Source of the DNA: an uncultured Actinomycetes bacterium
GTDB taxonomy: Bacteria; Actinomycetota; Thermoleophilia; UBA2241
Reading direction: 5' to 3'
DNA length: 64,000 bases
Assembly: GCA_963767005.1 (NCBI GenBank)
Contig: CAVYCN010000003.1
Coordinates: 1-64,000 of the forward strand
The notes beneath the pieces were generated by a model. The model did not search any database. It was given only the letters and a program-made list of their open reading frames with translations, and had not been told where the DNA came from. Positions 1-64,000 of this stretch are shown piece after piece; within the stretch, counting starts at the first letter, position 1; every line of letters begins with the position of its first letter. The position numbers were made by a program, and so were the translations under genes.

Positions 1-110
1 CGGAGGCTGCGGACACATGGCTGACGGCCTGGGCCGGACCAAAGGGCCGACAGCGGTTTAACCCTATCGTCATAGTGTGATGCTCGCCGCCTCTGGGTAT
101 CTCGTCACTC

Positions 111-1085
111 GTGGCAAAGACGATGCGCCAGCTCCTGGTCGCGCTGATCACAGCCGCCTTCCTGGTGACGGCCGTGAGCGGCCTCGTCCTTGCCTTTCCC
201 GCAACACTCCTGCCGCTCGTCGGCCTGTCGCTGCTTGCCTGGCGCTCGATTCACGAGTGGAGCGCGCTCGCCTTTGCCGCTGCCGTCGTCGCGCACCTCG
301 TCTTGAACCGGAGCCGCATCGCCGAGTTGTTCATCATGCGTGGTCGGCCGGATGAACGGCCGGCAATCGCGGCCCCGCCGCAGGAGCAGCCGGCTCTTGC
401 GGCTGAGCCAGAGGCGGCAGCGCAGCAGACTCAGCCCACCGAGCGACACCTGCGCCTGAGCCGCCGCCGCTTCCTCATCGTTGCGGGTGGCGCCCTGGCG
501 GCGCTCATCGCCGCGCTTGCTTTGGACCGTGGCCGTCCCGGAGGCTCCACCTCGCAGGCGGGCAACTCGCTCGCCGACTTCCCCGTGCTCAACATCGAGG
601 CCGGTCCGCCCGATGTGGTGGCGGCCGACTGGCAGCTGGTGGTCGACGGGCTGGTCGCGACGCCGCTGCACCTCGATCGGGCCGCCTGGCTTGCGCTGCC
701 GCGCACACAGGAGACGCGTGACTTCCACTGCGTCGAAGGCTGGAGCGTCGACAAGCTGGGCTGGTCAGGAGTGCGGGTCGCAGAGCTCCTTAGGCAGGCT
801 GCGCCGATGACGCAGGGCCAGTTCGTCACTTTCCACGCCTACGGTGGCAGCTACACGGACAGTCTCGCCCTGGCCGAGGCGCAGGAGCCAGAGACGCTAC
901 TAGCCGACAGGCTCGACGGCGCACCGCTGCCGGCCGCCCACGGCGGACCGCTGCGGCTCGTGATCCCCTCGCAGCTGGGCTACAAGAACGTGAAGTGGGT
1001 CGTGCGGCTCGAGGTCACGGCTTCCCGGGCGGAGGGTTACTGGGAGCGCACCGGTGGCTACCCGGCCGAGGCGCCGGTGGGGTGA
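111..1085 (+). CDS. Molybdopterin-dependent oxidoreductase (sulfite oxidase/MsrP-YedY-like) with N-terminal DUF4405-like membrane domain
   Basis: DFHCVEGWS and HGGPLRLVIPSQLGYKNVKWV motifs; N-terminal hydrophobic helices with His (WRSIHEW, AHLVLN); internal SRRRFL motif. Confidence 0.85.
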   Translation: MAKTMRQLLVALITAAFLVTAVSGLVLAFPATLLPLVGLSLLAWRSIHEWSALAFAAAVVAHLVLNRSRIAELFIMRGRPDERPAIAAPPQEQPALAAEPEAAAQQTQPTERHLRLSRRRFLIVAGGALAALIAALALDRGRPGGSTSQAGNSLADFPVLNIEAGPPDVVAADWQLVVDGLVATPLHLDRAAWLALPRTQETRDFHCVEGWSVDKLGWSGVRVAELLRQAAPMTQGQFVTFHAYGGSYTDSLALAEAQEPETLLADRLDGAPLPAAHGGPLRLVIPSQLGYKNVKWVVRLEVTASRAEGYWERTGGYPAEAPVG

Positions 1086-1244
1086 GGCGCTCAGCGGCAC
1101 CGAGAAGTAGACTTCGGAACCCCAGGTCTGCGCCGCGCTCTCAAGTGGCAACAGGTCCCAGAGGGCACTGGCCGTCCGCGACAGGTTGAGCTCGGCCATC
1201 AGCTCGACGCCGGCTTCCTCGATCACAATGCGCACGCGCGTCAT
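1086..1244 (-). pseudogene. Truncated cyclophilin-like (TM1367/DUF369-type) protein, N-terminal part only
   Basis: MTRVRIVIEEAGVELMAELNLSRTASALWDLLPLESAAQTWGSEVYFSVP with GAGGAG RBS; similarity ends at the stop of the convergent gene. Confidence 0.65.
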
Positions 1245-1270
1245 GCACGAATCTCTTCTCCTCGCTCCGC

Positions 1271-1987
1271 CTAAAACGAGCCGCCGCGCGCCTTGATGGT
1301 GCGCTTCAGGAAGTTGTTGTGCAGGGAGCTCTTCGGGTCGTCGGCCCAGCGACAGAGCGACTCGAACATCGGCTTGGTGGCGGTGAAGGCAAGCAGACCG
1401 GGATCGAGGTGCTGACGCATGGCCTGGTCGGTGGCGCCGATCACGGCACGCGGCTCGTCGAGATCGCCGATGGCCGCCGCAAGCTGGCCGCAGCCGGAGC
1501 TGAATGGCGCCGTCACGGGCGGGTCGTGTGGCCCGCTGAAGTACGAGGCGCCGGTGACCAGCACGGCGAGCTGGTCGGCGTTGACGTAGAAGGTGACGCT
1601 GCGCAGGTAGTCGTACTGCTCGGCCTTGAGCGGTCCGATGAGCACGTGGCCGTGACGTGGCGCAAAGGCGGCGCCACCGTCGAGCCACTGGCCCATGAGC
1701 TCGTGCGAGGCGCGCAGACCCTCCTCGTCGACTAAGAACTTGACCATCTCCTCGCGCGAGCGGGTCTGCAGGCCGAGCAACTGTGGCGCGCCGCAGCCGT
1801 GCTTGTCGGCGGTGATGTGCAGCGTCTTGCCCTCGCGCCAGGCGCCGAAGGAGGCAAAGACGCACTGCCGCTGCGTTCTGGGCTCGACCAGGGGTGCAAA
1901 GGGCGTCGGGTCCGGGGCGTCGTAGAGACCGACGATGGGCTCGCGAATGTTGAGCGCCGCGAGGATGGTGCTGGGGTCGGGCTGCAC
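1271..1987 (-). CDS. DUF169-like protein
   Basis: GTG start after AAGGAGG; Cys motifs (QCVF, HGCGA, PFSSGCGQ) and AVIGATD..MR typical of DUF169. Confidence 0.7.
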   Translation of the reverse strand: MQPDPSTILAALNIREPIVGLYDAPDPTPFAPLVEPRTQRQCVFASFGAWREGKTLHITADKHGCGAPQLLGLQTRSREEMVKFLVDEEGLRASHELMGQWLDGGAAFAPRHGHVLIGPLKAEQYDYLRSVTFYVNADQLAVLVTGASYFSGPHDPPVTAPFSSGCGQLAAAIGDLDEPRAVIGATDQAMRQHLDPGLLAFTATKPMFESLCRWADDPKSSLHNNFLKRTIKARGGSF

Positions 1988-2342
1988 AGTGGCCTCCTTC
2001 ACGCTTCGTGTGGCTGCTCGGTACTGCTCCTGCGCGTGGTCTCCGGCGTTCTCGCCGGGGCTCTCCCCGACTGACCCGCTCCGCCGGTCAGCTCCACATG
2101 ATATGGCGAGAGCCGCCTTCGCGGGCTGGCTCGGCGGCGTTCGTTGTGCATAAGAACTTCCAAACCCACCGAAGGCGTGACGGGCGGTAGCTTGCCGTGC
2201 GCGATTGTGCTGTACGGCCCAAGGTACTGGCGCGGCGCGATGCTCACCGGCGTCTCGTCGTGCTCGGCTGTCGCGATCCGCTCGCCGGCGAATGCCGGCA
2301 AGCCCGTGCTCCTGCGCGACCCACTCGCGGCACAGGCGCGAT

Positions 2343-2771
2343 TCAAACGAGTGCCACCAGGCCGATGCCCACCACAATGAGTGCGACGCCACAGGCGCGA
2401 CCAATCGAGAAACTATCCTTTGTGGTCAGCCATCCGATGGCGGCCGTCAGGGCGATGGCTCCGCCGTAGACGGTGGGGAAGACGACGGCAAGTGTGTCAC
2501 CCCGAGCGTAGATCCTGATGAGCAGGACCGAGAAGACGGCGATGGCCAGACCGGCCAGCACCGAGTACACCAGGCCGCTGCGAGTCAGTTGCGCATGGGC
2601 TTGTCCGCCAAAGCGACCAACCAGCAAGGCGGCCAGGCAGACGAGCGCGCCTAAGCCGTTGAAGATCACTGAGCTGGCTACCGGCGCGATGCGTCCGCCC
2701 GCTTTGGAAGTGCATAGGCCGAATAGCGCATAGAAGACAATGGCGAAGATGACGAGCAGTGCCGAATTCAC
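2343..2771 (-). CDS. Small EamA/DMT-like membrane transporter
   Basis: About 142 aa, five hydrophobic helices, ends GVALIVVGIGLVALV. Confidence 0.6.
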   Translation of the reverse strand: MNSALLVIFAIVFYALFGLCTSKAGGRIAPVASSVIFNGLGALVCLAALLVGRFGGQAHAQLTRSGLVYSVLAGLAIAVFSVLLIRIYARGDTLAVVFPTVYGGAIALTAAIGWLTTKDSFSIGRACGVALIVVGIGLVALV

Positions 2772-3006
2772 AAAACCACCTTCTTCGGTAGGACCCAACA
2801 CTTTCCACGCCGGCATCGTAGACGGACGTGCCGCGGCGGCCAAGCCCCTGGGACTCGTTCTCTGACCGTTCATCCGTTGGAGAAGACAGAGGGCCTGAAA
2901 TCAAGGGTGGCTGGCCGCAGCCGGCAGCGGCCACTACCAGGAGTCGCTGTTGACCGTCACACGCATCTTCGGTTTGGCCTGCTCCGCCGAGGGTAGCCCG
3001 GTGGTG

Positions 3007-3411
3007 ATGAACATCGAGACGTTGCGTGCGGGCTACGGAGCATACGGACTGGGCGCCGCTGAGGCGATGCTGGCCATGTTCGACCGAGATTCTCGGGGCG
3101 GCGCGGAATGGAACGTCGGCCACCAACAATCACCGGTGGTCGCCAGGGCACAACTGGCACCCTACGACCTGTTCGGCGGTGAAGACGACAGGTGGGACAT
3201 CGTACGGGTAGAACCCAAAGATTTCGAGCGGCGTGCAGACAGGATCATCGTCACGGGCCACGTGTTCTGGAGACCACGGCGCGGTTGGCACACAGTCGCC
3301 GTCCCATTCCTCCACATCTGGACGCTACGCGAGCGACACCCGGTCAAAGTCGTGAGCTACCTTGACGGCATAGAGCTCTGTCGGGTCGAATCGGACTCGG
3401 GATGGCGCTGA
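3007..3411 (+). CDS. NTF2/SnoaL-like fold protein
   Basis: MNIETLRAGY start; DRIIVTGH...VPFLHIWTLR...VVSYLD pattern. Confidence 0.6.
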   Translation: MNIETLRAGYGAYGLGAAEAMLAMFDRDSRGGAEWNVGHQQSPVVARAQLAPYDLFGGEDDRWDIVRVEPKDFERRADRIIVTGHVFWRPRRGWHTVAVPFLHIWTLRERHPVKVVSYLDGIELCRVESDSGWR

Positions 3412-3446
3412 GCCGGTGAGGCGCGGCCGCGCTCTTCTCCGGTCGT

Positions 3447-4160
3447 TCAACCAGGGGCGGGCTCCAATGCAACGGCCCGAACCGGCGCCCCGTCGCAGCC
3501 CACGATGTTGAGGGGCAACAGCAAGAGCAGCGGCTCCACGCCGGGCGTGAGAGCCGCGGTACCGGCCAGGTTCTCTGCGATCAGCGCACCCGCGGCCGCG
3601 AACATTTCGTGGATGGGAAACTCGTCGCCGCCGGTGAAGTCGGCGTTCAGCGTGTCGATCGCGATCGTCATGACGCCAGCCTCGAGCAGCGCCCGGCCGA
3701 CGGCGGCCTCTAAGTAGGGGTGTTCGAAGAACGTCGGGTTGCCGGCGTGCCCGTACCAGCCGGTGCAGAACAGGGCGATCGCGCCCGGCCGCAGCGCGGC
3801 GCGGTACGGGCCGAGGTCGCCGAGCGTAATCGTCTGGCCCGGTGCCTTGCCCGGCACGGGCACGACGACCGCCGGGCCGACCGTCATGGCGAGCGGCATG
3901 CGATCGATCGGGGCGCCATCGTCGCGGAAGTGGTATGGGGCATCGATGTGCGTGCCGGTCTGCGTTCCGACGTGGACGTGGCTCAGATTGTAGCCTTCGT
4001 TCGCGACGGTTGTGGCAGTTAAGATGTGCGGCTGCGGGTCACCTGGGTAGATCGGCGTCGTGTTCGTCAACGGGTGGCTCAGGTCGACGACGCGTACGCC
4101 AAGTCCGCCCCCCATCCAGGCTGGCAGCAGGGCAGCGTCGCCTATCCGACGACCGTTCAT
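3447..4160 (-). CDS. Cyclase/kynurenine formamidase-like metallohydrolase
   Basis: DLSHPL..YPGDP, QTGTHIDAPYH, IAENL, DGAPVRAVA; ATGA overlap with upstream gene. Confidence 0.9.
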   Translation of the reverse strand: MNGRRIGDAALLPAWMGGGLGVRVVDLSHPLTNTTPIYPGDPQPHILTATTVANEGYNLSHVHVGTQTGTHIDAPYHFRDDGAPIDRMPLAMTVGPAVVVPVPGKAPGQTITLGDLGPYRAALRPGAIALFCTGWYGHAGNPTFFEHPYLEAAVGRALLEAGVMTIAIDTLNADFTGGDEFPIHEMFAAAGALIAENLAGTAALTPGVEPLLLLLPLNIVGCDGAPVRAVALEPAPG

Positions 4161-5095
4161 GCGAGGAACAGCGCGGCGACGGCCTTCTCGGTGTGCATGC
4201 GGTTCTCACCCTGGTCCCAGAAGGCGCAGTAGGGGCTCTCGATGACCTCGTCGACCATGTCCTCGCCGCGGTAGCCCGGCAGGCAGTGCATGTAGATCAC
4301 GTCAGGCTTGGCCATCTCGATCACGCGCATGTTGACCTGGTAGGGGGCGAAGTCCTTGAGGCGCTGCTCGCTGGTTCTCGGTGGCCATCGAGTGCCAGGT
4401 GTTGCCGTAGATCACGTCGGCCTGGCCGGCGACCTCTTCGAGGTCGGGCGTATAGACGATCTTCGACCCCGAGAGGGCGGCCCACTTCTGGGCGATCGCG
4501 AGCTGCTCGGCGTTGGGCTGATAGCTCTCGTTGGGCTGGGCGGCGTAGAAGTCCATGCCGAGCATGGCGGAGCCCATCATGAGCGAGTGGCAGACGTTCC
4601 AGATGTCGCCCAGGTAGGCGACCTTGAGGCCCTTGTAGTGGCCCTTCTTCTCTTTGATCGTCATCAGGTCGCAGAGGCCTTGGCAGGGGTGGGTCTCGTT
4701 GGTCAGCGCGTTGATCACCGGGTTGAGCATGTAGCGGGCGAACTCCTCGACGACCTCCTGGCCGAAGGTGCGGATGAAGAGGCCCTCGCAGTAGCGGTCG
4801 ATGATGCGCGCCGTGTCGCGAGATCGGCTCGCCGCGGCTGGTCTGCATCTGGTCGGGGCTCATGTAGAAGGTCTGGCCGCCGAGCTGGGCGATGCCCGCC
4901 TGAAAGCTCAGGCGGGTGCGCGTCGATGCGCTTCTCGAAGATCAGGGCGACGGTCTTGCCGCGCAGCGGCTCGAAGAGCTCGCCGATCAGGCGCTTGCGC
5001 TTGAGCTCGATCGCCGTGTCGACGATGAAGCGCACCTCGTCGGGGGTGAAGTCGGCGAGCTTCAGGAAGTCTCTGCCCTGGAAGTGGTGCTGCAT
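4157..5095 (-). CDS. Ornithine/putrescine-type carbamoyltransferase, frameshifted (several indels)
   Basis: Across frames: LIFEK-STRTR, NALTNETHPCQ, YLGD, HCLPGYRG, DQGENRMH. Confidence 0.85.
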
Positions 5096-5127
5096 GACGA
5101 AAGGCTCCTTTCAATCGGGATGAGGAA

Positions 5128-5157
5128 GGCCGGCGGCCGCCAGGGCGGCCGCCGGCC
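5128..5157. terminator. GC-rich intra-operon hairpin
   Basis: GGCCGGCGGCCGCC-AG-GGCGGCCGCCGGCC inverted repeat; no U-tract. Confidence 0.4.
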
Positions 5158-5171
5158 CTAGCACGGCAAAG

Positions 5172-6170
5172 CTACCCCGATGTCAGCTGCACAGTGACGA
5201 CCGTGTCCGCTGCGAGCGTCACGAGCGCGCCGCGCAATACGCCTTCCCCGTATTCGCTGCCCGGATTGACGGCCATCGTGCGACCAATCGGCATCTGAGC
5301 ACGCGACTCGTGGATGTGGCCGTGCAGCGACAGCAGCGGCTGGTACTTCTCGATCGCCTGCCGCACGGCGGCGCTGCCTGCGCCGTACATGACCGGCGTA
5401 CCGCCCGAGGTGATGACCTTGGGAGGATCAGTCGACCAGTCGAGCTCGGCGCAGGTGTCGAGGCCGCTGTCCTTGGGCGGCGAATGAAAATTGAAGATCA
5501 CTCGGCTGAAGTCGTCGATGCCGGCGAGGATGCGCTCGATGTGGACGTGGAGCTCCTCGTCAGGCACTTCGCGCGGTGTCTTCCAGGGCGTCGGATTGCT
5601 GAGCCCGAGGCTGACCATGGTGTGGCCCTCCTCGTCGATCGCGACAGTCTTGTCCTCGCAGTTGATGACGGCGTCGTGAGCCTCGCGCTCAATGACTTCC
5701 AGCACATCGACCGAGTCGTCATTTCCGCCGGTGATGTAACAGCGGATGCCCGTACCGGCCAGGCGTTCTTCCGCGAGCTGGACCCAACCGGCAAGCCGCT
5801 CGGCCGCGAGTTGGTGGTAGAGAGCGTCCACCTTGGCGGGATCCTCCCTGAGCGCGTCGTACTCGTCCGGCGACACGACAGCGGTGTACTGACCGAGTTT
5901 GCCGGCACGCTTCTTGAAGTCCGCCATTGCCTCGGGACTCTCGATCTCGCGAGTCAAGGACTGGATGGTGGCCCGATAGCGGCCGCCCCCGAGGTCGAGG
6001 ATCGGCACGACGATCTTGCCGGCGATGTCGCCGCCCAGAATGAGGACGTCGACGCCGTAGAACTTGCCGGAGTTCACGAACTTGCGGAAGGTCGTCTCCG
6101 AGCCATGCACGTCGGTCACAAAGAAGAGTTTCGTCGTCTTGCCCTTCTCCCTCTTGCCGAACAGGGGCAT
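5172..6170 (-). CDS. Calcineurin-like metallophosphoesterase (Icc-related)
   Basis: DVHGS, GGD, GGNDD, FHSPP, HGHIHES, NPGSEY motifs. Confidence 0.9.
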   Translation of the reverse strand: MPLFGKREKGKTTKLFFVTDVHGSETTFRKFVNSGKFYGVDVLILGGDIAGKIVVPILDLGGGRYRATIQSLTREIESPEAMADFKKRAGKLGQYTAVVSPDEYDALREDPAKVDALYHQLAAERLAGWVQLAEERLAGTGIRCYITGGNDDSVDVLEVIEREAHDAVINCEDKTVAIDEEGHTMVSLGLSNPTPWKTPREVPDEELHVHIERILAGIDDFSRVIFNFHSPPKDSGLDTCAELDWSTDPPKVITSGGTPVMYGAGSAAVRQAIEKYQPLLSLHGHIHESRAQMPIGRTMAVNPGSEYGEGVLRGALVTLAADTVVTVQLTSG

Positions 6171-6198
6171 GCGGATTCCTTTCGTCACACCTCAGGCG

Positions 6199-7806
6199 TC
6201 ATTCTTCGGGGACCTGTTTGAAGCTGAGCGCCACATCGACGCCTCGTCTGCGCTGCACGTACTTGGCGACATAGTAAACGACGAGGCCGCTCAGGAAGAC
6301 GACGACGTTGAAGACGATCATGCCGGGATGACCACGCAGGCCGGCGCTCGGATCGCGCAAGAAGACCCAGCCCATGAACGCCTGGGCGGCGAAGCTCGCG
6401 ATCCCGATGATCGTGATGACCGGCACACGTCCGATCCGCTGGTTGATCGTCGAGGTCTCGAAGACGTCGGGCAGCCGGTAGGGCAGCAGCGCGGCCGAAA
6501 GAGAGATAAGGCAGAAGCTCAAGATGAAGCCGAAGATGCCCACAAGCGTGGCGAACAGGCTGGTGAACACGTAGATGCCCAGGGCCACTATGCTCATGAT
6601 GCCCATCGTCATCAGGGCGTTGATCGGCGTGTATGTCTTGCTGTTGACCTGCTTGAACCAGCTCGGCAGCAGGCCGTCAATCGCATAGGCGAAGATGTTG
6701 CGCGAGCCGTTCAGGATCTGACCAGGCAGCCACGCGTAGCTCCAGAAGATGAAGCCGAACAAGATGAGGAAGGCAAGCACGATGTTGTTGGAAACGAAGG
6801 CAGCGAGTTCCTGGAAGGTCGGCGCCGACTTGAACCCCAAGCCGGACGGGTCAGCGTAGCCGAGCTGGGCCAGGAAGTTGTAGCCCACCGCGTGATCGAT
6901 GACAAGAACGCTCACCAGCACCCCGCCGCCCACGATGAACAGCGTGGCTGGCATCGACCAGAGCTGTAGCCGCCGGGCGTCTTTGACCTCGCTGCCGATG
7001 TATGCCGACGAGCTCATGAACGACAGATTCAAGTACACCCAGGTCATGACGAGCAGCGTCCAGTACAGCGAAAAGTGCGAGAGCCCGGTGTAGCCAGCCG
7101 CCTTGGCCGACTGCGCGACGTAAAGCGACGGTACCGCCTTGCCCGACACCGCCCTCATGTGCATGTTGAAGGCGTGGATGCTGTCGAGCGGCACCTTGCC
7201 GACGAACACCGCCACGGTGAGCACGGTGCTTGCCACGGCCAGCAGGATGAGGATGTTCTGAACCTTGAAGTAGGTCTTGGTGCCGATCGCAAAGATGACG
7301 ATCAGCGCGATGATCAGACAGGTGCCCAGAATGAACGTGCCGACGTCTGTCGTGAACCAGTTGCCGATACTCGTCAGCGTCGCGTTCCCCGTATAGATGC
7401 CCATAGTGCGAAAGAACGGCGCCAGGCCGTAGCGTGCGAGAAACGCGCTCGGCACGCCGCCGTAGAAGAACCACCACATGGTCATGTTCCAGTTGGACAT
7501 CATGCCGAGAGCAGGTCCCATGACGCGACTCACGTAGACGTAGTCGCCGCCCGAACGCGGCATGGCCGAAGCAAGATAGCCGTAGACCATGGCGAGGGGC
7601 AGGATCAGCAGCGTGCAGATGACGGCAGCCCACGGCAGGCTCGTGCCTGGGTAAAAGGCCGGGCCGAAAAGGAAGAGGAACAGCAGGAGCAAGCCGATGC
7701 TCGTGAAGTTGACATTGTAGGCGAGCACGTCCCACGTGCCCGCCGTGCGGATCAGGCCACTGGCCTTCCGAACGAAGACCTCCGGCTTCTTGTCATCAGT
7801 CGCCAT
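6199..7806 (-). CDS. APC family amino acid permease
   Basis: FVRKASGLIR, AMPRSGGDYVYVSR, YIGSEVK; many TM helices. Confidence 0.9.
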   Translation of the reverse strand: MATDDKKPEVFVRKASGLIRTAGTWDVLAYNVNFTSIGLLLLFLFLFGPAFYPGTSLPWAAVICTLLILPLAMVYGYLASAMPRSGGDYVYVSRVMGPALGMMSNWNMTMWWFFYGGVPSAFLARYGLAPFFRTMGIYTGNATLTSIGNWFTTDVGTFILGTCLIIALIVIFAIGTKTYFKVQNILILLAVASTVLTVAVFVGKVPLDSIHAFNMHMRAVSGKAVPSLYVAQSAKAAGYTGLSHFSLYWTLLVMTWVYLNLSFMSSSAYIGSEVKDARRLQLWSMPATLFIVGGGVLVSVLVIDHAVGYNFLAQLGYADPSGLGFKSAPTFQELAAFVSNNIVLAFLILFGFIFWSYAWLPGQILNGSRNIFAYAIDGLLPSWFKQVNSKTYTPINALMTMGIMSIVALGIYVFTSLFATLVGIFGFILSFCLISLSAALLPYRLPDVFETSTINQRIGRVPVITIIGIASFAAQAFMGWVFLRDPSAGLRGHPGMIVFNVVVFLSGLVVYYVAKYVQRRRGVDVALSFKQVPEE

Positions 7807-7908
7807 GGTGCAAGCCCCCTTTGTGTCTTGCGGGTGTCGTGCCGCGACCGGCCCGCGTGTGGGCGGACCGGCCGGCGCCTGGCCGCGCGCATTCCGCGCG
7901 CGCCCTCC

Positions 7909-8022
7909 TCATCTCACTCGGTCCAGGCATAGGCCCTGATCGGCGAGCTCGACGAGCGGGTCGCCGGGGTACATCGGCATGCCGGTCGCGAGCTCGTGGC
8001 TCAGCTCCACGAAGCGCGCCAT
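7909..8022 (-). pseudogene. N-terminal fragment of a second cyclase-family gene (37 aa)
   Basis: MARFVELSHELATGMPMYPGDPLVEL aligns with VVDLSHPLTNTTPIYPGDP of 3447-4160; early TGA. Confidence 0.7.
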
Positions 8023-8035
8023 GACCCTGTCTCTC

Positions 8036-8893
8036 TCAGACGTCCCGCAGGAGCGGGAACGTCATGCAGTGCGGTCCGCCGCCGCCCTTCAAGATCTCGC
8101 TGATCTCGGGGGCGATGACCTCGAGGCCGAGGGCGCGCAGCTTCGCGTTGACGTCGCGATTGCCGGCGAAGGTCAGCACGCGGCCGTCGCCGAGCGCCTG
8201 GATGTTGCAGTGGTGGGCGAGCACGCCGGCGCTGCTCACCTCGATCAGCTCGAAGCGGCGCTTGGCCAGGGCGCGCAGGAAGAACTCGGGCATCTGCTCG
8301 ACGGCGCACACAGCGACGCCCGGCGCCACGATGTTGAAGGCCATGTCGAGGTGCAGGTTGCGCGAGGGAAGCTGCACGCCGCGCACGGTGTAGCCGAGCG
8401 GCTCGAGGATCTCCTGGGCGTTGCGCAGCCCCTCCCAGTCGGTGCGCGCCACCACGCCGTGGGCCACCGTGGCCTCGTCTATGAGCCAGAAATCGCCGCC
8501 CTCCAAGGAGCCGCGGCAGACCTTGCCGATGATGGGCACGCCGAGCTCTCGCAGCCTGGCCTCGTAGAGCAGCTCCTCGCCCTGGCGCACCGGCTCGCGG
8601 AAGCTGCCGATCAGCGCACCCTCGGCCAGACAGGCGCCGAAGTCGCGCGCGTAGACCATGTAGGGCAGCTCGGGATCGGGCTCAATGAGCTCGACCGCGA
8701 CGCCGGCCTCGCGGTAGGCCGCCACGAGCTCTGAGTGCTCGCGGGAAAAGGCCGCAAGGTCGGGCTGCTCGCCGCGGGCCAGCACGCCGCGGGTGATCTC
8801 GTTGATGGGCTGGAAGCTGAAGTGGTCGGGGGGGCACAGCAGGACCTTGCGGAGCCTGCCCGTCGCGTTCGACACAAACAGCTGCTCGGTCAA
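8036..8893 (-). CDS. Amidinotransferase/dimethylarginine dimethylaminohydrolase (ADI-DDAH, pentein) family protein
   Basis: MVYARD, LEGGD, HLDM, C-terminal KGGGGPHCMT with catalytic Cys. Confidence 0.9.
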   Translation of the reverse strand: MTEQLFVSNATGRLRKVLLCPPDHFSFQPINEITRGVLARGEQPDLAAFSREHSELVAAYREAGVAVELIEPDPELPYMVYARDFGACLAEGALIGSFREPVRQGEELLYEARLRELGVPIIGKVCRGSLEGGDFWLIDEATVAHGVVARTDWEGLRNAQEILEPLGYTVRGVQLPSRNLHLDMAFNIVAPGVAVCAVEQMPEFFLRALAKRRFELIEVSSAGVLAHHCNIQALGDGRVLTFAGNRDVNAKLRALGLEVIAPEISEILKGGGGPHCMTFPLLRDV

Positions 8894-8964
8894 TCCGCGC
8901 TCCCTGCGTCAACGTCTTGTGTGCGTACGATACCCAGCTCGCCCAACTCCGATGAGTGGACATC

Positions 8965-8994
8965 TGCACTCGAATAGATACCTTATGGAGTGCA
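8965..8994. promoter_or_regulatory. Candidate operator upstream of the amidinotransferase operon
   Basis: TGCACTC-N16-GAGTGCA inverted repeat in an AT-richer patch about 70-100 bp upstream of the start. Confidence 0.35.
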
Positions 8995-9189
8995 AGCAGA
9001 CACCATGTCGGCACGCCTTCTCGATGCTCACGGAGGCGGCCAGTCGGCCGTACGTCCGCAGTCAGATCCCCGTCAGCCGACCCGGTTGCCATCGAGGTCG
9101 ATATCGCTCGGGAGTCGCCCTGGCGACAGGAACGTTGTGCCCAGACGGCGAGCGTCTTCAAGACAACCGGTCTCGCCCTCGCATCTGTC

Positions 9190-9218
9190 AACCGGTGATC
9201 AAGGTCTTGCAGTCAGTC
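9190..9218 (-). repeat. Degenerate att-like fragment of tRNA-Cys 3' half
   Basis: AACCGGTGATCAAGGTCTTGCAGTCAGTC, 27/29 identical to the copy within 47958-48015. Confidence 0.7.
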
Positions 9219-9336
9219 CCACGATCGAGCCCACGGCGATCAGCAGGCCGGCTGCGGCGACGGCGGGGTCTGAATGGTTCATGCCCCGGCACCTTCGGGT
9301 TGGTTTGCTCGCCTACCAGACGAGGGGACTCGCGCC

Positions 9337-9750
9337 TCAGTCGAGCTCCTCGACCATCTCCTTGAAGGCCTCGAGGTCCTCGCTGACGCGGCGGTTCATC
9401 CAGTGGCGCACGGTGTCGGGCCTGCCTTCCCAGGCCGTCGGGTCGTAGTCGAGCTGGTAGGTCACCCTCGTGTGGTCGGCATCGAGCTTCTCGAAGCGCA
9501 CCTCGCCACTCTCGCGACCGTCGGTGGCTCGCCAGGTGACCTTCTCGTCGGGGATGTGCTCGACCAGATCGGCATCCCACTCGACGGTCTCGTCTTCGAT
9601 CACGGCGACCCAGTGCAGGCGGTCTTCCTCGACCAGGGTCACGGTCTCGATCGTCGCCATGAACTCGGGGTAGTCCTCGAAGGCCGTCCAGGCCTCGTAG
9701 ACCTCACGGACGTCGGCCTGTACCTCGATGGTCTTGTCGATGAACGCCAT
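9337..9750 (-). CDS. SRPBCC (polyketide cyclase/START-like) family protein
   Basis: IEVQADVREVYEAWTAFEDYPEFM...ESGEVRF...DLEAFKEMVE. Confidence 0.85.
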   Translation of the reverse strand: MAFIDKTIEVQADVREVYEAWTAFEDYPEFMATIETVTLVEEDRLHWVAVIEDETVEWDADLVEHIPDEKVTWRATDGRESGEVRFEKLDADHTRVTYQLDYDPTAWEGRPDTVRHWMNRRVSEDLEAFKEMVEELD

Positions 9751-9868
9751 CTCTTCCCCTCCGTCGTCTTGGAGTGCTCGCGAGCCGAAGCCCCGGTCGT
9801 CACTCGAGAGCTTGGCCCGCCTGCGTTAGCCGCCAAAGAACGCCGCAAGAGCGTCGCGTGAGCGCGGC

Positions 9869-10189
9869 TCAGGCCCGCTGCGACTCGACGAACTCCTTGT
9901 AGCGCACAAGCGTCTCCTGCAGGTGGAGCTGGGTCTGGGCGATCTCTGCGGCGGCGTCGATGCCTTCGTAGTGGGCGCAGTAGTTGAGGTCGACCGTCAC
10001 GCGGGTGCTGTGGTCGTCGAGAGCCTCCATGCGCACGAAGCCCGGGTCCGGTTCGGCCTCCGTTTCATCGGGACCCCTGAGGCTGCGGTGGTAGATGTTC
10101 CAGAACAGAAACTGCGTCCACTCCTTGTTGGCGACTGCAGCGGGGACCTTGACGTCGATCGACTGGTGGATCTCCTCACAGCGGTTCAT
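9869..10189 (-). CDS. Short SRPBCC-like protein
   Basis: SIDVKVPAAVANKEWTQF...GFVRMEALDDHSTRVTVDLNY...LVRYKEFVE; GAGGAG RBS; lacks the central strands. Confidence 0.6.
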   Translation of the reverse strand: MNRCEEIHQSIDVKVPAAVANKEWTQFLFWNIYHRSLRGPDETEAEPDPGFVRMEALDDHSTRVTVDLNYCAHYEGIDAAAEIAQTQLHLQETLVRYKEFVESQRA

Positions 10190-10388
10190 CGGCGGCTCCT
10201 CTCCGTTGCTCCACGAAGTCACACCGAAGGGCATCGTTCCCACGAGAAGGGCGCAGGAGAGCCGTTCGCGAGCAGTCCACCGGTCCCGGTCCCGAACGGC
10301 TGCTGTCGCCGAGAGCCCCCGTTTGTGGCGGGTATGTCCGTATATAGAGCCCGCCGCCCGGCGGGCAAGCGAAGACGGAGGTGGGGTC

Positions 10389-10703
10389 ATGGCAACCTAC
10401 GTGCTCCTGGTCAAGCTCACCGACAAGGGGGCTGCCGACATCGAGAACGTGCCCCAGCGCATCGATCAGAGCATCAAGGCCTGGAGGGAGGTCGGCGGCA
10501 AGGAGCTCACCGTCCATCTGACGATGGGCGAGTACGACTACTGCTGCATCGGCGAGGCGCCCGACGACGAGACCGTGGCGAAGTTCCTCTTCAAGCTGGC
10601 CAAGCGCGGCAACGTGCGCACCTCGACGCTGAAGGCGTTCTCCAAGGAGCAAGTCGCGCAGTTGCTGGCGGGCGCCGACAGGAAGGGCCTTGTGACCGAC
10701 TGA
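10389..10703 (+). CDS. GYD domain-containing protein
   Basis: MATYVLLVKLTDKG...TMGEYD...EAPDD...GNVRTSTLKAF; GGAGGT RBS. Confidence 0.9.
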   Translation: MATYVLLVKLTDKGAADIENVPQRIDQSIKAWREVGGKELTVHLTMGEYDYCCIGEAPDDETVAKFLFKLAKRGNVRTSTLKAFSKEQVAQLLAGADRKGLVTD

Positions 10704-10785
10704 CTTCGCGAGCGGCCCGCCTGCCCTGAGCAGACGCCGCACCTCCCCAGGAGAACGACGGACGGTAGCGGTGCTGAGTGCGCAA

Positions 10786-10810
10786 GTTGAGTCCCGTAAT
10801 GTGGTGTAAG
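10786..10810. mobile_element. Possible IS256-family terminal inverted repeat remnant
   Basis: Reverse complement CTTACACCACATTACGGGACTCAAC resembles recalled actinobacterial IS256-type ends; no transposase nearby. Confidence 0.35.
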
Positions 10811-10855
10811 TCCTAGAGAAGCTCCGAGACCGGATAGTGGCCGAGTGCAGGAGAA

Positions 10856-10913
10856 TCTTCTGGAGGCGGCGACCGGAGTCGAACCGGTGATTAAGGTTTG
10901 GCAGTCAGTCTCG
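10856..10913 (-). repeat. att-like direct repeat containing tRNA-Cys 3' half (anticodon loop to CCA)
   Basis: 58 bp, one mismatch vs 47958-48015; minus strand reads ctgccaaaccttaatcaccggttcgactccggtcgccgcctCCA with T-arm GGTTCGACTCC. Confidence 0.9.
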
Positions 10914-11096
10914 CGGTCCGGCGCAGGCCGGTATGTTGCAATTTACTTCAGAGAATCGAGTCTCGTCTTGTCCGCAGAATCGCTCCTGAGTAGCAGTTCT
11001 TGCTCCCGCGATCAGCCCGATCGGGGCGATTCCCTGAAGTAAAACGCCCCCTTTGTGCGCTGACTGGCGCCGTCGCGACCGCTTTGGCGGCGGTTC

Positions 11097-11128
11097 TGTC
11101 GGCACCGATGTCGGCACACCAGTCGGCA
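11097..11128 (+). repeat. Three TGTCGGCA-like repeats at 12-bp period (integrase arm-type site candidate)
   Basis: TGTCGGCA 11097, TGTCGGCA 11109, AGTCGGCA 11121; same motif at 47883/47895 and 9006. Confidence 0.6.
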
Positions 11129-11806
11129 TCACGACTCCCCCACCCCCTCGGGATCGTCACGACGGCGCTGTTCTCTGACCTCGTCGATTGCGATCTGGCT
11201 GGCCAGACTGGCAGCATCACGATGCCCCATGAGTGCACCCCCGATGCCGGCCTTGCCCTGCTCGGCCGGCCCGAGAAAGCCGGCCGCGCGGGAGCGGGCG
11301 ATGCGCTTGGCAGCGGCCGACGGGCTCAGCCGCAAAGCCTCGGCCACGGCCTGCCTCGGCGGCTTATGGTTGCGGAAGGCCTCGGCGTAGATGAGCGAGA
11401 CACGGTGCAGCTCGCTATCTGAGACCGGCGGCCGGCCCGCTTTGCGGGGCTCGGCGGCGCGCAGGGCCTCGTCGGCTCGGCGACGCTCGAGCAACATCTG
11501 GCGGTACTCGACTCGTGAGCTCGGCCGCCCCTGGGTGGCACGCAGCTGCTTGGCTTCCTCCTCAAGCTCGTCGCGCAGCGCAACGGCTGCCCTGGCCACG
11601 ATCTGAGGCAGACGCAAGCGACGCAGATCGACCGTGTGCAGGGGGCGCAGCTCGTCCTCCTCGGCCAGCGTGACGGAGAAGGCGACGCATTCCCAGCGCT
11701 CGCCCAGCAGGCGCCAGCCGACACTGATCAGATAGGGCCCCGTCTGCTCGTCGGGCCAGCGAATCAGGCTCGCCCGTTCTCTTCGATCACCGCTCATCGT
11801 GAACAT
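11129..11806 (-). CDS. Putative DNA-binding regulator with C-terminal HTH (DUF6214-like)
   Basis: GRPP...IYAEA...PRQAVAEALRLSPSAAAKRIARSRAAGFL; divergent from the terminase module. Confidence 0.6.
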   Translation of the reverse strand: MFTMSGDRRERASLIRWPDEQTGPYLISVGWRLLGERWECVAFSVTLAEEDELRPLHTVDLRRLRLPQIVARAAVALRDELEEEAKQLRATQGRPSSRVEYRQMLLERRRADEALRAAEPRKAGRPPVSDSELHRVSLIYAEAFRNHKPPRQAVAEALRLSPSAAAKRIARSRAAGFLGPAEQGKAGIGGALMGHRDAASLASQIAIDEVREQRRRDDPEGVGES

Positions 11807-11818
11807 CCTAGTCGCGCA

Positions 11819-11876
11819 TGGACAGGCGTCAACTGCTAGTCGATAATGACGTCATAGATAGGTGGCATCACCTATC
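11819..11876 (+). promoter_or_regulatory. Sigma70-like promoter with two palindromic operator candidates
   Basis: TGGACA-N17-GATAAT (11819-11847); ATGACGTCAT palindrome 11846-11855; GATAGGTG-GCAT-CACCTATC 11857-11876. Confidence 0.6.
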
Positions 11877-11903
11877 CGTTTATCGTCCAACAGGAGGTTC
11901 GCG

Positions 11904-12080
11904 ATGACCAACAGCACGACCATCACGGGCACGCCCATCGTCGGGCGGTCCATCCCTCGCGCGCGTGGGCGAGCGACAGTCAAGTCCGAGTCGGCGGCGA
12001 CCGTCGCGACGGTGCCCATCGGCACGGCCTGCTATCGCAAGGAGGTACCTCATGCCCAGAGCAACCAAGGCGCTACGTGA
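11904..12080 (+). CDS. Small hypothetical protein (58 aa)
   Basis: AGGAGG RBS, first ORF after the promoter; overlaps the next gene. Confidence 0.35.
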   Translation: MTNSTTITGTPIVGRSIPRARGRATVKSESAATVATVPIGTACYRKEVPHAQSNQGAT

Positions 12081-12496
12081 GCAGCGCATCGACGCCGTGG
12101 TCGACCTGCTCATCGCCTCAGGCCGCCGAGGCAACATCCTGAACTGGATCGCACAAACATGGCTGGGGCATCACCGAGCGCCAGGCCGACAACTACATCG
12201 CCCTGGCCACCGAACGTCTCGGCACGGTCGCCCACGCCGACAAGACCTTCGAGCTGGGCCGCACCATAGTCCGCCTGCAGTTGCTCTTCGGCAAGGCGCT
12301 GGCCGGCGGCGATCTGCAACTTGGCCTGCAATGCCTGCGTGCCCTGGCCCAGCTGCTCGGCCTAAACGCGGCCAGCGAGCTTGAGCTCTGCGGCCAGCTC
12401 GACCGGCGCGCCGACCGTGAGGAGCTTGCTCAGCGCCTGGCCGAGCTCCACGAGAGCGGGTTCTTCGAATCTGATGGAGGTAGTGATGAGTCGTGA
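12052..12496 (+). CDS. Putative terminase small subunit (frameshift near 12160)
   Basis: AAGGAGGT RBS; WGITERQADNYIA...ALAQLLGLNA homologous to 49832-50215; directly upstream of the large subunit. Confidence 0.6.
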
Positions 12497-13994
12497 CCAT
12501 CGGGCCCGGGCGCGAGCCGACGTCGCCCGCCTCTCCGACGTGCTAGTCTCCCGTCTTCTGCGGGGTGCCCGGGTACCCGACGAACGCAGCTTCATCGAGG
12601 CGACCTCGATCGACGACAAGCAGCACGGCGGTCTCGTGCCCTTCCGTCTTTGGGAGGGCCAGGCGGCGCTACTGCCGCTGCTCTCCTGCCCGCGAGTCTA
12701 CGTGCTCAAGGCCCGCCAGTTGGGGCTGACCCGGTTGAGTCTCGTGCACTGGTTGTACATGACCACGTCCTAGGGTAACCGCCTCATCTTGGTCACTCGT
12801 CAGAGTCGCACGGACGCCTTCGACGCCCTGCGGCGCATCAAGCTGCTGCCCGCCTCACTTGGCGCCGAGCACCCCGACTGGCAGCAACGCATCGTGAAGG
12901 ACAGCCAGACTGAGTCGGTCTTTGCCAATGGCAGCCGCTTCCGCGTGTTGTCGTCAACCAAGAGGATGGGCCGCGGCGAGGCGGCCTATGGGGCGACCCT
13001 CGACGAATTTGCATTTTGGGAGTGGCCGGCCGAGCAGTTCGCCGCCCTCGAGGCGGCCTGCGCTTACCTCCACTTGATCACCACGGGCGCCGGACCCGGC
13101 AACTACGCCGAGGCGCTCTGGCGGGCCGCCGACCTTGAGGGTAGCCCTTGGCGCAAGGTCTTCCTGCCCCGGTCTGCCGACCCGAGCCGCACGCAGGAGT
13201 GGTACGCCAAGACGGTGGAGGCAGCGGCCGAACCGCGCCTTGCCCGTCGTGAGTACGCCGCCTCCCCCGAGGAGGCCTTCGCCGCGCCCGAGGGCGTGTT
13301 CTTCGAGCGCTTCTCAAGCGAGGTCAATGTGGTCGAGATGAAGCCTCAGCACAACTGGTCGACCTGGCGCGCGGTGGACTTTGGCTACCACAGCCTCGCC
13401 TGTCTGTGGATCCAGGAGGCGCCCTCTGGCCAGGTCTGTGTCGTGGCCGAGATTGCCGGACGCAAGCGCTTTGACTGGACGACCGCGGAGTTCGCCGACG
13501 CCATCCTGGCAAAGGAGGCCACCCTGGGACTCGTCGAGGAGCCCCGGGCAACCCTCTGCGACCCGGCCGGCAATGGCGTGACCGCCCAGACCGGCGAGAG
13601 CGAGATCCTGATCTTTCAGGTCAAGGGCCTGGCGCCGGTCTTCGAGCGCTCTTCGGTGCGCGATGGCTGCATCCGCATCTCGGACGCTCTGGCCGAACCG
13701 AAGATCCCGCTGCTCGTCTCGCGGGACTGTCCCTGGCTGGCCGAGGCCCTCGGGGCGGTCGGACCGGACCGCCAACATCCCGACGTCTACGACGAGCACT
13801 CCGTCTACAGCCATGTGCTCGACGCAATGCGCTACTACTTCATCAGCCGGCTCCACATCGCCGAGGAGAACGAAGGCGGCTTCTACTGCGAGTGTCGCTC
13901 GCCGTTTCCGTGGGAGAACCTGGGGGACGGTGATGCGATGCTGCGGTACGGCCACCCGACGCCTCCCCAACAGGGCAGCGGGCCGATCTGGTAG
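12486..13994 (+). pseudogene. Terminase large subunit (KARQLG type) with in-frame TAG at 12771-12773
   Basis: LKARQLGLT Walker A, LDEFAF Walker B, AVDFGY, CDPAG, SHVLDAMRY nuclease motifs; both halves in the same frame. Confidence 0.85.
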
Positions 13995-14158
13995 CGGACG
14001 CCAGCCCTCACCGTCCGGTCCTCAAACTGTAGGGCAGCACCGGGAACAGGAGGGCTCCGTCTCTACCGCAGTCGTCGTGCGGTGTAACGGGTGATGGATC
14101 GTGATGATCCGTCGCCCGTCTTCTGCCCGTAGGGCCTGGTCCCGCTAGTGTCGTTTGC

Positions 14159-14308
14159 TCAGCTCATCGCCACCATCAGCGTGAAGCTCTGCGCCACGCT
14201 GCCGACCGAGTTGCTCGCGCTCAGGGTAATCGTGTAGCTGCCGGCTGTGCCCGCCGCCGGCGTGCCGCCGAGCGGGCCGACACCGAAGCTCAGACCATTG
14301 GGCAGGCT
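14159..14308 (-). pseudogene. C-terminal remnant of a putative-Ig (He_PIG) domain surface protein
   Basis: LPNGLSF...LGGTPAAGTAGSYTITLSASNSVGSVAQSFTLMV then stop; abuts the IS3 remnant. Confidence 0.65.
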
Positions 14309-14506
14309 CAAGGAAGCACAGATCCTGGTGGCCCACTGGCGCCGGCTCTACAACGGCCTGCGGCGCCACAGCGCGCGCGGTCGCCAACCGCCGGAGACGA
14401 TCGTCTGGTCGGGGTTCCCGCTCACAGACAACGCACCGCCGGTGCTCACCCCCGAGATGGACTTGGCACCATCATAGGAAGTGGACCACGCAATGGGGAC
14501 AGGTCA
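14305..14506 (+). mobile_element. IS3-family transposase C-terminal fragment and right inverted repeat
   Basis: LKEAQILVAHWRRLYNGLRRHSARG..PP integrase-core tail; terminus ...TGGGGACAGGTCA. Confidence 0.75.
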
Positions 14507-15625
14507 CTTCTGGACGGGCGCACCTTCGGCGTCGGCCTCGGCCGGGGCCGTCAGCCGTCCCGGACCCCTGGCATGCAGGAGTTCGCGCAAGGCGACCTGA
14601 GCAGCGCCGGCGAGCGGGATCGCAAGCAGCACGCCGACCACGCCGCCGAGCATGGCGCCGGCCAACGAGACGAGCAGGACGATGAGCGGCGACAAGACCA
14701 CGGTCCGGGCGTAGATCACGGGCGCCAGAAGGTGGTTCTCGGACTGTTGGTAGATCACGAAGTAGGCCACCAGGGCGACCGCCTGCGGCCAGCCGATCGA
14801 TAGCGCGACCAGGACGCAGAGCACGGCGCCGAGAGTCGCGCCGACCAGCGGGATGATATCGAGCAGGCCGACGGCCAGGGCGAGTGGCAGCGCGTAGGGC
14901 ACGCCCAGGATCGACATCGCCGCAAACGAGCCGACGCTGGCGAGCACGCTGATCAGCAGGTTGCCGGCCATGTAGCCGCTCACCGAGCGCTGCATGTGGC
15001 GCCCCACGGCGTCGACGCGCCCGCCACGCTCGCCCAGCGACGCCATCAACAGCCGCCAGGCGCGCGGCCCCTCGAGCAGCAGCATGAAGGTGATCGTTAC
15101 GACGCTCAGCACCGCGCCCAGGAGCGTGGCCGCCTGCGAGAACATCGAGGAGATCGTGCGCGGCCCTGCGATGAAGCGAAGCACACGCGCTGGCGTGACC
15201 GCGCCGATGCGGCGCTCGATGTCGAAACGCTGCTGCAGGAAGGCGAGCGGCCCGCCCGGCTTGAGAAGACTGTGGGCCAGATGCGGCAGGCCGCTCAAGA
15301 GTTGATCCGACTGGGTGGCGACAGGCACAGCCACCGCCACCACAATGGCGCCGACGACCGCGGCCGTGGCAAGTGTGATGAGGGTCGCGCCCAGCCAGCG
15401 CCGCACGTGGTGTCGCTCGAGCCAGGTCACGGCCGGTGCAACGGTCACGGCCAGCACGATCGCGATGAGTAGCCAGACGATGATTCGGCGCAGGTCCCAG
15501 ACCAGCAGGCCGAGGAGGGCGGCGCCGGCCACGACCGCCACGACGATCCCCGTCCGCAGAGCCAGCTCCGCGGGACTGACGACTCCTGCCCGTCTTGCTG
15601 AGGCGAGGTCCCTCGTCTCGGTCAT
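14504..15625 (-). CDS. AI-2E family transporter
   Basis: LDIIPLVGATLG, YQQSENHLLAPVI, GVLLAIP. Confidence 0.9.
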   Translation of the reverse strand: MTETRDLASARRAGVVSPAELALRTGIVVAVVAGAALLGLLVWDLRRIIVWLLIAIVLAVTVAPAVTWLERHHVRRWLGATLITLATAAVVGAIVVAVAVPVATQSDQLLSGLPHLAHSLLKPGGPLAFLQQRFDIERRIGAVTPARVLRFIAGPRTISSMFSQAATLLGAVLSVVTITFMLLLEGPRAWRLLMASLGERGGRVDAVGRHMQRSVSGYMAGNLLISVLASVGSFAAMSILGVPYALPLALAVGLLDIIPLVGATLGAVLCVLVALSIGWPQAVALVAYFVIYQQSENHLLAPVIYARTVVLSPLIVLLVSLAGAMLGGVVGVLLAIPLAGAAQVALRELLHARGPGRLTAPAEADAEGAPVQK

Positions 15626-15713
15626 GTGCCACTCACCCTCTCCACCGAGGCACGAGACCTACTCGGCCCGCACCTCTGCGCGACTAGCTGTCGATCGTCT
15701 TCGAGAGCTGTAA

Positions 15714-16388
15714 CTAGGCGGCCTTGTTCGGCCGTGTCTCGTTGACTTGCGCCTCGCCCTCGAAGCGCTTCTCGAGGCGTCTCATGGTGCGATGAAGATC
15801 GAGCAAGCGCAGACCGACACCGAATGAGAGCACACCCTGGATGATCAGGAAGGTGCCGACGAGCATGCCCAGCACCACGGCCGAGAAGGTCGGGTGGACG
15901 AGCACCAGGACGCCGAGGGCCGCAAGCGCGAGGCCCAAGACCAAAGCAGCGAGGCGCGGCTTGACCACGGAGTCCGTGACTGACCGGCAGACGTCGTAGA
16001 CGCCCCACGCGAGCAGGCTGATGCCCACGAAGATGGCCACGACGTAGAGGGTCGCGCCCGGCCAGGCCAGCGCGCAGGTGCCGAGCATGATCGAGGCGGT
16101 GCCGGCGACGATCGCAAGCCACGACCTCGGCCGACTCGTCGAGCCGATCGCGATCTCCGCCCCCCCGCTGCACAGCAGGAGCACACCGACCAGCGCGATC
16201 ATGGTCGAGACCGCGTTGATCTCAGAGGCCAGGGCAAATACGCCCAGAGCGATCACGACGAGGCCGAGTAGCACATGCGTCCACCAGGCGCCCGTTGCCC
16301 GCCTACCTACCCGGCGAGCAACGCCCATCGGTCCGAGCAATACGTAGTGCCTGCTGGCTGGTTCTCTGTCTGTCGACTGCGTTCCCAC
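15714..16388 (-). CDS. HdeD/DUF308 family membrane protein
   Basis: WW..VLLG start, six TM helices, LAWPGAT, repeated DUF308-like halves. Confidence 0.8.
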   Translation of the reverse strand: MGTQSTDREPASRHYVLLGPMGVARRVGRRATGAWWTHVLLGLVVIALGVFALASEINAVSTMIALVGVLLLCSGGAEIAIGSTSRPRSWLAIVAGTASIMLGTCALAWPGATLYVVAIFVGISLLAWGVYDVCRSVTDSVVKPRLAALVLGLALAALGVLVLVHPTFSAVVLGMLVGTFLIIQGVLSFGVGLRLLDLHRTMRRLEKRFEGEAQVNETRPNKAA

Positions 16389-16442
16389 GACCTTCCTCCT
16401 CTGGCTGTTGTGGCTTTGTGCGAGCTACTTATTGCGCACGAC

Positions 16443-16474
16443 AGGATGAGCAGGCATCCTCCCAATCGGATGAA
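16443..16474 (-). promoter_or_regulatory. 32-bp operator/promoter motif, copy 1
   Basis: Minus strand TTCATCCGATTGGGAGGATGCCTGCTCATCCT upstream of the hdeD-like gene. Confidence 0.75.
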
Positions 16475-16580
16475 CCAGGGGCGGTCGTGCCAATCGCTCC
16501 ATGCCTAGCGATGCAAGATGCTTCTCAGCGTCTACAATGGCGGCGAGAGAAGCCGCCCAGACAGCAGGGGGGAGGAGCTA

Positions 16581-19253
16581 GTGGGCAGCGGTCCGCCGGC
16601 TCGCGCTAATCGGTCAGGCAGCGGAAACAGATCTCCGACTGTTGCCCGCAGGGGACTGTTTGCGCGACTCTCGGCCAGCGGTCCTGCAGGAGTCATTTTA
16701 GTGTCGGCGCCGGCCGGCAGCGGCAAGACGGTTCTACTTCGCTCCTGGGTCGACGAGTCCGGCCTCGCCGACCGAGTCGCCTGGCTCACCGTCGAGCGAG
16801 ACCAGCGGGACCCGCAGCGGTTCTGGCTTGCGGTCGTCGACAGGCTACGCGCCACCACAGGCGCCGACGCGTTCGTCGAGAAGCTGACGCCTGCGCCCGA
16901 CTTCGACGGCCAGGCGCTCGTCGGACGCCTCCTCTCGGAACTCGGCTCGCTGGACGATCCAAGGGTGCTCATTCTCGACGATCTTCACGAGCTGAGATCC
17001 TCAGAGGCGCTCGCCCAGCTCGAACTCCTGCTGGCTCGCCGACCTGCGCAGCTTCACATCGTATTGGCCACCCGCCGCGACCCGCAGCTCGGCTTACACC
17101 GCCTGCGCCTCGCGGGCGAGCTGACCGAAGTGCGGGCCTCCGATCTGCGGTTCAGCCTCGATGAGACGCGCGAACTCCTCGTCGCCTCGGGAATCTCGCT
17201 CTCGGAGACGGCCGTCACCATGCTCCATGCGCGGACCGAGGGGTGGGTGGCCGGACTACGCCTCGCGGCGCTCTCGCTGCTCGGCAACTCCGACCCCGAG
17301 CGATTCGTCGCCGCATTCTCGGGCAGCGAGCGCAGCGTCGCCGACTACCTGCTCGCCGAGGTGCTCGAGCACCAGCCAGAAGATGTGCGGCGACTCCTGC
17401 TACGGACCTCGATCTTGGATCATGTGTGCGGTGCCCTCGGCGATGTCCTGACCGAAGCCACCGGATCGGAGCGCATCCTGCTTGAGCTCGAACAGGCGAA
17501 CGCGTTCGTCGTCGCCGTCGGCCCCGAGCGGACGTGGTTTCGCTACCACGCGCTCTTCGTCGACCTTTTGCGCCTCGAGTTGCGCCGCACCGAGCCGGGC
17601 GCTCTCGTGGGGCTGCACCGAGCCGCGGCGGCCTGGTTTGAGGAGCACGGGCGCGTGGTCGAAGCCATCCGTCACGCGCAGGCCGCCGAAGACTGGCCGA
17701 GAGCCGCTCGTATGGTCGCAGATCACAGCTTGACCCTCGCACTCGACGGTCAGGAGGCGACGGTGCATGCGTTGCTCGGGGCCTTTCCTGAGCGGGCACT
17801 CTCCGATGCGGAGCTGGCGCGAGCGTTTGCCTCTGATCAACTCACCTACGGGACGCTTGAGAGCGCGGACACGTACCTCTCCCTGGCAGCGAGACACGCA
17901 CTGGAGGTGGCTGACGATCGGCGGCACGGGTTCGAGGTCGCGCTCGGCATCACCCGGCTCTCCCTCGCCCGTCGACGGGGCGACTTCGGCTCTGTCCTCG
18001 ACGGGGTGGGGCCGCTGCTCGCCCCAGCGACTGCCGAAACGGCAGGCGAGATCGTGCTCGGCAACGACGCCAGGGCGTTCGCGCTGATGAACCTCGGCAT
18101 CATCGAGCTGTGGTCCTTCCGGGTCGCCGAGGCACAGGGGCATCTGAAGCAGGGTCTCGAGCTGGCCCGGCGGATCGCGCGCCCGTACATCGAGATCGGC
18201 TGTCTTGCTTACCTCGCCCTGGCTGCTGGCCAGCGCTCGTTCGTTCAGGGGCGAGCGCAATGCCGCGAGGCGATCGCGCTTGCCCAAACGCTTGGCTGGG
18301 AGGACGAGCCGATCACCTGCATCGCTCTGGCGACGATGGGTGCCGCTGCCGTGTCGGAGGCCCGCTTCGAAGAGGCCCGATACTGGCTCGAACGGGCCGA
18401 ACGCGGCCTGCGACCCGACCTCGACCCCGCCACAGCGCTTCTCATCTGCCTCGCGCAGGGCATGCAACATGTCGGCGAGGGCCGACTCGAGCAGGCGCTC
18501 GCAGCTTTTCGTTCCGCCGAGCAGTGTCAGACGAAGCTTGTTGCGCCGCAGGCCTTGATGGTCCTGACGCGCGAGTTCACCGTGCAGACTCTGTTGCGAG
18601 AGGGCGACTGCGCAGCGGCCCGGGCGACGTTGGCAGAGTTCTCGGATGATGGTGCCGAGTGGGGCGAGGTTCATGTTGCAACTGCCGCCCTGCATATCGC
18701 CGACGGGGACGCACAGGCAGCCGCCGATGTCCTCGCCCCCGTCCTTGCCAGGCGCACGCCGGTCCTTCTTGAGTTCACCGTCGTCAGCGCCGCCCTGCTC
18801 GATGCCGTCGCGCGCAACCTGCTCGGCGAGTCACAAGCTGCAGAAGCCGACATCGAACGCGCGCTCGACCTCGCTGAACCCGACGCGCACATCTTCCCGT
18901 TCGTGATGACGCCGGCCCGAGAGTTACTCGAACGCCACCCCCGGCACCGCACCGCCCACGCCGCGCTGCTGTCCGACATCCTGGACGTGCTCACCGGCTC
19001 GACGCTGCCCGTCCGAGCAGGTGAGCCTCCTGCGTTGTCCGAGGGCCTGAGCCGTAGTGAGCTCCGCGTGCTCCGCTACCTGCCGAGCAATCTGTCCGCC
19101 TCAGAGATCGCCTCTGAACTCTACCTGTCGACGAGCACAGTGAAGACGCACATGCTGCACATCTACACCAAGCTCGACGTGCATCGCCGCACCGAGGCCG
19201 TAGAGCGCGCCCGCGCGCTGGGTCTGCTTACGCCGCACGGCGCACACCGCTAG
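16581..19253 (+). CDS. MalT-like LuxR family transcriptional regulator (STAND ATPase, TPR, HTH)
   Basis: APAGSGKT, ILDDLH, RTEGWVAGLRL, WFRYHALF, ELYLSTSTVKTHMLHIYTKL; GGAGGAG RBS. Confidence 0.95.
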   Translation: MGSGPPARANRSGSGNRSPTVARRGLFARLSASGPAGVILVSAPAGSGKTVLLRSWVDESGLADRVAWLTVERDQRDPQRFWLAVVDRLRATTGADAFVEKLTPAPDFDGQALVGRLLSELGSLDDPRVLILDDLHELRSSEALAQLELLLARRPAQLHIVLATRRDPQLGLHRLRLAGELTEVRASDLRFSLDETRELLVASGISLSETAVTMLHARTEGWVAGLRLAALSLLGNSDPERFVAAFSGSERSVADYLLAEVLEHQPEDVRRLLLRTSILDHVCGALGDVLTEATGSERILLELEQANAFVVAVGPERTWFRYHALFVDLLRLELRRTEPGALVGLHRAAAAWFEEHGRVVEAIRHAQAAEDWPRAARMVADHSLTLALDGQEATVHALLGAFPERALSDAELARAFASDQLTYGTLESADTYLSLAARHALEVADDRRHGFEVALGITRLSLARRRGDFGSVLDGVGPLLAPATAETAGEIVLGNDARAFALMNLGIIELWSFRVAEAQGHLKQGLELARRIARPYIEIGCLAYLALAAGQRSFVQGRAQCREAIALAQTLGWEDEPITCIALATMGAAAVSEARFEEARYWLERAERGLRPDLDPATALLICLAQGMQHVGEGRLEQALAAFRSAEQCQTKLVAPQALMVLTREFTVQTLLREGDCAAARATLAEFSDDGAEWGEVHVATAALHIADGDAQAAADVLAPVLARRTPVLLEFTVVSAALLDAVARNLLGESQAAEADIERALDLAEPDAHIFPFVMTPARELLERHPRHRTAHAALLSDILDVLTGSTLPVRAGEPPALSEGLSRSELRVLRYLPSNLSASEIASELYLSTSTVKTHMLHIYTKLDVHRRTEAVERARALGLLTPHGAHR

Positions 19254-19262
19254 CAGCCGTCA

Positions 19263-19294
19263 TTCATACGATCCGGACGACGCCGGCTCATCCT
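19263..19294 (+). promoter_or_regulatory. 32-bp operator/promoter motif, copy 2
   Basis: TTCATACGATCCGGACGACGCCGGCTCATCCT, 21 bp before the ATG at 19316. Confidence 0.75.
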
Positions 19295-19315
19295 CTTGGG
19301 CGGCATGCTCGCGCC

Positions 19316-19780
19316 ATGGACCGATCAGCGCAACGAGGACAGGAGCTCGACAGGCGGGTTGAACTTGAGGGCCGCGTGCGGCGGGTGCTGGCCACCCAGG
19401 CAGCCGATGACGCTCGCTGCGACGAGAACCTCACTCCCGGTCAGCGCGCTGCAGCCCGCGTCGCTCAAGCAGGCGGCAGCTGGACTTTCGTCTTTGTGTT
19501 CCTCGGGGTGATTGCCCTCTGGATCTGCCTGAACACGGTCGGATGGTCACGCCACTGGGACGTCTACCCTTTCATTCTGCTGAATCTGGTGCTCTCCGTC
19601 CTGGCCGCCGTGCAGGCGCCGCTCATCATGATGAGCCAGAACAGAGACCAGGACCGTGACCGTCGGCACGCGGAGGCCGAGTTTCGTTCCAGCGTGCGAG
19701 CCGAGATCCTGCTCGAGCACCTTACGACCGAAATCGAAGACCTCAGGCGGCGCTTGGACGGTCCGTCCACGCACGCCTGA
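19316..19780 (+). CDS. DUF1003 domain membrane protein
   Basis: GGSWTFV, WDVYPFILLNLVLSVLAAVQAPLIMMSQNR. Confidence 0.92.
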   Translation: MDRSAQRGQELDRRVELEGRVRRVLATQAADDARCDENLTPGQRAAARVAQAGGSWTFVFVFLGVIALWICLNTVGWSRHWDVYPFILLNLVLSVLAAVQAPLIMMSQNRDQDRDRRHAEAEFRSSVRAEILLEHLTTEIEDLRRRLDGPSTHA

Positions 19781-19796
19781 GAGAGGGTAGCCCACA

Positions 19797-21272
19797 TTGA
19801 CAGTCGCGGCGGACGTGGTCCGGATACTCGGTCTTGGCATCCCTTGGTGGATCGCTGCGCCGCTGCTCGTCTACTGGCTGGTTGTCATCGTGCTGGTCAT
19901 TTCCGACGACCGCGAGCCTGCCAGCACACTGCTCTGGCTCGCCGCTCTCGTCTTCCTGCCCGGCGTCGGCGTCGTGCTCTTCCTGTTCTTCGGGCGCGAC
20001 TGGAAGGTGATCACGGCCCGCAGGCGCTGGGCTCAGTCCTATGTCGGAATGGTGCTCGCTGCGATGCGCCCGGTCTACGATCACAACCAGGCCGCCGACC
20101 GGCTGTTCCGGGAGCGCTACCCCCGCGGCCTCGCCACCGACATCGCCACCACGATCCAGCAGGAGAACGGCTCGCGCCCACTTCCCGCCGAGAGCGTCGA
20201 GGTCTTCGCCGACGGCGCCACATACTTCGCTCGTCTTGAGCAGGACCTGGCGAGCGCCCGCAGCTTCGTCCACCTCGACTTCTTCATCTGGGAGCACGAT
20301 GCACTCACGACGCGCATCACCGAGGTCCTGCTGGAGCGGCTGCGGGCCGGCGTCGAGGTGCGCATCGTCTACGACCTGCTGGGCAGCATGCGGTACAGCA
20401 AGGCGGAGCTCAGGCGGCTGAAGGCCGGCGGCGCCCGGGTCAGCGCCGACGTCTGGCAGCTCTTCAAGCTCAACTACCGCAACCACCTGAAGATCGCCGT
20501 GATCGACGGCACGATCGGCTTCACCGGCGGAGCCAACCTCGGCCAGGAGTACATCGACGGGGGCCGCAGGTTCCCCACCTGGCGTGACACCAACATCCGC
20601 ATCACGGGGCAAGCCGTGGCCGAGCTGCAGAAGCTCTTTGCCATGCGCTGGTTCGAAAACGAGCGCGAGGACGTCCTGCAGGAGCGCTATCTGCCGCTCG
20701 CCGTCGATGCGCGTCCGGAACGCTGCGTGCCCACCCAGCTCGTCGCCCACACGATCGAGCTACCCTGGGAGGCCGCGCGCCGCGCCCACATGATCGCCAT
20801 CTCGCGGGCCGAACGGACGCTGCGCATCCAGTCGCCCTACTTCGTGCCCGACCGCGCCACCTACGATGCCATGATCAACGCCGCGCTGAGCGGCGTCGAC
20901 CTCAAGCTCATGATGACCGGCTGGGTCGACCAGCACCTGCCCTTCTGGGCGGCGCAGACCTACTACGAGCCGCTGCTGCGTGCCGGCGGGCACATCTACC
21001 AGTACACCGCCGGCTTCTTCCACGCCAAGACAATCGCCGTCGACTCGAGCATCTGCGCCGTTGGCACCATGAACCTCGACAACCGGAGCCTGCGGCTCCA
21101 CAAGGAGCTCATGGAGTGGATCTACGACGCCGCGCTCACCAGGCGGCTCGAGGAGATCTTCGACGCCGACCTTGAGCAGTGTCGCGAGGTGACCCTCGAT
21201 GACGTTCGCTCGGTCGGTCCGCTGAAGCACTTCCGCAACTCCTGCGCGCGGCTGTTCTCGGCCGAGATCTGA
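19797..21272 (+). CDS. cls: Cardiolipin synthase
   Basis: Two N-terminal TM helices (PLDc_N); HKD motifs RNHLKIAVID and FHAKTIAVD. Confidence 0.92.
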   Translation: MTVAADVVRILGLGIPWWIAAPLLVYWLVVIVLVISDDREPASTLLWLAALVFLPGVGVVLFLFFGRDWKVITARRRWAQSYVGMVLAAMRPVYDHNQAADRLFRERYPRGLATDIATTIQQENGSRPLPAESVEVFADGATYFARLEQDLASARSFVHLDFFIWEHDALTTRITEVLLERLRAGVEVRIVYDLLGSMRYSKAELRRLKAGGARVSADVWQLFKLNYRNHLKIAVIDGTIGFTGGANLGQEYIDGGRRFPTWRDTNIRITGQAVAELQKLFAMRWFENEREDVLQERYLPLAVDARPERCVPTQLVAHTIELPWEAARRAHMIAISRAERTLRIQSPYFVPDRATYDAMINAALSGVDLKLMMTGWVDQHLPFWAAQTYYEPLLRAGGHIYQYTAGFFHAKTIAVDSSICAVGTMNLDNRSLRLHKELMEWIYDAALTRRLEEIFDADLEQCREVTLDDVRSVGPLKHFRNSCARLFSAEI

Positions 21273-21382
21273 CGGCGCAGATTCTGCCGCAACGCCAAGC
21301 CATGCCGTCGATCGACGATCTGGGTCTAACCCGGTCCGAAACGGGGGCAGTCCGACCCGGGCACACTCGCCGGCAGCCATCG

Positions 21383-21414
21383 TTCATACCATCCGGTCGA
21401 TGCCGGCTCATCCT
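21383..21414 (+). promoter_or_regulatory. 32-bp operator/promoter motif, copy 3
   Basis: TTCATACCATCCGGTCGATGCCGGCTCATCCT, 21 bp before the ATG at 21436. Confidence 0.75.
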
Positions 21415-21435
21415 TTTCGGGGCGATGCTGGCGTC

Positions 21436-21681
21436 ATGGACACATCAGCACAGCCACTGAACTACGAGATCCACATCCGCGGGGCGCTGGGCGAGACGCT
21501 GCTCAGTGCCTTTCCCGGTCTGGATGCCACGCGACGGGACGGCGAGACGGTACTCAGCGGGGTGCTGTCCGACCAATCCGCTCTCTTCGGCGTGCTTGCC
21601 CAGATCGAGGCGCTTGGCCTCGAGCTGCTCGAGATCCGTAGCGTCCGGTCCACGAAGGAGCCTATCAGGCGGAAGAAGTGA
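21436..21681 (+). CDS. Small conserved hypothetical protein (ferredoxin/ACT-like fold suspected)
   Basis: YEIHIRGALGETLLSAFPGL...TVLSGVLSDQSALFGVLAQIEALGLELLEIR, a type recalled next to actinobacterial MalT-like genes. Confidence 0.75.
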   Translation: MDTSAQPLNYEIHIRGALGETLLSAFPGLDATRRDGETVLSGVLSDQSALFGVLAQIEALGLELLEIRSVRSTKEPIRRKK

Positions 21682-21783
21682 CGGCGGCTCAGCGCCCGAG
21701 GCGCACGGCTTCGGGCTTACCCAGATAACCGGCACCGATGCGGTCGCCAAGAGACTTCGGTGCGAACCACAGGAGGCACAACG

Positions 21784-23863
21784 ATGACTGAACAACGACA
21801 TGCGGAAGAGCACGACACGTCTCAAGCGTCGTCCAAGGAAAGCAGAGCCCGCAACCGTGGAGAACCGACGGGACCGGCTTGGCGCCTGGAGGGCAAACCC
21901 GCTGGCGGCAAGAGTGGGTCCGGCCAGCAGCTGCCGGGCGAGCCCCCGCCCGGTCTGCGGTGGGGCCGGGTCCTGTTGGTCCTGCTGGGGCTGCTCGCAC
22001 TCAACTGGCTGATCGCCAGCGTGTTCTTCAACCAGGCGACCATCCTGCCGGTCTCCTACAGCTTCTTCCGCCAGGAGGTGCAGGCCGGCAACGTGACCCA
22101 GATCACCGCCACCGGCAACGCCGTCCAAGGCACCTTCAAAACGGGCGTCACATCCTCGCAGGCAAACGGCCAGAAGTCCGCGCAGAACGCGGCCACCTAC
22201 ACCCGTTTCCAGACACAGCTGCCCGGCTTCGGCACCGGTGACCTCATGCCGCTTTTGCAGTCCAAGGGCGTCCAGGTGACCGCCCACCCACAGGGGACTC
22301 CGCACTGGGAGACGCTGCTCATCTGGGTGGCTCCGGCGCTGCTCTTCTGGGGTCTGCTGGTCTGGGGGTCACGGCGCGCGCAGGCGGCCGGCGGTGGGGC
22401 GGAAGCGGCATGATCTCCGTGTTCGGCAAGTCCAAGGCCCACCGCTACGAGGGCAGCGAGCAGCGCACCACCTTCTCAGATGTGGCCGGTATCGACGAGG
22501 CCAAGGAGGAGCTCTCCGAGGTCGTCGACTTCCTGCGCCGTCCCGAGCGCTACCGCAAGCTCGGCGCCCGCATCCCGCGCGGCGTGCTGCTCTCCGGACA
22601 ACCCGGCACCGGCAAGACGCTGCTCGCCCGGGCCGTGGCCGGCGAGGCCAAGGTGCCCTTCTTCTGGCTGAGTGCCTCGGAGTTTGTCGAGATGTTCGTG
22701 GGCGTCGGCGCGAGCCGCGTGCGTGACCTCTTCAAGCAGGCCAAGGACTCGGCCCCGGCCATCGTCTTCATCGACGAGCTCGACGCCATCGGCCGCTCGC
22801 GCTCGGCGGGCGGCGCCATGGGCGGTAACGACGAGCGCGAGCAGACCTTGAACCAGATCCTCACCGAGATGGACGGCTTCACCGGCCAGGAAGGCGTCAT
22901 CGTGATGGCCGCCACCAACCGTCCCGAGGTCCTCGATTCCGCCCTGCTGCGTCCGGGGCGCTTCGATCGGCGCATCGTCGTCAACCCGCCCGACCAGAAG
23001 GGCCGCGCGGCGATCGTTGCTGTGCACACCTCGCGAGGTGCCCCTGGCCGCCGACGTCGACCTCGAGCGGATCGCCGCAGACACGCCCGGGCATGGCTGG
23101 CGCCGACCTTGCCAACCTAGTCAACGAAGCCGCCCTGGCGGCTGCGCGGCGCGGCGAGCAGGCCGTCCATGGCCAGGACTTCTCAGACGCTCTGGAGCGC
23201 ATCATTCTCGGCTCGGCGCGGCGTCTCATCCTCTCGCCGCTGGAGCGCGAGCGTACCGCCTACCACGAGTCAGGTCATGCCTTGCTCGGCATGTTGCAGC
23301 CCGGTGCCGATCGCGTGCGCAAGATCACGATCGTGCCCCACGGCCAGGCCCTCGGGGTCACCTTCCAGAGCCCGACCAGCGACGTCTACGGCTACGACGC
23401 CTCCTATCTGAAGGGCCGCATCACGGGCGCCCTGGGTGGACGCGCCGCCGAGGAGCTCATCTACCACGAGACCACGACGGGGCCCGAGAACGACCTCGAG
23501 CAGGCCACGGCGATCGCCCGTCAGATGGTGGGCCGCTGGGGCATGAGCGAGGCGGTCGGGCCGGTCAGCGTGCTGCCGCGCGACGGCCAGCAGAGCTTCT
23601 CGTTTGACGCATCGGCACCCTCTGACGAGACCCGCAAGCTGGTCGACGACGAGGTGCGACGGATCCTCGACGACTGCTCGGGCAGCGCGAGCAAGGTGCT
23701 GGCCGACAACCGCGACAGGCTCGACGCCCTGGCCCACGCCTTGCTCGAGCGCGAGACGCTCGACGAGGAGGAGGCCTACGCCATCGCGGGCGTCGCGCAC
23801 ACCAAGAGCGAGGGGGCCGAGCAGGCCACGGCGGCTGTGGCCGTCGATGCTGCGGTGAGATGA
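21784..23863 (+). CDS. ftsH: ATP-dependent zinc metalloprotease FtsH paralog, frameshifted near 22400 and 23030-23090
   Basis: Two TMs, [54 protein letters not shown]. Confidence 0.92.
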
Positions 23864-24019
23864 GGCTAACGGACCAGGGCTGAGGCGACGTATGTCGCAG
23901 AAGTCAGAAGTCCGGCTCCACGCCGGGGAGGTGCTCGAGATAAGGCGACGCGTCAAGGTGGCACGATGCGCCACGACAGCGAATGGTCAATGAGACAACA
24001 CAAACGAGAGGACCCGGAC

Positions 24020-24337
24020 ATGAACGAGAAGGCAAAGCAGACCACCGAGCGGGCCAAGGCCAAGGCCGCCGAGATCGTCGAGAAGGCAGAGGCTCAGGGG
24101 GCCGAGCTGATGGAGCTCGCCAAGGCGAAGGGGGCCGACCTGCGCGAGACGGCCAAGAAGCAGGCGGCCGACCTGCGCGAGACGGCGCGAAGGGACGCAG
24201 CCGAACTGCGCGAGAAGGCCAAGAAGCAGACGGCCGACCTGCGCGAGACGGCCAAGAAGCAGACGGCCGACCTGCGCGAGAAGGCGCAGAAGGAGGCCGG
24301 CGAACACCTGGCCAACATCAGGAGCAAGGTCAGCTAG
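24020..24337 (+). CDS. Small hydrophilic protein with 11-aa tandem repeats (LEA/apolipoprotein-like)
   Basis: ADLRETAKKQA-type repeat five times; GAGGA RBS; followed by a hairpin. Confidence 0.75.
   Translation: MNEKAKQTTERAKAKAAEIVEKAEAQGAELMELAKAKGADLRETAKKQAADLRETARRDAAELREKAKKQTADLRETAKKQTADLREKAQKEAGEHLANIRSKVS
24134..24298 (+). repeat. Five 33-bp coding tandem repeats
   Basis: GCCGACCTGCGCGAGACGGCCAAGAAGCAG-type units at 24134, 24167, 24200, 24233, 24266. Confidence 0.9.
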
Positions 24338-24359
24338 GTCGGAGCGAATCTCCGCCCGT

Positions 24360-24401
24360 AAGGAAGGGGCGGCCCGCTGGAAGCTGGGCCGCCCCTTCCT
24401 T
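24360..24401 (+). terminator. Strong hairpin, probable terminator
   Basis: AAGGAAGGGGCGGCCC-N10-GGGCCGCCCCTTCCTT, 16-bp stem. Confidence 0.7.
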
Positions 24402-24426
24402 CTGAAACGACTAGGAGGTGATATCG

Positions 24427-25116
24427 ATGATCCCGCTCACAGGCGATCTTCCACAGCGACGGTTCCCTATCGTCAACGCGACGCTGATCGCGATGAACTT
24501 CGCGGTCTTCGTCCTTTACGAGTTGCCGAACCCGAATGGCGCGATCCTGCACGCCTCGTTCTATCCGGCCACGCTCAGAGGCTGGCACGGGCCGGAGCCC
24601 TGGGAGGTGAGCTGGATCACGGCCATGTTCTTGCACGCCGGCTGGAGCCACATCCTCGGCAACATGCTGTTCCTCTTTGTCTTCGGCAACGACGTGGAAC
24701 GGGCCTTCGGTCGGCTGCGCTACCTCGTCTTCTACTTCGCCGGCGGCTTTGCTGCGATGCTGATGCAGGCGGCCATGACGCTGCTCTTCTCGAGTGCGGC
24801 CGCGGCGCGCATCCCCTGCCTCGGGGCGAGCGGTGCCATCGCGGCGGTGCTGGGCGCCTACTTCGTCCTCTACCCGCGCTCGCGCATCGTCCTGTTCCCG
24901 ATCCCCATCGTCCTGCCCGCCTGGCTCTTTCTGGGGTTCTGGTTCCTCTACCAGTTCGTCATGGCCATGAGCGGCCTGCTCGCGCCGGCCAACAACGGTG
25001 TCGCCTTCTTCGCGCATGTAGGCGGGTTCATCTTCGGACTCATGGTCACGAAGATCCTCCTGGACTCGAGCGGGCTCACCTGGACACCGAGGTACGGGAG
25101 GTGGGCTGATGTGTGA
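24427..25116 (+). CDS. Rhomboid family intramembrane serine protease
   Basis: TAMFLHAGWSHILGNMLFL, GASGAI, VAFFAHVGGF. Confidence 0.93.
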   Translation: MIPLTGDLPQRRFPIVNATLIAMNFAVFVLYELPNPNGAILHASFYPATLRGWHGPEPWEVSWITAMFLHAGWSHILGNMLFLFVFGNDVERAFGRLRYLVFYFAGGFAAMLMQAAMTLLFSSAAAARIPCLGASGAIAAVLGAYFVLYPRSRIVLFPIPIVLPAWLFLGFWFLYQFVMAMSGLLAPANNGVAFFAHVGGFIFGLMVTKILLDSSGLTWTPRYGRWADV

Positions 25117-25196
25117 CAGCGGGGTCCTGAAGCTTCCGGGCTGGAACGTCCTCAGCCCCTGGTTCCTTTGCCAGTCCGTCATATCAGCGTACTTCG

Positions 25197-26336
25197 GTGG
25201 CTGATCGCGACCTCAAGCGAGCTTCGTGTCAGCCGTTCACGCCGCCCGCTGGCGACCGACAGCCGGCACCGACGGCATCGGCGCGACACGCGGCGGTCCG
25301 CAGACTCCTCCTGCGCCGCGGCCTGCCGCTCGTGGTGACCGGCGTCTGTCTCTATCTCCTGCTGCCCAGCCTGCTCGCGGTCTTCGGCTCGTGGCACTCG
25401 CTAGCGCATCTCGCCTGGCCGTTTGCTGTCCTCTGCCTGGCCAGTGAGTCCGCTAGCTACGTCTGCCTGTGGGAGCTCGACCGCATCGCTCTGCGCGCAC
25501 ACCGGTGGTTTGTCGTCATCGCCGCGCAGCTCAGCGCCAACGCCGTCGGTCGCATCCTGCCGGGCGGCGGGGCCACCTTCGCGGCGTTTGCGGCCTCGAT
25601 GCTCAAGAAGGCCGGCTTCGACCCCGGCCAAGCTGTCACGGCGCTCGGGACCTCGAGCACGCTTCAGCTCGCGACGACCTTCGCCCTGCCCGTGTTCGCG
25701 CTGCCCGCCATCCTCGCCGGCGCGCCGGTCAGCCGCAGCCTGGTGACCGCCGCCTACCTCGGCCTGGTCGTCGTCCTGCTGCTCGCCGCGGCCGGCATAG
25801 CCGCGTTTGCAAGCGACGCGCCGCTCGAGCTTGCGGGCAAGGCGATCCAGCGGCTGGCGAACGCGACGATCCGACGACACAGTCCGATCAGCGGGCTCGA
25901 TACAAGCCTGCTGCAGCAACGCGACATCATGTGCCAGACCCTGAGGGAGCGGTGGAAGGCAGCGACGCTGGCCGCTGCTGGCAACACCGGCTTCGACTAC
26001 CTTGCGCTGCTGTTGGCGCTGCGCGCCGTGGGCGCCGACCCGCGACCCTCACTGGTCCTGCTCGCCTACGTGGCGGCTGCACTGGTGGCGCTGGTACCGC
26101 TCACCCCCGGAGGCCTGGGCTTCGTCGAGGCCGGGCTCGTCGGGATGTTCACACTCGCCGGCGTGCCGGGCCACGAGGCGCTGGCGGCGACGCTGCTCTA
26201 CCGCCTCGCCTCCTTCTGGCTGCCGCTCCCGGCCGGGGGCCTCTCCTACGTGCTGTTCCAGCGCCGCTACGGCCGCCTTCATCAGCCCCCTGAAGCGGAG
26301 CACGCTGAGGCCTGTGTGATGGCACGAGATCGCTAG
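25197..26336 (+). CDS. Lysylphosphatidylglycerol synthase TM / flippase-like (YbhN) protein
   Basis: PLTPGGLGFVE, ATLLYRLASFWLP. Confidence 0.85.
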   Translation: MADRDLKRASCQPFTPPAGDRQPAPTASARHAAVRRLLLRRGLPLVVTGVCLYLLLPSLLAVFGSWHSLAHLAWPFAVLCLASESASYVCLWELDRIALRAHRWFVVIAAQLSANAVGRILPGGGATFAAFAASMLKKAGFDPGQAVTALGTSSTLQLATTFALPVFALPAILAGAPVSRSLVTAAYLGLVVVLLLAAAGIAAFASDAPLELAGKAIQRLANATIRRHSPISGLDTSLLQQRDIMCQTLRERWKAATLAAAGNTGFDYLALLLALRAVGADPRPSLVLLAYVAAALVALVPLTPGGLGFVEAGLVGMFTLAGVPGHEALAATLLYRLASFWLPLPAGGLSYVLFQRRYGRLHQPPEAEHAEACVMARDR

Positions 26337-26353
26337 CGCAAGGAGGATCCAGA

Positions 26354-27202
26354 TTGACCGAGTCGCAGCAGCCTACCGCCGCGGTCCCGTCGCCGAGTCA
26401 GGAGGAATCGCTCGCCCGGCGGCGCTCGGTGGCCACCATCGCCGAGGCGACGCACACCGCTTCCCAGCTGCGCTCGATGCTGCAGTTCCACGACGACCGC
26501 TACCGCTGGCGTCGCCTGTTCGCGGAGCTGCTCGGCACCTTCATGTTGGTCTTCGTGGCTGCCGGCGGCGGCATCGTCAAGGCCAGGTTCGGTGGCAGCG
26601 TAATCCCGCAGTTCGTCTTAGTGACGGCGCCCGGCATGATGGTGCTCGGCATCATCCTGTTCATGGGGGCCGTCTCGGGCGCCCACCTCAACCCAGCAGT
26701 CAGCCTGGCCTTTGCCATGCGCGGCGACTTTCCCTGGAAGCGCGTGCCGCTCTACATCGTGGCGCAGTTCGTGGGCGCCGTCCTGGCCACGCTGCTGCTC
26801 GTGGCGTTGCTTGGCAGGCAGGGCACGGCCGGCCTCACCCTGCCCGGGCGGGGGATCAGCGGCACGACCGCGCTGCTGTGGGAGATCGTGCTCAGCGCCG
26901 GTCTTGTGAGCGTCATTCTCGGCACCGCGTCGGGCGCTCAGGCGGTTGGCTGGGGCGCCGCCATCGGCGTGGGGAGCTTCATCGCGCTGGCCGGCATGAT
27001 CGGGGCTCCGGTGAGCGGCGCCTCAATGAACCCGGCGCGCTCACTGGGCCCAGCCATCGTCCTCTGGCACTTCAGCGACTGGTGGGTCTACCTGATCGGG
27101 CCGCTGCTCGGTGCCGTGATCGCCGTGGGCATCGCCTACGTGCTGCGCGGGCGGGGCGGCGACGAGACCGCGAGGCGTGCGGGTTCGGGGGCGCTGGGCT
27201 GA
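26354..27202 (+). CDS. Aquaporin (MIP family channel)
   Basis: SGAHLNPAV and SGASMNPARS NPA boxes; AELLGTF. Confidence 0.95.
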   Translation: MTESQQPTAAVPSPSQEESLARRRSVATIAEATHTASQLRSMLQFHDDRYRWRRLFAELLGTFMLVFVAAGGGIVKARFGGSVIPQFVLVTAPGMMVLGIILFMGAVSGAHLNPAVSLAFAMRGDFPWKRVPLYIVAQFVGAVLATLLLVALLGRQGTAGLTLPGRGISGTTALLWEIVLSAGLVSVILGTASGAQAVGWGAAIGVGSFIALAGMIGAPVSGASMNPARSLGPAIVLWHFSDWWVYLIGPLLGAVIAVGIAYVLRGRGGDETARRAGSGALG

Positions 27203-27340
27203 GGCGGCCCGCCGTGACAGCCAGGGACGACCCACCAGCGGTGCCGTCGCCTCGCCACGAAACTGCCCGGCGAGCTGCGTTTCAGGAGAAGCATCTGTTC
27301 CATACCCATCTCATCTGAAGCTCAGATAAAGGAGCGAGCG

Positions 27341-27988
27341 ATGAAACTGCTGGTGATAGGCGCGAGCGGCAAGACGGGGCATGAGGTGGTGCATCAGGCG
27401 CTGGCGGCCGGACACGAGGTGACCGCGTTTGTGCGCGATCCGGCACGACTGGCCGTCCGTGACGCACGCCTCTCCATCGCCACCGGCGACGCACGCAACA
27501 CCGACGACCTGCGACGCGCTCTCCAGGGGCAGGACGCCGTGATCGGCACCCTGGGCGGGCGGCCCCGACAGGCACTGGTCGATAGGCTGCGTGGCAGGCC
27601 GGACCACGTCATGGAGCGCTCGACGACGGCACTGGTCGCGGCGGCGAGCAAGGCCGGAGTCCGGCGCGTCGTGTTTCTGTCCACGTTCATGCTGGCCGAG
27701 AACTTTAGGGCGGGCATCCTGACGCCACTCATCGCCTTCTACAGGCCGATGAACGACGACAAGCGCGCCGGCGAGCAGGCCCTGCGGCGCTCTCAGCTGG
27801 ACTGGACGATCGTCTACGCCACGCGGCTGACCGACGGCCAGCGCTCCGGTCGAGAACGGCTCGTGCCGGCGACGGAGACCGTCACGGCGCGCAACGCCGT
27901 CTCGCGGGCCGACGTCGCCGCCTTCCTGCTCGCGCAGATCAACAAGGAGACGAGCATCGGTGAGTGCGTCGTGCTGACGGCGACCTGA
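27341..27988 (+). CDS. NAD(P)H-binding oxidoreductase (flavin reductase/BVR-B-like SDR)
   Basis: GASGKTG, HEVTAFVRDP, LDWTIV, VSRADVA. Confidence 0.9.
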   Translation: MKLLVIGASGKTGHEVVHQALAAGHEVTAFVRDPARLAVRDARLSIATGDARNTDDLRRALQGQDAVIGTLGGRPRQALVDRLRGRPDHVMERSTTALVAAASKAGVRRVVFLSTFMLAENFRAGILTPLIAFYRPMNDDKRAGEQALRRSQLDWTIVYATRLTDGQRSGRERLVPATETVTARNAVSRADVAAFLLAQINKETSIGECVVLTAT

Positions 27989-28305
27989 GGAGGCACGGTA
28001 AGTGACACGCCCGCCTTGCGGCCGACCAAGCCTCGACGCGCGCGCGCCTACACGAGCGACCGGGCAGGCGCCCGGCTCGGCACAAAGTGGCCGTTCCCAG
28101 CAGCGACCGGAGGGTCCTGTGCACAACGGTCAGGCTGCACGTCGCAGGGCAAGAAGGTTTGTGACGAACTGGACGACTCTCGAACCCTCGGGGGGGCGAC
28201 GTTTGGCGACTCCTCGATGGGCTGGCCGAAAACTCGCCGGGCAATCGCTCTGGGCCAGGCCATCAGCTCTCTTTCTCTTGTGATTCGCGGCGTGACACAC
28301 GCACG

Positions 28306-28337
28306 TTCATCCGATTCGAAGGATGCGTGCTCATCCC
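28306..28337 (+). promoter_or_regulatory. 32-bp operator/promoter motif, copy 4
   Basis: TTCATCCGATTCGAAGGATGCGTGCTCATCCC upstream of the DUF1269 gene. Confidence 0.75.
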
Positions 28338-28402
28338 TCCTCCGGTGACTATACAACCACCAAGGCATCAGACAGCTACGAGAGCAAAAGGGAGTGGTTG
28401 AC

Positions 28403-28987
28403 ATGCGCAAGGATCACAACGTCATAGCAGTCACCTTCGCTGAGGAGAGCAAGGCGTATCAGGCACTGAGCGAACTGCGCCAGGCAGACCGCGACGGCCG
28501 CGTCGACGTGCGCGGCGCGGCGATCGTCCAGCGGCAGCGCGAGGGGAACATCAGCATCAAGGAGGGCGACGAGAGCCTGATCGGCACCGGCGTGGCCGGT
28601 GGCGGCCTCATCGGCATGCTGGTCGGCGTGCTCGGTGGCCCGCTGGGAATGCTGCTCGGCTGGGGCGCCGGCATGGCCGTCGGAGCGGCTGTCGACCTCG
28701 ATCGTGCAGACGAAGCCGACGATGTCGTCAGCCAGATGAGCAAGACGATACCGGTCGGTGGCACGGCGATCATCGCTGAGGTCGATGAGTCCGCGGTCGA
28801 GGTGGTCGACGGCGAGATGGCCGCCCTCGATGGGACCGTCACCCGGCGCCCGGCCGCAGAGGTCCTGGCCGAGCTGGAAGCAGCGGAGAAGGCCGCCAAG
28901 GCCAGCGCAAAGGAGGCACGCCGGGTGCTAAGGGAGGCCAAGAAGGCGGAACGCGCCGAGAAGCACGGGCAGAGCAAGGAGAAGTGA
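28403..28987 (+). CDS. DUF1269 family glycine-zipper membrane protein
   Basis: VIAVTF..ESKAYQAL, GGLIGMLVGVLGGPLGMLLG, GGTAIIAEVDE. Confidence 0.85.
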   Translation: MRKDHNVIAVTFAEESKAYQALSELRQADRDGRVDVRGAAIVQRQREGNISIKEGDESLIGTGVAGGGLIGMLVGVLGGPLGMLLGWGAGMAVGAAVDLDRADEADDVVSQMSKTIPVGGTAIIAEVDESAVEVVDGEMAALDGTVTRRPAAEVLAELEAAEKAAKASAKEARRVLREAKKAERAEKHGQSKEK

Positions 28988-29093
28988 GACGAGCGCCTCT
29001 CCGCCCTCAAGGACAGGCGGAGCCGTCACGGCAAGGGTTCGGCCTAGGCCGAACCCGCTGCCGGTCGTCACACGCAAAGGATCGTCACAAGGC

Positions 29094-29124
29094 AAAGGGC
29101 TCCACTGTCTTGGTGGAGCCCTTT
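29094..29124 (+). terminator. Intrinsic terminator-like hairpin
   Basis: AAAGGGCTCCAC-N7-GTGGAGCCCTTT. Confidence 0.6.
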
Positions 29125-29159
29125 GAACAAAGCGTGTCATGGCGGGCTCTCTTGGAACA

Positions 29160-29583
29160 GAAGTAGCCCTGGACCGACGATCCGCAGGACCGCCGCCACG
29201 AGATCATGGTCGACAACCCGGCGCGACTCAAGCCAGGCCCGCGACGCCGGCAGTCGTGACTTCGAGGTGGTCAAGATCCGCTGTACCGGCGACGTGATCC
29301 TGAGCGACAAGGAGGCCGGCGGTGTCGACCCGGTCGAGGGCACCGGCCGCGTGAGCCCGGCGATCGCAGGCCGGCCACCTACGTCGACTCCTACGCCTGC
29401 AATGGAGGACTGATCATGCCCCTGTTCGATGATCCAAACGACGGATCGGCCGCGGCGGTGCTGCGGCGCCCGTATCCGGACCGCCGCAGCGTGACGGTCA
29501 CTGGTCGCGAGAACGTGCTGGGCGGCAGCAACGTGCACTGCATCACGCAGCAGCAGCCCTGGGAGGCCTACGATGAGTCATGA
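29160..29583 (+). pseudogene. aguA: Agmatine deiminase C-terminal remnant
   Basis: Across frames: WTDDPQD, GVDPVEGT, ATYVDSYACNGGLIMPLFDDPND, GGSNVHCITQQQP; N-terminal half absent. Confidence 0.85.
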
Positions 29584-30643
29584 CCCCGACGTCTCGACCA
29601 CGCTGGGCGGAGACGAGCGCGTCGTGCTCGTGCTCACCCCCTCGACCAGCCTGTGCCGCCTCCGCGACCGCGACTTTGTGACCGACGAGGACTACACGGC
29701 GCACGAGCTGCTCGACCTGCTGCGGCTCGCGGCTGCGCTCAAGCAGGTCCGCCGGCGGCAGCGCGTGACGCCGTTCCTGCCCGGCGCTCGCCTTGCCATG
29801 ATCTTCGAGGCGGTCGGGGCGGCCGCGACGCGCACGAGCTTCGAGAACAGCATCGCCGAGCTCGGCGGCAACGCTCTCTACCTGCGGCCCGGCGAGATCC
29901 ACCCGTCGGGGCGCGAGACGATCGGCGACACGGCGAAGACCCTATCGCGCATGAACGATGCGATCGCGATCAGTGCCACGAAGGACAAGACCGTCGATGC
30001 GCTCGCGGCGGCGACGACGGTGCCGGTCATCAGCGGCATGGACGGCGACCGGCACCCCTGTCAGGCGATGAGCGACGCGCTTACCATCGTCGAGCACGCC
30101 GGCCGCCTGAAGGGGGTCAACTTCACCTACCTGGGCGACGCCAGCCCCGTATGCAACTCGCTTTCGACCACGCTCACCAAGCTCGGTGTGAATGTGACCC
30201 TGGTAAACGCCCCGGGCTACGAGGTCGCCGCCGACCGCCAGGAGCGGGCGTTCGCCTACGCGCGGGAAAGCGGCGGCTCGTTCCGCGTGGTCCACGACCC
30301 CGAGAAGGCTGTGCGCAACGCCGACTTCATCTACACCGATCGGTGGTGGCGGACCGGCCAGGAGGCCGAGCGCGAGCAGCGCCTGCGCATCTTTCGGCGC
30401 TTTCGGGTCAACGGCGAGTTCCTGCGCAAGGCGCCGCCCGGCGTGCGCTTCATGCATTGTCTGCCCGCGATGCCAGGCGAGGAGGTGACCGACGAGGTCA
30501 TCGACCGCGAGGCCTCGATCGTCTTCTCCCAGGCAAAGAACCGTCTGCACTTCCAGAAGGCTTTGCTGCTCGCCCTGATCGGCATCGACGAGCCGCCGGC
30601 CGACCTGGAGCTGCAGACGATCGCCGACGCGCTCCTTCGCTGA
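29573..30643 (+). CDS. Putrescine carbamoyltransferase-like protein, degenerate
   Basis: Follows the aguA remnant; ATRTSF (for STRT), HPCQ, YTDRWW, HCLPAMPGEEVTDEVID, QAKNRLH. Confidence 0.8.
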   Translation: MSHDPDVSTTLGGDERVVLVLTPSTSLCRLRDRDFVTDEDYTAHELLDLLRLAAALKQVRRRQRVTPFLPGARLAMIFEAVGAAATRTSFENSIAELGGNALYLRPGEIHPSGRETIGDTAKTLSRMNDAIAISATKDKTVDALAAATTVPVISGMDGDRHPCQAMSDALTIVEHAGRLKGVNFTYLGDASPVCNSLSTTLTKLGVNVTLVNAPGYEVAADRQERAFAYARESGGSFRVVHDPEKAVRNADFIYTDRWWRTGQEAEREQRLRIFRRFRVNGEFLRKAPPGVRFMHCLPAMPGEEVTDEVIDREASIVFSQAKNRLHFQKALLLALIGIDEPPADLELQTIADALLR

Positions 30644-30772
30644 ACGGCGCAAGCGTACCGAATCGTCCGGGAGCGCCGCGCTGTGGTCGCAGACGGCGGT
30701 GAACGGTTTCTTGCCACGCACCATTTCCCAGGGCCTTCTTTGGCGCACCATGCACCTCTAGTTCACTGCGCC

Positions 30773-30854
30773 ATGGAGGCAAAGCGCAAGCTATTCGAAG
30801 CCAACCTGCGCCTTGGTCGTGTCCTTCGCCAACCGCTACGTCGGCCAAGGCATG
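30773..30854 (+). pseudogene. Fragment of sigma-70 region 2.1
   Basis: [27 protein letters not shown], a diverged inverted copy of about 32052-32132. Confidence 0.8.
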
Positions 30855-30908
30855 TGGTCCACGGCCCGCCAACCGGGGGGTGTCGCGGTCTGGCGCGCAC
30901 CCGCCCGC

Positions 30909-31373
30909 CTAGGGTCGGCGGCGAATGAGCGGCACCCCCTGCCAAATCCCCGTCATGGCCTGCACGAGGGCGGCCTCCGTAACACGATCGGGAGCAACCA
31001 GGGCCACCCGTGAGATCCGCAATCGAGGATGTGCGAGCAAGTAGTCACGCGCGCTGGTCACGATGATCTCGGCACGCCTGGACATGGAGATGCCGCCGCC
31101 CTTGGCCCCGAGGACCGGCAGCGCGACGCTATGCGCTCCGCGTGACTCGGCCAGTTCGAGGGCGCGCCGTGTCGAGGCGGCGATGCGAGCAGCGTCATCG
31201 GCTCCATGCGTATCCAGTATCGGCAGCTGGATCACGCAGCGCAGCGGAATGCTGTGGACGCGCTCGGCGTCGACGAGGGCATCGTCGGTCTCGACCACAA
31301 CAGCATCGGCCCACGGCGGCGGAGCGTCGCCGCTTGCGATCTCAAGCGTGGTATGTCCGATCGTCGTCTGCAT
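30909..31373 (-). CDS. Macro-domain-like protein, degenerate
   Basis: LEIASGD...ADAVV...STRRALELAESRGAHSVALPVLGAKGGG; NAAN/GGGV loop missing. Confidence 0.65.
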   Translation of the reverse strand: MQTTIGHTTLEIASGDAPPPWADAVVVETDDALVDAERVHSIPLRCVIQLPILDTHGADDAARIAASTRRALELAESRGAHSVALPVLGAKGGGISMSRRAEIIVTSARDYLLAHPRLRISRVALVAPDRVTEAALVQAMTGIWQGVPLIRRRP

Positions 31374-31394
31374 TGGGCTCGCCTCCTGCTGCCG

Positions 31395-32353
<959 letters not shown>

Positions 32354-32357
<4 letters not shown>

Positions 32358-32563
32358 GCCGCTTCGGCCACCCGGGTGCCGGACTTGCCGGACCGCCGCG
32401 CCGCCAACTGGCGAACCTTGCCGCGGACCCGGCGGTAGGCCGGCATCGTCCAGGTGTCGCGCTTCAGATAGGCGACGGTGGCGGCTGTCAGGGCCACCAC
32501 CGGTGCGACAAGCAGCGCGGGCAGGGCCGCCAGGCCCAGGATCACCTTGGTCGTTGTGCGCAT
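32354..32563 (-). CDS. Small membrane protein (69 aa)
   Basis: AAAGGAG RBS, one TM helix, AYLKRD motif, stop overlaps the sigma start; paralog at 34033. Confidence 0.7.
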
Positions 32564-32630
32564 CCGTGACTCCTTTCGTTGCGTGAGCCGGCAGCGGGGC
32601 GAGCGCGCCCGGATGGCGGGCGCCCAGCCA

Positions 32631-32708
32631 TCAGCTCGGGGACTTAAGCGCCGCGATCACCGGAATCGCGACGATGACGCAGATGACGATGGCGACCACC
32701 GCGGTCAT
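32631..32708 (-). CDS. Putative 25-aa single-TM peptide
   Basis: AAAGGAGGAG RBS then MTAVVAIVICVIVAIPVIAALKSPS. Confidence 0.5.
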   Translation of the reverse strand: MTAVVAIVICVIVAIPVIAALKSPS

Positions 32709-32978
32709 CACTCCTCCTTTCAAATCGGCCGCCCGGCGGCCCGAGACTGGATTCCTAGCCGCGGACCGCGGCTCATGGTGCTGCCCGGTCGAGCAGCCAG
32801 CGCTGGAACCGGGCTCCGCGGACGAAATCGTGGTGGAGCACGATGAGCAGACCCAGGCCGGCCAGTGCGCCGCAGTCAAGAAGCGCAAGGACGAGGCCGA
32901 CACGGTTCCCACGCCACCGCGAGGGTGTGAGCGAGCGCTTCTTTCGGGCGAGGTGCTTCATCTCGGATGCAGCCGGAG

Positions 32979-33452
32979 CTAATGCTCGACGGGTCCGTCC
33001 TGCGGCCCCGTACGGCCGATCAGCTCCAGGGCATGGGCGACCGTGCCGAGCTCGCTGATATCGAGCCCTTCCAGACGTGCCACCATCGCCGTGCGGCGTT
33101 GCTCGAATAGCGCGTCGATACGGCGCTCCCCTTCGCTTGTCAGCGAGCAGAGAACGGCACGGCCGTCGGTACTGTCGCGGTGACGAGAGACGAGGCCGCG
33201 GCGCCCGAGACGGTCGGCGATGCTCGTCATTGACGACAACCCGACATGGAGGCGGGCAGCCAGTACGCCCATGCGAGCCTGTCCTGTGTGCAGGTACAGC
33301 AGGGTCGCCATCTGGGCAAGAGTGAGCTCCGATAGCTCCGGGCTGGACAGCTCTTCGGCGAAGCCCGGGAAGCCGTCGGTCCCGTAGAAGATGGCTTCAA
33401 GGAGAGCTATCCCACGGTCGGCGAGTGCCGCGCGTACGTCGTCGCTCACCAT
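32979..33452 (-). CDS. MarR family transcriptional regulator
   Basis: LTLAQ, SSMTSIADRL, LVSRHRDSTDGRAVLCSLTSEG; AAGGAGG RBS. Confidence 0.9.
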   Translation of the reverse strand: MVSDDVRAALADRGIALLEAIFYGTDGFPGFAEELSSPELSELTLAQMATLLYLHTGQARMGVLAARLHVGLSSMTSIADRLGRRGLVSRHRDSTDGRAVLCSLTSEGERRIDALFEQRRTAMVARLEGLDISELGTVAHALELIGRTGPQDGPVEH

Positions 33453-33561
33453 GCCTCCTTGGATCGGCCGTTCACGAACTGACTACTTCTCAGGACGCCG
33501 GAATCGCTTTTACTTACTGTAGCACGAACTATATCACACAGCAAGTTGAGTGTTGGAGTGC

Positions 33562-33589
33562 TTGACTCGCTCATGTTCCAGATTATAAT
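33562..33589 (+). promoter_or_regulatory. Near-consensus sigma70 promoter divergent from marR
   Basis: TTGACT-N16-TATAAT, flanked by related inverted TTACTTA...CGAA sites. Confidence 0.65.
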
Positions 33590-34032
33590 TCGCTTTGCGT
33601 TAAGTAACCATGGACTCCTCCGGAGGTGCCCTTGGTCGGATCACTGAAGCTCGTGACTTGTCTGCGCCTTTCGAGTCTCGTCGGGATTCTGTGCTTTGCG
33701 TCGGTCGTCGCTGTCCGTTGCGCCCTCCCCCGCAGTGCCAGGGGTGCGCGGCGGTCGCTTGGCTTCGCAGCGCCAAGACGAACGGATGCAGTGACCTGAA
33801 GAGTGGCCGATGTGGTCGAGATTGCCTCAACCTGGCGGGCCCGCGTGCAGCGCCGCTTTCGGCGTCTGTCCGTTTCCTGGTGCGACGTCCTGGGGCCGCG
33901 CCGCAGGACGTACGTTGCGGCCGAGTGAGCGAGATCGCCCGGAAACAAATCGGTGGGGTGCCGCCGCTGCCGGTGGGCTGTCACGGTGAGGGCATACCCG
34001 GGCCGCGGCGGTCGGAAAGAGAGGAGCCGGAA

Positions 34033-34290
34033 GGGCATTCGCAGACGAAGCTGGCCTTGGGGATGATCGCGGGGATCGTCGCGGTTCCCGCGGTGCTGGC
34101 GACTCCGCTGGCGCTGGCCGGCATTGCGTATCTCAAGCGCGATTCCCGGACCGTCCCGGCGTGGCGCTGGGTGCCCGTCCGGACGCGTTACCTAGGCAAG
34201 GTCCTCGGTGAGGTTGTCGAGACGCCGCGACGCAGCCGCGCCTGCACTGCGTGGCATAGCGCGCAGCAACAAGGCACGATCTCCCGATAG
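34033..34290 (+). CDS. Small membrane protein paralogous to 32354-32563 (start codon appears as GGG)
   Basis: GAGGAG RBS; TKLALG..TM..AYLKRDSRTVPAWRWV. Confidence 0.5.
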   Translation, partial: GHSQTKLALGMIAGIVAVPAVLATPLALAGIAYLKRDSRTVPAWRWVPVRTRYLGKVLGEVVETPRRSRACTAWHSAQQQGTISR

Positions 34291-34307
34291 ATCAGTCGAG
34301 GTGGAAC

Positions 34308-35393
34308 ATGCAACAGGTCGTGGTGTTCGGCGCGGGCGTTGCCGGCGCCAGCTTCATCAAGGCTATGACGGCAGCGCCGGTCGACATCACGCTCGTCGAC
34401 CCCAAGGACTACGTGGAACTGCCCTACCCGATGCTCCGTGCGCTCACCGACTTTACGGGCCTCGCTGCGATGGTGCGCAGACCGATCTCCGACGAGCTTG
34501 GAGTGCCTCACATCCAGGCCAAGCTCGAGACGCTCTCGGGCCACACGGCACTCCTTGACGACGGGCAGGAGATCGGCTTCGACTACGCCATCCTGGCGAC
34601 AGGCTCGACCGTCCGTGGCTTCGAGAGCCTGAAGCTTGCCAGGGGACGCACACTCGAAGAGCGGGCAGCCGAATGGAGAATGCATGCCGATCTGCTGCTC
34701 CACGCCAAAGACGTGATCATCGTCGGTGGAGGGCCCGTTGGCGTCGAGCTTGCCGGTGAGATCAGGGAGGCCTACCCCGCCAAGCACGTTACCCTCATCG
34801 AGGCCGGCGATCGCCTGCTTGCGGCGCTGGGGCAGGGGGCAAGCAAGAAGGCGAGGCGCGTGCTCGAGGGACAGGGTGTCCAGGTCATGACCGGCCAGCG
34901 GACAGCGGTGGAGGCGGACGGGCACACGGTTCGACTCGAGTCAGGCGAGGCACGCCGGGCAGATCTGGTCTACGAGGCTCTTGGGATCGAAATCGATACG
35001 TCCTATCTGGAGAGTGAGTTCCGCGAGGCGCTCACTCCGATGCGAGCCGTCCGTGTCGACCGTCTTCTGCGCGTCGTGGGTAGCGAGAACATCTTCGCCC
35101 TCGGTGACATCAACGACACACCGGAGATCAAGCTGGGCGTCTTTGCGACCCGCCAGGCCAGATTGACAGCCAGGAATCTCAACTCGCTGCTGAGGGACCA
35201 AGATCTCAGGCCGTATCGACCCACCAAGGGGGCGATGGGTTTCGTCACGCTGGGCAGGGGCGCGGGCATTGCGCAGCTGCCTGTTGGTCGATTCGACCCC
35301 CTGGTGCGGATGAAGCAGAAGGATCTCTTCCTTTCCCGGTTCTTCTCCGCCGAGGTCCGTGTGCCTCGAACCGCTGAGACAGTCGCCTCGTGA
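34308..35393 (+). CDS. FAD/NAD(P)H-dependent oxidoreductase (AIF/FSP1-NDH2-like)
   Basis: GAGVAG, ILATGS, GGGPVGVELAGE, NIFALGD. Confidence 0.9.
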   Translation: MQQVVVFGAGVAGASFIKAMTAAPVDITLVDPKDYVELPYPMLRALTDFTGLAAMVRRPISDELGVPHIQAKLETLSGHTALLDDGQEIGFDYAILATGSTVRGFESLKLARGRTLEERAAEWRMHADLLLHAKDVIIVGGGPVGVELAGEIREAYPAKHVTLIEAGDRLLAALGQGASKKARRVLEGQGVQVMTGQRTAVEADGHTVRLESGEARRADLVYEALGIEIDTSYLESEFREALTPMRAVRVDRLLRVVGSENIFALGDINDTPEIKLGVFATRQARLTARNLNSLLRDQDLRPYRPTKGAMGFVTLGRGAGIAQLPVGRFDPLVRMKQKDLFLSRFFSAEVRVPRTAETVAS

Positions 35394-35410
35394 CGAGGCC
35401 GCCGTCATAA

Positions 35411-35833
35411 TCACCCTTCGCCTGGAGGATCTGCCCGACGACAACTGGGGCCGCTGCCTCTTTCTCCGTCGCCGCTCAGCCAGTCAATCGCATCTTCGAA
35501 GGAGGCGAACGCCTCGACCCGGAGGCCGCGGTTCTGGGCGCACAGCGCGAAGAATCCCGCGCTGTCGAAGTTCTCGACGGGACAAAGGACAGCCGTCCTT
35601 CGAGCAAACGGTTGGCGTAGCCTGCTGAGTTCAGCCGCCAGGTGCCACAAGTCCGCGTCCGACAGCTGTACCCGCGCCTCCCGAATGTCGAGGAGCACGT
35701 CAAAGTCGCCCAGTTGCGTCGAGGCCGACGCGACCTCAACGAGTACCCTTTTCGACTCCTCAAAATCCAACTGACCCTCAGGTGTGGCCTTGATGAAATC
35801 ATGCGCGTGGACGATCCTGATATCAGTCGCCAT
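35411..35833 (-). CDS. Hypothetical STAS/SpoIIAA-like protein
   Basis: VLLDIRE...RRTAVL...FFALCAQNRGLRVEAFASFEDAIDWL; GAAGGAG RBS. Confidence 0.65.
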   Translation of the reverse strand: MATDIRIVHAHDFIKATPEGQLDFEESKRVLVEVASASTQLGDFDVLLDIREARVQLSDADLWHLAAELSRLRQPFARRTAVLCPVENFDSAGFFALCAQNRGLRVEAFASFEDAIDWLSGDGERGSGPSCRRADPPGEG

Positions 35834-36084
35834 CGCCCCCTCCTTCGCGTATCCCCCTGCATCCCCGCGTTCGCGACCAGACCTGCCCGCGGTCCCGCCG
35901 CCTTGCCCAGCCGACCACTCCAGAACATCGTAGTGCCTCTTCGGCCGGAGAGAGACACTGGCCGTTTACGAGCCCGACGCGCGCTCCCGCGAAGGCTTGC
36001 TCGGCGGCAGTCAGATGGCGGCAGGAAACGCCAGGCACCTGAGAGAAGACTTCAGAGTTACGCGGCTGTGGCCGATGGAGGGGC

Positions 36085-37935
36085 ATGGCAGTCCGACTAG
36101 CGACGGGGCGGCTTTCGCGCGAGAGACTTCGCGTCGAGCTGAGCCGCGCCCAGGAACACCTCGGCGACCTCCTGGCAAGCCGCGCGCAGAAGCGTGAGGG
36201 CGTGATCGACGGCCTCATTGAGAACCTGACGGACGGCCTCGCACTGGTGAGCCCGGACGGCCACTTCCTCGACGTCAATGCCGCCTTGTGTGTCATGACC
36301 GGGTTCTCGCACGACGAGCTCGTCGGCTGTGACGTGCCTGCCCCCTTCTGCCCGCCCGAGGAAGCGGACGCGATGCAAGATGCGTTGCGCAGGCACCTCG
36401 AGGGCCAGGCCACTTCGATCAGGGCGACGTTCATGCGCAAGAGTGGCGAGCGCTTTCCAGTGCTCATCACGCCGTCCAGCCTGCGTGATGAGCACGGTCC
36501 GCCCTTCTACGTGTTCGCGGGGTTCAGGGACCTGAGCGACGAACAGCGCACTGATCGGGCCCTGCGTGAGAGCGAGCGACGCTACCGCAGCATCTTCGCC
36601 AACGCTCCGATCGGCATCTTTCAAACGACAGCGGACGGCCGGATGGTGGCGGTCAACCCGGCCTTCGCGAGACTTCTCGGCTACGCCTCGGTTGCGGAGC
36701 TGGTCGAGGTGGTCGATCGCGAGGGTTTCGCGCAGACCATCCATGAGAACCTCGACAATCGGCGCCAGCTGCTTGAGGAGGCGCACGCCGCAGGCGGCAA
36801 GGGGGTCACCTTCGAAAGCCGCTTCCGACGCGCCGACGGCAGCCTCCTCACGGGGCTCGTCAACCTGCGTGAGGAACGCGACCCCACGACTGGCGAGCTC
36901 TGCTTGTTCGGCTTCGCTCAAGACGTCACTTCACAGAGGGAGGCCACTGAGGCTCTCGAGCACTCGACGCAGCTGCTGAACCACGGCGAGCGCCTCGCGC
37001 ATCTCGGAAGCTGGGCCTGGAACATCGTCTCCGGCACGCTGGCGGCTTCCCCCGAGTGGCAGCGCATGCACGGACTGGTCGGCGAGTGCCTCACAGACGA
37101 CGAGGTGATGGCGACCTGCCACAAAGACGACCGGCAGGCGATTTGGGCCGCGCTAGACGAAGCGCGTGCGGGGGGTGACTATCGGGTCGACCACCGCATG
37201 GTGCACCCCGAGACACACGAGGTGCGCCACCTGACGACCTTCGGCAAGCCCATCTTCAGTGACGAGGGGCGGCTCGAGTCGGTGATCGGCGCCTCGCTCG
37301 ACGTCACCGAGCGCACGAGGGCCGACCAGGCGCTGCTCGAACGCGAGGAACGGCTGCGACAGGCCCTCGCTGACACCGTCGAGGCGCTGGGCGCAACGGT
37401 GGCCATGCGTGACCCCTATACCGCACGACACGAACGGCGTGTGGCTCAGCTTGCCTGTCTGATGGCAGAACGCCTCGGGTGGAGCGAGGAGGCTATCGAG
37501 CGTCTGCGCGTGGCGGCACTGGTGCACGACGTCGGCAAGATCGCCGTGCCGGCTGAGATTCTTGCGAAGCCGTCTCGTCTGCAGCCCGCCGAGTTCGAGC
37601 TCATCAAGGGCCACGCGCAAGCTGGATATGAGATCCTCATGCCGATCGCCTTCGGCGGTCCCGTAGCCGACCTGGTTTGGCAACACCACGAACGCCTTGA
37701 CGGCTCCGGCTACCCGAGGGGGCTGCACGGTGAGGAGGTTCTGCCAGGTGCACGTGTGCTGGCCGTCGCCGACGTGGTCGAGGCAATGGTCAGTCACCGG
37801 CCCTACAGGCCGGCCCTGCCGCTTGTGGAGGCCCTCGCCGAGATCTCAAGCGGAGCCGGCGTGCGCTATGATGCAGAAGTCGTTGAGGTCTGCCGACAGC
37901 TCTTTGAGAAGGAAGGCTACAACCTTCCTGAGTAG
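36085..37935 (+). CDS. Multi-PAS HD-GYP cyclic di-nucleotide phosphodiesterase
   Basis: Three PAS/PAC-like repeats; RDPYTARH, HDVGK, HHERLDGSGYPRGL, HRPYR. Confidence 0.93.
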   Translation: MAVRLATGRLSRERLRVELSRAQEHLGDLLASRAQKREGVIDGLIENLTDGLALVSPDGHFLDVNAALCVMTGFSHDELVGCDVPAPFCPPEEADAMQDALRRHLEGQATSIRATFMRKSGERFPVLITPSSLRDEHGPPFYVFAGFRDLSDEQRTDRALRESERRYRSIFANAPIGIFQTTADGRMVAVNPAFARLLGYASVAELVEVVDREGFAQTIHENLDNRRQLLEEAHAAGGKGVTFESRFRRADGSLLTGLVNLREERDPTTGELCLFGFAQDVTSQREATEALEHSTQLLNHGERLAHLGSWAWNIVSGTLAASPEWQRMHGLVGECLTDDEVMATCHKDDRQAIWAALDEARAGGDYRVDHRMVHPETHEVRHLTTFGKPIFSDEGRLESVIGASLDVTERTRADQALLEREERLRQALADTVEALGATVAMRDPYTARHERRVAQLACLMAERLGWSEEAIERLRVAALVHDVGKIAVPAEILAKPSRLQPAEFELIKGHAQAGYEILMPIAFGGPVADLVWQHHERLDGSGYPRGLHGEEVLPGARVLAVADVVEAMVSHRPYRPALPLVEALAEISSGAGVRYDAEVVEVCRQLFEKEGYNLPE

Positions 37936-37975
37936 TGAACCGCCCCGGCTTTCCTGGAGGCGCCAACCCTTGAGA
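37936..37975 (+). mobile_element. Isolated IS3-family (IS51 group, IS6110/IS629-like) left end
   Basis: TGAACCGCCCCGGCTTTCCTGGAGG starts right after the stop codon; no transposase follows. Confidence 0.7.
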
Positions 37976-38234
37976 GGGCTGGCCGTAGACGGCCAGCGGC
38001 GGCTTCCAGCACGGCCTCGTCTACCTGCTTAAAAACTTCGAAACCTCCGGGACCTGCTTCGTGGCTGCACACAGGATCGCTGCCGACGGGATGCCGACGC
38101 CAGCGCCGCCATGCTATCGGCCGTTGCTCGGCACCCGGCCGTGTGCTACTAATGCACGGCCCCCACGTCCTAGCAGACTCAGCAGCGCCTGCCGCGCCAG
38201 CGGTCGACTCACAAAGCGGTGTTCGAGTGCCTCC

Positions 38235-40307
38235 CTAGACCCTGGTGAAGTACTTGACTCCGCTCTTGCCGGCCGTGGTCACGACGTGCAGCGCCTTGCG
38301 CCCCTTACTCATCGTCGGCACCCTGACTCTGATCTTGGTGGCGCTCCAGGAGACGTACTTGGTGACGGCCTTGCTGGTGAAGAGCACCTTGGAGGCGCCG
38401 CGCTTTGCGCCGAAGTTCTTGCCGACGATGGTCACGATGGTCCCGACCTTGCCTTTGGCGGGGCTGATCTTCGAGATCGACGGCTTGGGTGGTGGACAGT
38501 CGATCGTGAAGCCGGCGGCGTTGGAGTCGAGCGTTGCGTGCACCACGACGTCCACGAGTCCCGGCGCAAGACCAAGCGGCACGGTGCAGGAAATCGCGCC
38601 GTCCGACCAGCTGCTGACCGTGGCGGTCGTGCCGGCGAAGGTCACCGTGCTTGTGCCCTGGGTGTCGCCGAATCCCAGGCCGGCGATCGTCACGGCGGCG
38701 CCTCCCAGGGCGTGGGGCGGTGTGATCGAGCTGACGATGGGCTGGCCGGGAACGGCATCGTCGACCGTGAAGGGCTGCGCATCGGAGCTCGCCTGCGAGG
38801 TCGCGACTACCACGTCGGCCTCACCGGAGGCAAGGCCGGCGGGCACGCTGCACTGGATCGCCGTGTCCGACCAGCTGCTCACCGTAGCGACGGCGCCGCC
38901 GAAGGTCACCGTGCTGGTGTCCTGGCTGGCGCCGAAGTTCCTGCCGCTGATCGTCACCGCAGCTGCCGGGACTGCGTCACCTGGGTACAGCGAAGTGATG
39001 GCCGGCTTGTTCAGCGTGAAGATGTAGGCCCCGCCCTGGGAACGGTCGAGGTCGCCCGCCGCGACGGTGTCGGCCGATATCGCCACCGAGCCGAACCTGT
39101 CCCACTGTGCGCCGTTGCTTGCCGTCAACTTGGCCTGCTGGCTCCAGGTCGTGCCGTTGTCCAGATAGAGGTAGGCCGAGCCCTGTTCGAAGTTGGTGCC
39201 GACACCGTCCATGACCGCGCCGACCACGACCGTGTCGCCGGAGATGCCGACCGAGCAGCCGAACCAGTCGTCGCTTTGGCCATCGGCGGCGCTGAGCTGT
39301 GCCTGCTGGCTCCAGGTCGTGCCGCTGCGCACAAAGACGTAGGCCGCGCCCTCATCTTCGGTGGTGCCCACGGTGGTGGCGAGGGCGCCCACCACGGCGG
39401 TGTCGCCGTAGATCGCAACCGAGTAGCCGAACTGGTCGGAGCTGGCGCCGTCCTCATCGGTCAGCTTGGCCTGCTGGCTCCAGGTCGTGCCGCTGCGCAC
39501 AAAGACGTAAGCCGCGCCCTGCTCGGGGTTGGAGCCGACGGTCTCCAGGTTGGCGCCCACCACGGCGGTGTCGCCTGAGATCGCGACCGCCGAACCGAAC
39601 TGATCGTTGCCGGAGCCATCGTCGACGGTGAGCTCGGCCTGCTGGCTCCAGCTCGTGGCGTCGCAGACGAAGACATAGGCGGCGCCCGAGGAGGCGCCTC
39701 CCCCGTGGCCGGGTGCGCCCACCACCGCGGTGTCGCCCGAGATCGCGACCGAGGTGCCGAACTGATCGCCACCGCCGCCGTCGCCGGCGGTCAACTTCGC
39801 CTGCTGGGTCCAGGTGGCGCCACTACGCACGAAGACGTACGCGGCGCCCTGGTAGGTATTGGTGCCGACCGTGGCAAAAGAAGCACCCACCACCACGGTA
39901 TCGCCCGAGATCGCGACCGAGGTGCCGAACTCGTCGCCTTCGGCGCCGTCGGCGGCGGTCAGACGCGCCTGCTGGGTCCAGGTGGCGCCACTACGCACGA
40001 AGACGTAAGCCGCGCCCTGCGACCGGTTGGCGCCCACCTTGTCGCCGGGTGCGCCCACCACGGCGATATCGCCCGAGATCGCCACCGAGTAGCCGAGCTC
40101 GGCGCCGGCGTTGGCCGGCGTCGCGGTCAGCTCCGCCTGCTGGACGGCCAACAGCGCGGACGTCGACGGCGCGCAGACTGATGTAGCGGACGGAGCGGCG
40201 TTTGCCGGGCCGCTCGTGGCCAAGGCGGCCGCACACAGCAGCAGCAGGGCGACACAGGCCACACCAAGGCGACGAGGCTTCATGAGCAGGGGACTCGGCA
40301 GGGCCAC
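38235..40307 (-). CDS. Secreted FG-GAP repeat beta-propeller protein with three IPT/TIG domains
   Basis: Signal peptide; about seven FGxSVAISGDTxVVGA...GAAYVF...WxQQAxL repeats; ITSL.P...VTISGRNFG...SWSDTAI repeats. Confidence 0.92.
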   Translation of the reverse strand: MALPSPLLMKPRRLGVACVALLLLCAAALATSGPANAAPSATSVCAPSTSALLAVQQAELTATPANAGAELGYSVAISGDIAVVGAPGDKVGANRSQGAAYVFVRSGATWTQQARLTAADGAEGDEFGTSVAISGDTVVVGASFATVGTNTYQGAAYVFVRSGATWTQQAKLTAGDGGGGDQFGTSVAISGDTAVVGAPGHGGGASSGAAYVFVCDATSWSQQAELTVDDGSGNDQFGSAVAISGDTAVVGANLETVGSNPEQGAAYVFVRSGTTWSQQAKLTDEDGASSDQFGYSVAIYGDTAVVGALATTVGTTEDEGAAYVFVRSGTTWSQQAQLSAADGQSDDWFGCSVGISGDTVVVGAVMDGVGTNFEQGSAYLYLDNGTTWSQQAKLTASNGAQWDRFGSVAISADTVAAGDLDRSQGGAYIFTLNKPAITSLYPGDAVPAAAVTISGRNFGASQDTSTVTFGGAVATVSSWSDTAIQCSVPAGLASGEADVVVATSQASSDAQPFTVDDAVPGQPIVSSITPPHALGGAAVTIAGLGFGDTQGTSTVTFAGTTATVSSWSDGAISCTVPLGLAPGLVDVVVHATLDSNAAGFTIDCPPPKPSISKISPAKGKVGTIVTIVGKNFGAKRGASKVLFTSKAVTKYVSWSATKIRVRVPTMSKGRKALHVVTTAGKSGVKYFTRV

Positions 40308-40897
40308 GGTGGTCTCCTTTCGACGGACGCTCAGTCGCGGTGCTTGCGCAGGTGCCTCATGTCCGAGAACGCCACAAGCCGCCAGGACGCAAGCGTCGGG
40401 GATGCAGCGGATGCCGCGCTATCGTGCCCGCGCCCATGCACCTCGCGATGCTAAGTACTTTCATTTTCGGCAGCGGGCATCAGTTCCTTCACAACAGGGG
40501 CATTCGAGAAGACGCCGTGGCAACACGGAAGCGGTGCGAGAGTCGAGAGTGGAGCCTGCGGGCGGACCCGCGGGGGCATCTGGTCCAGCGCCATGACCGT
40601 CGTCAGTCGGCGTTCTCGACGCGGGTCGCAGGAATGGCCCTGGGGTGTCTATCCGTGAAGGGCCCCCCAGGTCACACGAACATATGCGACCCGTGAAGCT
40701 GCAGCACACAGCCATGCGCGCCGACCATTTGCCGACGCGGCGAGCGCGACCAAGGGCTGCCCTGTGTTCGCCACGGGTGGTTCGATCGAGGTCTACGAGC
40801 GACTTGCAGTCGGCTGAGGCGTCCAGCGGCAAAGACGGGCAGCCGGGCCATCCTCCGCCCCTCGTGCATGGCGAGCCACGAAGCCTTCGCGCCGCCC

Positions 40898-42190
40898 TCA
40901 GTCGGCGCCGGGAGAGACGCGGCTCCGCTCCTGCGTGAGCGGCAGGCAGTCGCTCACGAGCGCCTCCCCGGCAGCTGCGTCACGCGCGAGCGCGGCGCAG
41001 CTCGGCGCGCCGCACAGCCCACAGTCGAGGCCCGGCAGGGAGTGCAGCACGGCGTCGGCCTCTTTCAGGCGCCGCACGCGCTCCTTGAGGCCGCCCCCGT
41101 TGGCGACCTCCCGCGGCGCGAAGGGGTGCTGCAACGAGAAGTCCTCGCGTGGGTAGCGCCGCTTCACTTCGGCCTCGGTCTGTGGGTCGCTGTGCGGTAA
41201 GGCGGCCATCAGGGTCTGCAGCTTCGCTTGGGAGACATAGACGTTGTCCACCGTGAGGTTGCCGTTGGAGCAGCCCGCCCAGCAGGCGTAGCACTCCAGG
41301 AAATCGATGTCCCTGAGCTTGCCGCGCTCGACGTCGTCGAAGACCTGGATCACGTTGGGCAAGCCGGTGACCGGCATGTAATGGTGGCGTCGCAGGATGT
41401 GGGGAAAGACGCGCGGTGTCGCCCAGCGCAGCATGGCCGACGAGCGCACAGGGGGCGCCTGCGACGAGGTCGACTGCGCGTCCTCCGCGGCCCGCCGAGC
41501 CTCGGCAAGCACGGCGTTGTAGACCTGTGGGATGCCGAGCGTGCCGTCCAGGCTGCTGCAGCCACCGTCGGCGGGCTGCACGATCGAGATGGCACGTGCC
41601 TGACAGGGCGTCACGTAGACGGCAGCGATCTGTTCGGGGGACAGGCCGAGCTCCTGCGAGTAACGGCGCTTGACCTCGCGGCCGGCGAGCTCGCGTGGCG
41701 GCTGCATCTGCAGCAGTTGCTCGGCCATGCGCGGATAGGAGACCTGAATGAGCCGCACGATGACCGGACAGGTCATGTTGACTAGGGGACGGGGCCCCTG
41801 CCAGTGCGCGACGTAGTCGGCGATCGCCCGGGTCCCCAGGGCGAGATCGACGCCGTAGTCCCAGACGGCATCGAAGCCGGCCGCCAACAGGCCCGCGACG
41901 ACGTGCTCGGGGAGCACATCGCTTGGGAACTGGCCGAACAGGACAGGTGAGGGGATCGCCACCTTGAAGGCGTACTGAGCGAACTCCTCGAGACCCTGGG
42001 TGGCAGCCGTGATGGCGCCACGCGTGCAGGACTTCAGGCAGGAGCCGCAGTCGATGCACAGCTGCGCGCGCACGCTGGCCTTGCCGTGGCGCACACGGAT
42101 GGCCTCCGTCGGACAGGTCCGCATGCAGGCGAGACAGCCGTCGCAGAGCTGCTCGTGCAGGCGAAACCCGTGGGTGTACTCGATCATCAC
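40898..42190 (-). CDS. [FeFe]-hydrogenase large subunit C-terminal domain protein with 2x[4Fe-4S] and C-terminal FeS domain
   Basis: CDGCLACMRTCP, CIDCGSCLKSC, TCP, TPCQAR, ECYACWAGCSNG, LPGLDCGLCGAPSC. Confidence 0.85.
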   Translation of the reverse strand: MMIEYTHGFRLHEQLCDGCLACMRTCPTEAIRVRHGKASVRAQLCIDCGSCLKSCTRGAITAATQGLEEFAQYAFKVAIPSPVLFGQFPSDVLPEHVVAGLLAAGFDAVWDYGVDLALGTRAIADYVAHWQGPRPLVNMTCPVIVRLIQVSYPRMAEQLLQMQPPRELAGREVKRRYSQELGLSPEQIAAVYVTPCQARAISIVQPADGGCSSLDGTLGIPQVYNAVLAEARRAAEDAQSTSSQAPPVRSSAMLRWATPRVFPHILRRHHYMPVTGLPNVIQVFDDVERGKLRDIDFLECYACWAGCSNGNLTVDNVYVSQAKLQTLMAALPHSDPQTEAEVKRRYPREDFSLQHPFAPREVANGGGLKERVRRLKEADAVLHSLPGLDCGLCGAPSCAALARDAAAGEALVSDCLPLTQERSRVSPGAD

Positions 42191-42550
42191 GCGCCGTCCC
42201 AGATGATCCGCAGTGGCGGTTTCTCACTAGCCCAATAGGGCTTACTGCTCGTCTATGAATAGCACTTTCTGTTGCCCCAGGACAATGCGAGACGTGCCCT
42301 CGCCGGGCCCAGCGTGAGGTAGATGATGGCGGTGAGTCGATTGAAGGACCTGCGACCCCATCTCGTGAGCCGTGAAGGGCGAAACACGGGCGTGGATAGA
42401 TGGCCAGCTTCATCGACTCACAGGGCACCGGTCAGCAGACATGTGCGGCGTCTAATGCTCCTGCGCAGGGCGCTGGCGCCGACGTGGCGCCGCCGGCCCG
42501 CTTGGCGCACGTGCGATGAACCAAGCAACCCCAACCCTGTGACCCACGGC

Positions 42551-43906
42551 TCAGCCTGCGAGCTGCTGCTCGGTCACTCGGGCCTTCGCCCTGAGCAGCG
42601 GGTACAGACAGGCGCCGGCCAGGCCGCAGACGATCAGCAGGCCGTAGCTTGTATGGGCTCCGAGGCGATCGAGCAGCAGGCCGCCGAGCAGCGGCCCGAG
42701 GGCGCCCTGACCGGCGATGTAGATCAATGTCCAGCTGCCCATGTAGCGTCCCCGCAGCTCAAGCGGTGCCATCTGGGCGACGATGGCCGAGGTCAGCGGG
42801 CCAAAGAGCGCCTGGGCAACGGAGAGCGCGACGACCGGCGCCAGCAGGACCGCGCCGACCGGCACGAAGGCCACCAGACCGACGCCGAGTCCGAAGAGTG
42901 TGCTGGCCAGAGCCACCGCGAGCATCGGGTCAAGCCGCTTGGCGGCACGCACGGCGGGATACTGGCTGACCACGATGACCGCCGAGCTGAAGGAGAGCAG
43001 CAGGCCCCAGCTTGAGGGCCGCAGGTGCAGGACGGTGGTGAGCAGCAACGGGAAGCTCGAGTACAGCTGGCCAAAGACAAAGAGCGGCAGCAGCGAGATG
43101 CCACAGAAGGCCAGGAAACGCCTATCACGCAGGACGTGCCCGTAACCAGTTGCCCGGCGGGCGCCGCGGCGGCCTGTCCGGCGCCGCGGCAGAAGGCTTA
43201 AGGCGAGGCTGCCGAAGACCTCGAGGGCCTCCCCCGCCGAGGCCGCCCGCCGTCGTCTGACCGGCTTGCTCTCCTTGAGCACGGCCAGGGTGAAGCCCAG
43301 GTAGATGAGGCAACCCAGGCCAGCTGCCACGAACAGCTCGGGCAGGGTAACGCCGGACGCCAGCAGCAGCGCCGCGACCAGGGGGCCGACGATCTCGCCG
43401 GCGCCGATCATGAGGCGCACGAGGCTGTAGCCGTCGGGCCGCAGGCGGGGACGCACGAGGTCGGCGACCATCGCGTTGCTGGCCGTGAGAAACAACGGCC
43501 AGCCCAGGGCGCGGTCGCAGAACAGCAGGGCGCAGAGCAGCCAGAAACCGTGGGCGAAGGCCAGGCCGCTGTACATCAGCGTCTCCATGGCGGCGCAGGT
43601 GATCATCACGGCGCGGCGCCCGAAGCGGTCGCAGAGGCTGCCGGCCAGGGGCTGCAGGGGCAGACCGCCCAGGGCGGTCAGGCCCATGATGGCCCCCACC
43701 ACGGCGACCGAGACGCCGAGCCTGCCCTTCAGCAGGATCGCGGTGTAGGGGAAGGCCAGGCCGATGAAGGTGAGGTAGAAGAGCGTGCCGCCGACCAGCA
43801 GCCAGAACTGGCCGGGAAAGAGGCGCAGCTGACGGCGCAGGCGCTTGACCTGCCTTATGTCTGTGAGATGCAGCGCAGCCGCCTCTTCCTCCGAGCCTGG
43901 TGCCAT
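42551..43906 (-). CDS. MFS transporter
   Basis: GSLCDRFGRR motif A, APLELRGRYMG, two bundles of TM helices. Confidence 0.92.
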   Translation of the reverse strand: MAPGSEEEAAALHLTDIRQVKRLRRQLRLFPGQFWLLVGGTLFYLTFIGLAFPYTAILLKGRLGVSVAVVGAIMGLTALGGLPLQPLAGSLCDRFGRRAVMITCAAMETLMYSGLAFAHGFWLLCALLFCDRALGWPLFLTASNAMVADLVRPRLRPDGYSLVRLMIGAGEIVGPLVAALLLASGVTLPELFVAAGLGCLIYLGFTLAVLKESKPVRRRRAASAGEALEVFGSLALSLLPRRRTGRRGARRATGYGHVLRDRRFLAFCGISLLPLFVFGQLYSSFPLLLTTVLHLRPSSWGLLLSFSSAVIVVSQYPAVRAAKRLDPMLAVALASTLFGLGVGLVAFVPVGAVLLAPVVALSVAQALFGPLTSAIVAQMAPLELRGRYMGSWTLIYIAGQGALGPLLGGLLLDRLGAHTSYGLLIVCGLAGACLYPLLRAKARVTEQQLAG

Positions 43907-44334
43907 GGTAGCCGATGGGCAAGTGCGAGAAGCGGGCGGACTGGGGGACGGGCTGGCCCGAGAAGCGAGCTGGCGATGGCAGGATGGGAGAGGACGCTGT
44001 CATGCTCGGCAAGTGCCAGTTCGGGCTCTGCGTGGCAGTGGCCCGTCCTCGTCGTTGTCTATGTCCCACATGCCGGTGGCAACCAGCGCCGGTGACGTCT
44101 ACGCGAAAGAGGACTACCGCTGATTGATCGCACAGATAACCGCCGGACCTCTCCCCTCGCTGTTCCTCCTGCACAGGCGCCCGAGCGCCGCCATGTCGCC
44201 GACAGACGAGCGCACCACTGTGGTCGCCTGCGGCCGCTCGGCCGGTGCTTTGGGAGGCCCCTGCGGCGTTGAGGTGTCGTCCCCCAGAGCGAAGCTCACA
44301 GCGTCACGTACAGACGCGCGTCAAGGGGGACAGC

Positions 44335-45619
44335 ATGCGCGGTCACATCCGCAGGCGAGGCAAGGCCAGCTTCGAGTACATCGTCGATGTGGGCACAGCC
44401 CCGGCCCAGCGCTGCGCGAGTTGCAACAAGCGCTACTGGCTTGAGCGCCGGCCAAAGGACAACTGCCCGGCCTGCGGCGGCAAGCTGCGGGAGACCGAGG
44501 AGCGCCGGCGCGCCATCAAGGCCGGCTTTCACACACGCAAGGAGGCCCAGGCGGCGATGGCCAAGGTGATGGTCGCAGTCGAGGAGCGCAGTTACGTCGC
44601 GCCGAGCAGGCTGACGGTGCGCGAGTACCTCACCAAGGAGTGGCTGCCGGCAATCCGCGCGACAGTGAGACCGACGACCTACCGCTCCTACGAACAGCAC
44701 GTCAGCTTCCACATCGTGCCGCACATCGGCTCGCTGAAGCTGGAGAGGGTGACGGGCGCCGCCTTGAACGCGCTCTATGCCAAGCTCGCAGAGTCGGGCA
44801 AGTGTGACGGTGTGCGCGGCCTCTCGCCGCGCACGGTGCACCATGTCCATGTCTGCCTGCACCGCGCCTTTCGTGACGCCGTGCGCTGGGGTCGCCTTCC
44901 TCGTAACCCGGTCGATGCCGCCGACCCGCCCAAGGTGGCCGGCCCTGGATCTCGCGAGATGAAGACCTGGAGCGCCGCGCAGGTGCAGAGCCTTCCTTGA
45001 GGCCACCAAGGACGACCGCCTCCACCCGCTCTGGCGCTTGCTCTGCCTGACCGGCATGCGCCGCGGCGAGGCCCTCGGGGTGAAGTGGGACGATGTCGAT
45101 CTTGCGGCCGGCTGTCTTTGCGTACGGCGTTCACTCATCCCGCTGGGCGGTGAGGTGATCGTCTCTGAGCCCAAGACGGCGCGCGGGCGCCGTTCGATCG
45201 CCCTCGATCAAGAGACCATCGAGGTGCTCAAGGCGCAGGCGGCAAGGCAACTTGGCGAACAGGCGGGCGAGGGCCAGGCCTGGATCGACTCAGGCTACCT
45301 CTGCACCAAGGAGGACGGCAGCGCCTACCACCCCGAGGTCGTGAGCCGCTACTTCCGAGCCGCGGTCAAGGCCGCCGGGCTGCCTGCGATCAGCCCGCAT
45401 GTGCTAAGGCACACCCACGCCACCCTGGCGCTGCGCGCCGGTATCCACCCCAAGGTCATCTCGGAGCGTCTCGGACATGCGAACATCGCGATCACGCTGG
45501 ACACCTACTCGCACGCCATCCCGGCGATGCAGGAGGAAGCGGCAGTGAAGATCGCCGAGCTGATCTCAGGCGAGAGAGCTGAGCCGGCTGACGAAACGGC
45601 GACCACCTCCGCGGCCTGA
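44335..45619 (+). CDS. Tyrosine recombinase/integrase (frameshift near 44990)
   Basis: MRGHIRRRG arm domain, SAM-like domain, TGMRRGE, EPKT, HVLRH, LGHA, TYSH. Confidence 0.93.
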
Positions 45620-45774
45620 GGGGCACTCGCTTCGCGGTCGCCGCTCAGTACTTCGGCGGCCGTTCGCCCCGTGCGTTAGCTGGACCCGTCCTCCCGAACT
45701 TCGAGCCGCGCTCTTTGATGTAGTCGCCAAGTATGCTGTAGGGCGTACTCCAACCGGCCAAGGAGGCGAACGTC

Positions 45775-46134
45775 ATGTTGTTGCTGTGGCACTGGTTCAT
45801 GCACTACAGCGGAGCCGACAACGGCAAGTGGTATCCGTGGTGGAGCGGCCCCGGCAGTGACCTCGGCGAGCTGACGTTGATCGTTGCGACAGCCGCGTAC
45901 TTCCGGGCGCACAGCTGTCACGTGAAGGGCTGCTGGCGTCATGGACGTCATCCGTACCGTCACTACATGTTGTGCGCCAAGCATCACCCCGATGTGCCCT
46001 CGGCTGGCATCACGCACGAGCACATCCGCTCATTGAGGGTCGGCGAGAAAGCCGCTGAGTGTGGCGCGGAGGCTGCCGCCGGCTCGCGGGTCGGACACGT
46101 CGAGCAGATGCAAGAGACGATGTCGCGTCGATGA
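45775..46134 (+). CDS. Small membrane protein with Cys/His-rich tail
   Basis: AAGGAGG RBS; WWSGPGSDLGEL-TM-HSCHVKGCWRHGRH...CAKHHP. Confidence 0.65.
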   Translation: MLLLWHWFMHYSGADNGKWYPWWSGPGSDLGELTLIVATAAYFRAHSCHVKGCWRHGRHPYRHYMLCAKHHPDVPSAGITHEHIRSLRVGEKAAECGAEAAAGSRVGHVEQMQETMSRR

Positions 46135-46656
46135 GAGTGACCCGTTGACGCGGTGAACGACGAGGAACACGCCCTGTCGATGGCCGGTTCGCTGCCAGCC
46201 AGCAGGCCCGGGGGCAGCCCCCGCGCGATGTGCAGGAGACTGTCGCCTGAAAGGATGCGACGCAGGCGAAACGGGCCAATCTGCCCGTGATGCCCCCACA
46301 CACGACCTTCGGCAGCCACGCGACGCAGGCCCTGCACGCCGATACCCGCCCAAGATCGTCGGAGCGCTCGGACATCCCTCTGAGGCGACGTGCGAACCCA
46401 CTCGCTGTCCCGGCGCCGCGACCGTCAGGAACCGTCACCGGTTGTCATTTTGAGCCGCACAGTTCCGCCACCCTCGCCACTTTCCTCCGCTAATCGACCG
46501 CTTCCCGCCACTGGCCCCTATCGCATTCGTAGAGCCTGACCGTGAAATCGAGCGCAGAATTCGCAGAGGCGGGTCGCGGGTGACCTAAGGTCTAGCGCGC
46601 GCTCTGCGCTCAGCTCTTCGGCCCGAGCGCGAGCACGCACACGCGAGCACGCAGGT

Positions 46657-47135
46657 TGTCAAGGTTCACCACCTCTGTTCCACTTTGGCTCCAGCACCTC
46701 TGTTCCACCCGTAGCGTCGCAGTCTTCTTCTTGCGGTGAGCGCGTCCGTTCGGCGTTGAGAAGGCGCCGCGCTCCTTGCTCGGGTCGTGCCGCGCGGGCT
46801 GTGTGCGCAGAAGCACGTCTGCCTGCCAGATCTCGACCGTGTCGCCCTCAAGGCGCACCTCAACCTGCTTGCGGCGGTGAGTGGTCCCGACCCAGTAGTC
46901 GGTGCCGGCGAAGCTCACGTGGCCACGCGCCTGGACCAGGCGCCGCACCGAGGAGCCGGCCCCCAAGGTGAGGCGTGGACGCGCCTGGGGCAGCCGTTCG
47001 CGGGCGCGGCTCGTCCGGGCCGGGTGACGGCGGGCGAAGCTGGCGACGAGCACGCCACGGCAGCTGACCTGCACGAGTCCGCTCGCGCTGAACTCGACGG
47101 AGCGGCGCCGTGGTCACGCGTCGAGGGCGACTGAC
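46657..47135 (-). mobile_element. IS481-like transposase C-terminal remnant with terminal repeat array
   Basis: GHVSFAGTDYWVG...VEVRL...RHDPSKERGAFSTPNGR; end TGT at 46657; CACCTCTGTTCCAC at 46670 and 46695. Confidence 0.75.
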
Positions 47136-47149
47136 GAAGCTCATAGTCT

Positions 47150-47806
47150 TTGCTCCGTACGCGCAGTATCATCGATGCGGCGCAAGAGGAGGGTCAGTTG
47201 GGCTTGGGTTACAGCGGCCCCACGGTCAACTTCCCTGAAGATGTGCATCCCGAGAAGCCCGAGGGTCTTGCTCCTTGGCAGGCAGGCGAGGCGAGGCGCC
47301 GGGAACGCACGGCTCCCTCGGCGCGATTCGGGGACGTCCTCCTGCGAGTCGCCTTGGCGCTGCCGCTCGTCTACCTCGTCGACCACGTTCGAGGAATCTT
47401 CGGATTCGGCCCCTACTTCCTGTTCACGGGCGGTGACCCGTGGCAGTTCACCGTCGGCCTCAAGCTCCCTGCCGTCGGCCTTTCGTTCGGCTGCGTCCTT
47501 GTGCTCTCTGGCTGGCGCGCCCGCTGGCCCTGGCTCATCGTGGCTGCCAGCGCCCTGTGGTTGCCGTTCGGCACGAACTTGGTCGCCATGAATCGCCTCG
47601 CATATCCCTGGCCGCTGGGAAATCCAGTGTTCTTGCCCGGCGCGACGTTCGCTTACTGGGACACTGTGTTCAGCTTCACGGCCCTGTGGGTCTACGCACT
47701 TCTCCTTGCCCTCGCCATGCTGCTCGGCTCGGGGCCGCTCAGGCGCGGCGGCGCCGCGGTCGCTCCGCGTTCGCCGGCCCCTCCGAGTACATCGCAGCAG
47801 CCTTGA
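47150..47806 (+). CDS. Hypothetical membrane protein
   Basis: Open 218-aa frame with about four hydrophobic segments; start uncertain. Confidence 0.45.
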   Translation: MLRTRSIIDAAQEEGQLGLGYSGPTVNFPEDVHPEKPEGLAPWQAGEARRRERTAPSARFGDVLLRVALALPLVYLVDHVRGIFGFGPYFLFTGGDPWQFTVGLKLPAVGLSFGCVLVLSGWRARWPWLIVAASALWLPFGTNLVAMNRLAYPWPLGNPVFLPGATFAYWDTVFSFTALWVYALLLALAMLLGSGPLRRGGAAVAPRSPAPPSTSQQP

Positions 47807-47882
47807 CAAGCGATGGCCCTGACCCTGGCGCTGTTTCAGTCGCCTTTCACGAGCTCGTCCTCGCCGTGTCCTCGCCGTCGGA

Positions 47883-47902
47883 TGTCGGCGCGAATGTCGG
47901 CA
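47883..47902 (+). repeat. Two TGTCGGC repeats at 12-bp period (arm-type site candidate)
   Basis: TGTCGGCG 47883, TGTCGGCA 47895; matches 11097-11128. Confidence 0.6.
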
Positions 47903-47957
47903 TCGAGCGTTCAAAGGAGCCCGGACGAATCCGAGAAAGTGGCCGATTGCAGGAAAG

Positions 47958-48015
47958 TCTTCTGGAGGCGGCGACCGGAGTCGAACCGGTGATTAAGGTT
48001 TTGCAGTCAGTCTCG
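47958..48015 (-). repeat. att-like direct repeat containing tRNA-Cys(GCA) 3' half
   Basis: Minus strand ctGCAaaaccttaatcaccggttcgactccggtcgccgcctCCA; no D-arm or 5' acceptor strand. Confidence 0.9.
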
Positions 48016-48516
48016 GGGCAGGCGGCCGCAAGCCGTATTGTGCAGTATGGCGCAGCAGGGCACCCCCCTGCGGACCAGCCATTATGCTGATTTGCAGCAT
48101 CTTTGTGTCGCGCAGGCCACCAGAGCACTGCACAATACGAGCCCTTTTTGGCGCCGCAGAGTCGCCCGCATCCGCGATCTGGCAGCGAAGCGATACCAGA
48201 TGTCGGCGTTCTCGTCGGCGCAGCGCGCTCCAGCCCGCAACCTGTGCCCCGCCATGCGGCTTGCGGGGCTTAAAGGAGAAGCGCCCTTCGCGGCGAATAT
48301 TCATTGTCACCTAGGAATCCTCGCCACCCGCGCGAGAGAGAGAGGAGGTCACCAGGTGACCCGGGCGCTACCGCGCTCGGGTCGGCAAGCGAAGAGGAAG
48401 AGCGTCATGATCGAACACCGTAGAGGCCCGGCGGCCAGTGCCGCGACGGGCCTTTGTCCGTTCCGGGACCGCCTCCCAAGCGGCCCTCACCCCGCCCGTC
48501 AAGAAGGTGAACGATC

Positions 48517-49839
48517 ATGACCCCGCCCGCCGACACCAACCCCTGCCCGACCCCACCGACCGAGGCACAACCACCGAGACGCCGCCGGCCCGCCAAACCC
48601 GCCCCCGACGGCCTGCGACTGGACCCCGCCAACGCCAACCGCGGCACCGAGCGCGGCCGCGAGCTCGTCAAGGCCTCGCTTGCCGAGTGCGGCGCCGGTC
48701 GCTCGATCGTGGTCGACAGAAGCGGCACCACAATCGGCGGTGCCAAGACCCTCGAGGCGGCCCGTGCCCTGGGTCTGCCCGTCAAGATCGTCGAGAGCAC
48801 AGGCGATGAGCTGATCGCCATCCAGCGCACCGACTTAGACCTCGGCGCAGACGAGCGTGCCCGCAGACTGGCCTACCTCGACAACCGCGCCTCCGAACTC
48901 GGTCTGGAGTGGGACCGCGAGCAGCTTCTGCGCGACCTGAGCGCCGGCCTCGATCTTGCCGGCATCTTCACGCCGCTTGAGCTTGACGACCTGCTCGGCT
49001 CCCGGCCGCTCCTGGCCGACCCCGACGAGCTGCCCGAGATGCCCGAGCAGGTCGACGTAGGACGCGGCGACATCTATCGCTGCGGCGCCTCGCGCGTGAT
49101 GTGCGGCGATGCCACGAAGCCGGACGAGGTCGCCCACCTGCTGGACGGCGCCCGACCGCGCCTGCTCATCACCGACCCGCCCTACGGCGTCGGGCTCGAC
49201 ATGGAGTGGCGCGACCGCGCCGGCCTCAACCAGCTCGGGGCGGCGGAGAAGAGCTACATGAAGAAAAGGCGCGGCGGGCGTTCGATCTCAAACGACACGA
49301 TCGCCGACTGGTCGGCCGCCTTCGAGCTCGTGCCAAGCCTGCAGGTCGCCTACGTCTGGCACGCCACCGTCCACATGCGCGCGGTGGCAGACGGCCTGGA
49401 GCGCATCGGCTTTGCGCTGCGTCAGCAAATCATTTGGGTGAAGCCCTATGCGGTGATCAGCCGCTCCGCCTACAACTGGCGCCACGAACCCTGCTGGTAT
49501 GCGGTCAAGAAGGGCTCAACGGCACACTGGACCGGCGGCCGTAAGCAGGACACGGTCTGGGAGTGCGCCTCGCCCAAGCAGCTCATGGCCGCTGGCTCGG
49601 AGGAGCCACTGCCCCATCCGGCCCAGAAGCCCTGCGAATGCATGGCCCGCCCCGTACGCAACCACTCAGGCGATGTCTATGACCCCTTCCTCGGTTCCGG
49701 CACCACCTTGATCGCCGCAACTCAGGAGGGCCGCGCCTGTTACGGCATGGAGCTTGAGCCGCGCTACGTCGCCCTGGCCGTGCGCCGCTGGGAGCTCTAC
49801 AGCGGCAAGACGGCGCTGCGCGAGGCCCACCATGGCTAA
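48517..49839 (+). CDS. Phage-type DNA N6/N4 methyltransferase with ParB-like N-terminus
   Basis: DPANAN..GAGRSIVVD..DNR; TDPPY; HPAQKP; YDPFLGSGTT. Confidence 0.92.
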   Translation: MTPPADTNPCPTPPTEAQPPRRRRPAKPAPDGLRLDPANANRGTERGRELVKASLAECGAGRSIVVDRSGTTIGGAKTLEAARALGLPVKIVESTGDELIAIQRTDLDLGADERARRLAYLDNRASELGLEWDREQLLRDLSAGLDLAGIFTPLELDDLLGSRPLLADPDELPEMPEQVDVGRGDIYRCGASRVMCGDATKPDEVAHLLDGARPRLLITDPPYGVGLDMEWRDRAGLNQLGAAEKSYMKKRRGGRSISNDTIADWSAAFELVPSLQVAYVWHATVHMRAVADGLERIGFALRQQIIWVKPYAVISRSAYNWRHEPCWYAVKKGSTAHWTGGRKQDTVWECASPKQLMAAGSEEPLPHPAQKPCECMARPVRNHSGDVYDPFLGSGTTLIAATQEGRACYGMELEPRYVALAVRRWELYSGKTALREAHHG

Positions 49840-50215
49840 GGCAGGTAAGGCCGAGGTCGAACGCCGAGTCGATGAGCTCTACGAACTGGTCGTCAACCGC
49901 ATCAGCTACCGCCAGATCGTCACCTACTGCGAGGGCAAGTGGGGCATCGGTGAGCGCCAGGTCTCGGTCTATATCGCAAAGGTGCGGGCCCGCATGGCCG
50001 AGCGGGCCGCCGAGAACCAGACAACCGAGCTCGCCCGCGCCCTGGCAGGCTACGAGGCGATCTTCGCCCGTCAGATGGCGGCCGCTCACTACGCAGGGGC
50101 GCGCGAGACCCTGGACTCGATCGTGCGCCTGCGCGGCCTGGCGGCCCCCGAACAGCGCAGCTTCGAGGGTGTCATGAACGTCATCCAGCTGCCCCCGGGC
50201 AGCGAGCTACCATGA
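49832..50215 (+). CDS. Putative terminase small subunit
   Basis: HTH-like YRQIV...WGIGERQVSVYIA, RLRGLAAP; overlaps both the MTase stop and the TerL start (ATGA). Confidence 0.65.
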   Translation: MAKAGKAEVERRVDELYELVVNRISYRQIVTYCEGKWGIGERQVSVYIAKVRARMAERAAENQTTELARALAGYEAIFARQMAAAHYAGARETLDSIVRLRGLAAPEQRSFEGVMNVIQLPPGSELP

Positions 50216-51813
50216 GCGCCGACGTCCTGGCCGGCACGCCCTACCGTCCGCTGGGCGGGGCACTTGCGCTCTTCTTGGCCCGCGAGGGTGAGCTCCTGCT
50301 GGCCGGGCCCTCGGGCACCGGCAAAAGCCGCGCCTGTTTGGAGAAGCTCCACTACCAGGCCCTCGAGCATCCCGGCTTTCGTGCCCTGGTGGTGCGCAAG
50401 ACGCGCGAGAGCCTGACCCACGCCGGCCAGCTCACCTACGAACGGGCGGTGCTGGCCCGCACGCCCGGGGCGGCCCGCCGCTACGCCCGCGGCGATGAGT
50501 ATCGCTATACAAACGGCTCGCTTGTTGTGATCGGCGGCATGGATCGCGTCTCGAAGATCATGAGCTCCGAGTACGATGCGATCTACGTGCAGGAGGCAAC
50601 CGAACTCTCACTGGATGAGTGGGAGCACCTCACCACACGGCTGCGCGGTGCGGCGCTCGGCTCCTGCCAGATTCTCGCCTGCGCCAACCCGGCCGGCCCC
50701 AACCACTGGCTCAAGCAGCGCGCCGAGGTCGGGAGGCTGCGTCTGATCGAGAGCCGCCACGAGGACAACCCGCTGCTCTGCGACCCCGATACGGGCACCT
50801 ACAGCGCCTTCGGAGCACGCTACCTGGCCAAGCTCGACGCCCTCACCGGGGTGCGCTACCAACGTCTGCGTAAGGGCCTCTGGGTGGCCGCCGAGGGCAT
50901 GGTCTACGACGAGTTCGAGGCCGCCCTTCATCTGCGCGACGCGCGCGAGCTATTCGGGACGGCGCGTCGTCCGCCGGCGTCCTGGCGGCGCTTCTGGGCG
51001 ATCGACTTCGGCTATACCCATCCGTTGTGCTGGCAGGCCTGGGCTCAAGACCCCGCCTCGGGCACCCTTGTGCGCTACGCCGAGCTCTACCACAGCCATC
51101 TGCTGGTCGAGCAGGCGGCCGCCAAGATCCTTGCCTGGATGCAGAAGACCGGCGAGGACTTTCCCGCGGCGATCGTCTGCGACCACGACGCCGAGGGCCG
51201 GGCGACGCTGCAAGCCAAGCTCGGCGTGCCGACCGTCTCGGCGCGCAAGAGCGTCGCTGTGGGCATCCAGGCGGTCAAGCAGCGCCTGGCGCGCGGCAAG
51301 GGCGAGGGCGGGCTTGTGCTACTGCGTAACTGCGGCATCGCCGCCGACCGCGAGCTGGCCGAGGCCAAGCAGCCGACCTGCACCGAGGAAGAGGTCGAGC
51401 TCTACGTCTGGCGCGAGGGCATCAAGGACTCAGAGCCCTTGAAGGAGCATGACCACGGCCTCGATGCTCTGCGCTACCTGATCATGCACGTCGACCGCGC
51501 CAGTGTTTGGAGTCCTGAGGATATCGCCGCCCTGGGACGGCGCTGGCGCGGTGAGCAGGTCGGCGGCGGCGAGACCGACCTGGAACGCGAGCGCCGTCTG
51601 CGCCGCGAACGGGCCGAGGAGGCCGCCCGCCCGCAAGCCGAACCCAGCAAAGCGCGATCCGAAGAACCGGAGCCCACCCCCGAGCAGCTGACCGAGGAAT
51701 GCCGCGGCCAGTATCTAGCCGAGGTCGAGGAGATCAACCGTCAGGCGCTGCTGCGGGCGCAACGTGGCGCGGGACGGCCGCAGCGGGGGCTGAACGGACC
51801 GGGTCGACGCTGA
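50212..51813 (+). CDS. Terminase large subunit (PBSX-like)
   Basis: GPSGTGKS, YVQEATE, ANP..NHWL, GLWVAAEG, IDFGYTHP, DHGLDALRY; extra charged C-terminal tail. Confidence 0.92.
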   Translation: MSADVLAGTPYRPLGGALALFLAREGELLLAGPSGTGKSRACLEKLHYQALEHPGFRALVVRKTRESLTHAGQLTYERAVLARTPGAARRYARGDEYRYTNGSLVVIGGMDRVSKIMSSEYDAIYVQEATELSLDEWEHLTTRLRGAALGSCQILACANPAGPNHWLKQRAEVGRLRLIESRHEDNPLLCDPDTGTYSAFGARYLAKLDALTGVRYQRLRKGLWVAAEGMVYDEFEAALHLRDARELFGTARRPPASWRRFWAIDFGYTHPLCWQAWAQDPASGTLVRYAELYHSHLLVEQAAAKILAWMQKTGEDFPAAIVCDHDAEGRATLQAKLGVPTVSARKSVAVGIQAVKQRLARGKGEGGLVLLRNCGIAADRELAEAKQPTCTEEEVELYVWREGIKDSEPLKEHDHGLDALRYLIMHVDRASVWSPEDIAALGRRWRGEQVGGGETDLERERRLRRERAEEAARPQAEPSKARSEEPEPTPEQLTEECRGQYLAEVEEINRQALLRAQRGAGRPQRGLNGPGRR

Positions 51814-52079
51814 GCAGGTGAAAGCAACGAGTCCCGCCACGGCGAGCCAGAAAGCTGACGACATTGTCGGTGCGGACGCAATGATAGGCGTGGACGAGCC
51901 TGAGCAACTGCGCAGACGTTGCCGACCGTCATCATTGTCTTGGATGCGCGCTCCGGCCACGGTCACGTGTTGAGCGCAGGCGCTACGCTGCTCCTTCGTC
52001 GACTTGCCGAGCATCGAGCACTCGGCGCAGAAGTGGACCAGCGACTGGGGTCAGACCGAGGGCCGCCAGAGCGACCATG

Positions 52080-52104
52080 CCGAATGCATCACCGAATGCA
52101 TCAC
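52080..52104 (+). repeat. 12-bp tandem repeat CCGAATGCATCA x2
   Basis: Exact duplication in the intergenic space between TerL and GntR. Confidence 0.6.
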
Positions 52105-52141
52105 GAAGATCTGGCCGGCGTCTTCGGGCAGGACCGAACGA

Positions 52142-52855
52142 TTACGATCTCGCCTGGGCAAGGTTGACGTTCTCCAGATCCGGGTGCCGCAGCAGTACGA
52201 CCTCGACCATTCTCTCCGCTGCGGCTACCTGCTCACGAGCAGCGTCAGCTGCCGCTGAAGAATCTTGACGTAGTAGTGCCTCCACCAGGGCGCCGTGCTC
52301 CTGGTTCATTTCCAATCCACGCCTTGTCGAGGAAAGACCAAAATGCAGCATCCTCTCCATTTCGGCGAGTATCTCCTCCAGCAGCTGCGCGATTCGCGCG
52401 TTGCCAGACGCGGCCGCGATTGCCACGTGAAATCTCGTGTTGGCCTCCAGAAAGACACTGATTGCCTCATAGCCAAGCTCGTCATGGGTCGTAGCCATGC
52501 GAGCCAGGTCACTGATTCGCACCAGCTCCGATTGGCTGGCATTGCGCGCAGCCATCTCCGCAGCCGCCGGTTCCAAGAGCGCCCGTACGGCAAACAAGTC
52601 TCGAATGTCTTTGAGGGTGAGCGGGCGCACGACATAGCCCCTTCGGGGACTGGCCTCAATCCAACGTTGCTGTCTCAGCCTGCCTAGCGCGGCACGTACT
52701 GCTGCACGCGTCAGGCCATAACGCTCGACTAGAAAGGCCTCGGTCACCTGGCTACCGGGCGTCACCTCGCAAACTACAAATGCTCTGCGTAGAACATCGT
52801 AGGCTCGGCGTGAGCTGGAGATACGCACTTCGCTCGAACCATCCGGCGGCATCAT
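52142..52855 (-). CDS. GntR family regulator (FCD domain)
   Basis: AYDVLRR..PGSQVTE..TRAAVRAAL..PRRGYVV; NTRFH..SGN; EH. Confidence 0.92.
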   Translation of the reverse strand: MMPPDGSSEVRISSSRRAYDVLRRAFVVCEVTPGSQVTEAFLVERYGLTRAAVRAALGRLRQQRWIEASPRRGYVVRPLTLKDIRDLFAVRALLEPAAAEMAARNASQSELVRISDLARMATTHDELGYEAISVFLEANTRFHVAIAAASGNARIAQLLEEILAEMERMLHFGLSSTRRGLEMNQEHGALVEALLRQDSSAAADAAREQVAAAERMVEVVLLRHPDLENVNLAQARS

Positions 52856-52944
52856 AGAGCTCCTCGCATTTCGATCTCCGGCCGAACCCTTACCATAAGC
52901 CAAGGCACGACTCCATAGCAGGCGTGAGATGCCAAGCCTCGGGA

Positions 52945-54711
52945 CTAGGTCGACAGCCACCCGGGGTCATCACGGGGAACGCTTCGTATGAGGGCCTTGG
53001 TGTACTCATGGCGTGGCGTCGATAGGACATCGGCAGCCTCCCCATATTCGACAATCGCGCCGCGTTCCATGACGTAGACGTAGTCACAGACCTGCCGCAC
53101 GACGGCCAGGTCGTGGGCGATGAACAGCAATGCCATTCGCATCTGCTGGCGAAGCTCGCGCAGCAGGTCGATGATCTGGGCCTGCACGGAGACATCGAGC
53201 GCGGAAACGGACTCATCGCAGACGAGCAAACGGGGGTTGCCGGCGAGGGCGCGAGCGATGGCGACCCGCTGCCGCTCGCCGCCGCTGAGTGCGGGAGGGC
53301 GCTTTTCAGCCATCTCCTGCGGCAGCTGCACCAGCTCGAGAAGACGTTTCGCCGCGTCCTTCCCGGAGGGCTCGTCCACCGCCGCAAGCGCCTCCCTGAG
53401 GGTATTGCCGACGGTGCGCATAGGGTTCAGAGACGAGTACGGATCTTGAAAGACCATCTGCACGGTCCTGCGCAGTGGCCGGCGCTGGGCCCTGCTCAGT
53501 CTCATCCAGGATGTGACATCGACGCCGTCCAGCTCGATCCCGCCCCTCGATGGTATCTCGAGGCCCACCACGCACCGCGCAAGCGTGGTCTTGCCCGATC
53601 CCGATCCTCCGACCAGCCCCACGGACTCGCCCTCACGGACCTCCAGGGTCGCGTCCGCTATGGCCGCTTGCGAAGCTCCGCCGAAGGTCTTCCCGAGATG
53701 GTTCACCGACAGGAGAGCGGGCGCGGACTTCCTCGTCGATCCGGCCTCTTCCGCGGGCGCGATGCTCCGGCCGAGCATGGCGTCGGCGGGCCGCAGGCAC
53801 GCCGTCCAGTGGGCCTCCTCGACCTGGCGGAGCTCGACGGGTCCTGCCCAGCACTCCTCGATTGCAAGCGAACAGCGGGGGGCGAAGGGGCACTGGCCCA
53901 CGACGTCGTCGTGGCGTGGCACCGCGCCCGCCACAGAGCGCAGCCCAGCGACTCGCCGATCCATCGGCGGCTCGGCCGACAGCAGAGCGTTCGTATATGG
54001 GTGGGCCGTAGCGTCACGCACCCGCTGGGCCGGCCCGGCCTCGAGCATCTTCCCGGCGTAGAGCACGACGATCCGCTGGCACACCGAGAACGCGACCCGT
54101 AGGTCGTGAGTGATAAGCAGGAAGCCCATGCCGCGCTGTCGCTGCAAGTCGGCGATCAATCGCAAGACATCCCGCTGCACCGTGACGTCCAGGGCCGTCG
54201 TCGGCTCGTCAGCGATGAGCAGTTGCGGGTCGCGCATCAGGGCAGCCGCGAGCGCGACGCGCTGGCGCATGCCGCCGGAGAGCTGGAACGGGTAGCGCGC
54301 GGCGACATCGGGCTCGAGACCCACCTCGGCCAGTCGCCGAGCGATCTCGCCGCCCGACCGCATTTGCCTGCGCTCATTGCTGGGAAAGGCGTCCGCAAGC
54401 TGGACGCCGACCCGCTTCAACGGGTTGAGCATGGTGAAGGGGTCTTGCATCAGCAGCGACACGACGGATCCGCGGATCGTCCGGGCGCGACCGGGGTCGT
54501 TCATTGCGACGCCGTTGACGGTCACCGACCCGCCGGCAGTGAGCCCCGGCGGAAGCAGACCGATGATGGCGCGACTCGTGAGGCTCTTGCCCGATCCCGA
54601 CTCCCCGACCAGCGCAAGCGACTCACCGGCAGCGAGGTCCAAGTCGATGCCGGAGACGAGCGTCCTGTCAGACAGGTGGACGGACAGGTCTCGCACCTGC
54701 AGCAGGCTCAT
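52945..54711 (-). CDS. Peptide ABC transporter, fused dual ATPase (DppD/F-like)
   Basis: GESGSGKS, LSGGMRQR, DEPTTALD; second GGSGSGKT, LSGGERQR. Confidence 0.93.
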   Translation of the reverse strand: MSLLQVRDLSVHLSDRTLVSGIDLDLAAGESLALVGESGSGKSLTSRAIIGLLPPGLTAGGSVTVNGVAMNDPGRARTIRGSVVSLLMQDPFTMLNPLKRVGVQLADAFPSNERRQMRSGGEIARRLAEVGLEPDVAARYPFQLSGGMRQRVALAAALMRDPQLLIADEPTTALDVTVQRDVLRLIADLQRQRGMGFLLITHDLRVAFSVCQRIVVLYAGKMLEAGPAQRVRDATAHPYTNALLSAEPPMDRRVAGLRSVAGAVPRHDDVVGQCPFAPRCSLAIEECWAGPVELRQVEEAHWTACLRPADAMLGRSIAPAEEAGSTRKSAPALLSVNHLGKTFGGASQAAIADATLEVREGESVGLVGGSGSGKTTLARCVVGLEIPSRGGIELDGVDVTSWMRLSRAQRRPLRRTVQMVFQDPYSSLNPMRTVGNTLREALAAVDEPSGKDAAKRLLELVQLPQEMAEKRPPALSGGERQRVAIARALAGNPRLLVCDESVSALDVSVQAQIIDLLRELRQQMRMALLFIAHDLAVVRQVCDYVYVMERGAIVEYGEAADVLSTPRHEYTKALIRSVPRDDPGWLST

Positions 54712-55571
54712 CGCTCCAGCCCCCGGGCCTCGAGCCGCTCGTAGACCCAGTCTCCGACGATGTTCACAGCCGCCGCGGTCAGGATGATGGCCAGGCCGGG
54801 AGCCACGACGCTCCACGGGCTGGTGAACAAGTGTTCCTTGTTGTCGGCCAGGGTGCGTCCCCAATCGGCAGATCCCGGCGAGATCCCAAGCCCCAGGAAC
54901 GACAGGCTGGCCAGCGAGACCAAGCCGAACGCGAAGTCGAGAAAGCCGTTGGCGAGAGCCACCGGGGCGATGTTAGGCCAGAGGTGTCGAGTCATCACCC
55001 GGGACGCGCGAAGATCGAGCAGTCGCGCGGCCTCGACGTAGGGGCGATGCCGCTGGTCTAGAACGGCACCGCGGACTGTGCGCGTATCACCGGGTGAGAA
55101 GAGGACGACCAGGACGGCGACGGCGACGACAAAGCTGCCGCCCGCGATCCCGGTTACAACAATCGCCACGAGCAGCGCCGGCAACGAGAACATGAGGTCG
55201 GCCCAGCGCATGACCAGGCTGTCGACCCAGCCGCCGTAGTAGCCGGCGACCAGTCCCAGGATGTTGCCGATCAACATCGACCCGACTGCGATTGCGAGCG
55301 CCCCGAACACAGAGGTGCGGGCCCCGGCGCATACCAAGGCCAGCACGTCGCGGCCGAGCTGGTCGGTGCCGAGCAGGTGGTGGAGGGACGGCCCGGTGGC
55401 GGACAGTGCCAGGTTCTGATTCGTGGCTCCCGGAACGATCAGCGGCGAGAGGATCGCCGAGCCGAACGCGAGGACAGCAATCACCAATGCGGCAAGGACC
55501 AGCGGCGCCGGACGGCCGCCTGTCCGTCGCAGCGGCTTGGTTGCAGAAACGATGTCGGCAGAGACGGTCAC
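54708..55571 (-). CDS. Peptide ABC transporter permease (DppC-like)
   Basis: LGTDQLGRD, YVEAAR, RHLWPN, LSFLGLG. Confidence 0.93.
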   Translation of the reverse strand: MTVSADIVSATKPLRRTGGRPAPLVLAALVIAVLAFGSAILSPLIVPGATNQNLALSATGPSLHHLLGTDQLGRDVLALVCAGARTSVFGALAIAVGSMLIGNILGLVAGYYGGWVDSLVMRWADLMFSLPALLVAIVVTGIAGGSFVVAVAVLVVLFSPGDTRTVRGAVLDQRHRPYVEAARLLDLRASRVMTRHLWPNIAPVALANGFLDFAFGLVSLASLSFLGLGISPGSADWGRTLADNKEHLFTSPWSVVAPGLAIILTAAAVNIVGDWVYERLEARGLER

Positions 55572-55596
55572 GTTGGCTTCCTCCCCGCGCCGACGG

Positions 55597-56550
55597 TCAT
55601 TTCGAGTAGAGGATTCGGGGGTCGACGACGGCGTAGGCCACGTCGACCAGCAGGTTGATAAGCGTGATCGCGATCGTCAGCAGAAGCGCCACCGCCTGCA
55701 CCACCGGGACGTCCTTGAACGTCACGGACTCGACGAGCAAGTTGCCCACGCCAGGTAGCGCGAACGTCACTTCCACCATGACGGTGCCGGCCAACGTCGA
55801 CGTGAGGATGAGGCCGCCGGCCGTGAGGATGGGCACGAGGGAGTTGCGCAGCGCATAGCTGATCACCTGCCCGCGGCGTAGACCCCTCGCCTGGGCGAAA
55901 AACACATAGTCCTGGTCCAGTTCCCGCAGGACCGCCGCTCGGGTAAAGCGCAGCACGAGTCCCACCCCACCGACACCCAAAGCGACGGCCGGCAGCGCCA
56001 GGTGCCACAGCGTTGAGAAGAAACCTCCGCCGGTGCCGTACGCCGGAAACCACGCAAGCTCGACGGCGAACACGAGCAGCAGCAAGATGCCGACCGCAAA
56101 CGGCGGCGCACTGAGGGCGCCCACGCTGGCTGCACTGATGATCCGGTCGGTCCGCCCTCCGCGGCGCACCGCGGCCCACGCTCCAAGCGGCACACCGACC
56201 GCGACCGCGATCACCGACCCAAGGACTGCCACCTCGAGCGTCAACGGGAAGCTGGATCGGATGTCGGGCCACACCGGCCCTCCGGATTCGATCGAAGTGC
56301 CCAGATTGCCGTGGAGCACGCCGCCCAGCCAGCGCAGATACTGAACGAAGAAGGGGTCGTTCAGGTGGTATTGGGCGCGGATCGCGGCAACGGTGGCGGG
56401 TGATACCGGCCTGGTGCCGAGCAGGGTGTGCACGATCGAGCCGGGAGCCAGGTACAGCAGGCCGAAGATGCCGAACGACACGACCAGCACGACGGCAGCG
56501 CTGGCCGCCAGGCGTCGCACGAGGAAGCGCACCCACGCGCGGGCGGTCAT
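55597..56550 (-). CDS. Peptide ABC transporter permease (DppB-like)
   Basis: LAPGS, QYLRWL..GNLGTS, ARGL, ALRNSL, DPRI. Confidence 0.93.
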   Translation of the reverse strand: MTARAWVRFLVRRLAASAAVVLVVSFGIFGLLYLAPGSIVHTLLGTRPVSPATVAAIRAQYHLNDPFFVQYLRWLGGVLHGNLGTSIESGGPVWPDIRSSFPLTLEVAVLGSVIAVAVGVPLGAWAAVRRGGRTDRIISAASVGALSAPPFAVGILLLLVFAVELAWFPAYGTGGGFFSTLWHLALPAVALGVGGVGLVLRFTRAAVLRELDQDYVFFAQARGLRRGQVISYALRNSLVPILTAGGLILTSTLAGTVMVEVTFALPGVGNLLVESVTFKDVPVVQAVALLLTIAITLINLLVDVAYAVVDPRILYSK

Positions 56551-58505
56551 GATTCCTCGTCTGGGTCGAGCTCGTCCGCCAGGACCCCGTGCGTCGTAAA
56601 CCAGGACACGACCCGTCGGGCGACGTCCCGCCGATGGTTGGCCTCCACCAGCTCATGCCCCTCGCGGGCGTAGACGACGAGCTCCGCGAGATTGCCCGCG
56701 GCGGTCCAGGCGTTGTACAGCTGCTCGGCCTGCCCGATCGGGGTGACGCGGTCCTCGAGTCCGTGAACGATCATGAGCGGCGCCGCGCCGCGCCGCACTT
56801 GGTGCGCGGGGGACCGGGCGATGAGCTGCTCACGTCCCGCTGGAGTGTGCCGATCGGCGCCGGGGTGGTACAGCGGGTCGTATCCGCCACCGAGGTTGCT
56901 GGTCTGCCCGAAGCTCAGCCAGTCGGCGACGCCGGACATCGCGACGCCAGCGCGGAAGACCCGAGTCTGGGTGAGCGCCCAAGCGGTCAGGTAGCCGCCG
57001 TAAGACAGACCCATGACGGCGATCCGCCTGGGGTTGACGACACCGTCGCGAGAAACATGCGCGACACCGGCGAGGATGTCGTCTAAGTCGATCGAGCCCA
57101 TCTGACCGATCACAGCCTCCGCATAGCCCTGCCCGCGTCCGCTGCTTCCGCGCGGGTTGGGGAGCAGGACCGCGGCACCCGCCGCCACGAGCGGCAAAGC
57201 AAGCCCTGCGGCCTCGGCCGGGGCAAAACTGTCGGGCCACAACCAGGTGGGCCCGCCATGGACCATTACGACCAGGGGAAGGTTGTGCGCGCTCTCGGGG
57301 GCGAGCAACAGGCCGTCGATCTCGTGTCCATCGGACGCCGCCCACCTGCACCGCTTACGGCGCACGTGCTCGGCAGCAGGGAGGGCGGCGGCGTTGAACG
57401 CCGTCCTTGGCTCCCACTCAGCTCCGTCGAGGCTTCTGGTGACGATCTCGGGAGCTTGCGTGCCGCTCTCGTAGAGCGCCGCGGCACACCTGCCCGTCGC
57501 GTCGAAGGAAAGCGACGGCTGGCCGTCCCGCCCGCCCAACGCTCCGGGCGACTCCCGCCGCGTCCGCACACGGCAGGCGGAATCGATCACCCCGAACTGG
57601 ACGCCCCCAGGTGTCCAGCCCGTGAACCACAGGCTGCCGCCGCCGAGGTACCCGAGGTCGGTCACGTCGTCGACCCCGTCGAGTGGCCGCTGCCGCCCGT
57701 CGACCAGATCCACGCGATGGATGCGTCCGGACACGATCGATAGCCCGCGCAGCACGTGTGCAGTCTGGGAGCCCTGCGGACCGAGCCGCGGCCGGCTGAG
57801 TTGCCGTCCGTCCCCGTCCCACAACTCACGCCACGACCCTCCGGACAGATCGGTGGCTATCAGGGAGGGCCCGTAGAAGCCGGCGGGCCGCGCATCGAGC
57901 GAGGCGACGACCAGCAGCCTGCCGGTCGCGTCGACGTCGTAATCCCAGACCGTGCGGCCGCGCAGGTCGATCGGCCGAAGCGGTCCCCCCTCGACCGTGG
58001 TGGCCAGCAACCGCCGAAGCCGCCAGCCGGGCTTCGTGACACGCGGCTCGGTCGTATCGGAGACCCGCAGTCCCAGATGCATCCCGTCGCGTTCGCTGCC
58101 CGGGTCGGCCACCCGCACGACGACGTGCTGCCCGGCCACCGCGATGTCCTCGATGCAGCCGGCGACCGGGACGTCCCACCGTGGCCGCCCGGTTTCGAGG
58201 TCGATCGCGGCAAGGACCGACGGCTCCGAGCTCTCGCCGCAGGCGGAAAATAGGGTACGCCCGTCCGCCGACCACCGTGGCAAAACGTGCGACCCCGCCG
58301 TCACGGCCGTCACGGCCCGCGGGGCCTCGTGCACGTTCGACAGGTCTACGACGTAGATCTGGCTGGGACCCACGTCGGCCGGTCCCGCCATGCAGAAAGC
58401 GGCGAGATCGCCGTCGGGCGAGATCCGGACGTCTTGCGGGGTGCGGACCGAAAGGAGCAGCTCAAGGACGGAAAGAGCGCGCTCCGCTGCGGCCGGCTCC
58501 GTCAA
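56547..58505 (-). CDS. S9 family (acylaminoacyl/prolyl oligopeptidase-like) peptidase
   Basis: HGGP, PNPRGSSGRG, GLSYGG, HGLEDRVT, EGH; TTGA overlap with upstream gene. Confidence 0.92.
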   Translation of the reverse strand: MTEPAAAERALSVLELLLSVRTPQDVRISPDGDLAAFCMAGPADVGPSQIYVVDLSNVHEAPRAVTAVTAGSHVLPRWSADGRTLFSACGESSEPSVLAAIDLETGRPRWDVPVAGCIEDIAVAGQHVVVRVADPGSERDGMHLGLRVSDTTEPRVTKPGWRLRRLLATTVEGGPLRPIDLRGRTVWDYDVDATGRLLVVASLDARPAGFYGPSLIATDLSGGSWRELWDGDGRQLSRPRLGPQGSQTAHVLRGLSIVSGRIHRVDLVDGRQRPLDGVDDVTDLGYLGGGSLWFTGWTPGGVQFGVIDSACRVRTRRESPGALGGRDGQPSLSFDATGRCAAALYESGTQAPEIVTRSLDGAEWEPRTAFNAAALPAAEHVRRKRCRWAASDGHEIDGLLLAPESAHNLPLVVMVHGGPTWLWPDSFAPAEAAGLALPLVAAGAAVLLPNPRGSSGRGQGYAEAVIGQMGSIDLDDILAGVAHVSRDGVVNPRRIAVMGLSYGGYLTAWALTQTRVFRAGVAMSGVADWLSFGQTSNLGGGYDPLYHPGADRHTPAGREQLIARSPAHQVRRGAAPLMIVHGLEDRVTPIGQAEQLYNAWTAAGNLAELVVYAREGHELVEANHRRDVARRVVSWFTTHGVLADELDPDEES

Positions 58506-60163
58506 GTGGCGTGAACCTGCGTAGCCCAGGGCCCCACGAAGAAGTAGGGCCCGTAGTTCGACGCTGCGACGTGAGGACCGAACGCCGTCGCACCCTCGCC
58601 CCACCATAGCGGCTGGTAGGGCACATCGGCTGCCGCCTGCACCAGTGCCTGGCCGATGAGCCGGGCACGAGCCGCCCCGCTGGACGCCTGCGACTCGTCG
58701 AGCGCCTTGGTCACGGCCGTGTTCTGGTACTGTGCGATGTTGGTGCCCTGGGGCCCCGCGTTTGCGCCGTTCAGCAGCTGCTGGGCGTACTCTGCCGGGT
58801 CACCGGTGACCGCGAAGTACCAGCCCGTGTAGATGCCCGAGTGATGAGCGCCAAGCTCGGCGATCCACTGTTCGAGCGTGATCTCCTTGACGGCGAGCTG
58901 GACCCCGATCTGCTTGAGGTTCTGCGACAGCGTGAGCAAGGCTTGACCGATCTGCGGGCCGCTGTTCGGGTAGGTGATCGTGTCCGAGAACCCGTTGGGC
59001 ACGCTGGACGCTGCCAGCTCCTGCTTCGCCTGAGCCATATCGAACCCGTACTGAGGGATGCTCTGATAGAGCGCATCGACCTGCGGTGCGCTGAGCAAGC
59101 CGCCCCATTCCGACTTGGTCGGGAACGTCTCCGCAACCTGGCCGTAGCCGCCGAATATGCTCTTGATGATCCCCTGGCGGTCGACCGCGTGCGCCACAGC
59201 CTTTCGCACGTGCACGTCGTTCCAGGGCGCCTTCTTGGTGTTGAACGCCAGCGTCACGAGCGAGTTGTCGGTGGCGACGTCGACCGACGCGCCATTGATC
59301 GCCCTCCACTGCGCGATCTGATCCGTCGGTACGTTCAGCGCCATCTCGATGGACCGGCTGCGCAGAGCGTATTGGCGGGTGGTGTCGTCGGCGATGAACT
59401 TGAACGTCACCTGCTCGACCGGCACCGCCCCGCCCCACCAATGCTCGTTGCGAACCATGGTCACCTGGGAGTCGGGCTGGAACGTCGCCAGCTTGTAGGG
59501 CCCGGTTCCCAGGATGCCGACGCCCGGAGTGCCGAAGGAGGAGCCGTGCTTGGCGAGGAACGCCTTGGACGTCACCTGGAGGCTCCCGGGGCTGGTCGTC
59601 CAGGCGAACATCGCGTTGGGCGAGTCCAGCTCGATAGTGACCTCTTCGGTCCCCGTCGCCTTGACCGACTTGACGCCGGCATAGGCGTAGCTCAGATCGG
59701 AGGTCGAACCCTTCTCCGAGTTCGCCTCGATCGACGCGACCACGTCGTCGACGCTCAGCGGAGTGCCGTCGGAGAACTTAACCGCGGGCCTCAGCGTGTA
59801 GACGAAGCTTTGACCACCGACTTGGCGCCACGACGCGGCCAGCGCCGGAGTCAGTGCACCGTCGGGGCCGACCCCGAGAAGCGACTCCAGGGACAGCAGG
59901 GCGATCACGTAGTTGATGATGCCAGCTTCGTGCATGAGGTTGAGCGTGCTGATCGAGTTGGGCAGGCCCACCGAGAGGTTCGCGATCTGACCGCCAGCCG
60001 AGGGGCTGGCACTCGAGCTGGGCGTTGAACCGGTAGAGCCGCAGGCCGAAAGCAGTTCCGGCACCGTCACGGCACCCACGGCGACGACCCCAAGCGCCTT
60101 CAACAACGATCGCCGAGTGAGCGTCTGTGACAGGAAGTCTGGTTGCGCGTGTAGCTCGGCCAC
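58502..60163 (-). CDS. ABC substrate-binding lipoprotein family 5 (Tat signal)
   Basis: TRRSLLK, LSAC lipobox, LRPAVKFSDG, GTGPY, PWNDVHVRKAV. Confidence 0.93.
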   Translation of the reverse strand: MAELHAQPDFLSQTLTRRSLLKALGVVAVGAVTVPELLSACGSTGSTPSSSASPSAGGQIANLSVGLPNSISTLNLMHEAGIINYVIALLSLESLLGVGPDGALTPALAASWRQVGGQSFVYTLRPAVKFSDGTPLSVDDVVASIEANSEKGSTSDLSYAYAGVKSVKATGTEEVTIELDSPNAMFAWTTSPGSLQVTSKAFLAKHGSSFGTPGVGILGTGPYKLATFQPDSQVTMVRNEHWWGGAVPVEQVTFKFIADDTTRQYALRSRSIEMALNVPTDQIAQWRAINGASVDVATDNSLVTLAFNTKKAPWNDVHVRKAVAHAVDRQGIIKSIFGGYGQVAETFPTKSEWGGLLSAPQVDALYQSIPQYGFDMAQAKQELAASSVPNGFSDTITYPNSGPQIGQALLTLSQNLKQIGVQLAVKEITLEQWIAELGAHHSGIYTGWYFAVTGDPAEYAQQLLNGANAGPQGTNIAQYQNTAVTKALDESQASSGAARARLIGQALVQAAADVPYQPLWWGEGATAFGPHVAASNYGPYFFVGPWATQVHAT

Positions 60164-60271
60164 GGATTCCCCTCCCCCAGCGCTCGATGATGGGCAAGCC
60201 ATGACATTTCATCGAGCCCCTTGTATTAGGCACTGCCGACTTGTTCAGGATGCTATGCATTGCGCTGTGAG

Positions 60272-60297
60272 GATGTCAAGTTGCCACTTATGACATC
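60272..60297. promoter_or_regulatory. Candidate operator upstream of the ABC operon
   Basis: GATGTCA-N12-TGACATC inverted repeat; another ATGACAT half-site at 60201. Confidence 0.45.
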
Positions 60298-60440
60298 TCA
60301 GTAATCCCCTATGACGACCTTAGATGGTCTTGACGAACATGTCAGTTTCTGCGCGAAATCTGGCTGCGCGGAATCTGGCTGCCCGGATGTCCGGCTGTCG
60401 GTCCGCACTGCGCGAGGCTGTCTCAATGAAAGGATCGCTC

Positions 60441-60833
60441 ATGGAAATGGAGGTCTACTTTCCTGGAGGATGGCGAGTGAACGCGGACTGCGACGGCCAC
60501 ACGATCCATACCGACCATCCCATCGGCGAGGGAGGCGACGATTCGGCGCCTTCGCCGGTCGGTCTGTTCGTGGGCGCCATCGCCACGTGCGCCGGCATGT
60601 GCGCCCTGGGGTTCATGCGCCAACGCGGCATCGACGCCGGGGCCGCTAGGTTGATGGTGCATACGGATCTCAACCCGGACACCGAGTTGATCAGCACCAT
60701 CGACCTCGAGCTGGCACTCCCCCCCGACTTTCCCGAGAAGTACCGAGGTGCGGTCGTAAACGCAATGAGGCTCTGTGCCGTCAAGCAGCACCTGAGCGAT
60801 CCGCCGTCCGTTCAAATCAGCGTGACGCCTTGA
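60441..60833 (+). CDS. OsmC/YhfA family protein
   Basis: IHTDHP..GGDDSAPSP..F..AIATCAG...PPDFPEKY...LCAVK; AAAGGA RBS. Confidence 0.9.
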   Translation: MEMEVYFPGGWRVNADCDGHTIHTDHPIGEGGDDSAPSPVGLFVGAIATCAGMCALGFMRQRGIDAGAARLMVHTDLNPDTELISTIDLELALPPDFPEKYRGAVVNAMRLCAVKQHLSDPPSVQISVTP

Positions 60834-60899
60834 CGGCCGGCGCCCCGGTCGGAAGGTTCTGCGGTTGCAAGATGCGATGAGCGAGATGGCGTCGGACCA

Positions 60900-62381
60900 A
60901 TGAGCGGATTGCCTTTGGAACGATCCATCGCGTCCGTTGACAACGACGACCTGAAGGCCGCCGAGCAGGACTTCTTGCGCCGCTACCCCGACTACGAGAA
61001 GACGGCGCGGCTCGACGATCTGCGCCGGACCGAGTACGCGCGACTCGATCGCCTCGGGCAAGTGTACCTCGATTACACGGGGGCCGGACTCTACGCCGAA
61101 TCACAGCTGCGTGCTCACTTCGACCTGCTCAACGAGTCCGTCCTCGGCAATCCGCATTCAGACAACCCCACATCCGCCGCATCCTCCGCGCAGGTCACTG
61201 CGGCGCGCGAAGCGGTACGTGACTACTTCAACGCCTCAGACAGCGAGTACGAGGTGATCTTCTCGGCGAACGCGACCGGAGCGCTCAAGCTGCTCGGCGA
61301 GGCATATCCGTTCGGGACGGGCGGCGCCTACCTGCTCGCCTACGACAACCACAACTCGGTAAACGGCATCAGGGAGTTCGCCCGCCGCAAGGGCGCGGCT
61401 GTCCACTACGTGCCGGTACGTGCGCCCGACTTGCGCCTCGATGAGGAGCTGCTGGCGCGCGCCCTGGTCGAGGTCGGCGCAGGGGGGGACCGCCTCTTTG
61501 CCTATCCTGCACAGTCGAACTTCAGCGGCGTCCAACACTCGATGCGGCTCATCAGCGACGCACAGGCCCTGGGTTGGGACGTTCTTTTGGATTGCGCCGC
61601 CTACGTGCCGACCAACCGGCTCGATCTCGGCGTTGTGAAGCCCGACTTCGTCGCGCTCTCGTTCTACAAGATGTTCGGCTATCCGACCGGCGTGGGGGCC
61701 CTGATCGCCCGCCGCGAGAAGCTGCGGAAGCTGCGGCGCCCATGGTTTGCCGGTGGGACGATTACGGTGGTGTCCGTCCAGGACGCGAGCTGGCACCGCC
61801 TCGCGCCGGGCACTGCCGCTTTCGAAGACGGCACCGTCGATTTCCTTGCGGCGCCCGCCGTCACCATCGGTCTGCGCCACCTGCAGAGCGTCGGGATAGA
61901 AGACATTCATCGGCGCACGCAGTTGCTGACCGCGTGGCTTCTCGAGGAGCTCGGGCGCCTGCGGCATACCAATGGAGCGCACGTCGTGCGCATTCTGGGA
62001 CCACAGACCATGGACCGCCGTGGCGCTACCTTCGCCCTCCATCTGCTTGACGATGACGGGCGCCCATTCGACCTCTACGATGCAGAAGTGGCCGCAGGGC
62101 GTCAGGGCATCTCGGTCCGCACCGGGTGCTTCTGCAACCCCGGCGCCGGTGAAGTGGCGAACGACATAGCCAAGGAAGAAATGGGGCTCTGCTTCAGCGA
62201 CCTGCACCGGGAGATGAGCTTGAGGGAATGCCAGAAGGCAATCGGCGCCGCGACGGGCAAGACGCCGAACGCGATCCGCGTCTCGCTCGGGCTTGCGTCG
62301 ACCTTCTCAGACGCCTGGCGCTTCGTGCAGTTCGCGGCTTCGTACCGAGGCCGATCCGGGCCCTTACAGTGCCTCGAGTAA
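60900..62381 (+). CDS. PLP-dependent class V aminotransferase, molybdenum cofactor sulfurase-like
   Basis: YLDYTGAGLY, GNPHS, DNHNSVNGIRE, SFYKMFGYPTG, RTGCFCNPG. Confidence 0.88.
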   Translation: MSGLPLERSIASVDNDDLKAAEQDFLRRYPDYEKTARLDDLRRTEYARLDRLGQVYLDYTGAGLYAESQLRAHFDLLNESVLGNPHSDNPTSAASSAQVTAAREAVRDYFNASDSEYEVIFSANATGALKLLGEAYPFGTGGAYLLAYDNHNSVNGIREFARRKGAAVHYVPVRAPDLRLDEELLARALVEVGAGGDRLFAYPAQSNFSGVQHSMRLISDAQALGWDVLLDCAAYVPTNRLDLGVVKPDFVALSFYKMFGYPTGVGALIARREKLRKLRRPWFAGGTITVVSVQDASWHRLAPGTAAFEDGTVDFLAAPAVTIGLRHLQSVGIEDIHRRTQLLTAWLLEELGRLRHTNGAHVVRILGPQTMDRRGATFALHLLDDDGRPFDLYDAEVAAGRQGISVRTGCFCNPGAGEVANDIAKEEMGLCFSDLHREMSLRECQKAIGAATGKTPNAIRVSLGLASTFSDAWRFVQFAASYRGRSGPLQCLE

Positions 62382-62826
62382 CGGCGCCGCAGGTCCAGGA
62401 AGGCGCCCCAAGCCCGCACAAGGCGTGCTAGAAGATCGTCTGCCACCTCATGACCTCCGCCCTCAGGGCGCGCAAGTCTCGGAGCTCCAGTTACCCGCCA
62501 ACTCCAAACCCCTCGCAGGCACCAACCACCGTGAACGACTGATTCCTGTGGAGGCGCATGATCACGCCGCTCTGACCCGGCTGGGGCAGCCACCTTGCCG
62601 GCTGCCACGGCCCAATCCCGACGAAGTCCGGGGGCCGAGCAGGCTGCCCTGAAGCCGCGGCTGGTGATCGGTGCTCGGCCCTCGGGAGCACAACATCGGG
62701 GAGGTGCACGATGCCGCCGCTCTCCGATTCTGCCGAACTGCGTAGCGAGGTCGAGCTGCACCGCCGCCTTGCCGGGCTCTATCGTGCCCTCGCCTCCGGA
62801 CTCATGAACGGCTCGCCTGACCGGTA

Positions 62827-62875
62827 TTGACAGCCACAGTATTCTGTTAGAGACTACCAGTAGTTAGTCTCTAAC
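62827..62875 (+). promoter_or_regulatory. Promoter with TetR-type palindromic operator
   Basis: TTGACA at 62827; GTTAGAGACTA-N8-TAGTCTCTAAC (62846-62875) overlapping the -10 position. Confidence 0.7.
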
Positions 62876-62892
62876 GAAGGGATGTGGCTGCT

Positions 62893-64000
62893 ATGACGAT
62901 CATCGGTGCGCGCCGCTGGTGGGCCCTGGGCGCGATCACCCTGGCGGTGCTGGCCGTCGGTATGGATGTCACGGTGCTGAGCATCGCCCTGCCCACGCTG
63001 GCCGGGGCGCTGAAGGCCAGCGAGTCTGATCTGCAGTGGTTCTCCTCGGGCTACGCCCTCGTTTTGGCCGCCGCCATGCTGCCGGCCGGGCTGCTCGGCG
63101 ACCGCTACGGACGCAAGAAGGTCCTGCTCGGTTCGCTTGGTCTCTTTGCCGTGGGTTCGCTTGCCTGTGCCCTGTCGCGCTCACCCGATCAGTTCCTCGT
63201 CAGCCGCGTGGTCTTGGGCCTGGCCGGCGCCGGGGTCATCGTCATGGCGATCTCCGCACTGACCGTGATGTTCTTAGAGGCGGAGCGCCCCCGCGCCGTG
63301 GGCATCTGGGCGGCGGCCAACTTCCTCGCCTTTCCCATCGGCCCGATCCTCGGCGGCTGGCTGCTCACCCACTTCTGGTGGGGCTGGGTGTTTCTGCTCA
63401 ACGTGCCGGTAGCGGCCATCGGCCTTGCCGCAGTCGTGGCGCTAGTACCCGAGTCGCGCGCCCCGATCCGCCCGGGTCTCGACTGGCTCGGCGTGTGTGC
63501 CTCAAGCGCCGGACTTGCCGTCATGACGTACGGCCTGATCGAGGCCGGCCAGCACGGCTGGAGCAGCGCCGGCGCCCTGCTTGCCATCGTCTGCGGGGTC
63601 GCGTTGCTGGGGGCCTTCTTTGCCTGGGAGCGACGGCTCACACGCCAGCCGGCGGGCCAGCCGCTCGTCGACCTCGGCCTCTTTGGGTCGGCCTCCTTTA
63701 CCTGGGGCGTGCTGCTCATGACGATCATGACGCTCGCCATGATCGGCATCATGTTCACCATGCCGCAGTACTTCCAGGCCGTGCTCGGGACAAGTGCTCA
63801 GGGCTCCGGCTTGCGCCTGCTGACGCTGGTCGGAGGCCTCCTGATCGGCGCCCTGCCGGCCGATCGCCTGGCGCGCCGCTTGGGCGCCAAGATCACGGTT
63901 GTGATCGGCTTTCTCGTGCTGGCCGCCGGTCTGGGTCTGGGCGCCCAGACCAGCCTCTCGTCAGGCGGCACCTTCGTCGCTGCCTGGATGGCCCTGGCCG
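62893..64000 (+). CDS. DHA2 (EmrB/QacA) MFS efflux transporter, runs off the window
   Basis: RRWWAL, MDVTVLSIALP, GLLGDRYGRK, GPILGG, WGWVFLLNVP. Confidence 0.92.
   Translation, partial: MTIIGARRWWALGAITLAVLAVGMDVTVLSIALPTLAGALKASESDLQWFSSGYALVLAAAMLPAGLLGDRYGRKKVLLGSLGLFAVGSLACALSRSPDQFLVSRVVLGLAGAGVIVMAISALTVMFLEAERPRAVGIWAAANFLAFPIGPILGGWLLTHFWWGWVFLLNVPVAAIGLAAVVALVPESRAPIRPGLDWLGVCASSAGLAVMTYGLIEAGQHGWSSAGALLAIVCGVALLGAFFAWERRLTRQPAGQPLVDLGLFGSASFTWGVLLMTIMTLAMIGIMFTMPQYFQAVLGTSAQGSGLRLLTLVGGLLIGALPADRLARRLGAKITVVIGFLVLAAGLGLGAQTSLSSGGTFVAAWMALA

Follow-up and report, generated by a model that had tools for sequence, protein, structure and literature searches.

Tandem tRNA-Cys cargo islands with a portal-less terminase module as candidate phage satellites in an uncultured Thermoleophilia bacterium

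We analysed a stretch of 64,000 nucleotides (hereafter the window) at the start of a contig, C3, of an uncultured actinobacterium, and followed the islands found there beyond the window and across 89 genomes of the family. Our data suggest, with a probability that we put at roughly 55%, that these phage-genome-sized, non-replicating cargo islands are satellites that bring their own packaging motor and borrow the heads of a helper phage. Since packaging genes are present while shell, tail and replication genes are absent, the islands would likely spread in empty helper-phage heads.

Three tandem islands and their terminase modules

At the tRNA-Cys 3' end on contig C3 lie three tandem islands of 37.1, 37.2 and 40.8 kb (C, B and A in the direction of the tRNA), one more than the initial annotation had recognized; the third att lies at C3:85194, outside the window, and is followed by a regulator/MTase/TerS/TerL module of its own (C3:85591-90168, island A). 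The att sites had been described as full tRNA-Cys repeats, but they are 44-nt 3' halves of the gene, since neither ARAGORN nor Rfam finds a full tRNA gene in the 64-kb window and the full tRNA-Cys gene lies at C3:125958-126031. These cores, 43-44/44 identical to tRNA-Cys, delimit 37,102 bp for island C (from the att at 10861 to the next one) and 37,231 bp for island B (from the att at 47963 to that at C3:85194), which is without an integrase. Of the 8-nt repeats that probably serve as integrase arm-type sites (Table 1), the pair at 47883..47902 recurs with the same offsets, -80/-68, at C3:85194 and at the tRNA.

The two terminase cassettes of the window had been placed correctly, at 11129-13994 and 48517-51813. 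The module stands at the attR end of the islands and is directed inward, with the tyrosine integrase at the opposite end, and the modules of islands C, B and A are all directed alike along the array, toward the tRNA. Chance can be excluded as the source of this arrangement, given the identity of the att cores, a reversed-pattern control that scored 0 in 89 genomes, and the recurrence of the layout in other genomes. The three islands differ in their state: C is broken, B has an open module and has lost the integrase, and A is complete.

Table 1. Features of the islands within the window (strand given where it applies)
Feature	Position	Strand	Remarks
Degenerate, truncated tRNA-Cys att copy	9190..9218	-	Older insertion; no terminase module after it
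att core, attR of island C (outer end)	10861..10904	-	tRNA-Cys 3' 44 nt, 1 mismatch
8-nt direct repeat pair	11097..11116	+	Likely integrase arm-type sites; motif common to other att copies
Putative DNA-binding regulator, 225 aa	11129..11806	-	DUF6214-like lead, 16% of one Atlas cluster
TerS-like gene, module 1	12052..12496	+	Frameshift near 12150-12163
TerL, module 1	12486..13994	+	KARQLG Walker A type; in-frame TAG at 12771-12773; pseudogene
Island C cargo	14504..43906		AI-2E transporter, MalT-like regulator, cardiolipin-synthase-like PLD, split FtsH, aquaporin, OTCase, sigma-70, PAS/HD protein, FG-GAP protein, Fe-S hydrogenase-like protein, MFS
Tyrosine integrase, island C	44335..45619	+	Frameshift near 44987-45000; directed toward att; island/satellite clade
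Transposase remnant	46613..47074	-	Mu-transposase C domain
8-nt direct repeat pair	47883..47902	+	-80/-68 from att core; likely arm-type sites
att core, junction island C/island B	47963..48006	-	44/44 versus tRNA-Cys 3' end
ParB-like/N6-N4 DNA methyltransferase	48517..49839	+	Open
TerS-like protein, module 2, 127 aa	49832..50215	+	Open; predicted HTH and helical hairpin
TerL, module 2	50212..51813	+	PF04466 Terminase_3; open
Island B cargo, start	52142..64000		GntR, peptide ABC transporter, S9 peptidase, OsmC, aminotransferase, MFS

The initial annotation had reported that neither terL is followed by portal, capsid or tail genes and that non-phage cargo comes next. We confirmed both points: no such family was found after either gene, and transporters and metabolic genes come next. 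In the cargo of island C, our ORF family scans, which included 101 of the 164 gap ORFs, revealed no family with a role in phage structure, replication or conjugation. Past the window, the cargo of island B goes on with corrinoid/methylamine methyltransferases, a carbamate kinase, an OTCase and a GmrSD-HEPN pair. No primase/replicase family was present among the 200 ORFs scanned in C3:1-128000, the UvrD helicase of island A being by family not a replication initiator, and the scanned island ORFs contained neither head-tail adaptor/connector families nor the relaxase or type IV secretion Pfam families that would mark an ICE or IME.

The genome as a whole (G000, 100% complete) holds five TerL loci. 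Searches with three Pfam families, as well as tblastn with 23 proteins of relatives' phages (20 structural, 3 TerL), found no portal, capsid or tail in it. The phrog_113 profile gave no match in this genome or in any control genome, and it matched in 1/89 family genomes. G000 yielded no helper prophage either.

Judging from its reading frames, island C with module 1 is a dead copy: the terS frameshift, the TAG in terL and the integrase frameshift, none of which the initial annotation had stated, are accompanied by an excess of changes at conserved TerL columns, with 12 derived changes at outgroup-invariant columns versus 3 in the portal-less relative L043 (p=0.035). We rejected the possibility that pyrrolysine read-through rescues this terL, because TAG is a common stop (it ends 826/2489 high-scoring called genes), terS is frameshifted as well and TerL carries the excess changes; the genome does have a CUA tRNA, and its MtmB is split at the customary position. 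We also rejected the view that the breaks stem from assembly error alone. Among genes that have paralogues, 27/1131 are split outside the array and 2/57 inside it, and many of these background cases are accounted for by Pyl codons or two-gene ABC pairs. Among low-depth short-read contigs, one spans the terL TAG and differs at one unlisted position, and the terS break is uncovered; the extra base of the island C integrase is absent in relatives, and the strain may differ. The regulator of module 1 shares 70% identity with an orthologue in an island of another genome (G011) and has no relative among the viral contigs; at locus L053, a homologue immediately precedes an integrase of the island clade.

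As had been proposed, the two TerS-like proteins of the window are homologues of each other (29%/80 aa, E 3e-9), and the two TerLs are of different kinds, aligning only over part of the nuclease half (25%/215 aa, E 8e-5). Homologues of the module 2 TerS precede TerL in portal-bearing phages; the protein itself has no family match and no PDB fold match at E<=0.001, and the fold search returned one unnamed viral match. The module 2 TerL ends in a C-terminal tail of ~100 aa; the TerL of island A, which is unrelated, and the TerL of a portal-bearing phage have this tail as well, and none of 2214 further candidate proteins carried this tail at E<=0.001. A complex prediction for the tail and the portal of its own phage (L107) scored 0.00, which weighs neither way. 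Upstream of the modules we found no shared motif beyond pairwise similarity and the arm repeats, and no pac site or promoter is named.

Recurrence, replacement and selection of the terminase

A TerS profile run against the 89 family genomes gave 31 matches: 13 are followed by a TerL without portal, 6 belong to prophages with TerL and portal, 8 lack a TerL and 4 are remnants. The geometry seen in the window recurs in ten copies at tRNA-Cys or tRNA-Phe in 4 genomes, which supports the initial suggestion of a family of tRNA-integrating cargo islands with TerS-TerL and no portal, and does not bear out two unrelated accidents. All six portal-bearing TerS loci have a TerL type that is absent from the portal-less modules. 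A metagenome scan added one close relative, 93% identical to L043, on a contig that stops inside terL.

The closest homologues of the window TerLs, which the initial annotation had proposed to search for, are portal-less islands (80% and 60% identity), portal-bearing phages coming next with 51-57% at best. Counting against the satellite reading, a portal is present in 16/17 distinct loci of phage TerLs at 55-59% identity (33 of 36 viral downstream ORFs scanned; 17 distinct phage-type loci of 24 were kept in the TerL tree after removal of duplicates). What had been named as evidence against an island family is found in part: module 1 is decaying, and many sister islands of the same integrase clade have TerS only or no module at all.

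At least six TerL lineages occupy the portal-less slot, and four island TerL1-type proteins do not form one clade (AU p=0.002). Each of the island TerS clades mixes TerL types, with no phage TerS nested within them. At locus L063, the TerS is a chimera (its N-part 52/102 identical to the window TerS2, its C-part 39/62 to TerS3) and precedes a TerL3-type gene. As read from these trees, TerL in the portal-less slot has been replaced repeatedly. In the integrase tree, 12 island rows group with PICI-like elements (SH-aLRT 87) and are split from 7 phage rows (99); the MTase tree is poorly resolved and does not cleanly separate phage and island rows. The related phages are laid out as attP>int>MTase>TerS>TerL>portal, which differs from the islands, and neither this prophage layout nor a phage-clade integrase was found in the islands.

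The dN/dS of TerL, also suggested at the outset, was 0.22 (0.17-0.28; dS 0.68) between the window TerL1 and that of the portal-less L043, and the L043 branch carries 2 nonsynonymous versus 24 synonymous changes. These substitutions indicate that one portal-less TerL lineage, L043, is under purifying selection, an argument that presumes that the portal was already absent in the common ancestor of island C and L043. TerL2 and TerL3 pairs gave dN/dS of 0.39-0.44 with dS near-saturated.

One might instead regard the modules as eroding phage remnants, an explanation that we hold to be rather unlikely, in which ordinary tRNA-targeting cargo islands repeatedly acquired the MTase-TerS-TerL end of temperate phages, by uptake or by descent. 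The module would persist solely owing to its place beside the att arm and would be lost stepwise, from MTase-TerS-TerL through MTase-TerS to nothing. The pseudogene state of module 1 fits such decay, and so do the split or shortened modules (6/13, some breaks being possibly assembly errors) and the further TerL fragments in six genomes (G004, G005, G008, G011, G019, G092). Each TerL type also has portal-bearing phage relatives, in which MTase-TerS-TerL is likewise close to int/att. Moreover, the integrase clade is common to module-free and TerS-only islands: most tRNA-Cys islands of a large sister genus share it and have no module, and L325, a TerS-only, primase-bearing relative from the same host family, has it too. 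These module-free sister islands and the eight TerS loci without TerL show that islands can do without the module, which may be undergoing erosion that starts at its far end. On the other hand, a portal fragment follows TerL in 0/13 portal-less modules, while L053, an eroded prophage of phage-type layout, has kept part of its portal. The distinct layout and integrase clade, the L043 branch, the retention of the cognate TerS C-terminus and of the common TerL tail through TerL swaps, and the match of island size to phage genome size despite the non-phage content also speak against remnants. Finally, incomplete prophages, according to the text available of PMC7744054, preferentially lose terminase and portal, whereas the islands keep the terminase as their sole morphogenesis function.

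Comparison with known mobile elements

Our comparisons draw on those portions of the cited sources that were accessible. The islands resemble PICIs/SaPIs in their integrase and chromosomal att, in a TerS-like gene that is present while head and tail genes are missing, and in a predicted dependence on a helper (PMC10085698, PMC12829572); the integrase is open in A, frameshifted in C and absent in B. They differ from PICIs, which have a primase/replicase and a TerS and/or capsid-modifying gene without TerL, in that they also carry TerL, show no primase or replication gene and are occupied by metabolic cargo over most of their length. Their length is 35-41 kb versus ~11 kb (PMC8494744, as far as accessible), and the module sits at the att-distal end, directed inward. 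No AlpA/Stl-type family was found beside the island integrases, where short ORFs could escape the scan; the DUF6214-like protein lies across the att. Like the cf-PICIs described in PMC10085698, the islands encode both TerS and TerL. In addition, cf-PICIs have genes for portal, capsid and head-tail proteins and rely on stolen tails; none of these proteins was found in the islands.

Tycheposons, compared by description only, share with the islands the tRNA-targeting tyrosine integrases, the tandem arrangement, the partial tRNA repeats, the metabolic cargo and the use of common integrases by cargo and satellite types (bioRxiv 10.1101/2020.12.28.424599). In the accessible part of that source, however, PICI-like tycheposons have a terS or a capsid gene and never cargo with it, whereas the islands combine terS and terL with >=30 kb of cargo; tycheposons are also ~10-20 kb long, many with replication modules. 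Much as is proposed for the islands, VEIMEs/PICMIs use full-sized helper heads with no capsid remodelling, their packaged length matching the phage genome length, but in their accessible descriptions the monomers are <17 kb, concatemers are packaged and the helper is the presumed source of TerL (PMC9618062, PMC10803314); an island of the present kind, in contrast, spans one phage length by itself and encodes a TerL. Defective prophages would likewise show phage genes beside att and integrase and broken copies, but the island integrase falls outside the clade of the donor phages.

No motor-only islands of this kind were found in the published main texts, supplements, which may bear on novelty, being outside this coverage, and the accessible published description of the AH14b satellite gave no terminase of its own. 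In these sources, satellites either borrow the helper TerL (PICIs, VEIMEs, PICI-like tycheposons) or, as in cf-PICIs, encode TerL alongside a portal and capsid of their own. An element as long as a phage genome that has the motor alone and no replication would fill an empty cell in the satellite scheme.

Possible routes of island transfer

Att-to-att intervals of 35.5-40.8 kb were found in 4/5 module-bearing and 0/21 module-free cases, a post hoc comparison in which 3/4 matches come from one genome (p=0.06 collapsed by genome) and which omits G014:C6, where the second match lies inside the cysS locus. A complete related prophage with the same MTase family measures 39.2 kb. For other elements, a fit of element size to the capsid and the packaging of integrated islands in situ have both been documented (PMC8494744 and PMC12829572, in the portions accessible).

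If the islands are indeed satellites with their own motor, the helper would be a phage of ~39 kb, into whose empty heads the island packs its DNA. Upon helper infection, TerS may bind a putative pac site near the module, and TerL would then cut, dock on the helper portal and pack one headful. In the absence of a replicon, the substrate would be an excised circle or, more likely, the integrated tandem array serving as a concatemer. A headful starting at the module of island C could run through the cargo, the integrase and the hybrid att into the module of island B, and recircularisation between the two modules would create chimeric MTase/TerS/TerL combinations such as those found. TerLs would be newly acquired from phages to suit the available portals.

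We tentatively consider, at clearly less than even odds, that these islands represent a new class of phage parasite, with no replication, a full motor of its own, a TerL swapped according to the helper portal, a chromosomal array acting as concatemer and modules reshuffled at each transfer. One headful would then carry ~30 kb of metabolic genes together with a rebuilt att site. Several points weigh against the satellite reading. No packaged island DNA, excised circle, pac site or helper was observed, and transfer at high frequency is hard to explain given that the scans turned up no gene for replication. With phages of this host group sampled only sparsely, a complete phage that has the island layout could also exist.

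It is quite improbable, in our view, that the terminase serves mainly in anti-phage interference, occupying proheads or cutting DNA and thereby lowering the burst, with transfer being incidental and following another route. Such a role requires no replicon, is compatible with the repeated TerL replacement as an arms race, and agrees with the defence-type genes at the other island ends (GmrSD and RiboL-PSP-HEPN in B, a UvrD helicase pair in A) and with the description of satellite TerS proteins as interference factors in the accessible text of PMC9618062. However, it leaves the 35.5-40.8 kb sizes and the fixed inward position beside att unexplained, and the cargo is mostly metabolic. Interference and self-packaging are compatible with each other.

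Very unlikely, too, is lateral transduction, in which a series of headfuls packaged in situ would run through the array into the chromosome and move host and island genes for recombination, in the manner of a gene transfer agent. PICI terminases drive such transfer from the integrated state, as far as PMC12829572 could be consulted, and the co-directed modules would suit it. In addition, seven genes of the islands or the array match chromosomal genes at other places with 99-100% identity, the matching tracts stopping at ORF limits, but near-identical gene pairs occur outside the array as well. The att arms in each island and the integrase in 2/3 of them suit the transfer of units instead.

Transfer in borrowed heads, if true, would explain how large tRNA islands with an integrase and no conjugation genes can move, a long-open matter for tycheposon-like islands. 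Their cargo (methylamine methyltransferases, arginine-deiminase-pathway genes, transporters) would be ecologically relevant for an uncultured actinobacterial lineage of anaerobic type. The islands also matter for annotation, since a terL gene standing alone is routinely taken as the mark of a prophage or virus; L171, for example, is filed as a viral contig yet resembles a portal-less module.

Tandem islands at tRNA-Cys and their terminase modules

We found that contig C3, whose initial 64 kb form the window, carries three tandem islands bounded by tRNA-Cys repeats, C (37,102 bp), B (37,231 bp) and A (40,764 bp), in a 3.44-Mb, 19-contig genome that is 100% complete and 4.87% contaminated. The initial annotation took the att repeats for full tRNA-Cys sequences; the window repeats are instead only the last 44 nt of tRNA-Cys, and no tRNA gene was found within the window. 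At each of the three right-hand att copies, two 8-nt direct repeats are placed at -80/-68, and 8-nt repeat pairs or single copies occur 149-248 nt rightward of all three island starts. Both sets show the pattern expected of integrase arm sites, which is their probable function.

Left of the degenerate att, the contig start (window 1-10700) likewise resembles island cargo, with paralogues of island A genes (molybdopterin oxidoreductase 77%, cyclase 83%, at the DNA level) and an OTCase copy with a frameshift; this element extends past the contig end. In a related genome, an extreme insertion hotspot (G083:C6:369883-524270) holds seven tandem tRNA-Cys att copies across 154 kb, numerous integrase fragments and, of the module, a single broken MTase/TerS remnant.

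All three islands start with an inward-oriented terminase module. A family scan of 200 ORFs (C3:1-128000) detected no portal, capsid, tail, primase, relaxase or T4SS families, confirming the earlier description of TerS/TerL cassettes that lack portal and capsid and are followed by non-phage cargo, here transporters, arginine-deiminase-pathway genes and corrinoid/methylamine methyltransferase genes. No integrase was found in island B. We assign the small subunit as TerS-like from its size, its place before terL in portal-bearing phages, its viral look-alikes and its predicted HTH-plus-hairpin fold (pLDDT 82); comparison with named families and solved structures gave no significant match.

Two further TerLs are encoded in the genome, the first at a tRNA-Phe att, with the layout seen in the islands, and the second in a different small element on contig C16. 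Neither PF04860, PF05133 and PF05065 nor tblastn with 23 phage proteins from relatives revealed a portal or capsid genome-wide, the sole structural tblastn match being a 54-75-aa C-terminal domain inside an unrelated gene on C19.

For seven array/island tracts, other contigs carry chromosomal genes at 99.4-100% identity. In the tracts checked, near-identity stops at ORF limits or within a few bases, a pattern suggestive of gene conversion or of capture in the very recent past; comparable near-identical gene pairs exist outside the array as well.

Features of the tRNA-Cys array and related loci (window positions are those of C3)
Feature	Coordinates	Description
Truncated tRNA-Cys copy	window 9190-9218	
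tRNA-Cys 3' 44-nt repeat	window 10861-10904	
tRNA-Cys 3' 44-nt repeat	window 47963-48006	
Third tRNA-Cys 44-nt copy	C3:85194	
Full tRNA-Cys gene	C3:125958-126031	
Island C module		regulator(-), terS, terL
Island B module		ParB-MTase, terS, terL
Island A module		regulator(-), ParB-MTase, terS, terL
Tyrosine integrase, island A		far end, facing att; open, 411 aa
Tyrosine integrase, island C		far end, facing att; frameshifted
Further TerL locus of the genome	C2:681105-684203	at tRNA-Phe att
Defence-like pair, island B	C3:83300-84537	integrase end; GmrSD N-terminal domain, RiboL-PSP-HEPN
Defence-like pair, island A	C3:121611-124799	integrase end; UvrD helicase, 370-aa ORF without family
MtmB methyltransferase, island B	C3:80347-81765	two ORFs, split at expected pyrrolysine position
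CUA-anticodon tRNA	C3:242986-243058	insertion site for related elements L045, L175
Near-identical tracts	window 4167-5096, 8033-8892; C3:69668-70837, 78280-79223, 96911-98725, 99261-100657, 101007-101998	OTCase (twice), deiminase-like, carbamate kinase, two-gene pair, glutamate dehydrogenase, GAPDH

Recurrence in related genomes and possible prophage erosion

The initial annotation proposed a family of such elements, and this is borne out by 13 portal-less TerS+TerL loci among 89 genomes. Searches with the three TerL types gave matches in 9/61, 11/89 and 7/89 related genomes, while a TerS profile gave 31 matches in 17/89, all 31 of which we inspected. Besides the 13, six loci carry TerL plus portal, their TerL type being absent from the portal-less set, eight lack TerL (one having only about 1.1 kb of sequence downstream), and the remaining four are remnants or a duplicate. 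The TerS-only loci resemble ordinary PICIs, since several encode an integrase of the island type and one encodes a primase; seven with MTase+TerS or TerS alone (L315, L316, L320, L321, L323, L324, L325) are candidate classical PICIs. In line with the suggested association with tRNA att sites, ten of the 13 portal-less modules share the window's geometry at tRNA-Cys or tRNA-Phe (G000, the window's own genome, G003, G011 and G019); of the other three, two are oriented toward att and one, near a contig end, has no visible att. Module-free tandem arrays of tRNA-Cys att copies, with integrases of the island clade, are common in the sister genus; sequence comparison thus indicates that the module is a recurring yet dispensable component of a broader island family.

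Such loci might also arise by erosion of prophage remnants, and six of the 13 modules are indeed split or shortened, the other seven being open. In island C, terS is frameshifted, a TAG lies inside terL, and the MTase of its portal-less orthologue L043 is absent. Where three outgroups are invariant (196 columns), the window's TerL1 (the type of island C) carries 12 derived residues and L043 carries 3 (p=0.035); the TerL1 branch is also longer (0.22 versus 0.046). Judged by its sequence, this module is a pseudogene, even if one of its breaks were an assembly error. The module is partly covered by short-read contigs at >=99% identity, one of which spans the terL 3' end into non-portal sequence (13688-14036). 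The module of island B is open. One true eroded prophage of phage-type layout (L053) retains 329 aligned portal residues; portal remains were found behind 0/13 portal-less modules.

Furthermore, the closest homologues of the window TerLs are not complete prophages, as erosion would predict, but portal-less islands (80% to L043, 60% to L021). Phages rank next, with a portal in 16/17 distinct TerL1-type phage-like loci and in 24/33 tested ORFs behind viral genes of the TerL2 and TerL3 types (islands B and A). Related phages are laid out as attP>int>MTase>TerS>TerL>portal; in the islands the integrase faces the tRNA and the module sits at the opposite end. Moreover, in the integrase tree 12 island sequences join PICI-like elements and are split from seven phage sequences (SH-aLRT 99), and none of the viral contigs carried the regulator.

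The proposed dN/dS analysis of TerL revealed selection on the L043 lineage, the window TerL1 itself being in decay. The ratio between these two is 0.22 (0.17-0.28; dS 0.68), and the L043 branch holds 2 nonsynonymous and 24 synonymous unique changes over 290 codons. The values for TerL3 versus locus L062 (0.39) and TerL2 versus L021 (0.44) are overestimated because synonymous sites are near saturation. Since island C and L043 share att, regulator and missing portal, purifying selection on the L043 lineage would most simply postdate portal loss. We regard erosion as unlikely.

A portal-bearing prophage, L048 (G068:C2:3169-4455), has a chimeric TerL, its ATPase half at 69-70% to the island A TerL and its nuclease half at 45-49% to the TerL1 type.

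Terminase turnover, island size and putative packaging

At least six TerL lineages occupy the portal-less slot. In the TerL1-type tree, island proteins fall in three separate places (monophyly rejected, AU p=0.002), and types 2, 3 and 4 are further lineages. Every island TerS clade contains more than one TerL type, and no phage TerS falls inside these clades (20 rows, quick tree). The N-part of TerS binds DNA and the C-part binds TerL; this division fits locus L063, whose TerS resembles TerS2 in its N-part and TerS3 in its C-part (the subunits of islands B and A) and precedes a TerL3-type gene. TerL2 and TerL3 are 26% identical in their cores and 48% over 93 aa in a common C-terminal tail, found also in a portal-bearing phage. 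In lambda, such tails dock on proheads, and by analogy those of the island TerLs may do likewise.

Att-to-att intervals with the module measure 37.1, 37.2, 40.8, 35.5 and 20.1 kb, the last having a split TerL, and two more leave their contigs (at least 34.6 and 39.8 kb). The 21 module-free intervals span 1.5-49.1 kb, with 0/21 in 35-41 kb and 2/21 in 33-44 kb. Fisher p for this association is 0.0003 or 0.005 by size range and 0.06 collapsed by genome, the range having been picked post hoc and related islands not being independent. One complete prophage from this host family measures 39.2 kb; its MTase shares 57% identity with that of island A. The longest related viral contigs reach 34-42 kb. 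Phage capsids are described as limiting the size of the elements they carry (PMC8494744).

The islands are real, integrative phage satellites or islands with a putative packaging mechanism. We favour spread by helper-dependent self-packaging (probability roughly 0.55), a reading that builds on the observed integration, anatomy, TerL turnover, selection on one lineage and size match. A helper phage would trigger module expression, and the terminase would recognize a pac site close to terS, dock on the helper portal and package one headful per island. As there is no replicon, the substrate must be either an island excised as a circle or the array in its integrated state. For integrated PICIs, packaging in situ is documented, tandem copies included (PMC12829572). 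A headful of 40-43 kb begun at the module of island C would stop just beyond that of island B and hold the junction att with both arms. Circle closure might then occur by recombination between the two modules, which, speculatively, would account for chimeras. A terminase serving interference seems improbable, and one serving lateral transduction of host DNA highly improbable.

Self-packaging islands would work like PICIs or satellite tycheposons. As these classes are described in PMC10085698, the islands are not PICIs, having TerL and no primase, nor cf-PICIs, having no portal or capsid. The PICI-like tycheposons described in bioRxiv 10.1101/2020.12.28.424599 carry either terS or a capsid gene but lack cargo, whereas our islands combine terS+terL with cargo. 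VEIMEs are reported with full-sized heads, monomers <17 kb and helper TerL (PMC9618062), and EPIPs as elements of 11 kb that encode TerS plus a tape measure (PMC12822802). In the main texts of a mostly open-access literature, we found no described element with TerS+TerL but neither portal nor replicon. Phage-length size, missing replicon, tandem array and TerL turnover would be distinctive of the island locus.

A second satellite-like group of roughly 13 kb (L044, G011:C1; L047, G032:C7; L045, G007:C8; L019, G000:C16:1-5500) encodes an island-clade integrase, primase/helicase, TerL1-type terminase, tape-measure protein and a scaffold-like ORF that aligns with the C-terminal end of a phage prohead protease at 38% over 81 aa. 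No portal or capsid matched in this group, in which L045 is partly masked and L019 ends at the contig end. Between L044 and L045, the TerL dN/dS is 0.23.

Follow-up and report, generated by a model that had tools for sequence, protein, structure and literature searches.

Three-box motifs around a MalT-like STAND regulator gene as its probable activator-dependent promoters in an uncultured Actinomycetes bacterium

The stretch of DNA analysed here (the window, 64,000 nucleotides from an uncultured Actinomycetes bacterium) encodes an 890-aa protein of the MalT-like STAND activator type (16581..19253, + strand), which is composed of a STAND NTPase, a MalT-type TPR region and a LuxR helix-turn-helix. 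The NTPase carries Walker A (GSGKT) and Walker B (LILDD) motifs and matches AAA_22/AAA_16 above the Pfam cut-off; the TPR/SUPR sensor region (PF17874, 57 bits) and the C-terminal LuxR helix-turn-helix (PF00196, 48 bits) were likewise above cut-off, and the protein aligned to the MalT chain of 8bob with an E-value of 2.9e-36. Against the NCBIfam MalT model NF003420 it scored 253 bits (cut-off 537), which is below equivalog level, and no maltose uptake or breakdown genes were observed behind the sites described below, either among the four targets in the window or among 62 ORFs scanned downstream. The gene starts with a GTG preceded by GGAGG, and TACAAT at 16533-16538 may be its own -10 element. 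At least 7,996 relatives of the regulator were present among the matches listed. The other two NTPase-domain MalT-like matches in the same genome (contigs C10 and C11) have no motif copy near them.

A 31-bp pattern occurs without mismatch at 16444-16474 on the minus strand (site 1) and at 19263-19293, 21383-21413 and 28306-28336 on the plus strand (sites 2 to 4). No other match with up to three mismatches was found in the window, nor any in 100 shuffles, confirming that the four copies named in the original prediction are real, and a search of the 3.44-Mb genome at up to five mismatches added a single match (4 mismatches, contig C8), so the motif is not genome-wide. All four copies are directed at the downstream gene, as had been claimed. 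The general layout is a palindrome TCAT(A/C)C-N5-GGnnGA, a third box TCATCC (a MalT-type box, as proposed earlier), 10 bp, a -10-like nAnnnT and 6 bp, with an ATG directly 3' of this 6-bp stretch in two of the four copies (sites 2 and 3). The palindrome, overlooked in the original prediction, makes up the left two thirds of the 31-bp motif, and compared with TCAYCC halves it contains 1-3 mismatches over 12 bases in every copy. Position weight matrix scores for these four copies are circular, and the matrix was used only for locating sites elsewhere.

Numbered from the ATG at 19316, site 2 (19263..19293, +) consists of TCATAC (-52..-47), GGACGA (-41..-36) and TCATCC (-28..-23), with a -10-like CATGCT at 19304..19309, 6 nt 5' of the ATG. 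Site 3 (21383..21413, +) reads TCATAC-N5-GGTCGA, TGCCGGC, TCATCC, with GATGCT at 21424..21429, again 6 nt 5' of an ATG (21436). In both, the last C of TCATCC is separated from the A of the ATG (19316, 21436) by 22 nt, which agrees with the 21 bp and the C/GATGCT box noted earlier for a 32-bp version of the motif; judging from this arrangement, sites 2 and 3 are likely to start leaderless transcripts. Site 4 (28306..28336, +), with TCATCC-N5-GAAGGA, TGCGTGC and TCATCC, is followed by a -10-like GACTAT (28347..28352), and its transcript is predicted to start near 28359 and to be leadered. Site 1 (16444..16474, -), with TCATCC-N5-GGAGGA, TGCCTGC and TCATCC, faces an hdeD-like gene and points away from the regulator, as do sites in the same place in six related loci (L041, L045, L056, L128, L132 and L190). 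The hexamer at its -10 position, AATAAG (16428..16433, -), was placed by analogy with the offsets of metagenome sites and is the weakest of the four, with A-11 present and T-7 absent; by the same analogy, a leadered transcript is predicted to start near 16421. Copies 2 and 3 agree at 15 of the 22 bases of the spacer and at 17 of the first 27 bases of the coding region, compared with only 5-9/22 and 5-11/27 for the other pairs; they are therefore not independent, and look as if promoter and first codons had been duplicated locally.

The gene labels of the original prediction were backed by Pfam or NCBIfam, with HdeD (NCBIfam) and DUF1269 below the curated cut-offs. The first gene behind site 1 encodes a DUF308/HdeD-like membrane protein (15714..16388, -; PF03729), which reached 24.8 bits against the NCBIfam HdeD model (cut-off 189) and starts with a GTG at 16388 just after GAGGAGG; the gene for an AI-2E family transporter (14504..15625, -; PF01594) is likely co-transcribed with it. 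Site 2 precedes genes for a DUF1003 protein (19316..19780, +; PF06210), whose first codons resemble those of the small protein gene behind site 3, and a cardiolipin synthase (19797..21272, +; TIGR04265 above cut-off). Site 3 precedes an unnamed 81-aa protein (21436..21681, +), followed by ftsH, which was recognised by Pfam in three overlapping ORFs (21760-22413, 22410-23120 and 23093-23863, +). The split ftsH (21760..23863) is either a pseudogene or an assembly error: the gene is a single ORF in L137, L178, L147 and L041, and among contigs from four DNA runs (related strains) one has a short insertion near the first break. Further downstream lie a gene for a 105-aa Lys/Ala/Glu-rich protein with 11-residue repeats (24020..24337, +), LEA-like by eye and without a Pfam match, and a 19-bp G+C-rich hairpin without a U run (24360..24401, +; z -4.5, with 0/200 shuffles folding as well). 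This hairpin is a possible terminator bounding the site-3 transcript; a scan for U-tract terminators did not pick it. Beyond it are rhomboid, flippase-like (LPG synthase TM), aquaporin (MIP) and NAD(P)-binding genes (24418..27988, +; Pfam/NCBIfam). Site 4 precedes a DUF1269 membrane protein gene (28394..28987, +; PF06897, 24.4 bits, cut-off 26.9), and a DUF1269 gene also lies behind a site in L045, L056 and L147. Integrase and transposase remnants were observed 16-19 kb from the motif copies. No tRNA genes were found in the window.

These observations bear on the extent and the function of the regulon. None of the rhomboid, flippase-like, aquaporin and NAD(P)-binding genes has its own site, and all of them stand behind the 19-bp hairpin, so that their membership, assumed in the original prediction, is uncertain. 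The proposed membrane-stress function is conjectural as well, given that each cargo gene occurs in just 1-5 of 19 related loci, that ftsH is frameshifted in this assembly and that the hairpin precedes the rhomboid-flippase-aquaporin genes. The small protein, found in 16/19 of these loci, is the most constant target. It is predicted to adopt a ferredoxin-like (ACT/RAM/HMA-like) fold: the model (pLDDT 79.8) contains E8-15, H20-23, E30-34, E37-44, H47-60 and E63-70, a beta-alpha-beta-beta-alpha-beta topology without a helix-turn-helix, and its best structural match (Z 7.7, rmsd 5.0, 76 aligned) was tied with YebC, Lrp and HMA. Foldseek returned no match at E<=0.001, and none of 120 members of the small-protein family matched ACT in Pfam. 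A predicted complex of regulator residues 18-886 and small-protein residues 4-73 scored 0.09 against a mark of 0.32, a result informative neither way. Among 120 listed longer proteins with the small domain, 17 also match the regulator; the 11 junctions inspected look like intergenic read-through after truncated or frameshifted regulators, and these proteins were therefore not counted as fusions. Most other fusions of the small domain have varied enzymes as partners.

Comparison across genomes revealed that the motif tracks the regulator. At up to one mismatch it was found in 4 of 41 genomes, at 13 sites, every one on the regulator's contig; these are the window's own genome and three with orthologues of the regulator at 61-75% identity. 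Ten singletons with two mismatches were found across genomes, against one control match. Among 53 non-redundant metagenome sites found by motif alone, A-11 and T-7 were both present in 43 (0-5 at 13 other shifts), and an ATG or GTG stood at +1 or +2 in 28. These fixed offsets of the -10 signature and start codon lend weight to the leaderless transcripts first suggested for copies 2 and 3. The expectation that the motif would occur only with the regulator held in part: it stood for the 13 genomic sites, and did not for one motif-bearing genome, G361, in which no regulator match was found at E<=1e-30, or for 8 of the 18 motif-found metagenome loci of at least 5 kb, which showed no regulator. In three of these eight (L157, L174 and L196) the -10 signature is absent too, and their matches look like chance, as does one exact match in viral contigs, which has neither the -10 signature nor a regulator. 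The tracking of the regulator by the motif makes it very likely that the boxes are sites for the adjacent regulator, as originally proposed. It also bears on the idea that the motif is a repeat, a mobile-element end or an RNA structure unrelated to the regulator. The shared flanks of copies 2 and 3 and the integrase and transposase remnants 16-19 kb off would fit such an origin; against it stand the fixed distance to the -10 signature and start codon and the linkage to the regulator, while no Rfam covariance model matched 14000-33600 at gathering score, and the motif, lying 5' of the predicted start, would be absent from these transcripts. We regard this idea as largely refuted and scarcely credible.

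The third box is typical of the window's clade of regulators (SH-like support 100 in a FastTree phylogeny, for which SH-like values are the only support). A scan blind to box 3 recovered it in 15 of 18 clade rows, and in the remaining three it is present at 0-1 mismatch on inspection; 9/18 rows entered via the motif, and related genomes are not independent, while rows found via the protein alone had box 3 in 8/8. Of 24 clade sites, 21 have a perfect box 3, 5 a perfect box 1 and 1 a perfect box 2. Beside 18 other regulators the palindrome stands alone, with box 3 absent. The layout is not exclusive to the clade, because three-box sites were also found outside it, at L093 and L265 and in 10 of 17 genomes of family f14, most with only 35-47% relatives; some sister-branch regulators have box 3 beside them. 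As judged by eye, the geometry is kept beside a 48% relative on a Streptomyces plasmid (L294) that had played no part in the earlier comparisons. At -12, three-box sites carry C or G in 19/19 cases, and their spacing is a single fixed one; two-box sites have T-12 in 10/27 and a spacing mostly 1 bp shorter.

These features allowed two other roles for box 3 to be weighed. It could be a limiting site, with a palindrome-bound dimer activating and a box-3 protomer shutting the promoter at high activity or when unliganded. At -28..-23 it lies where polymerase wraps the spacer, so that bound protein could block polymerase, and two-box promoters are activated without box 3 in the excerpted text of PMC7567727. 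However, box 3 follows the consensus most closely, the palindrome halves having decayed, and the -10 element is poorer in three-box than in two-box promoters; together these fit an activation site better than a brake, and we consider a limiting role unlikely. Alternatively, box 3 might be read by another protein acting with the regulator, such as the small ACT-like protein or a sigma factor. Box 3 stays TCAYC as the palindrome drifts, as in L052 (TCGCAA-N5-TTGCGA with TCACCA), and the small gene lies beside the regulator in 16 of 18 clade rows. Yet box 3 is a palindrome half-site that shifts with the palindrome (TCATCC here, TCACCC in f14), the small gene also stands beside many regulators without a detected three-box site, and the small-protein model has no helix-turn-helix, which leaves a second reader distinctly unlikely. 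Neither the sigma-70 gene nor the MarR gene near 31.4-33.5 kb was found in any of 19 related loci, and both were rejected as box binders on that ground.

The motif core has already been published. In the excerpted text of PMC7567727, Actinoplanes SE50/110 MalT is described with a TCATCC-5-GGATGA site 34.4 nt from 17 start sites that are MalT-activated, the evidence being deletion and overexpression data, with no direct binding assay in that text. The original statement that no operator was known for this group was thus wrong, because this Actinoplanes site is matched both by the palindrome and by its distance to the predicted start. A TCATCC-N5-GGATGA-like palindrome is common to both systems; in the window it ends 35 nt before the predicted +1, set from the -10 signature and ATG, compared with about 34-35 nt before the start in Actinoplanes. 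According to the same excerpts, both systems have a MalT-like regulator inside the cluster and DUF1269 and AI-2E genes, with DUF308 (in a related genome), arginine deiminase, carbamoyltransferase and amino-acid permease genes nearby and no maltose genes. Unlike the Actinoplanes MalT regulon, MRLGR, with its 17 sites, the window has four, and its palindrome is degenerate with a near-perfect third box in the spacer; a third box, leaderless starts and a small partner gene are not mentioned in the Actinoplanes excerpts. The third box would be an addition of this branch of regulators, which is usually followed by the small partner gene. In a mainly open-access literature no paper on either was found for this group, and promoters in Fig. 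2 of PMC7567727, a source represented here by excerpts, could show a weak third box.

Other systems offer partial parallels. E. coli MalT shares the STAND architecture (29% identity in the NTPase part, 31% in the C-terminal part). Its malPp promoter, in the excerpted account of PMC10427625, shares the hexamer GGA(G/T)GA, a promoter-proximal box on the same strand and several boxes per promoter. In NC_000913.3 the sense-strand GGATGA lies 22 bp before a -10-like hexamer (23 bp in the window), and the extra malPp boxes form an upstream direct repeat, 13 bp apart, with none in the spacer. The Streptomyces NOD-TPR activator AfsR acts from a box that extends to -19 within the spacer, although AfsR/SARP use an OmpR-like SARP domain and 11-bp direct repeats, in place of a LuxR domain, a palindrome and one box (PMC10936776, in excerpt). 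ComA of Bacillus subtilis combines a LuxR/NarL-type helix-turn-helix with an inverted repeat and extra half-sites nearer the promoter; it is a response regulator rather than a STAND protein, with another hexamer and a described fourth half-site (PMC4797271, in part). The lambda cII repeats flank the -35 hexamer. Phage T4 MotA and cII bind around -30 or on the DNA face opposite sigma region 4; their folds are unrelated to the regulator and MotA needs AsiA, so the likeness is of position only (excerpts of PMC6755090 and PMC7419079).

Repression of these promoters by the regulator, relieved by a ligand, was also considered. The boxes span -52 to -23, and SCO6993, like the regulator a protein of the LAL family, is reported to regulate negatively in excerpts of PMC9628970. 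On the other side, a scan of 14000-31000 found 0 sigma-70 consensus promoters (1.1 expected), so there would be little to repress, and the Actinoplanes relative is an activator; we therefore judge repression highly unlikely. The four motifs are probably promoters that depend on activation by the adjacent STAND-LuxR protein and carry three boxes each for its helix-turn-helix: a degenerate palindrome upstream of the predicted -35 and a near-perfect box 3 between the predicted -35 and -10. Binding of a ligand by the TPR sensor region would, as in E. coli MalT, lead to ADP/ATP exchange and oligomerisation. The palindrome (centre -44) would take two protomers. Of these, the promoter-proximal one would sit on GGnnGA at -41..-36, which corresponds in strand and position to the activating box of E. 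coli malPp and Actinoplanes. A third protomer would occupy TCATCC at -28..-23, so that the oligomer straddles the -35 region and helps primary-sigma polymerase to work on a poor promoter, one that lacks both TTGACA and a T at -12. Transcripts would start 22 nt after box 3, at the ATG itself in sites 2 and 3. The ancestral unit may have comprised the regulator, a site and the small ACT-like protein, with the envelope and general-stress-type cargo genes as variable recruits, and site 2 may have arisen from a duplicated site 3 once DUF1003-cls came between the regulator and the small gene.

Actinomycetota of soil and peat very commonly encode MalT-like STAND regulators, and in the literature searched a motif-level description was found for only one actinobacterial member. 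We tentatively raise a broader possibility: a widespread Actinomycetota STAND-LuxR clade might use a three-protomer promoter grip with the strongest box in the -35/-10 spacer, sigma region 4 being remodelled in an AfsR-like rather than class II manner, and its first leaderless target, a stand-alone ACT-like protein, might feed back on the regulator as a dedicated ligand-sensing inhibitor or co-activator, a counterpart of MalK/MalY/Aes. As the missing modulator of these regulators, the small protein offers a concrete candidate. From sequence alone, the clade's promoter grammar (three boxes, 10 bp, a weak -10 and +1) predicts both targets and starts, and with it the way in which a STAND oligomer engages RNA polymerase could be tested directly.

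The four motif copies and their gene-proximal orientation, both claimed in the original prediction, were confirmed. All four match its consensus with zero mismatches: copy 1 (16444-16474, minus strand) faces an hdeD-like gene and an AI-2E transporter, copy 2 (19263-19293, plus) DUF1003 and cardiolipin synthase, copy 3 (21383-21413, plus) a small protein and ftsH, and copy 4 (28306-28336, plus) DUF1269. No further match with up to three mismatches was found elsewhere in the window or in 100 shuffles, and a whole-genome scan (3.44 Mb) added a single match, with four mismatches. Between copies 1 and 2 lies the regulator gene (16581..19253, plus), whose 890-aa product combines a STAND NTPase with a TPR region of the MalT type and a LuxR domain.

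The motif consists of three hexamers, namely TCAT(A/C)C, N5, GGnnGA, seven bases beginning TGC or CGC, and TCATCC; the first two (boxes 1 and 2) are palindrome halves and TCATCC is box 3. A hexamer nAnnnT follows ten bases past TCATCC, and in copies 2 and 3 the ATG lies six bases beyond, which places the boxes at -52..-47, -41..-36 and -28..-23 (ATG = +1). This anatomy was tested independently of the window by scanning metagenome contigs with the motif alone, which gave 119 stretches, with 79 loci listed carrying 80 sites, and 53 sites after removal of near-duplicates. In the primary-sigma -10 element, A-11 and T-7 are the best-conserved bases, and both were present at these offsets in 43 of the 53 sites, versus 0-5 at 13 shifted positions; ATG or GTG stood at +1 or +2 in 28. 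Copies 1 and 4 are followed by leaders, each with a ribosome-binding site. Since copies 2 and 3 are alike in spacer (15/22) and first codons (17/27), and the small gene is directly 3' of the regulator in many relatives, copy 2 probably arose by duplication when DUF1003-cls came to separate regulator and small gene. Separately, three-box sites at four metagenome loci (L130, L134, L144 and L197) have near-consensus -10 hexamers (TAACAT, TATGAT, TACTAT) at the same offset, with no regulator in view.

Across genomes, the motif follows the regulator. Orthologues (48-75%) occur in 4 of 40 relatives, and matches with at most one mismatch were confined to the window's own genome and to three of the four (13 sites, all on the regulator's contig); in the fourth, the site is degenerate, its third box being perfect. 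Two-mismatch singletons elsewhere numbered ten, versus one control match. Among the 53 motif-found sites, many on short contigs, 23 had a regulator in the locus and 32 a regulator or the small gene; of the 18 motif-found loci of at least 5 kb, 10 had a regulator. In a sample of the phylum, the motif matched in 14 of 401 genomes (control, 1), ten of them in one family; MalT-like genes were present in 11 of 12 new motif-bearing genomes, but also in 6 of 7 members of that family without the motif. The window's genome contains further MalT-like matches; near those on two other contigs, C10 and C11, a scan that disregards the third box found no sites. The best palindrome-plus--10 match outside the cluster (C13:25182, minus; 22.2 bits) is without box 3. 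Taken as a whole, binding of the motif by the adjacent regulator is highly probable.

In a tree of 81 near-full-length regulators, whose loci were scanned with a palindrome-plus--10 model ignoring the third box, the window's regulator fell in a clade of 18 rows (SH-like support 100). The third box was present in 15 of these, and on inspection in the other three with 0-1 mismatch, nine of the 18 having entered through the motif and related genomes being non-independent samples; it occurred in 8/8 clade rows identified by the protein alone. Of the rows outside the clade, 18 had palindrome and -10 but lacked box 3, two had one three-box site and 43 had no site. The layout is not exclusive to the clade, as perfect palindromes with a third box stand beside sister-branch regulators. 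On a Streptomyces plasmid with a 48% relative, the three-box layout, seen by eye below the scan threshold, leads into the small gene. Among 24 clade sites, a few of them found with a model including box 3, box 3 was perfect in 21, box 1 in 5 and box 2 in 1. T at -12 occurred in 0/19 three-box versus 10/27 two-box promoters, and three-box promoters share one common spacing, two-box promoters being 1 bp shorter in 17/27. An oligomeric activator could occupy three boxes straddling the -35 region, which would compensate for a poor -10. AfsR, whose box is described as covering -40 to -19, offers a precedent for activation from the spacer (PMC10936776). Box 3 may instead be a brake or a second protein's site. 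The full three-box activation model is the simplest reading, and we favor it with some reserve.

The small gene (21436-21681, plus) encodes 81 aa, with 1,847 relatives that are similar in length; it matched no Pfam or NCBIfam family, BON_like being matched weakly by 13 of 120 members, and fell only in unnamed Atlas clusters. The predicted structure is ferredoxin-like (pLDDT 79.8), with ACT, Lrp/RAM, HMA and YebC domains as tied, middling matches. Nine copies were found in 8 of 41 genomes, all no more than about 4 kb from a MalT-like gene, and the protein lies beside 38/56 long regulators versus 1/23 short ones. It is present in 16/19 related loci, each cargo gene in 1-5/19. As partner proteins are described to hold E. 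coli MalT inactive (PMC10427625), a putative modulator of the regulator is a reasonable guess.

Genes behind sites in other genomes (DUF308, DUF1269, AI-2E, BON, SHOCT, DUF6325, ABC1 kinase, sulfatase and SfLAP proteins) encode mostly envelope proteins of unclear function. The proposed membrane-stress label is plausible as a hypothesis. The proposed module may have been drawn too widely: the window's genes for the rhomboid, the flippase-like protein, the aquaporin and the NAD(P)-binding protein lack a site of their own and are preceded by a 19-bp hairpin, and thus may fall outside the regulon. The window's ftsH (21760-23863, plus) lies in three frames with two frameshifts; it is also split at locus L045 and whole in four other related loci. 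A small repeat protein (24020-24337, plus), without a Pfam match, occurs in 4/19 related loci.

Other features of the window include a decayed mobile element (44245-51813: split integrase, Mu-type transposase fragment, DNA methylase, terminase large subunit), an iron-only hydrogenase large-subunit-like Fe-S protein (40898-42190, minus) and an additional sigma-70 factor of RpoD/SigB type that scores under every equivalog cut-off (31395-32357, minus) and whose gene was not found in 19 related loci. At about 67% G+C, the whole window lies below the genome's value of about 71%.

Actinoplanes and E. coli malPp show that the palindrome, its placement and the type of cargo are already known. The Actinoplanes SE50/110 report describes TCATCC-5-GGATGA, 34.4 nt from 17 start sites, activated by a MalT-like protein as shown by deletion and overexpression, a response to maltose and growth phase, and a region including DUF1269, AI-2E, arginine deiminase and carbamoyltransferase genes; the E. 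coli MalT box is given there as GGA(T/G)GA (PMC7567727). At malPp, a sense-strand GGATGA precedes a -10-like hexamer by 22 bp (23 bp in the window sites), with two more boxes upstream. Gene types of the Actinoplanes region also occur at 4302-8893 (minus), as an arginine-deiminase-like gene, an amino-acid permease and a carbamoyltransferase fragment, with no site found upstream; about 400 bp behind DUF1269, an agmatine/peptidyl-arginine deiminase C-terminal remnant directly precedes a carbamoyltransferase gene (29401-30643, plus).

The observation as a whole is real and well supported, and the spacer box and the small partner gene add specific, testable elements to the known core. At L052:11200-11255, the palindrome is altered on both sides (TCGCAA-N5-TTGCGA), box 3, the -10 spacing and the leaderless start are kept, and the regulator's recognition helix reads TVNTH against TVKTH, making this locus a natural test case for specificity.
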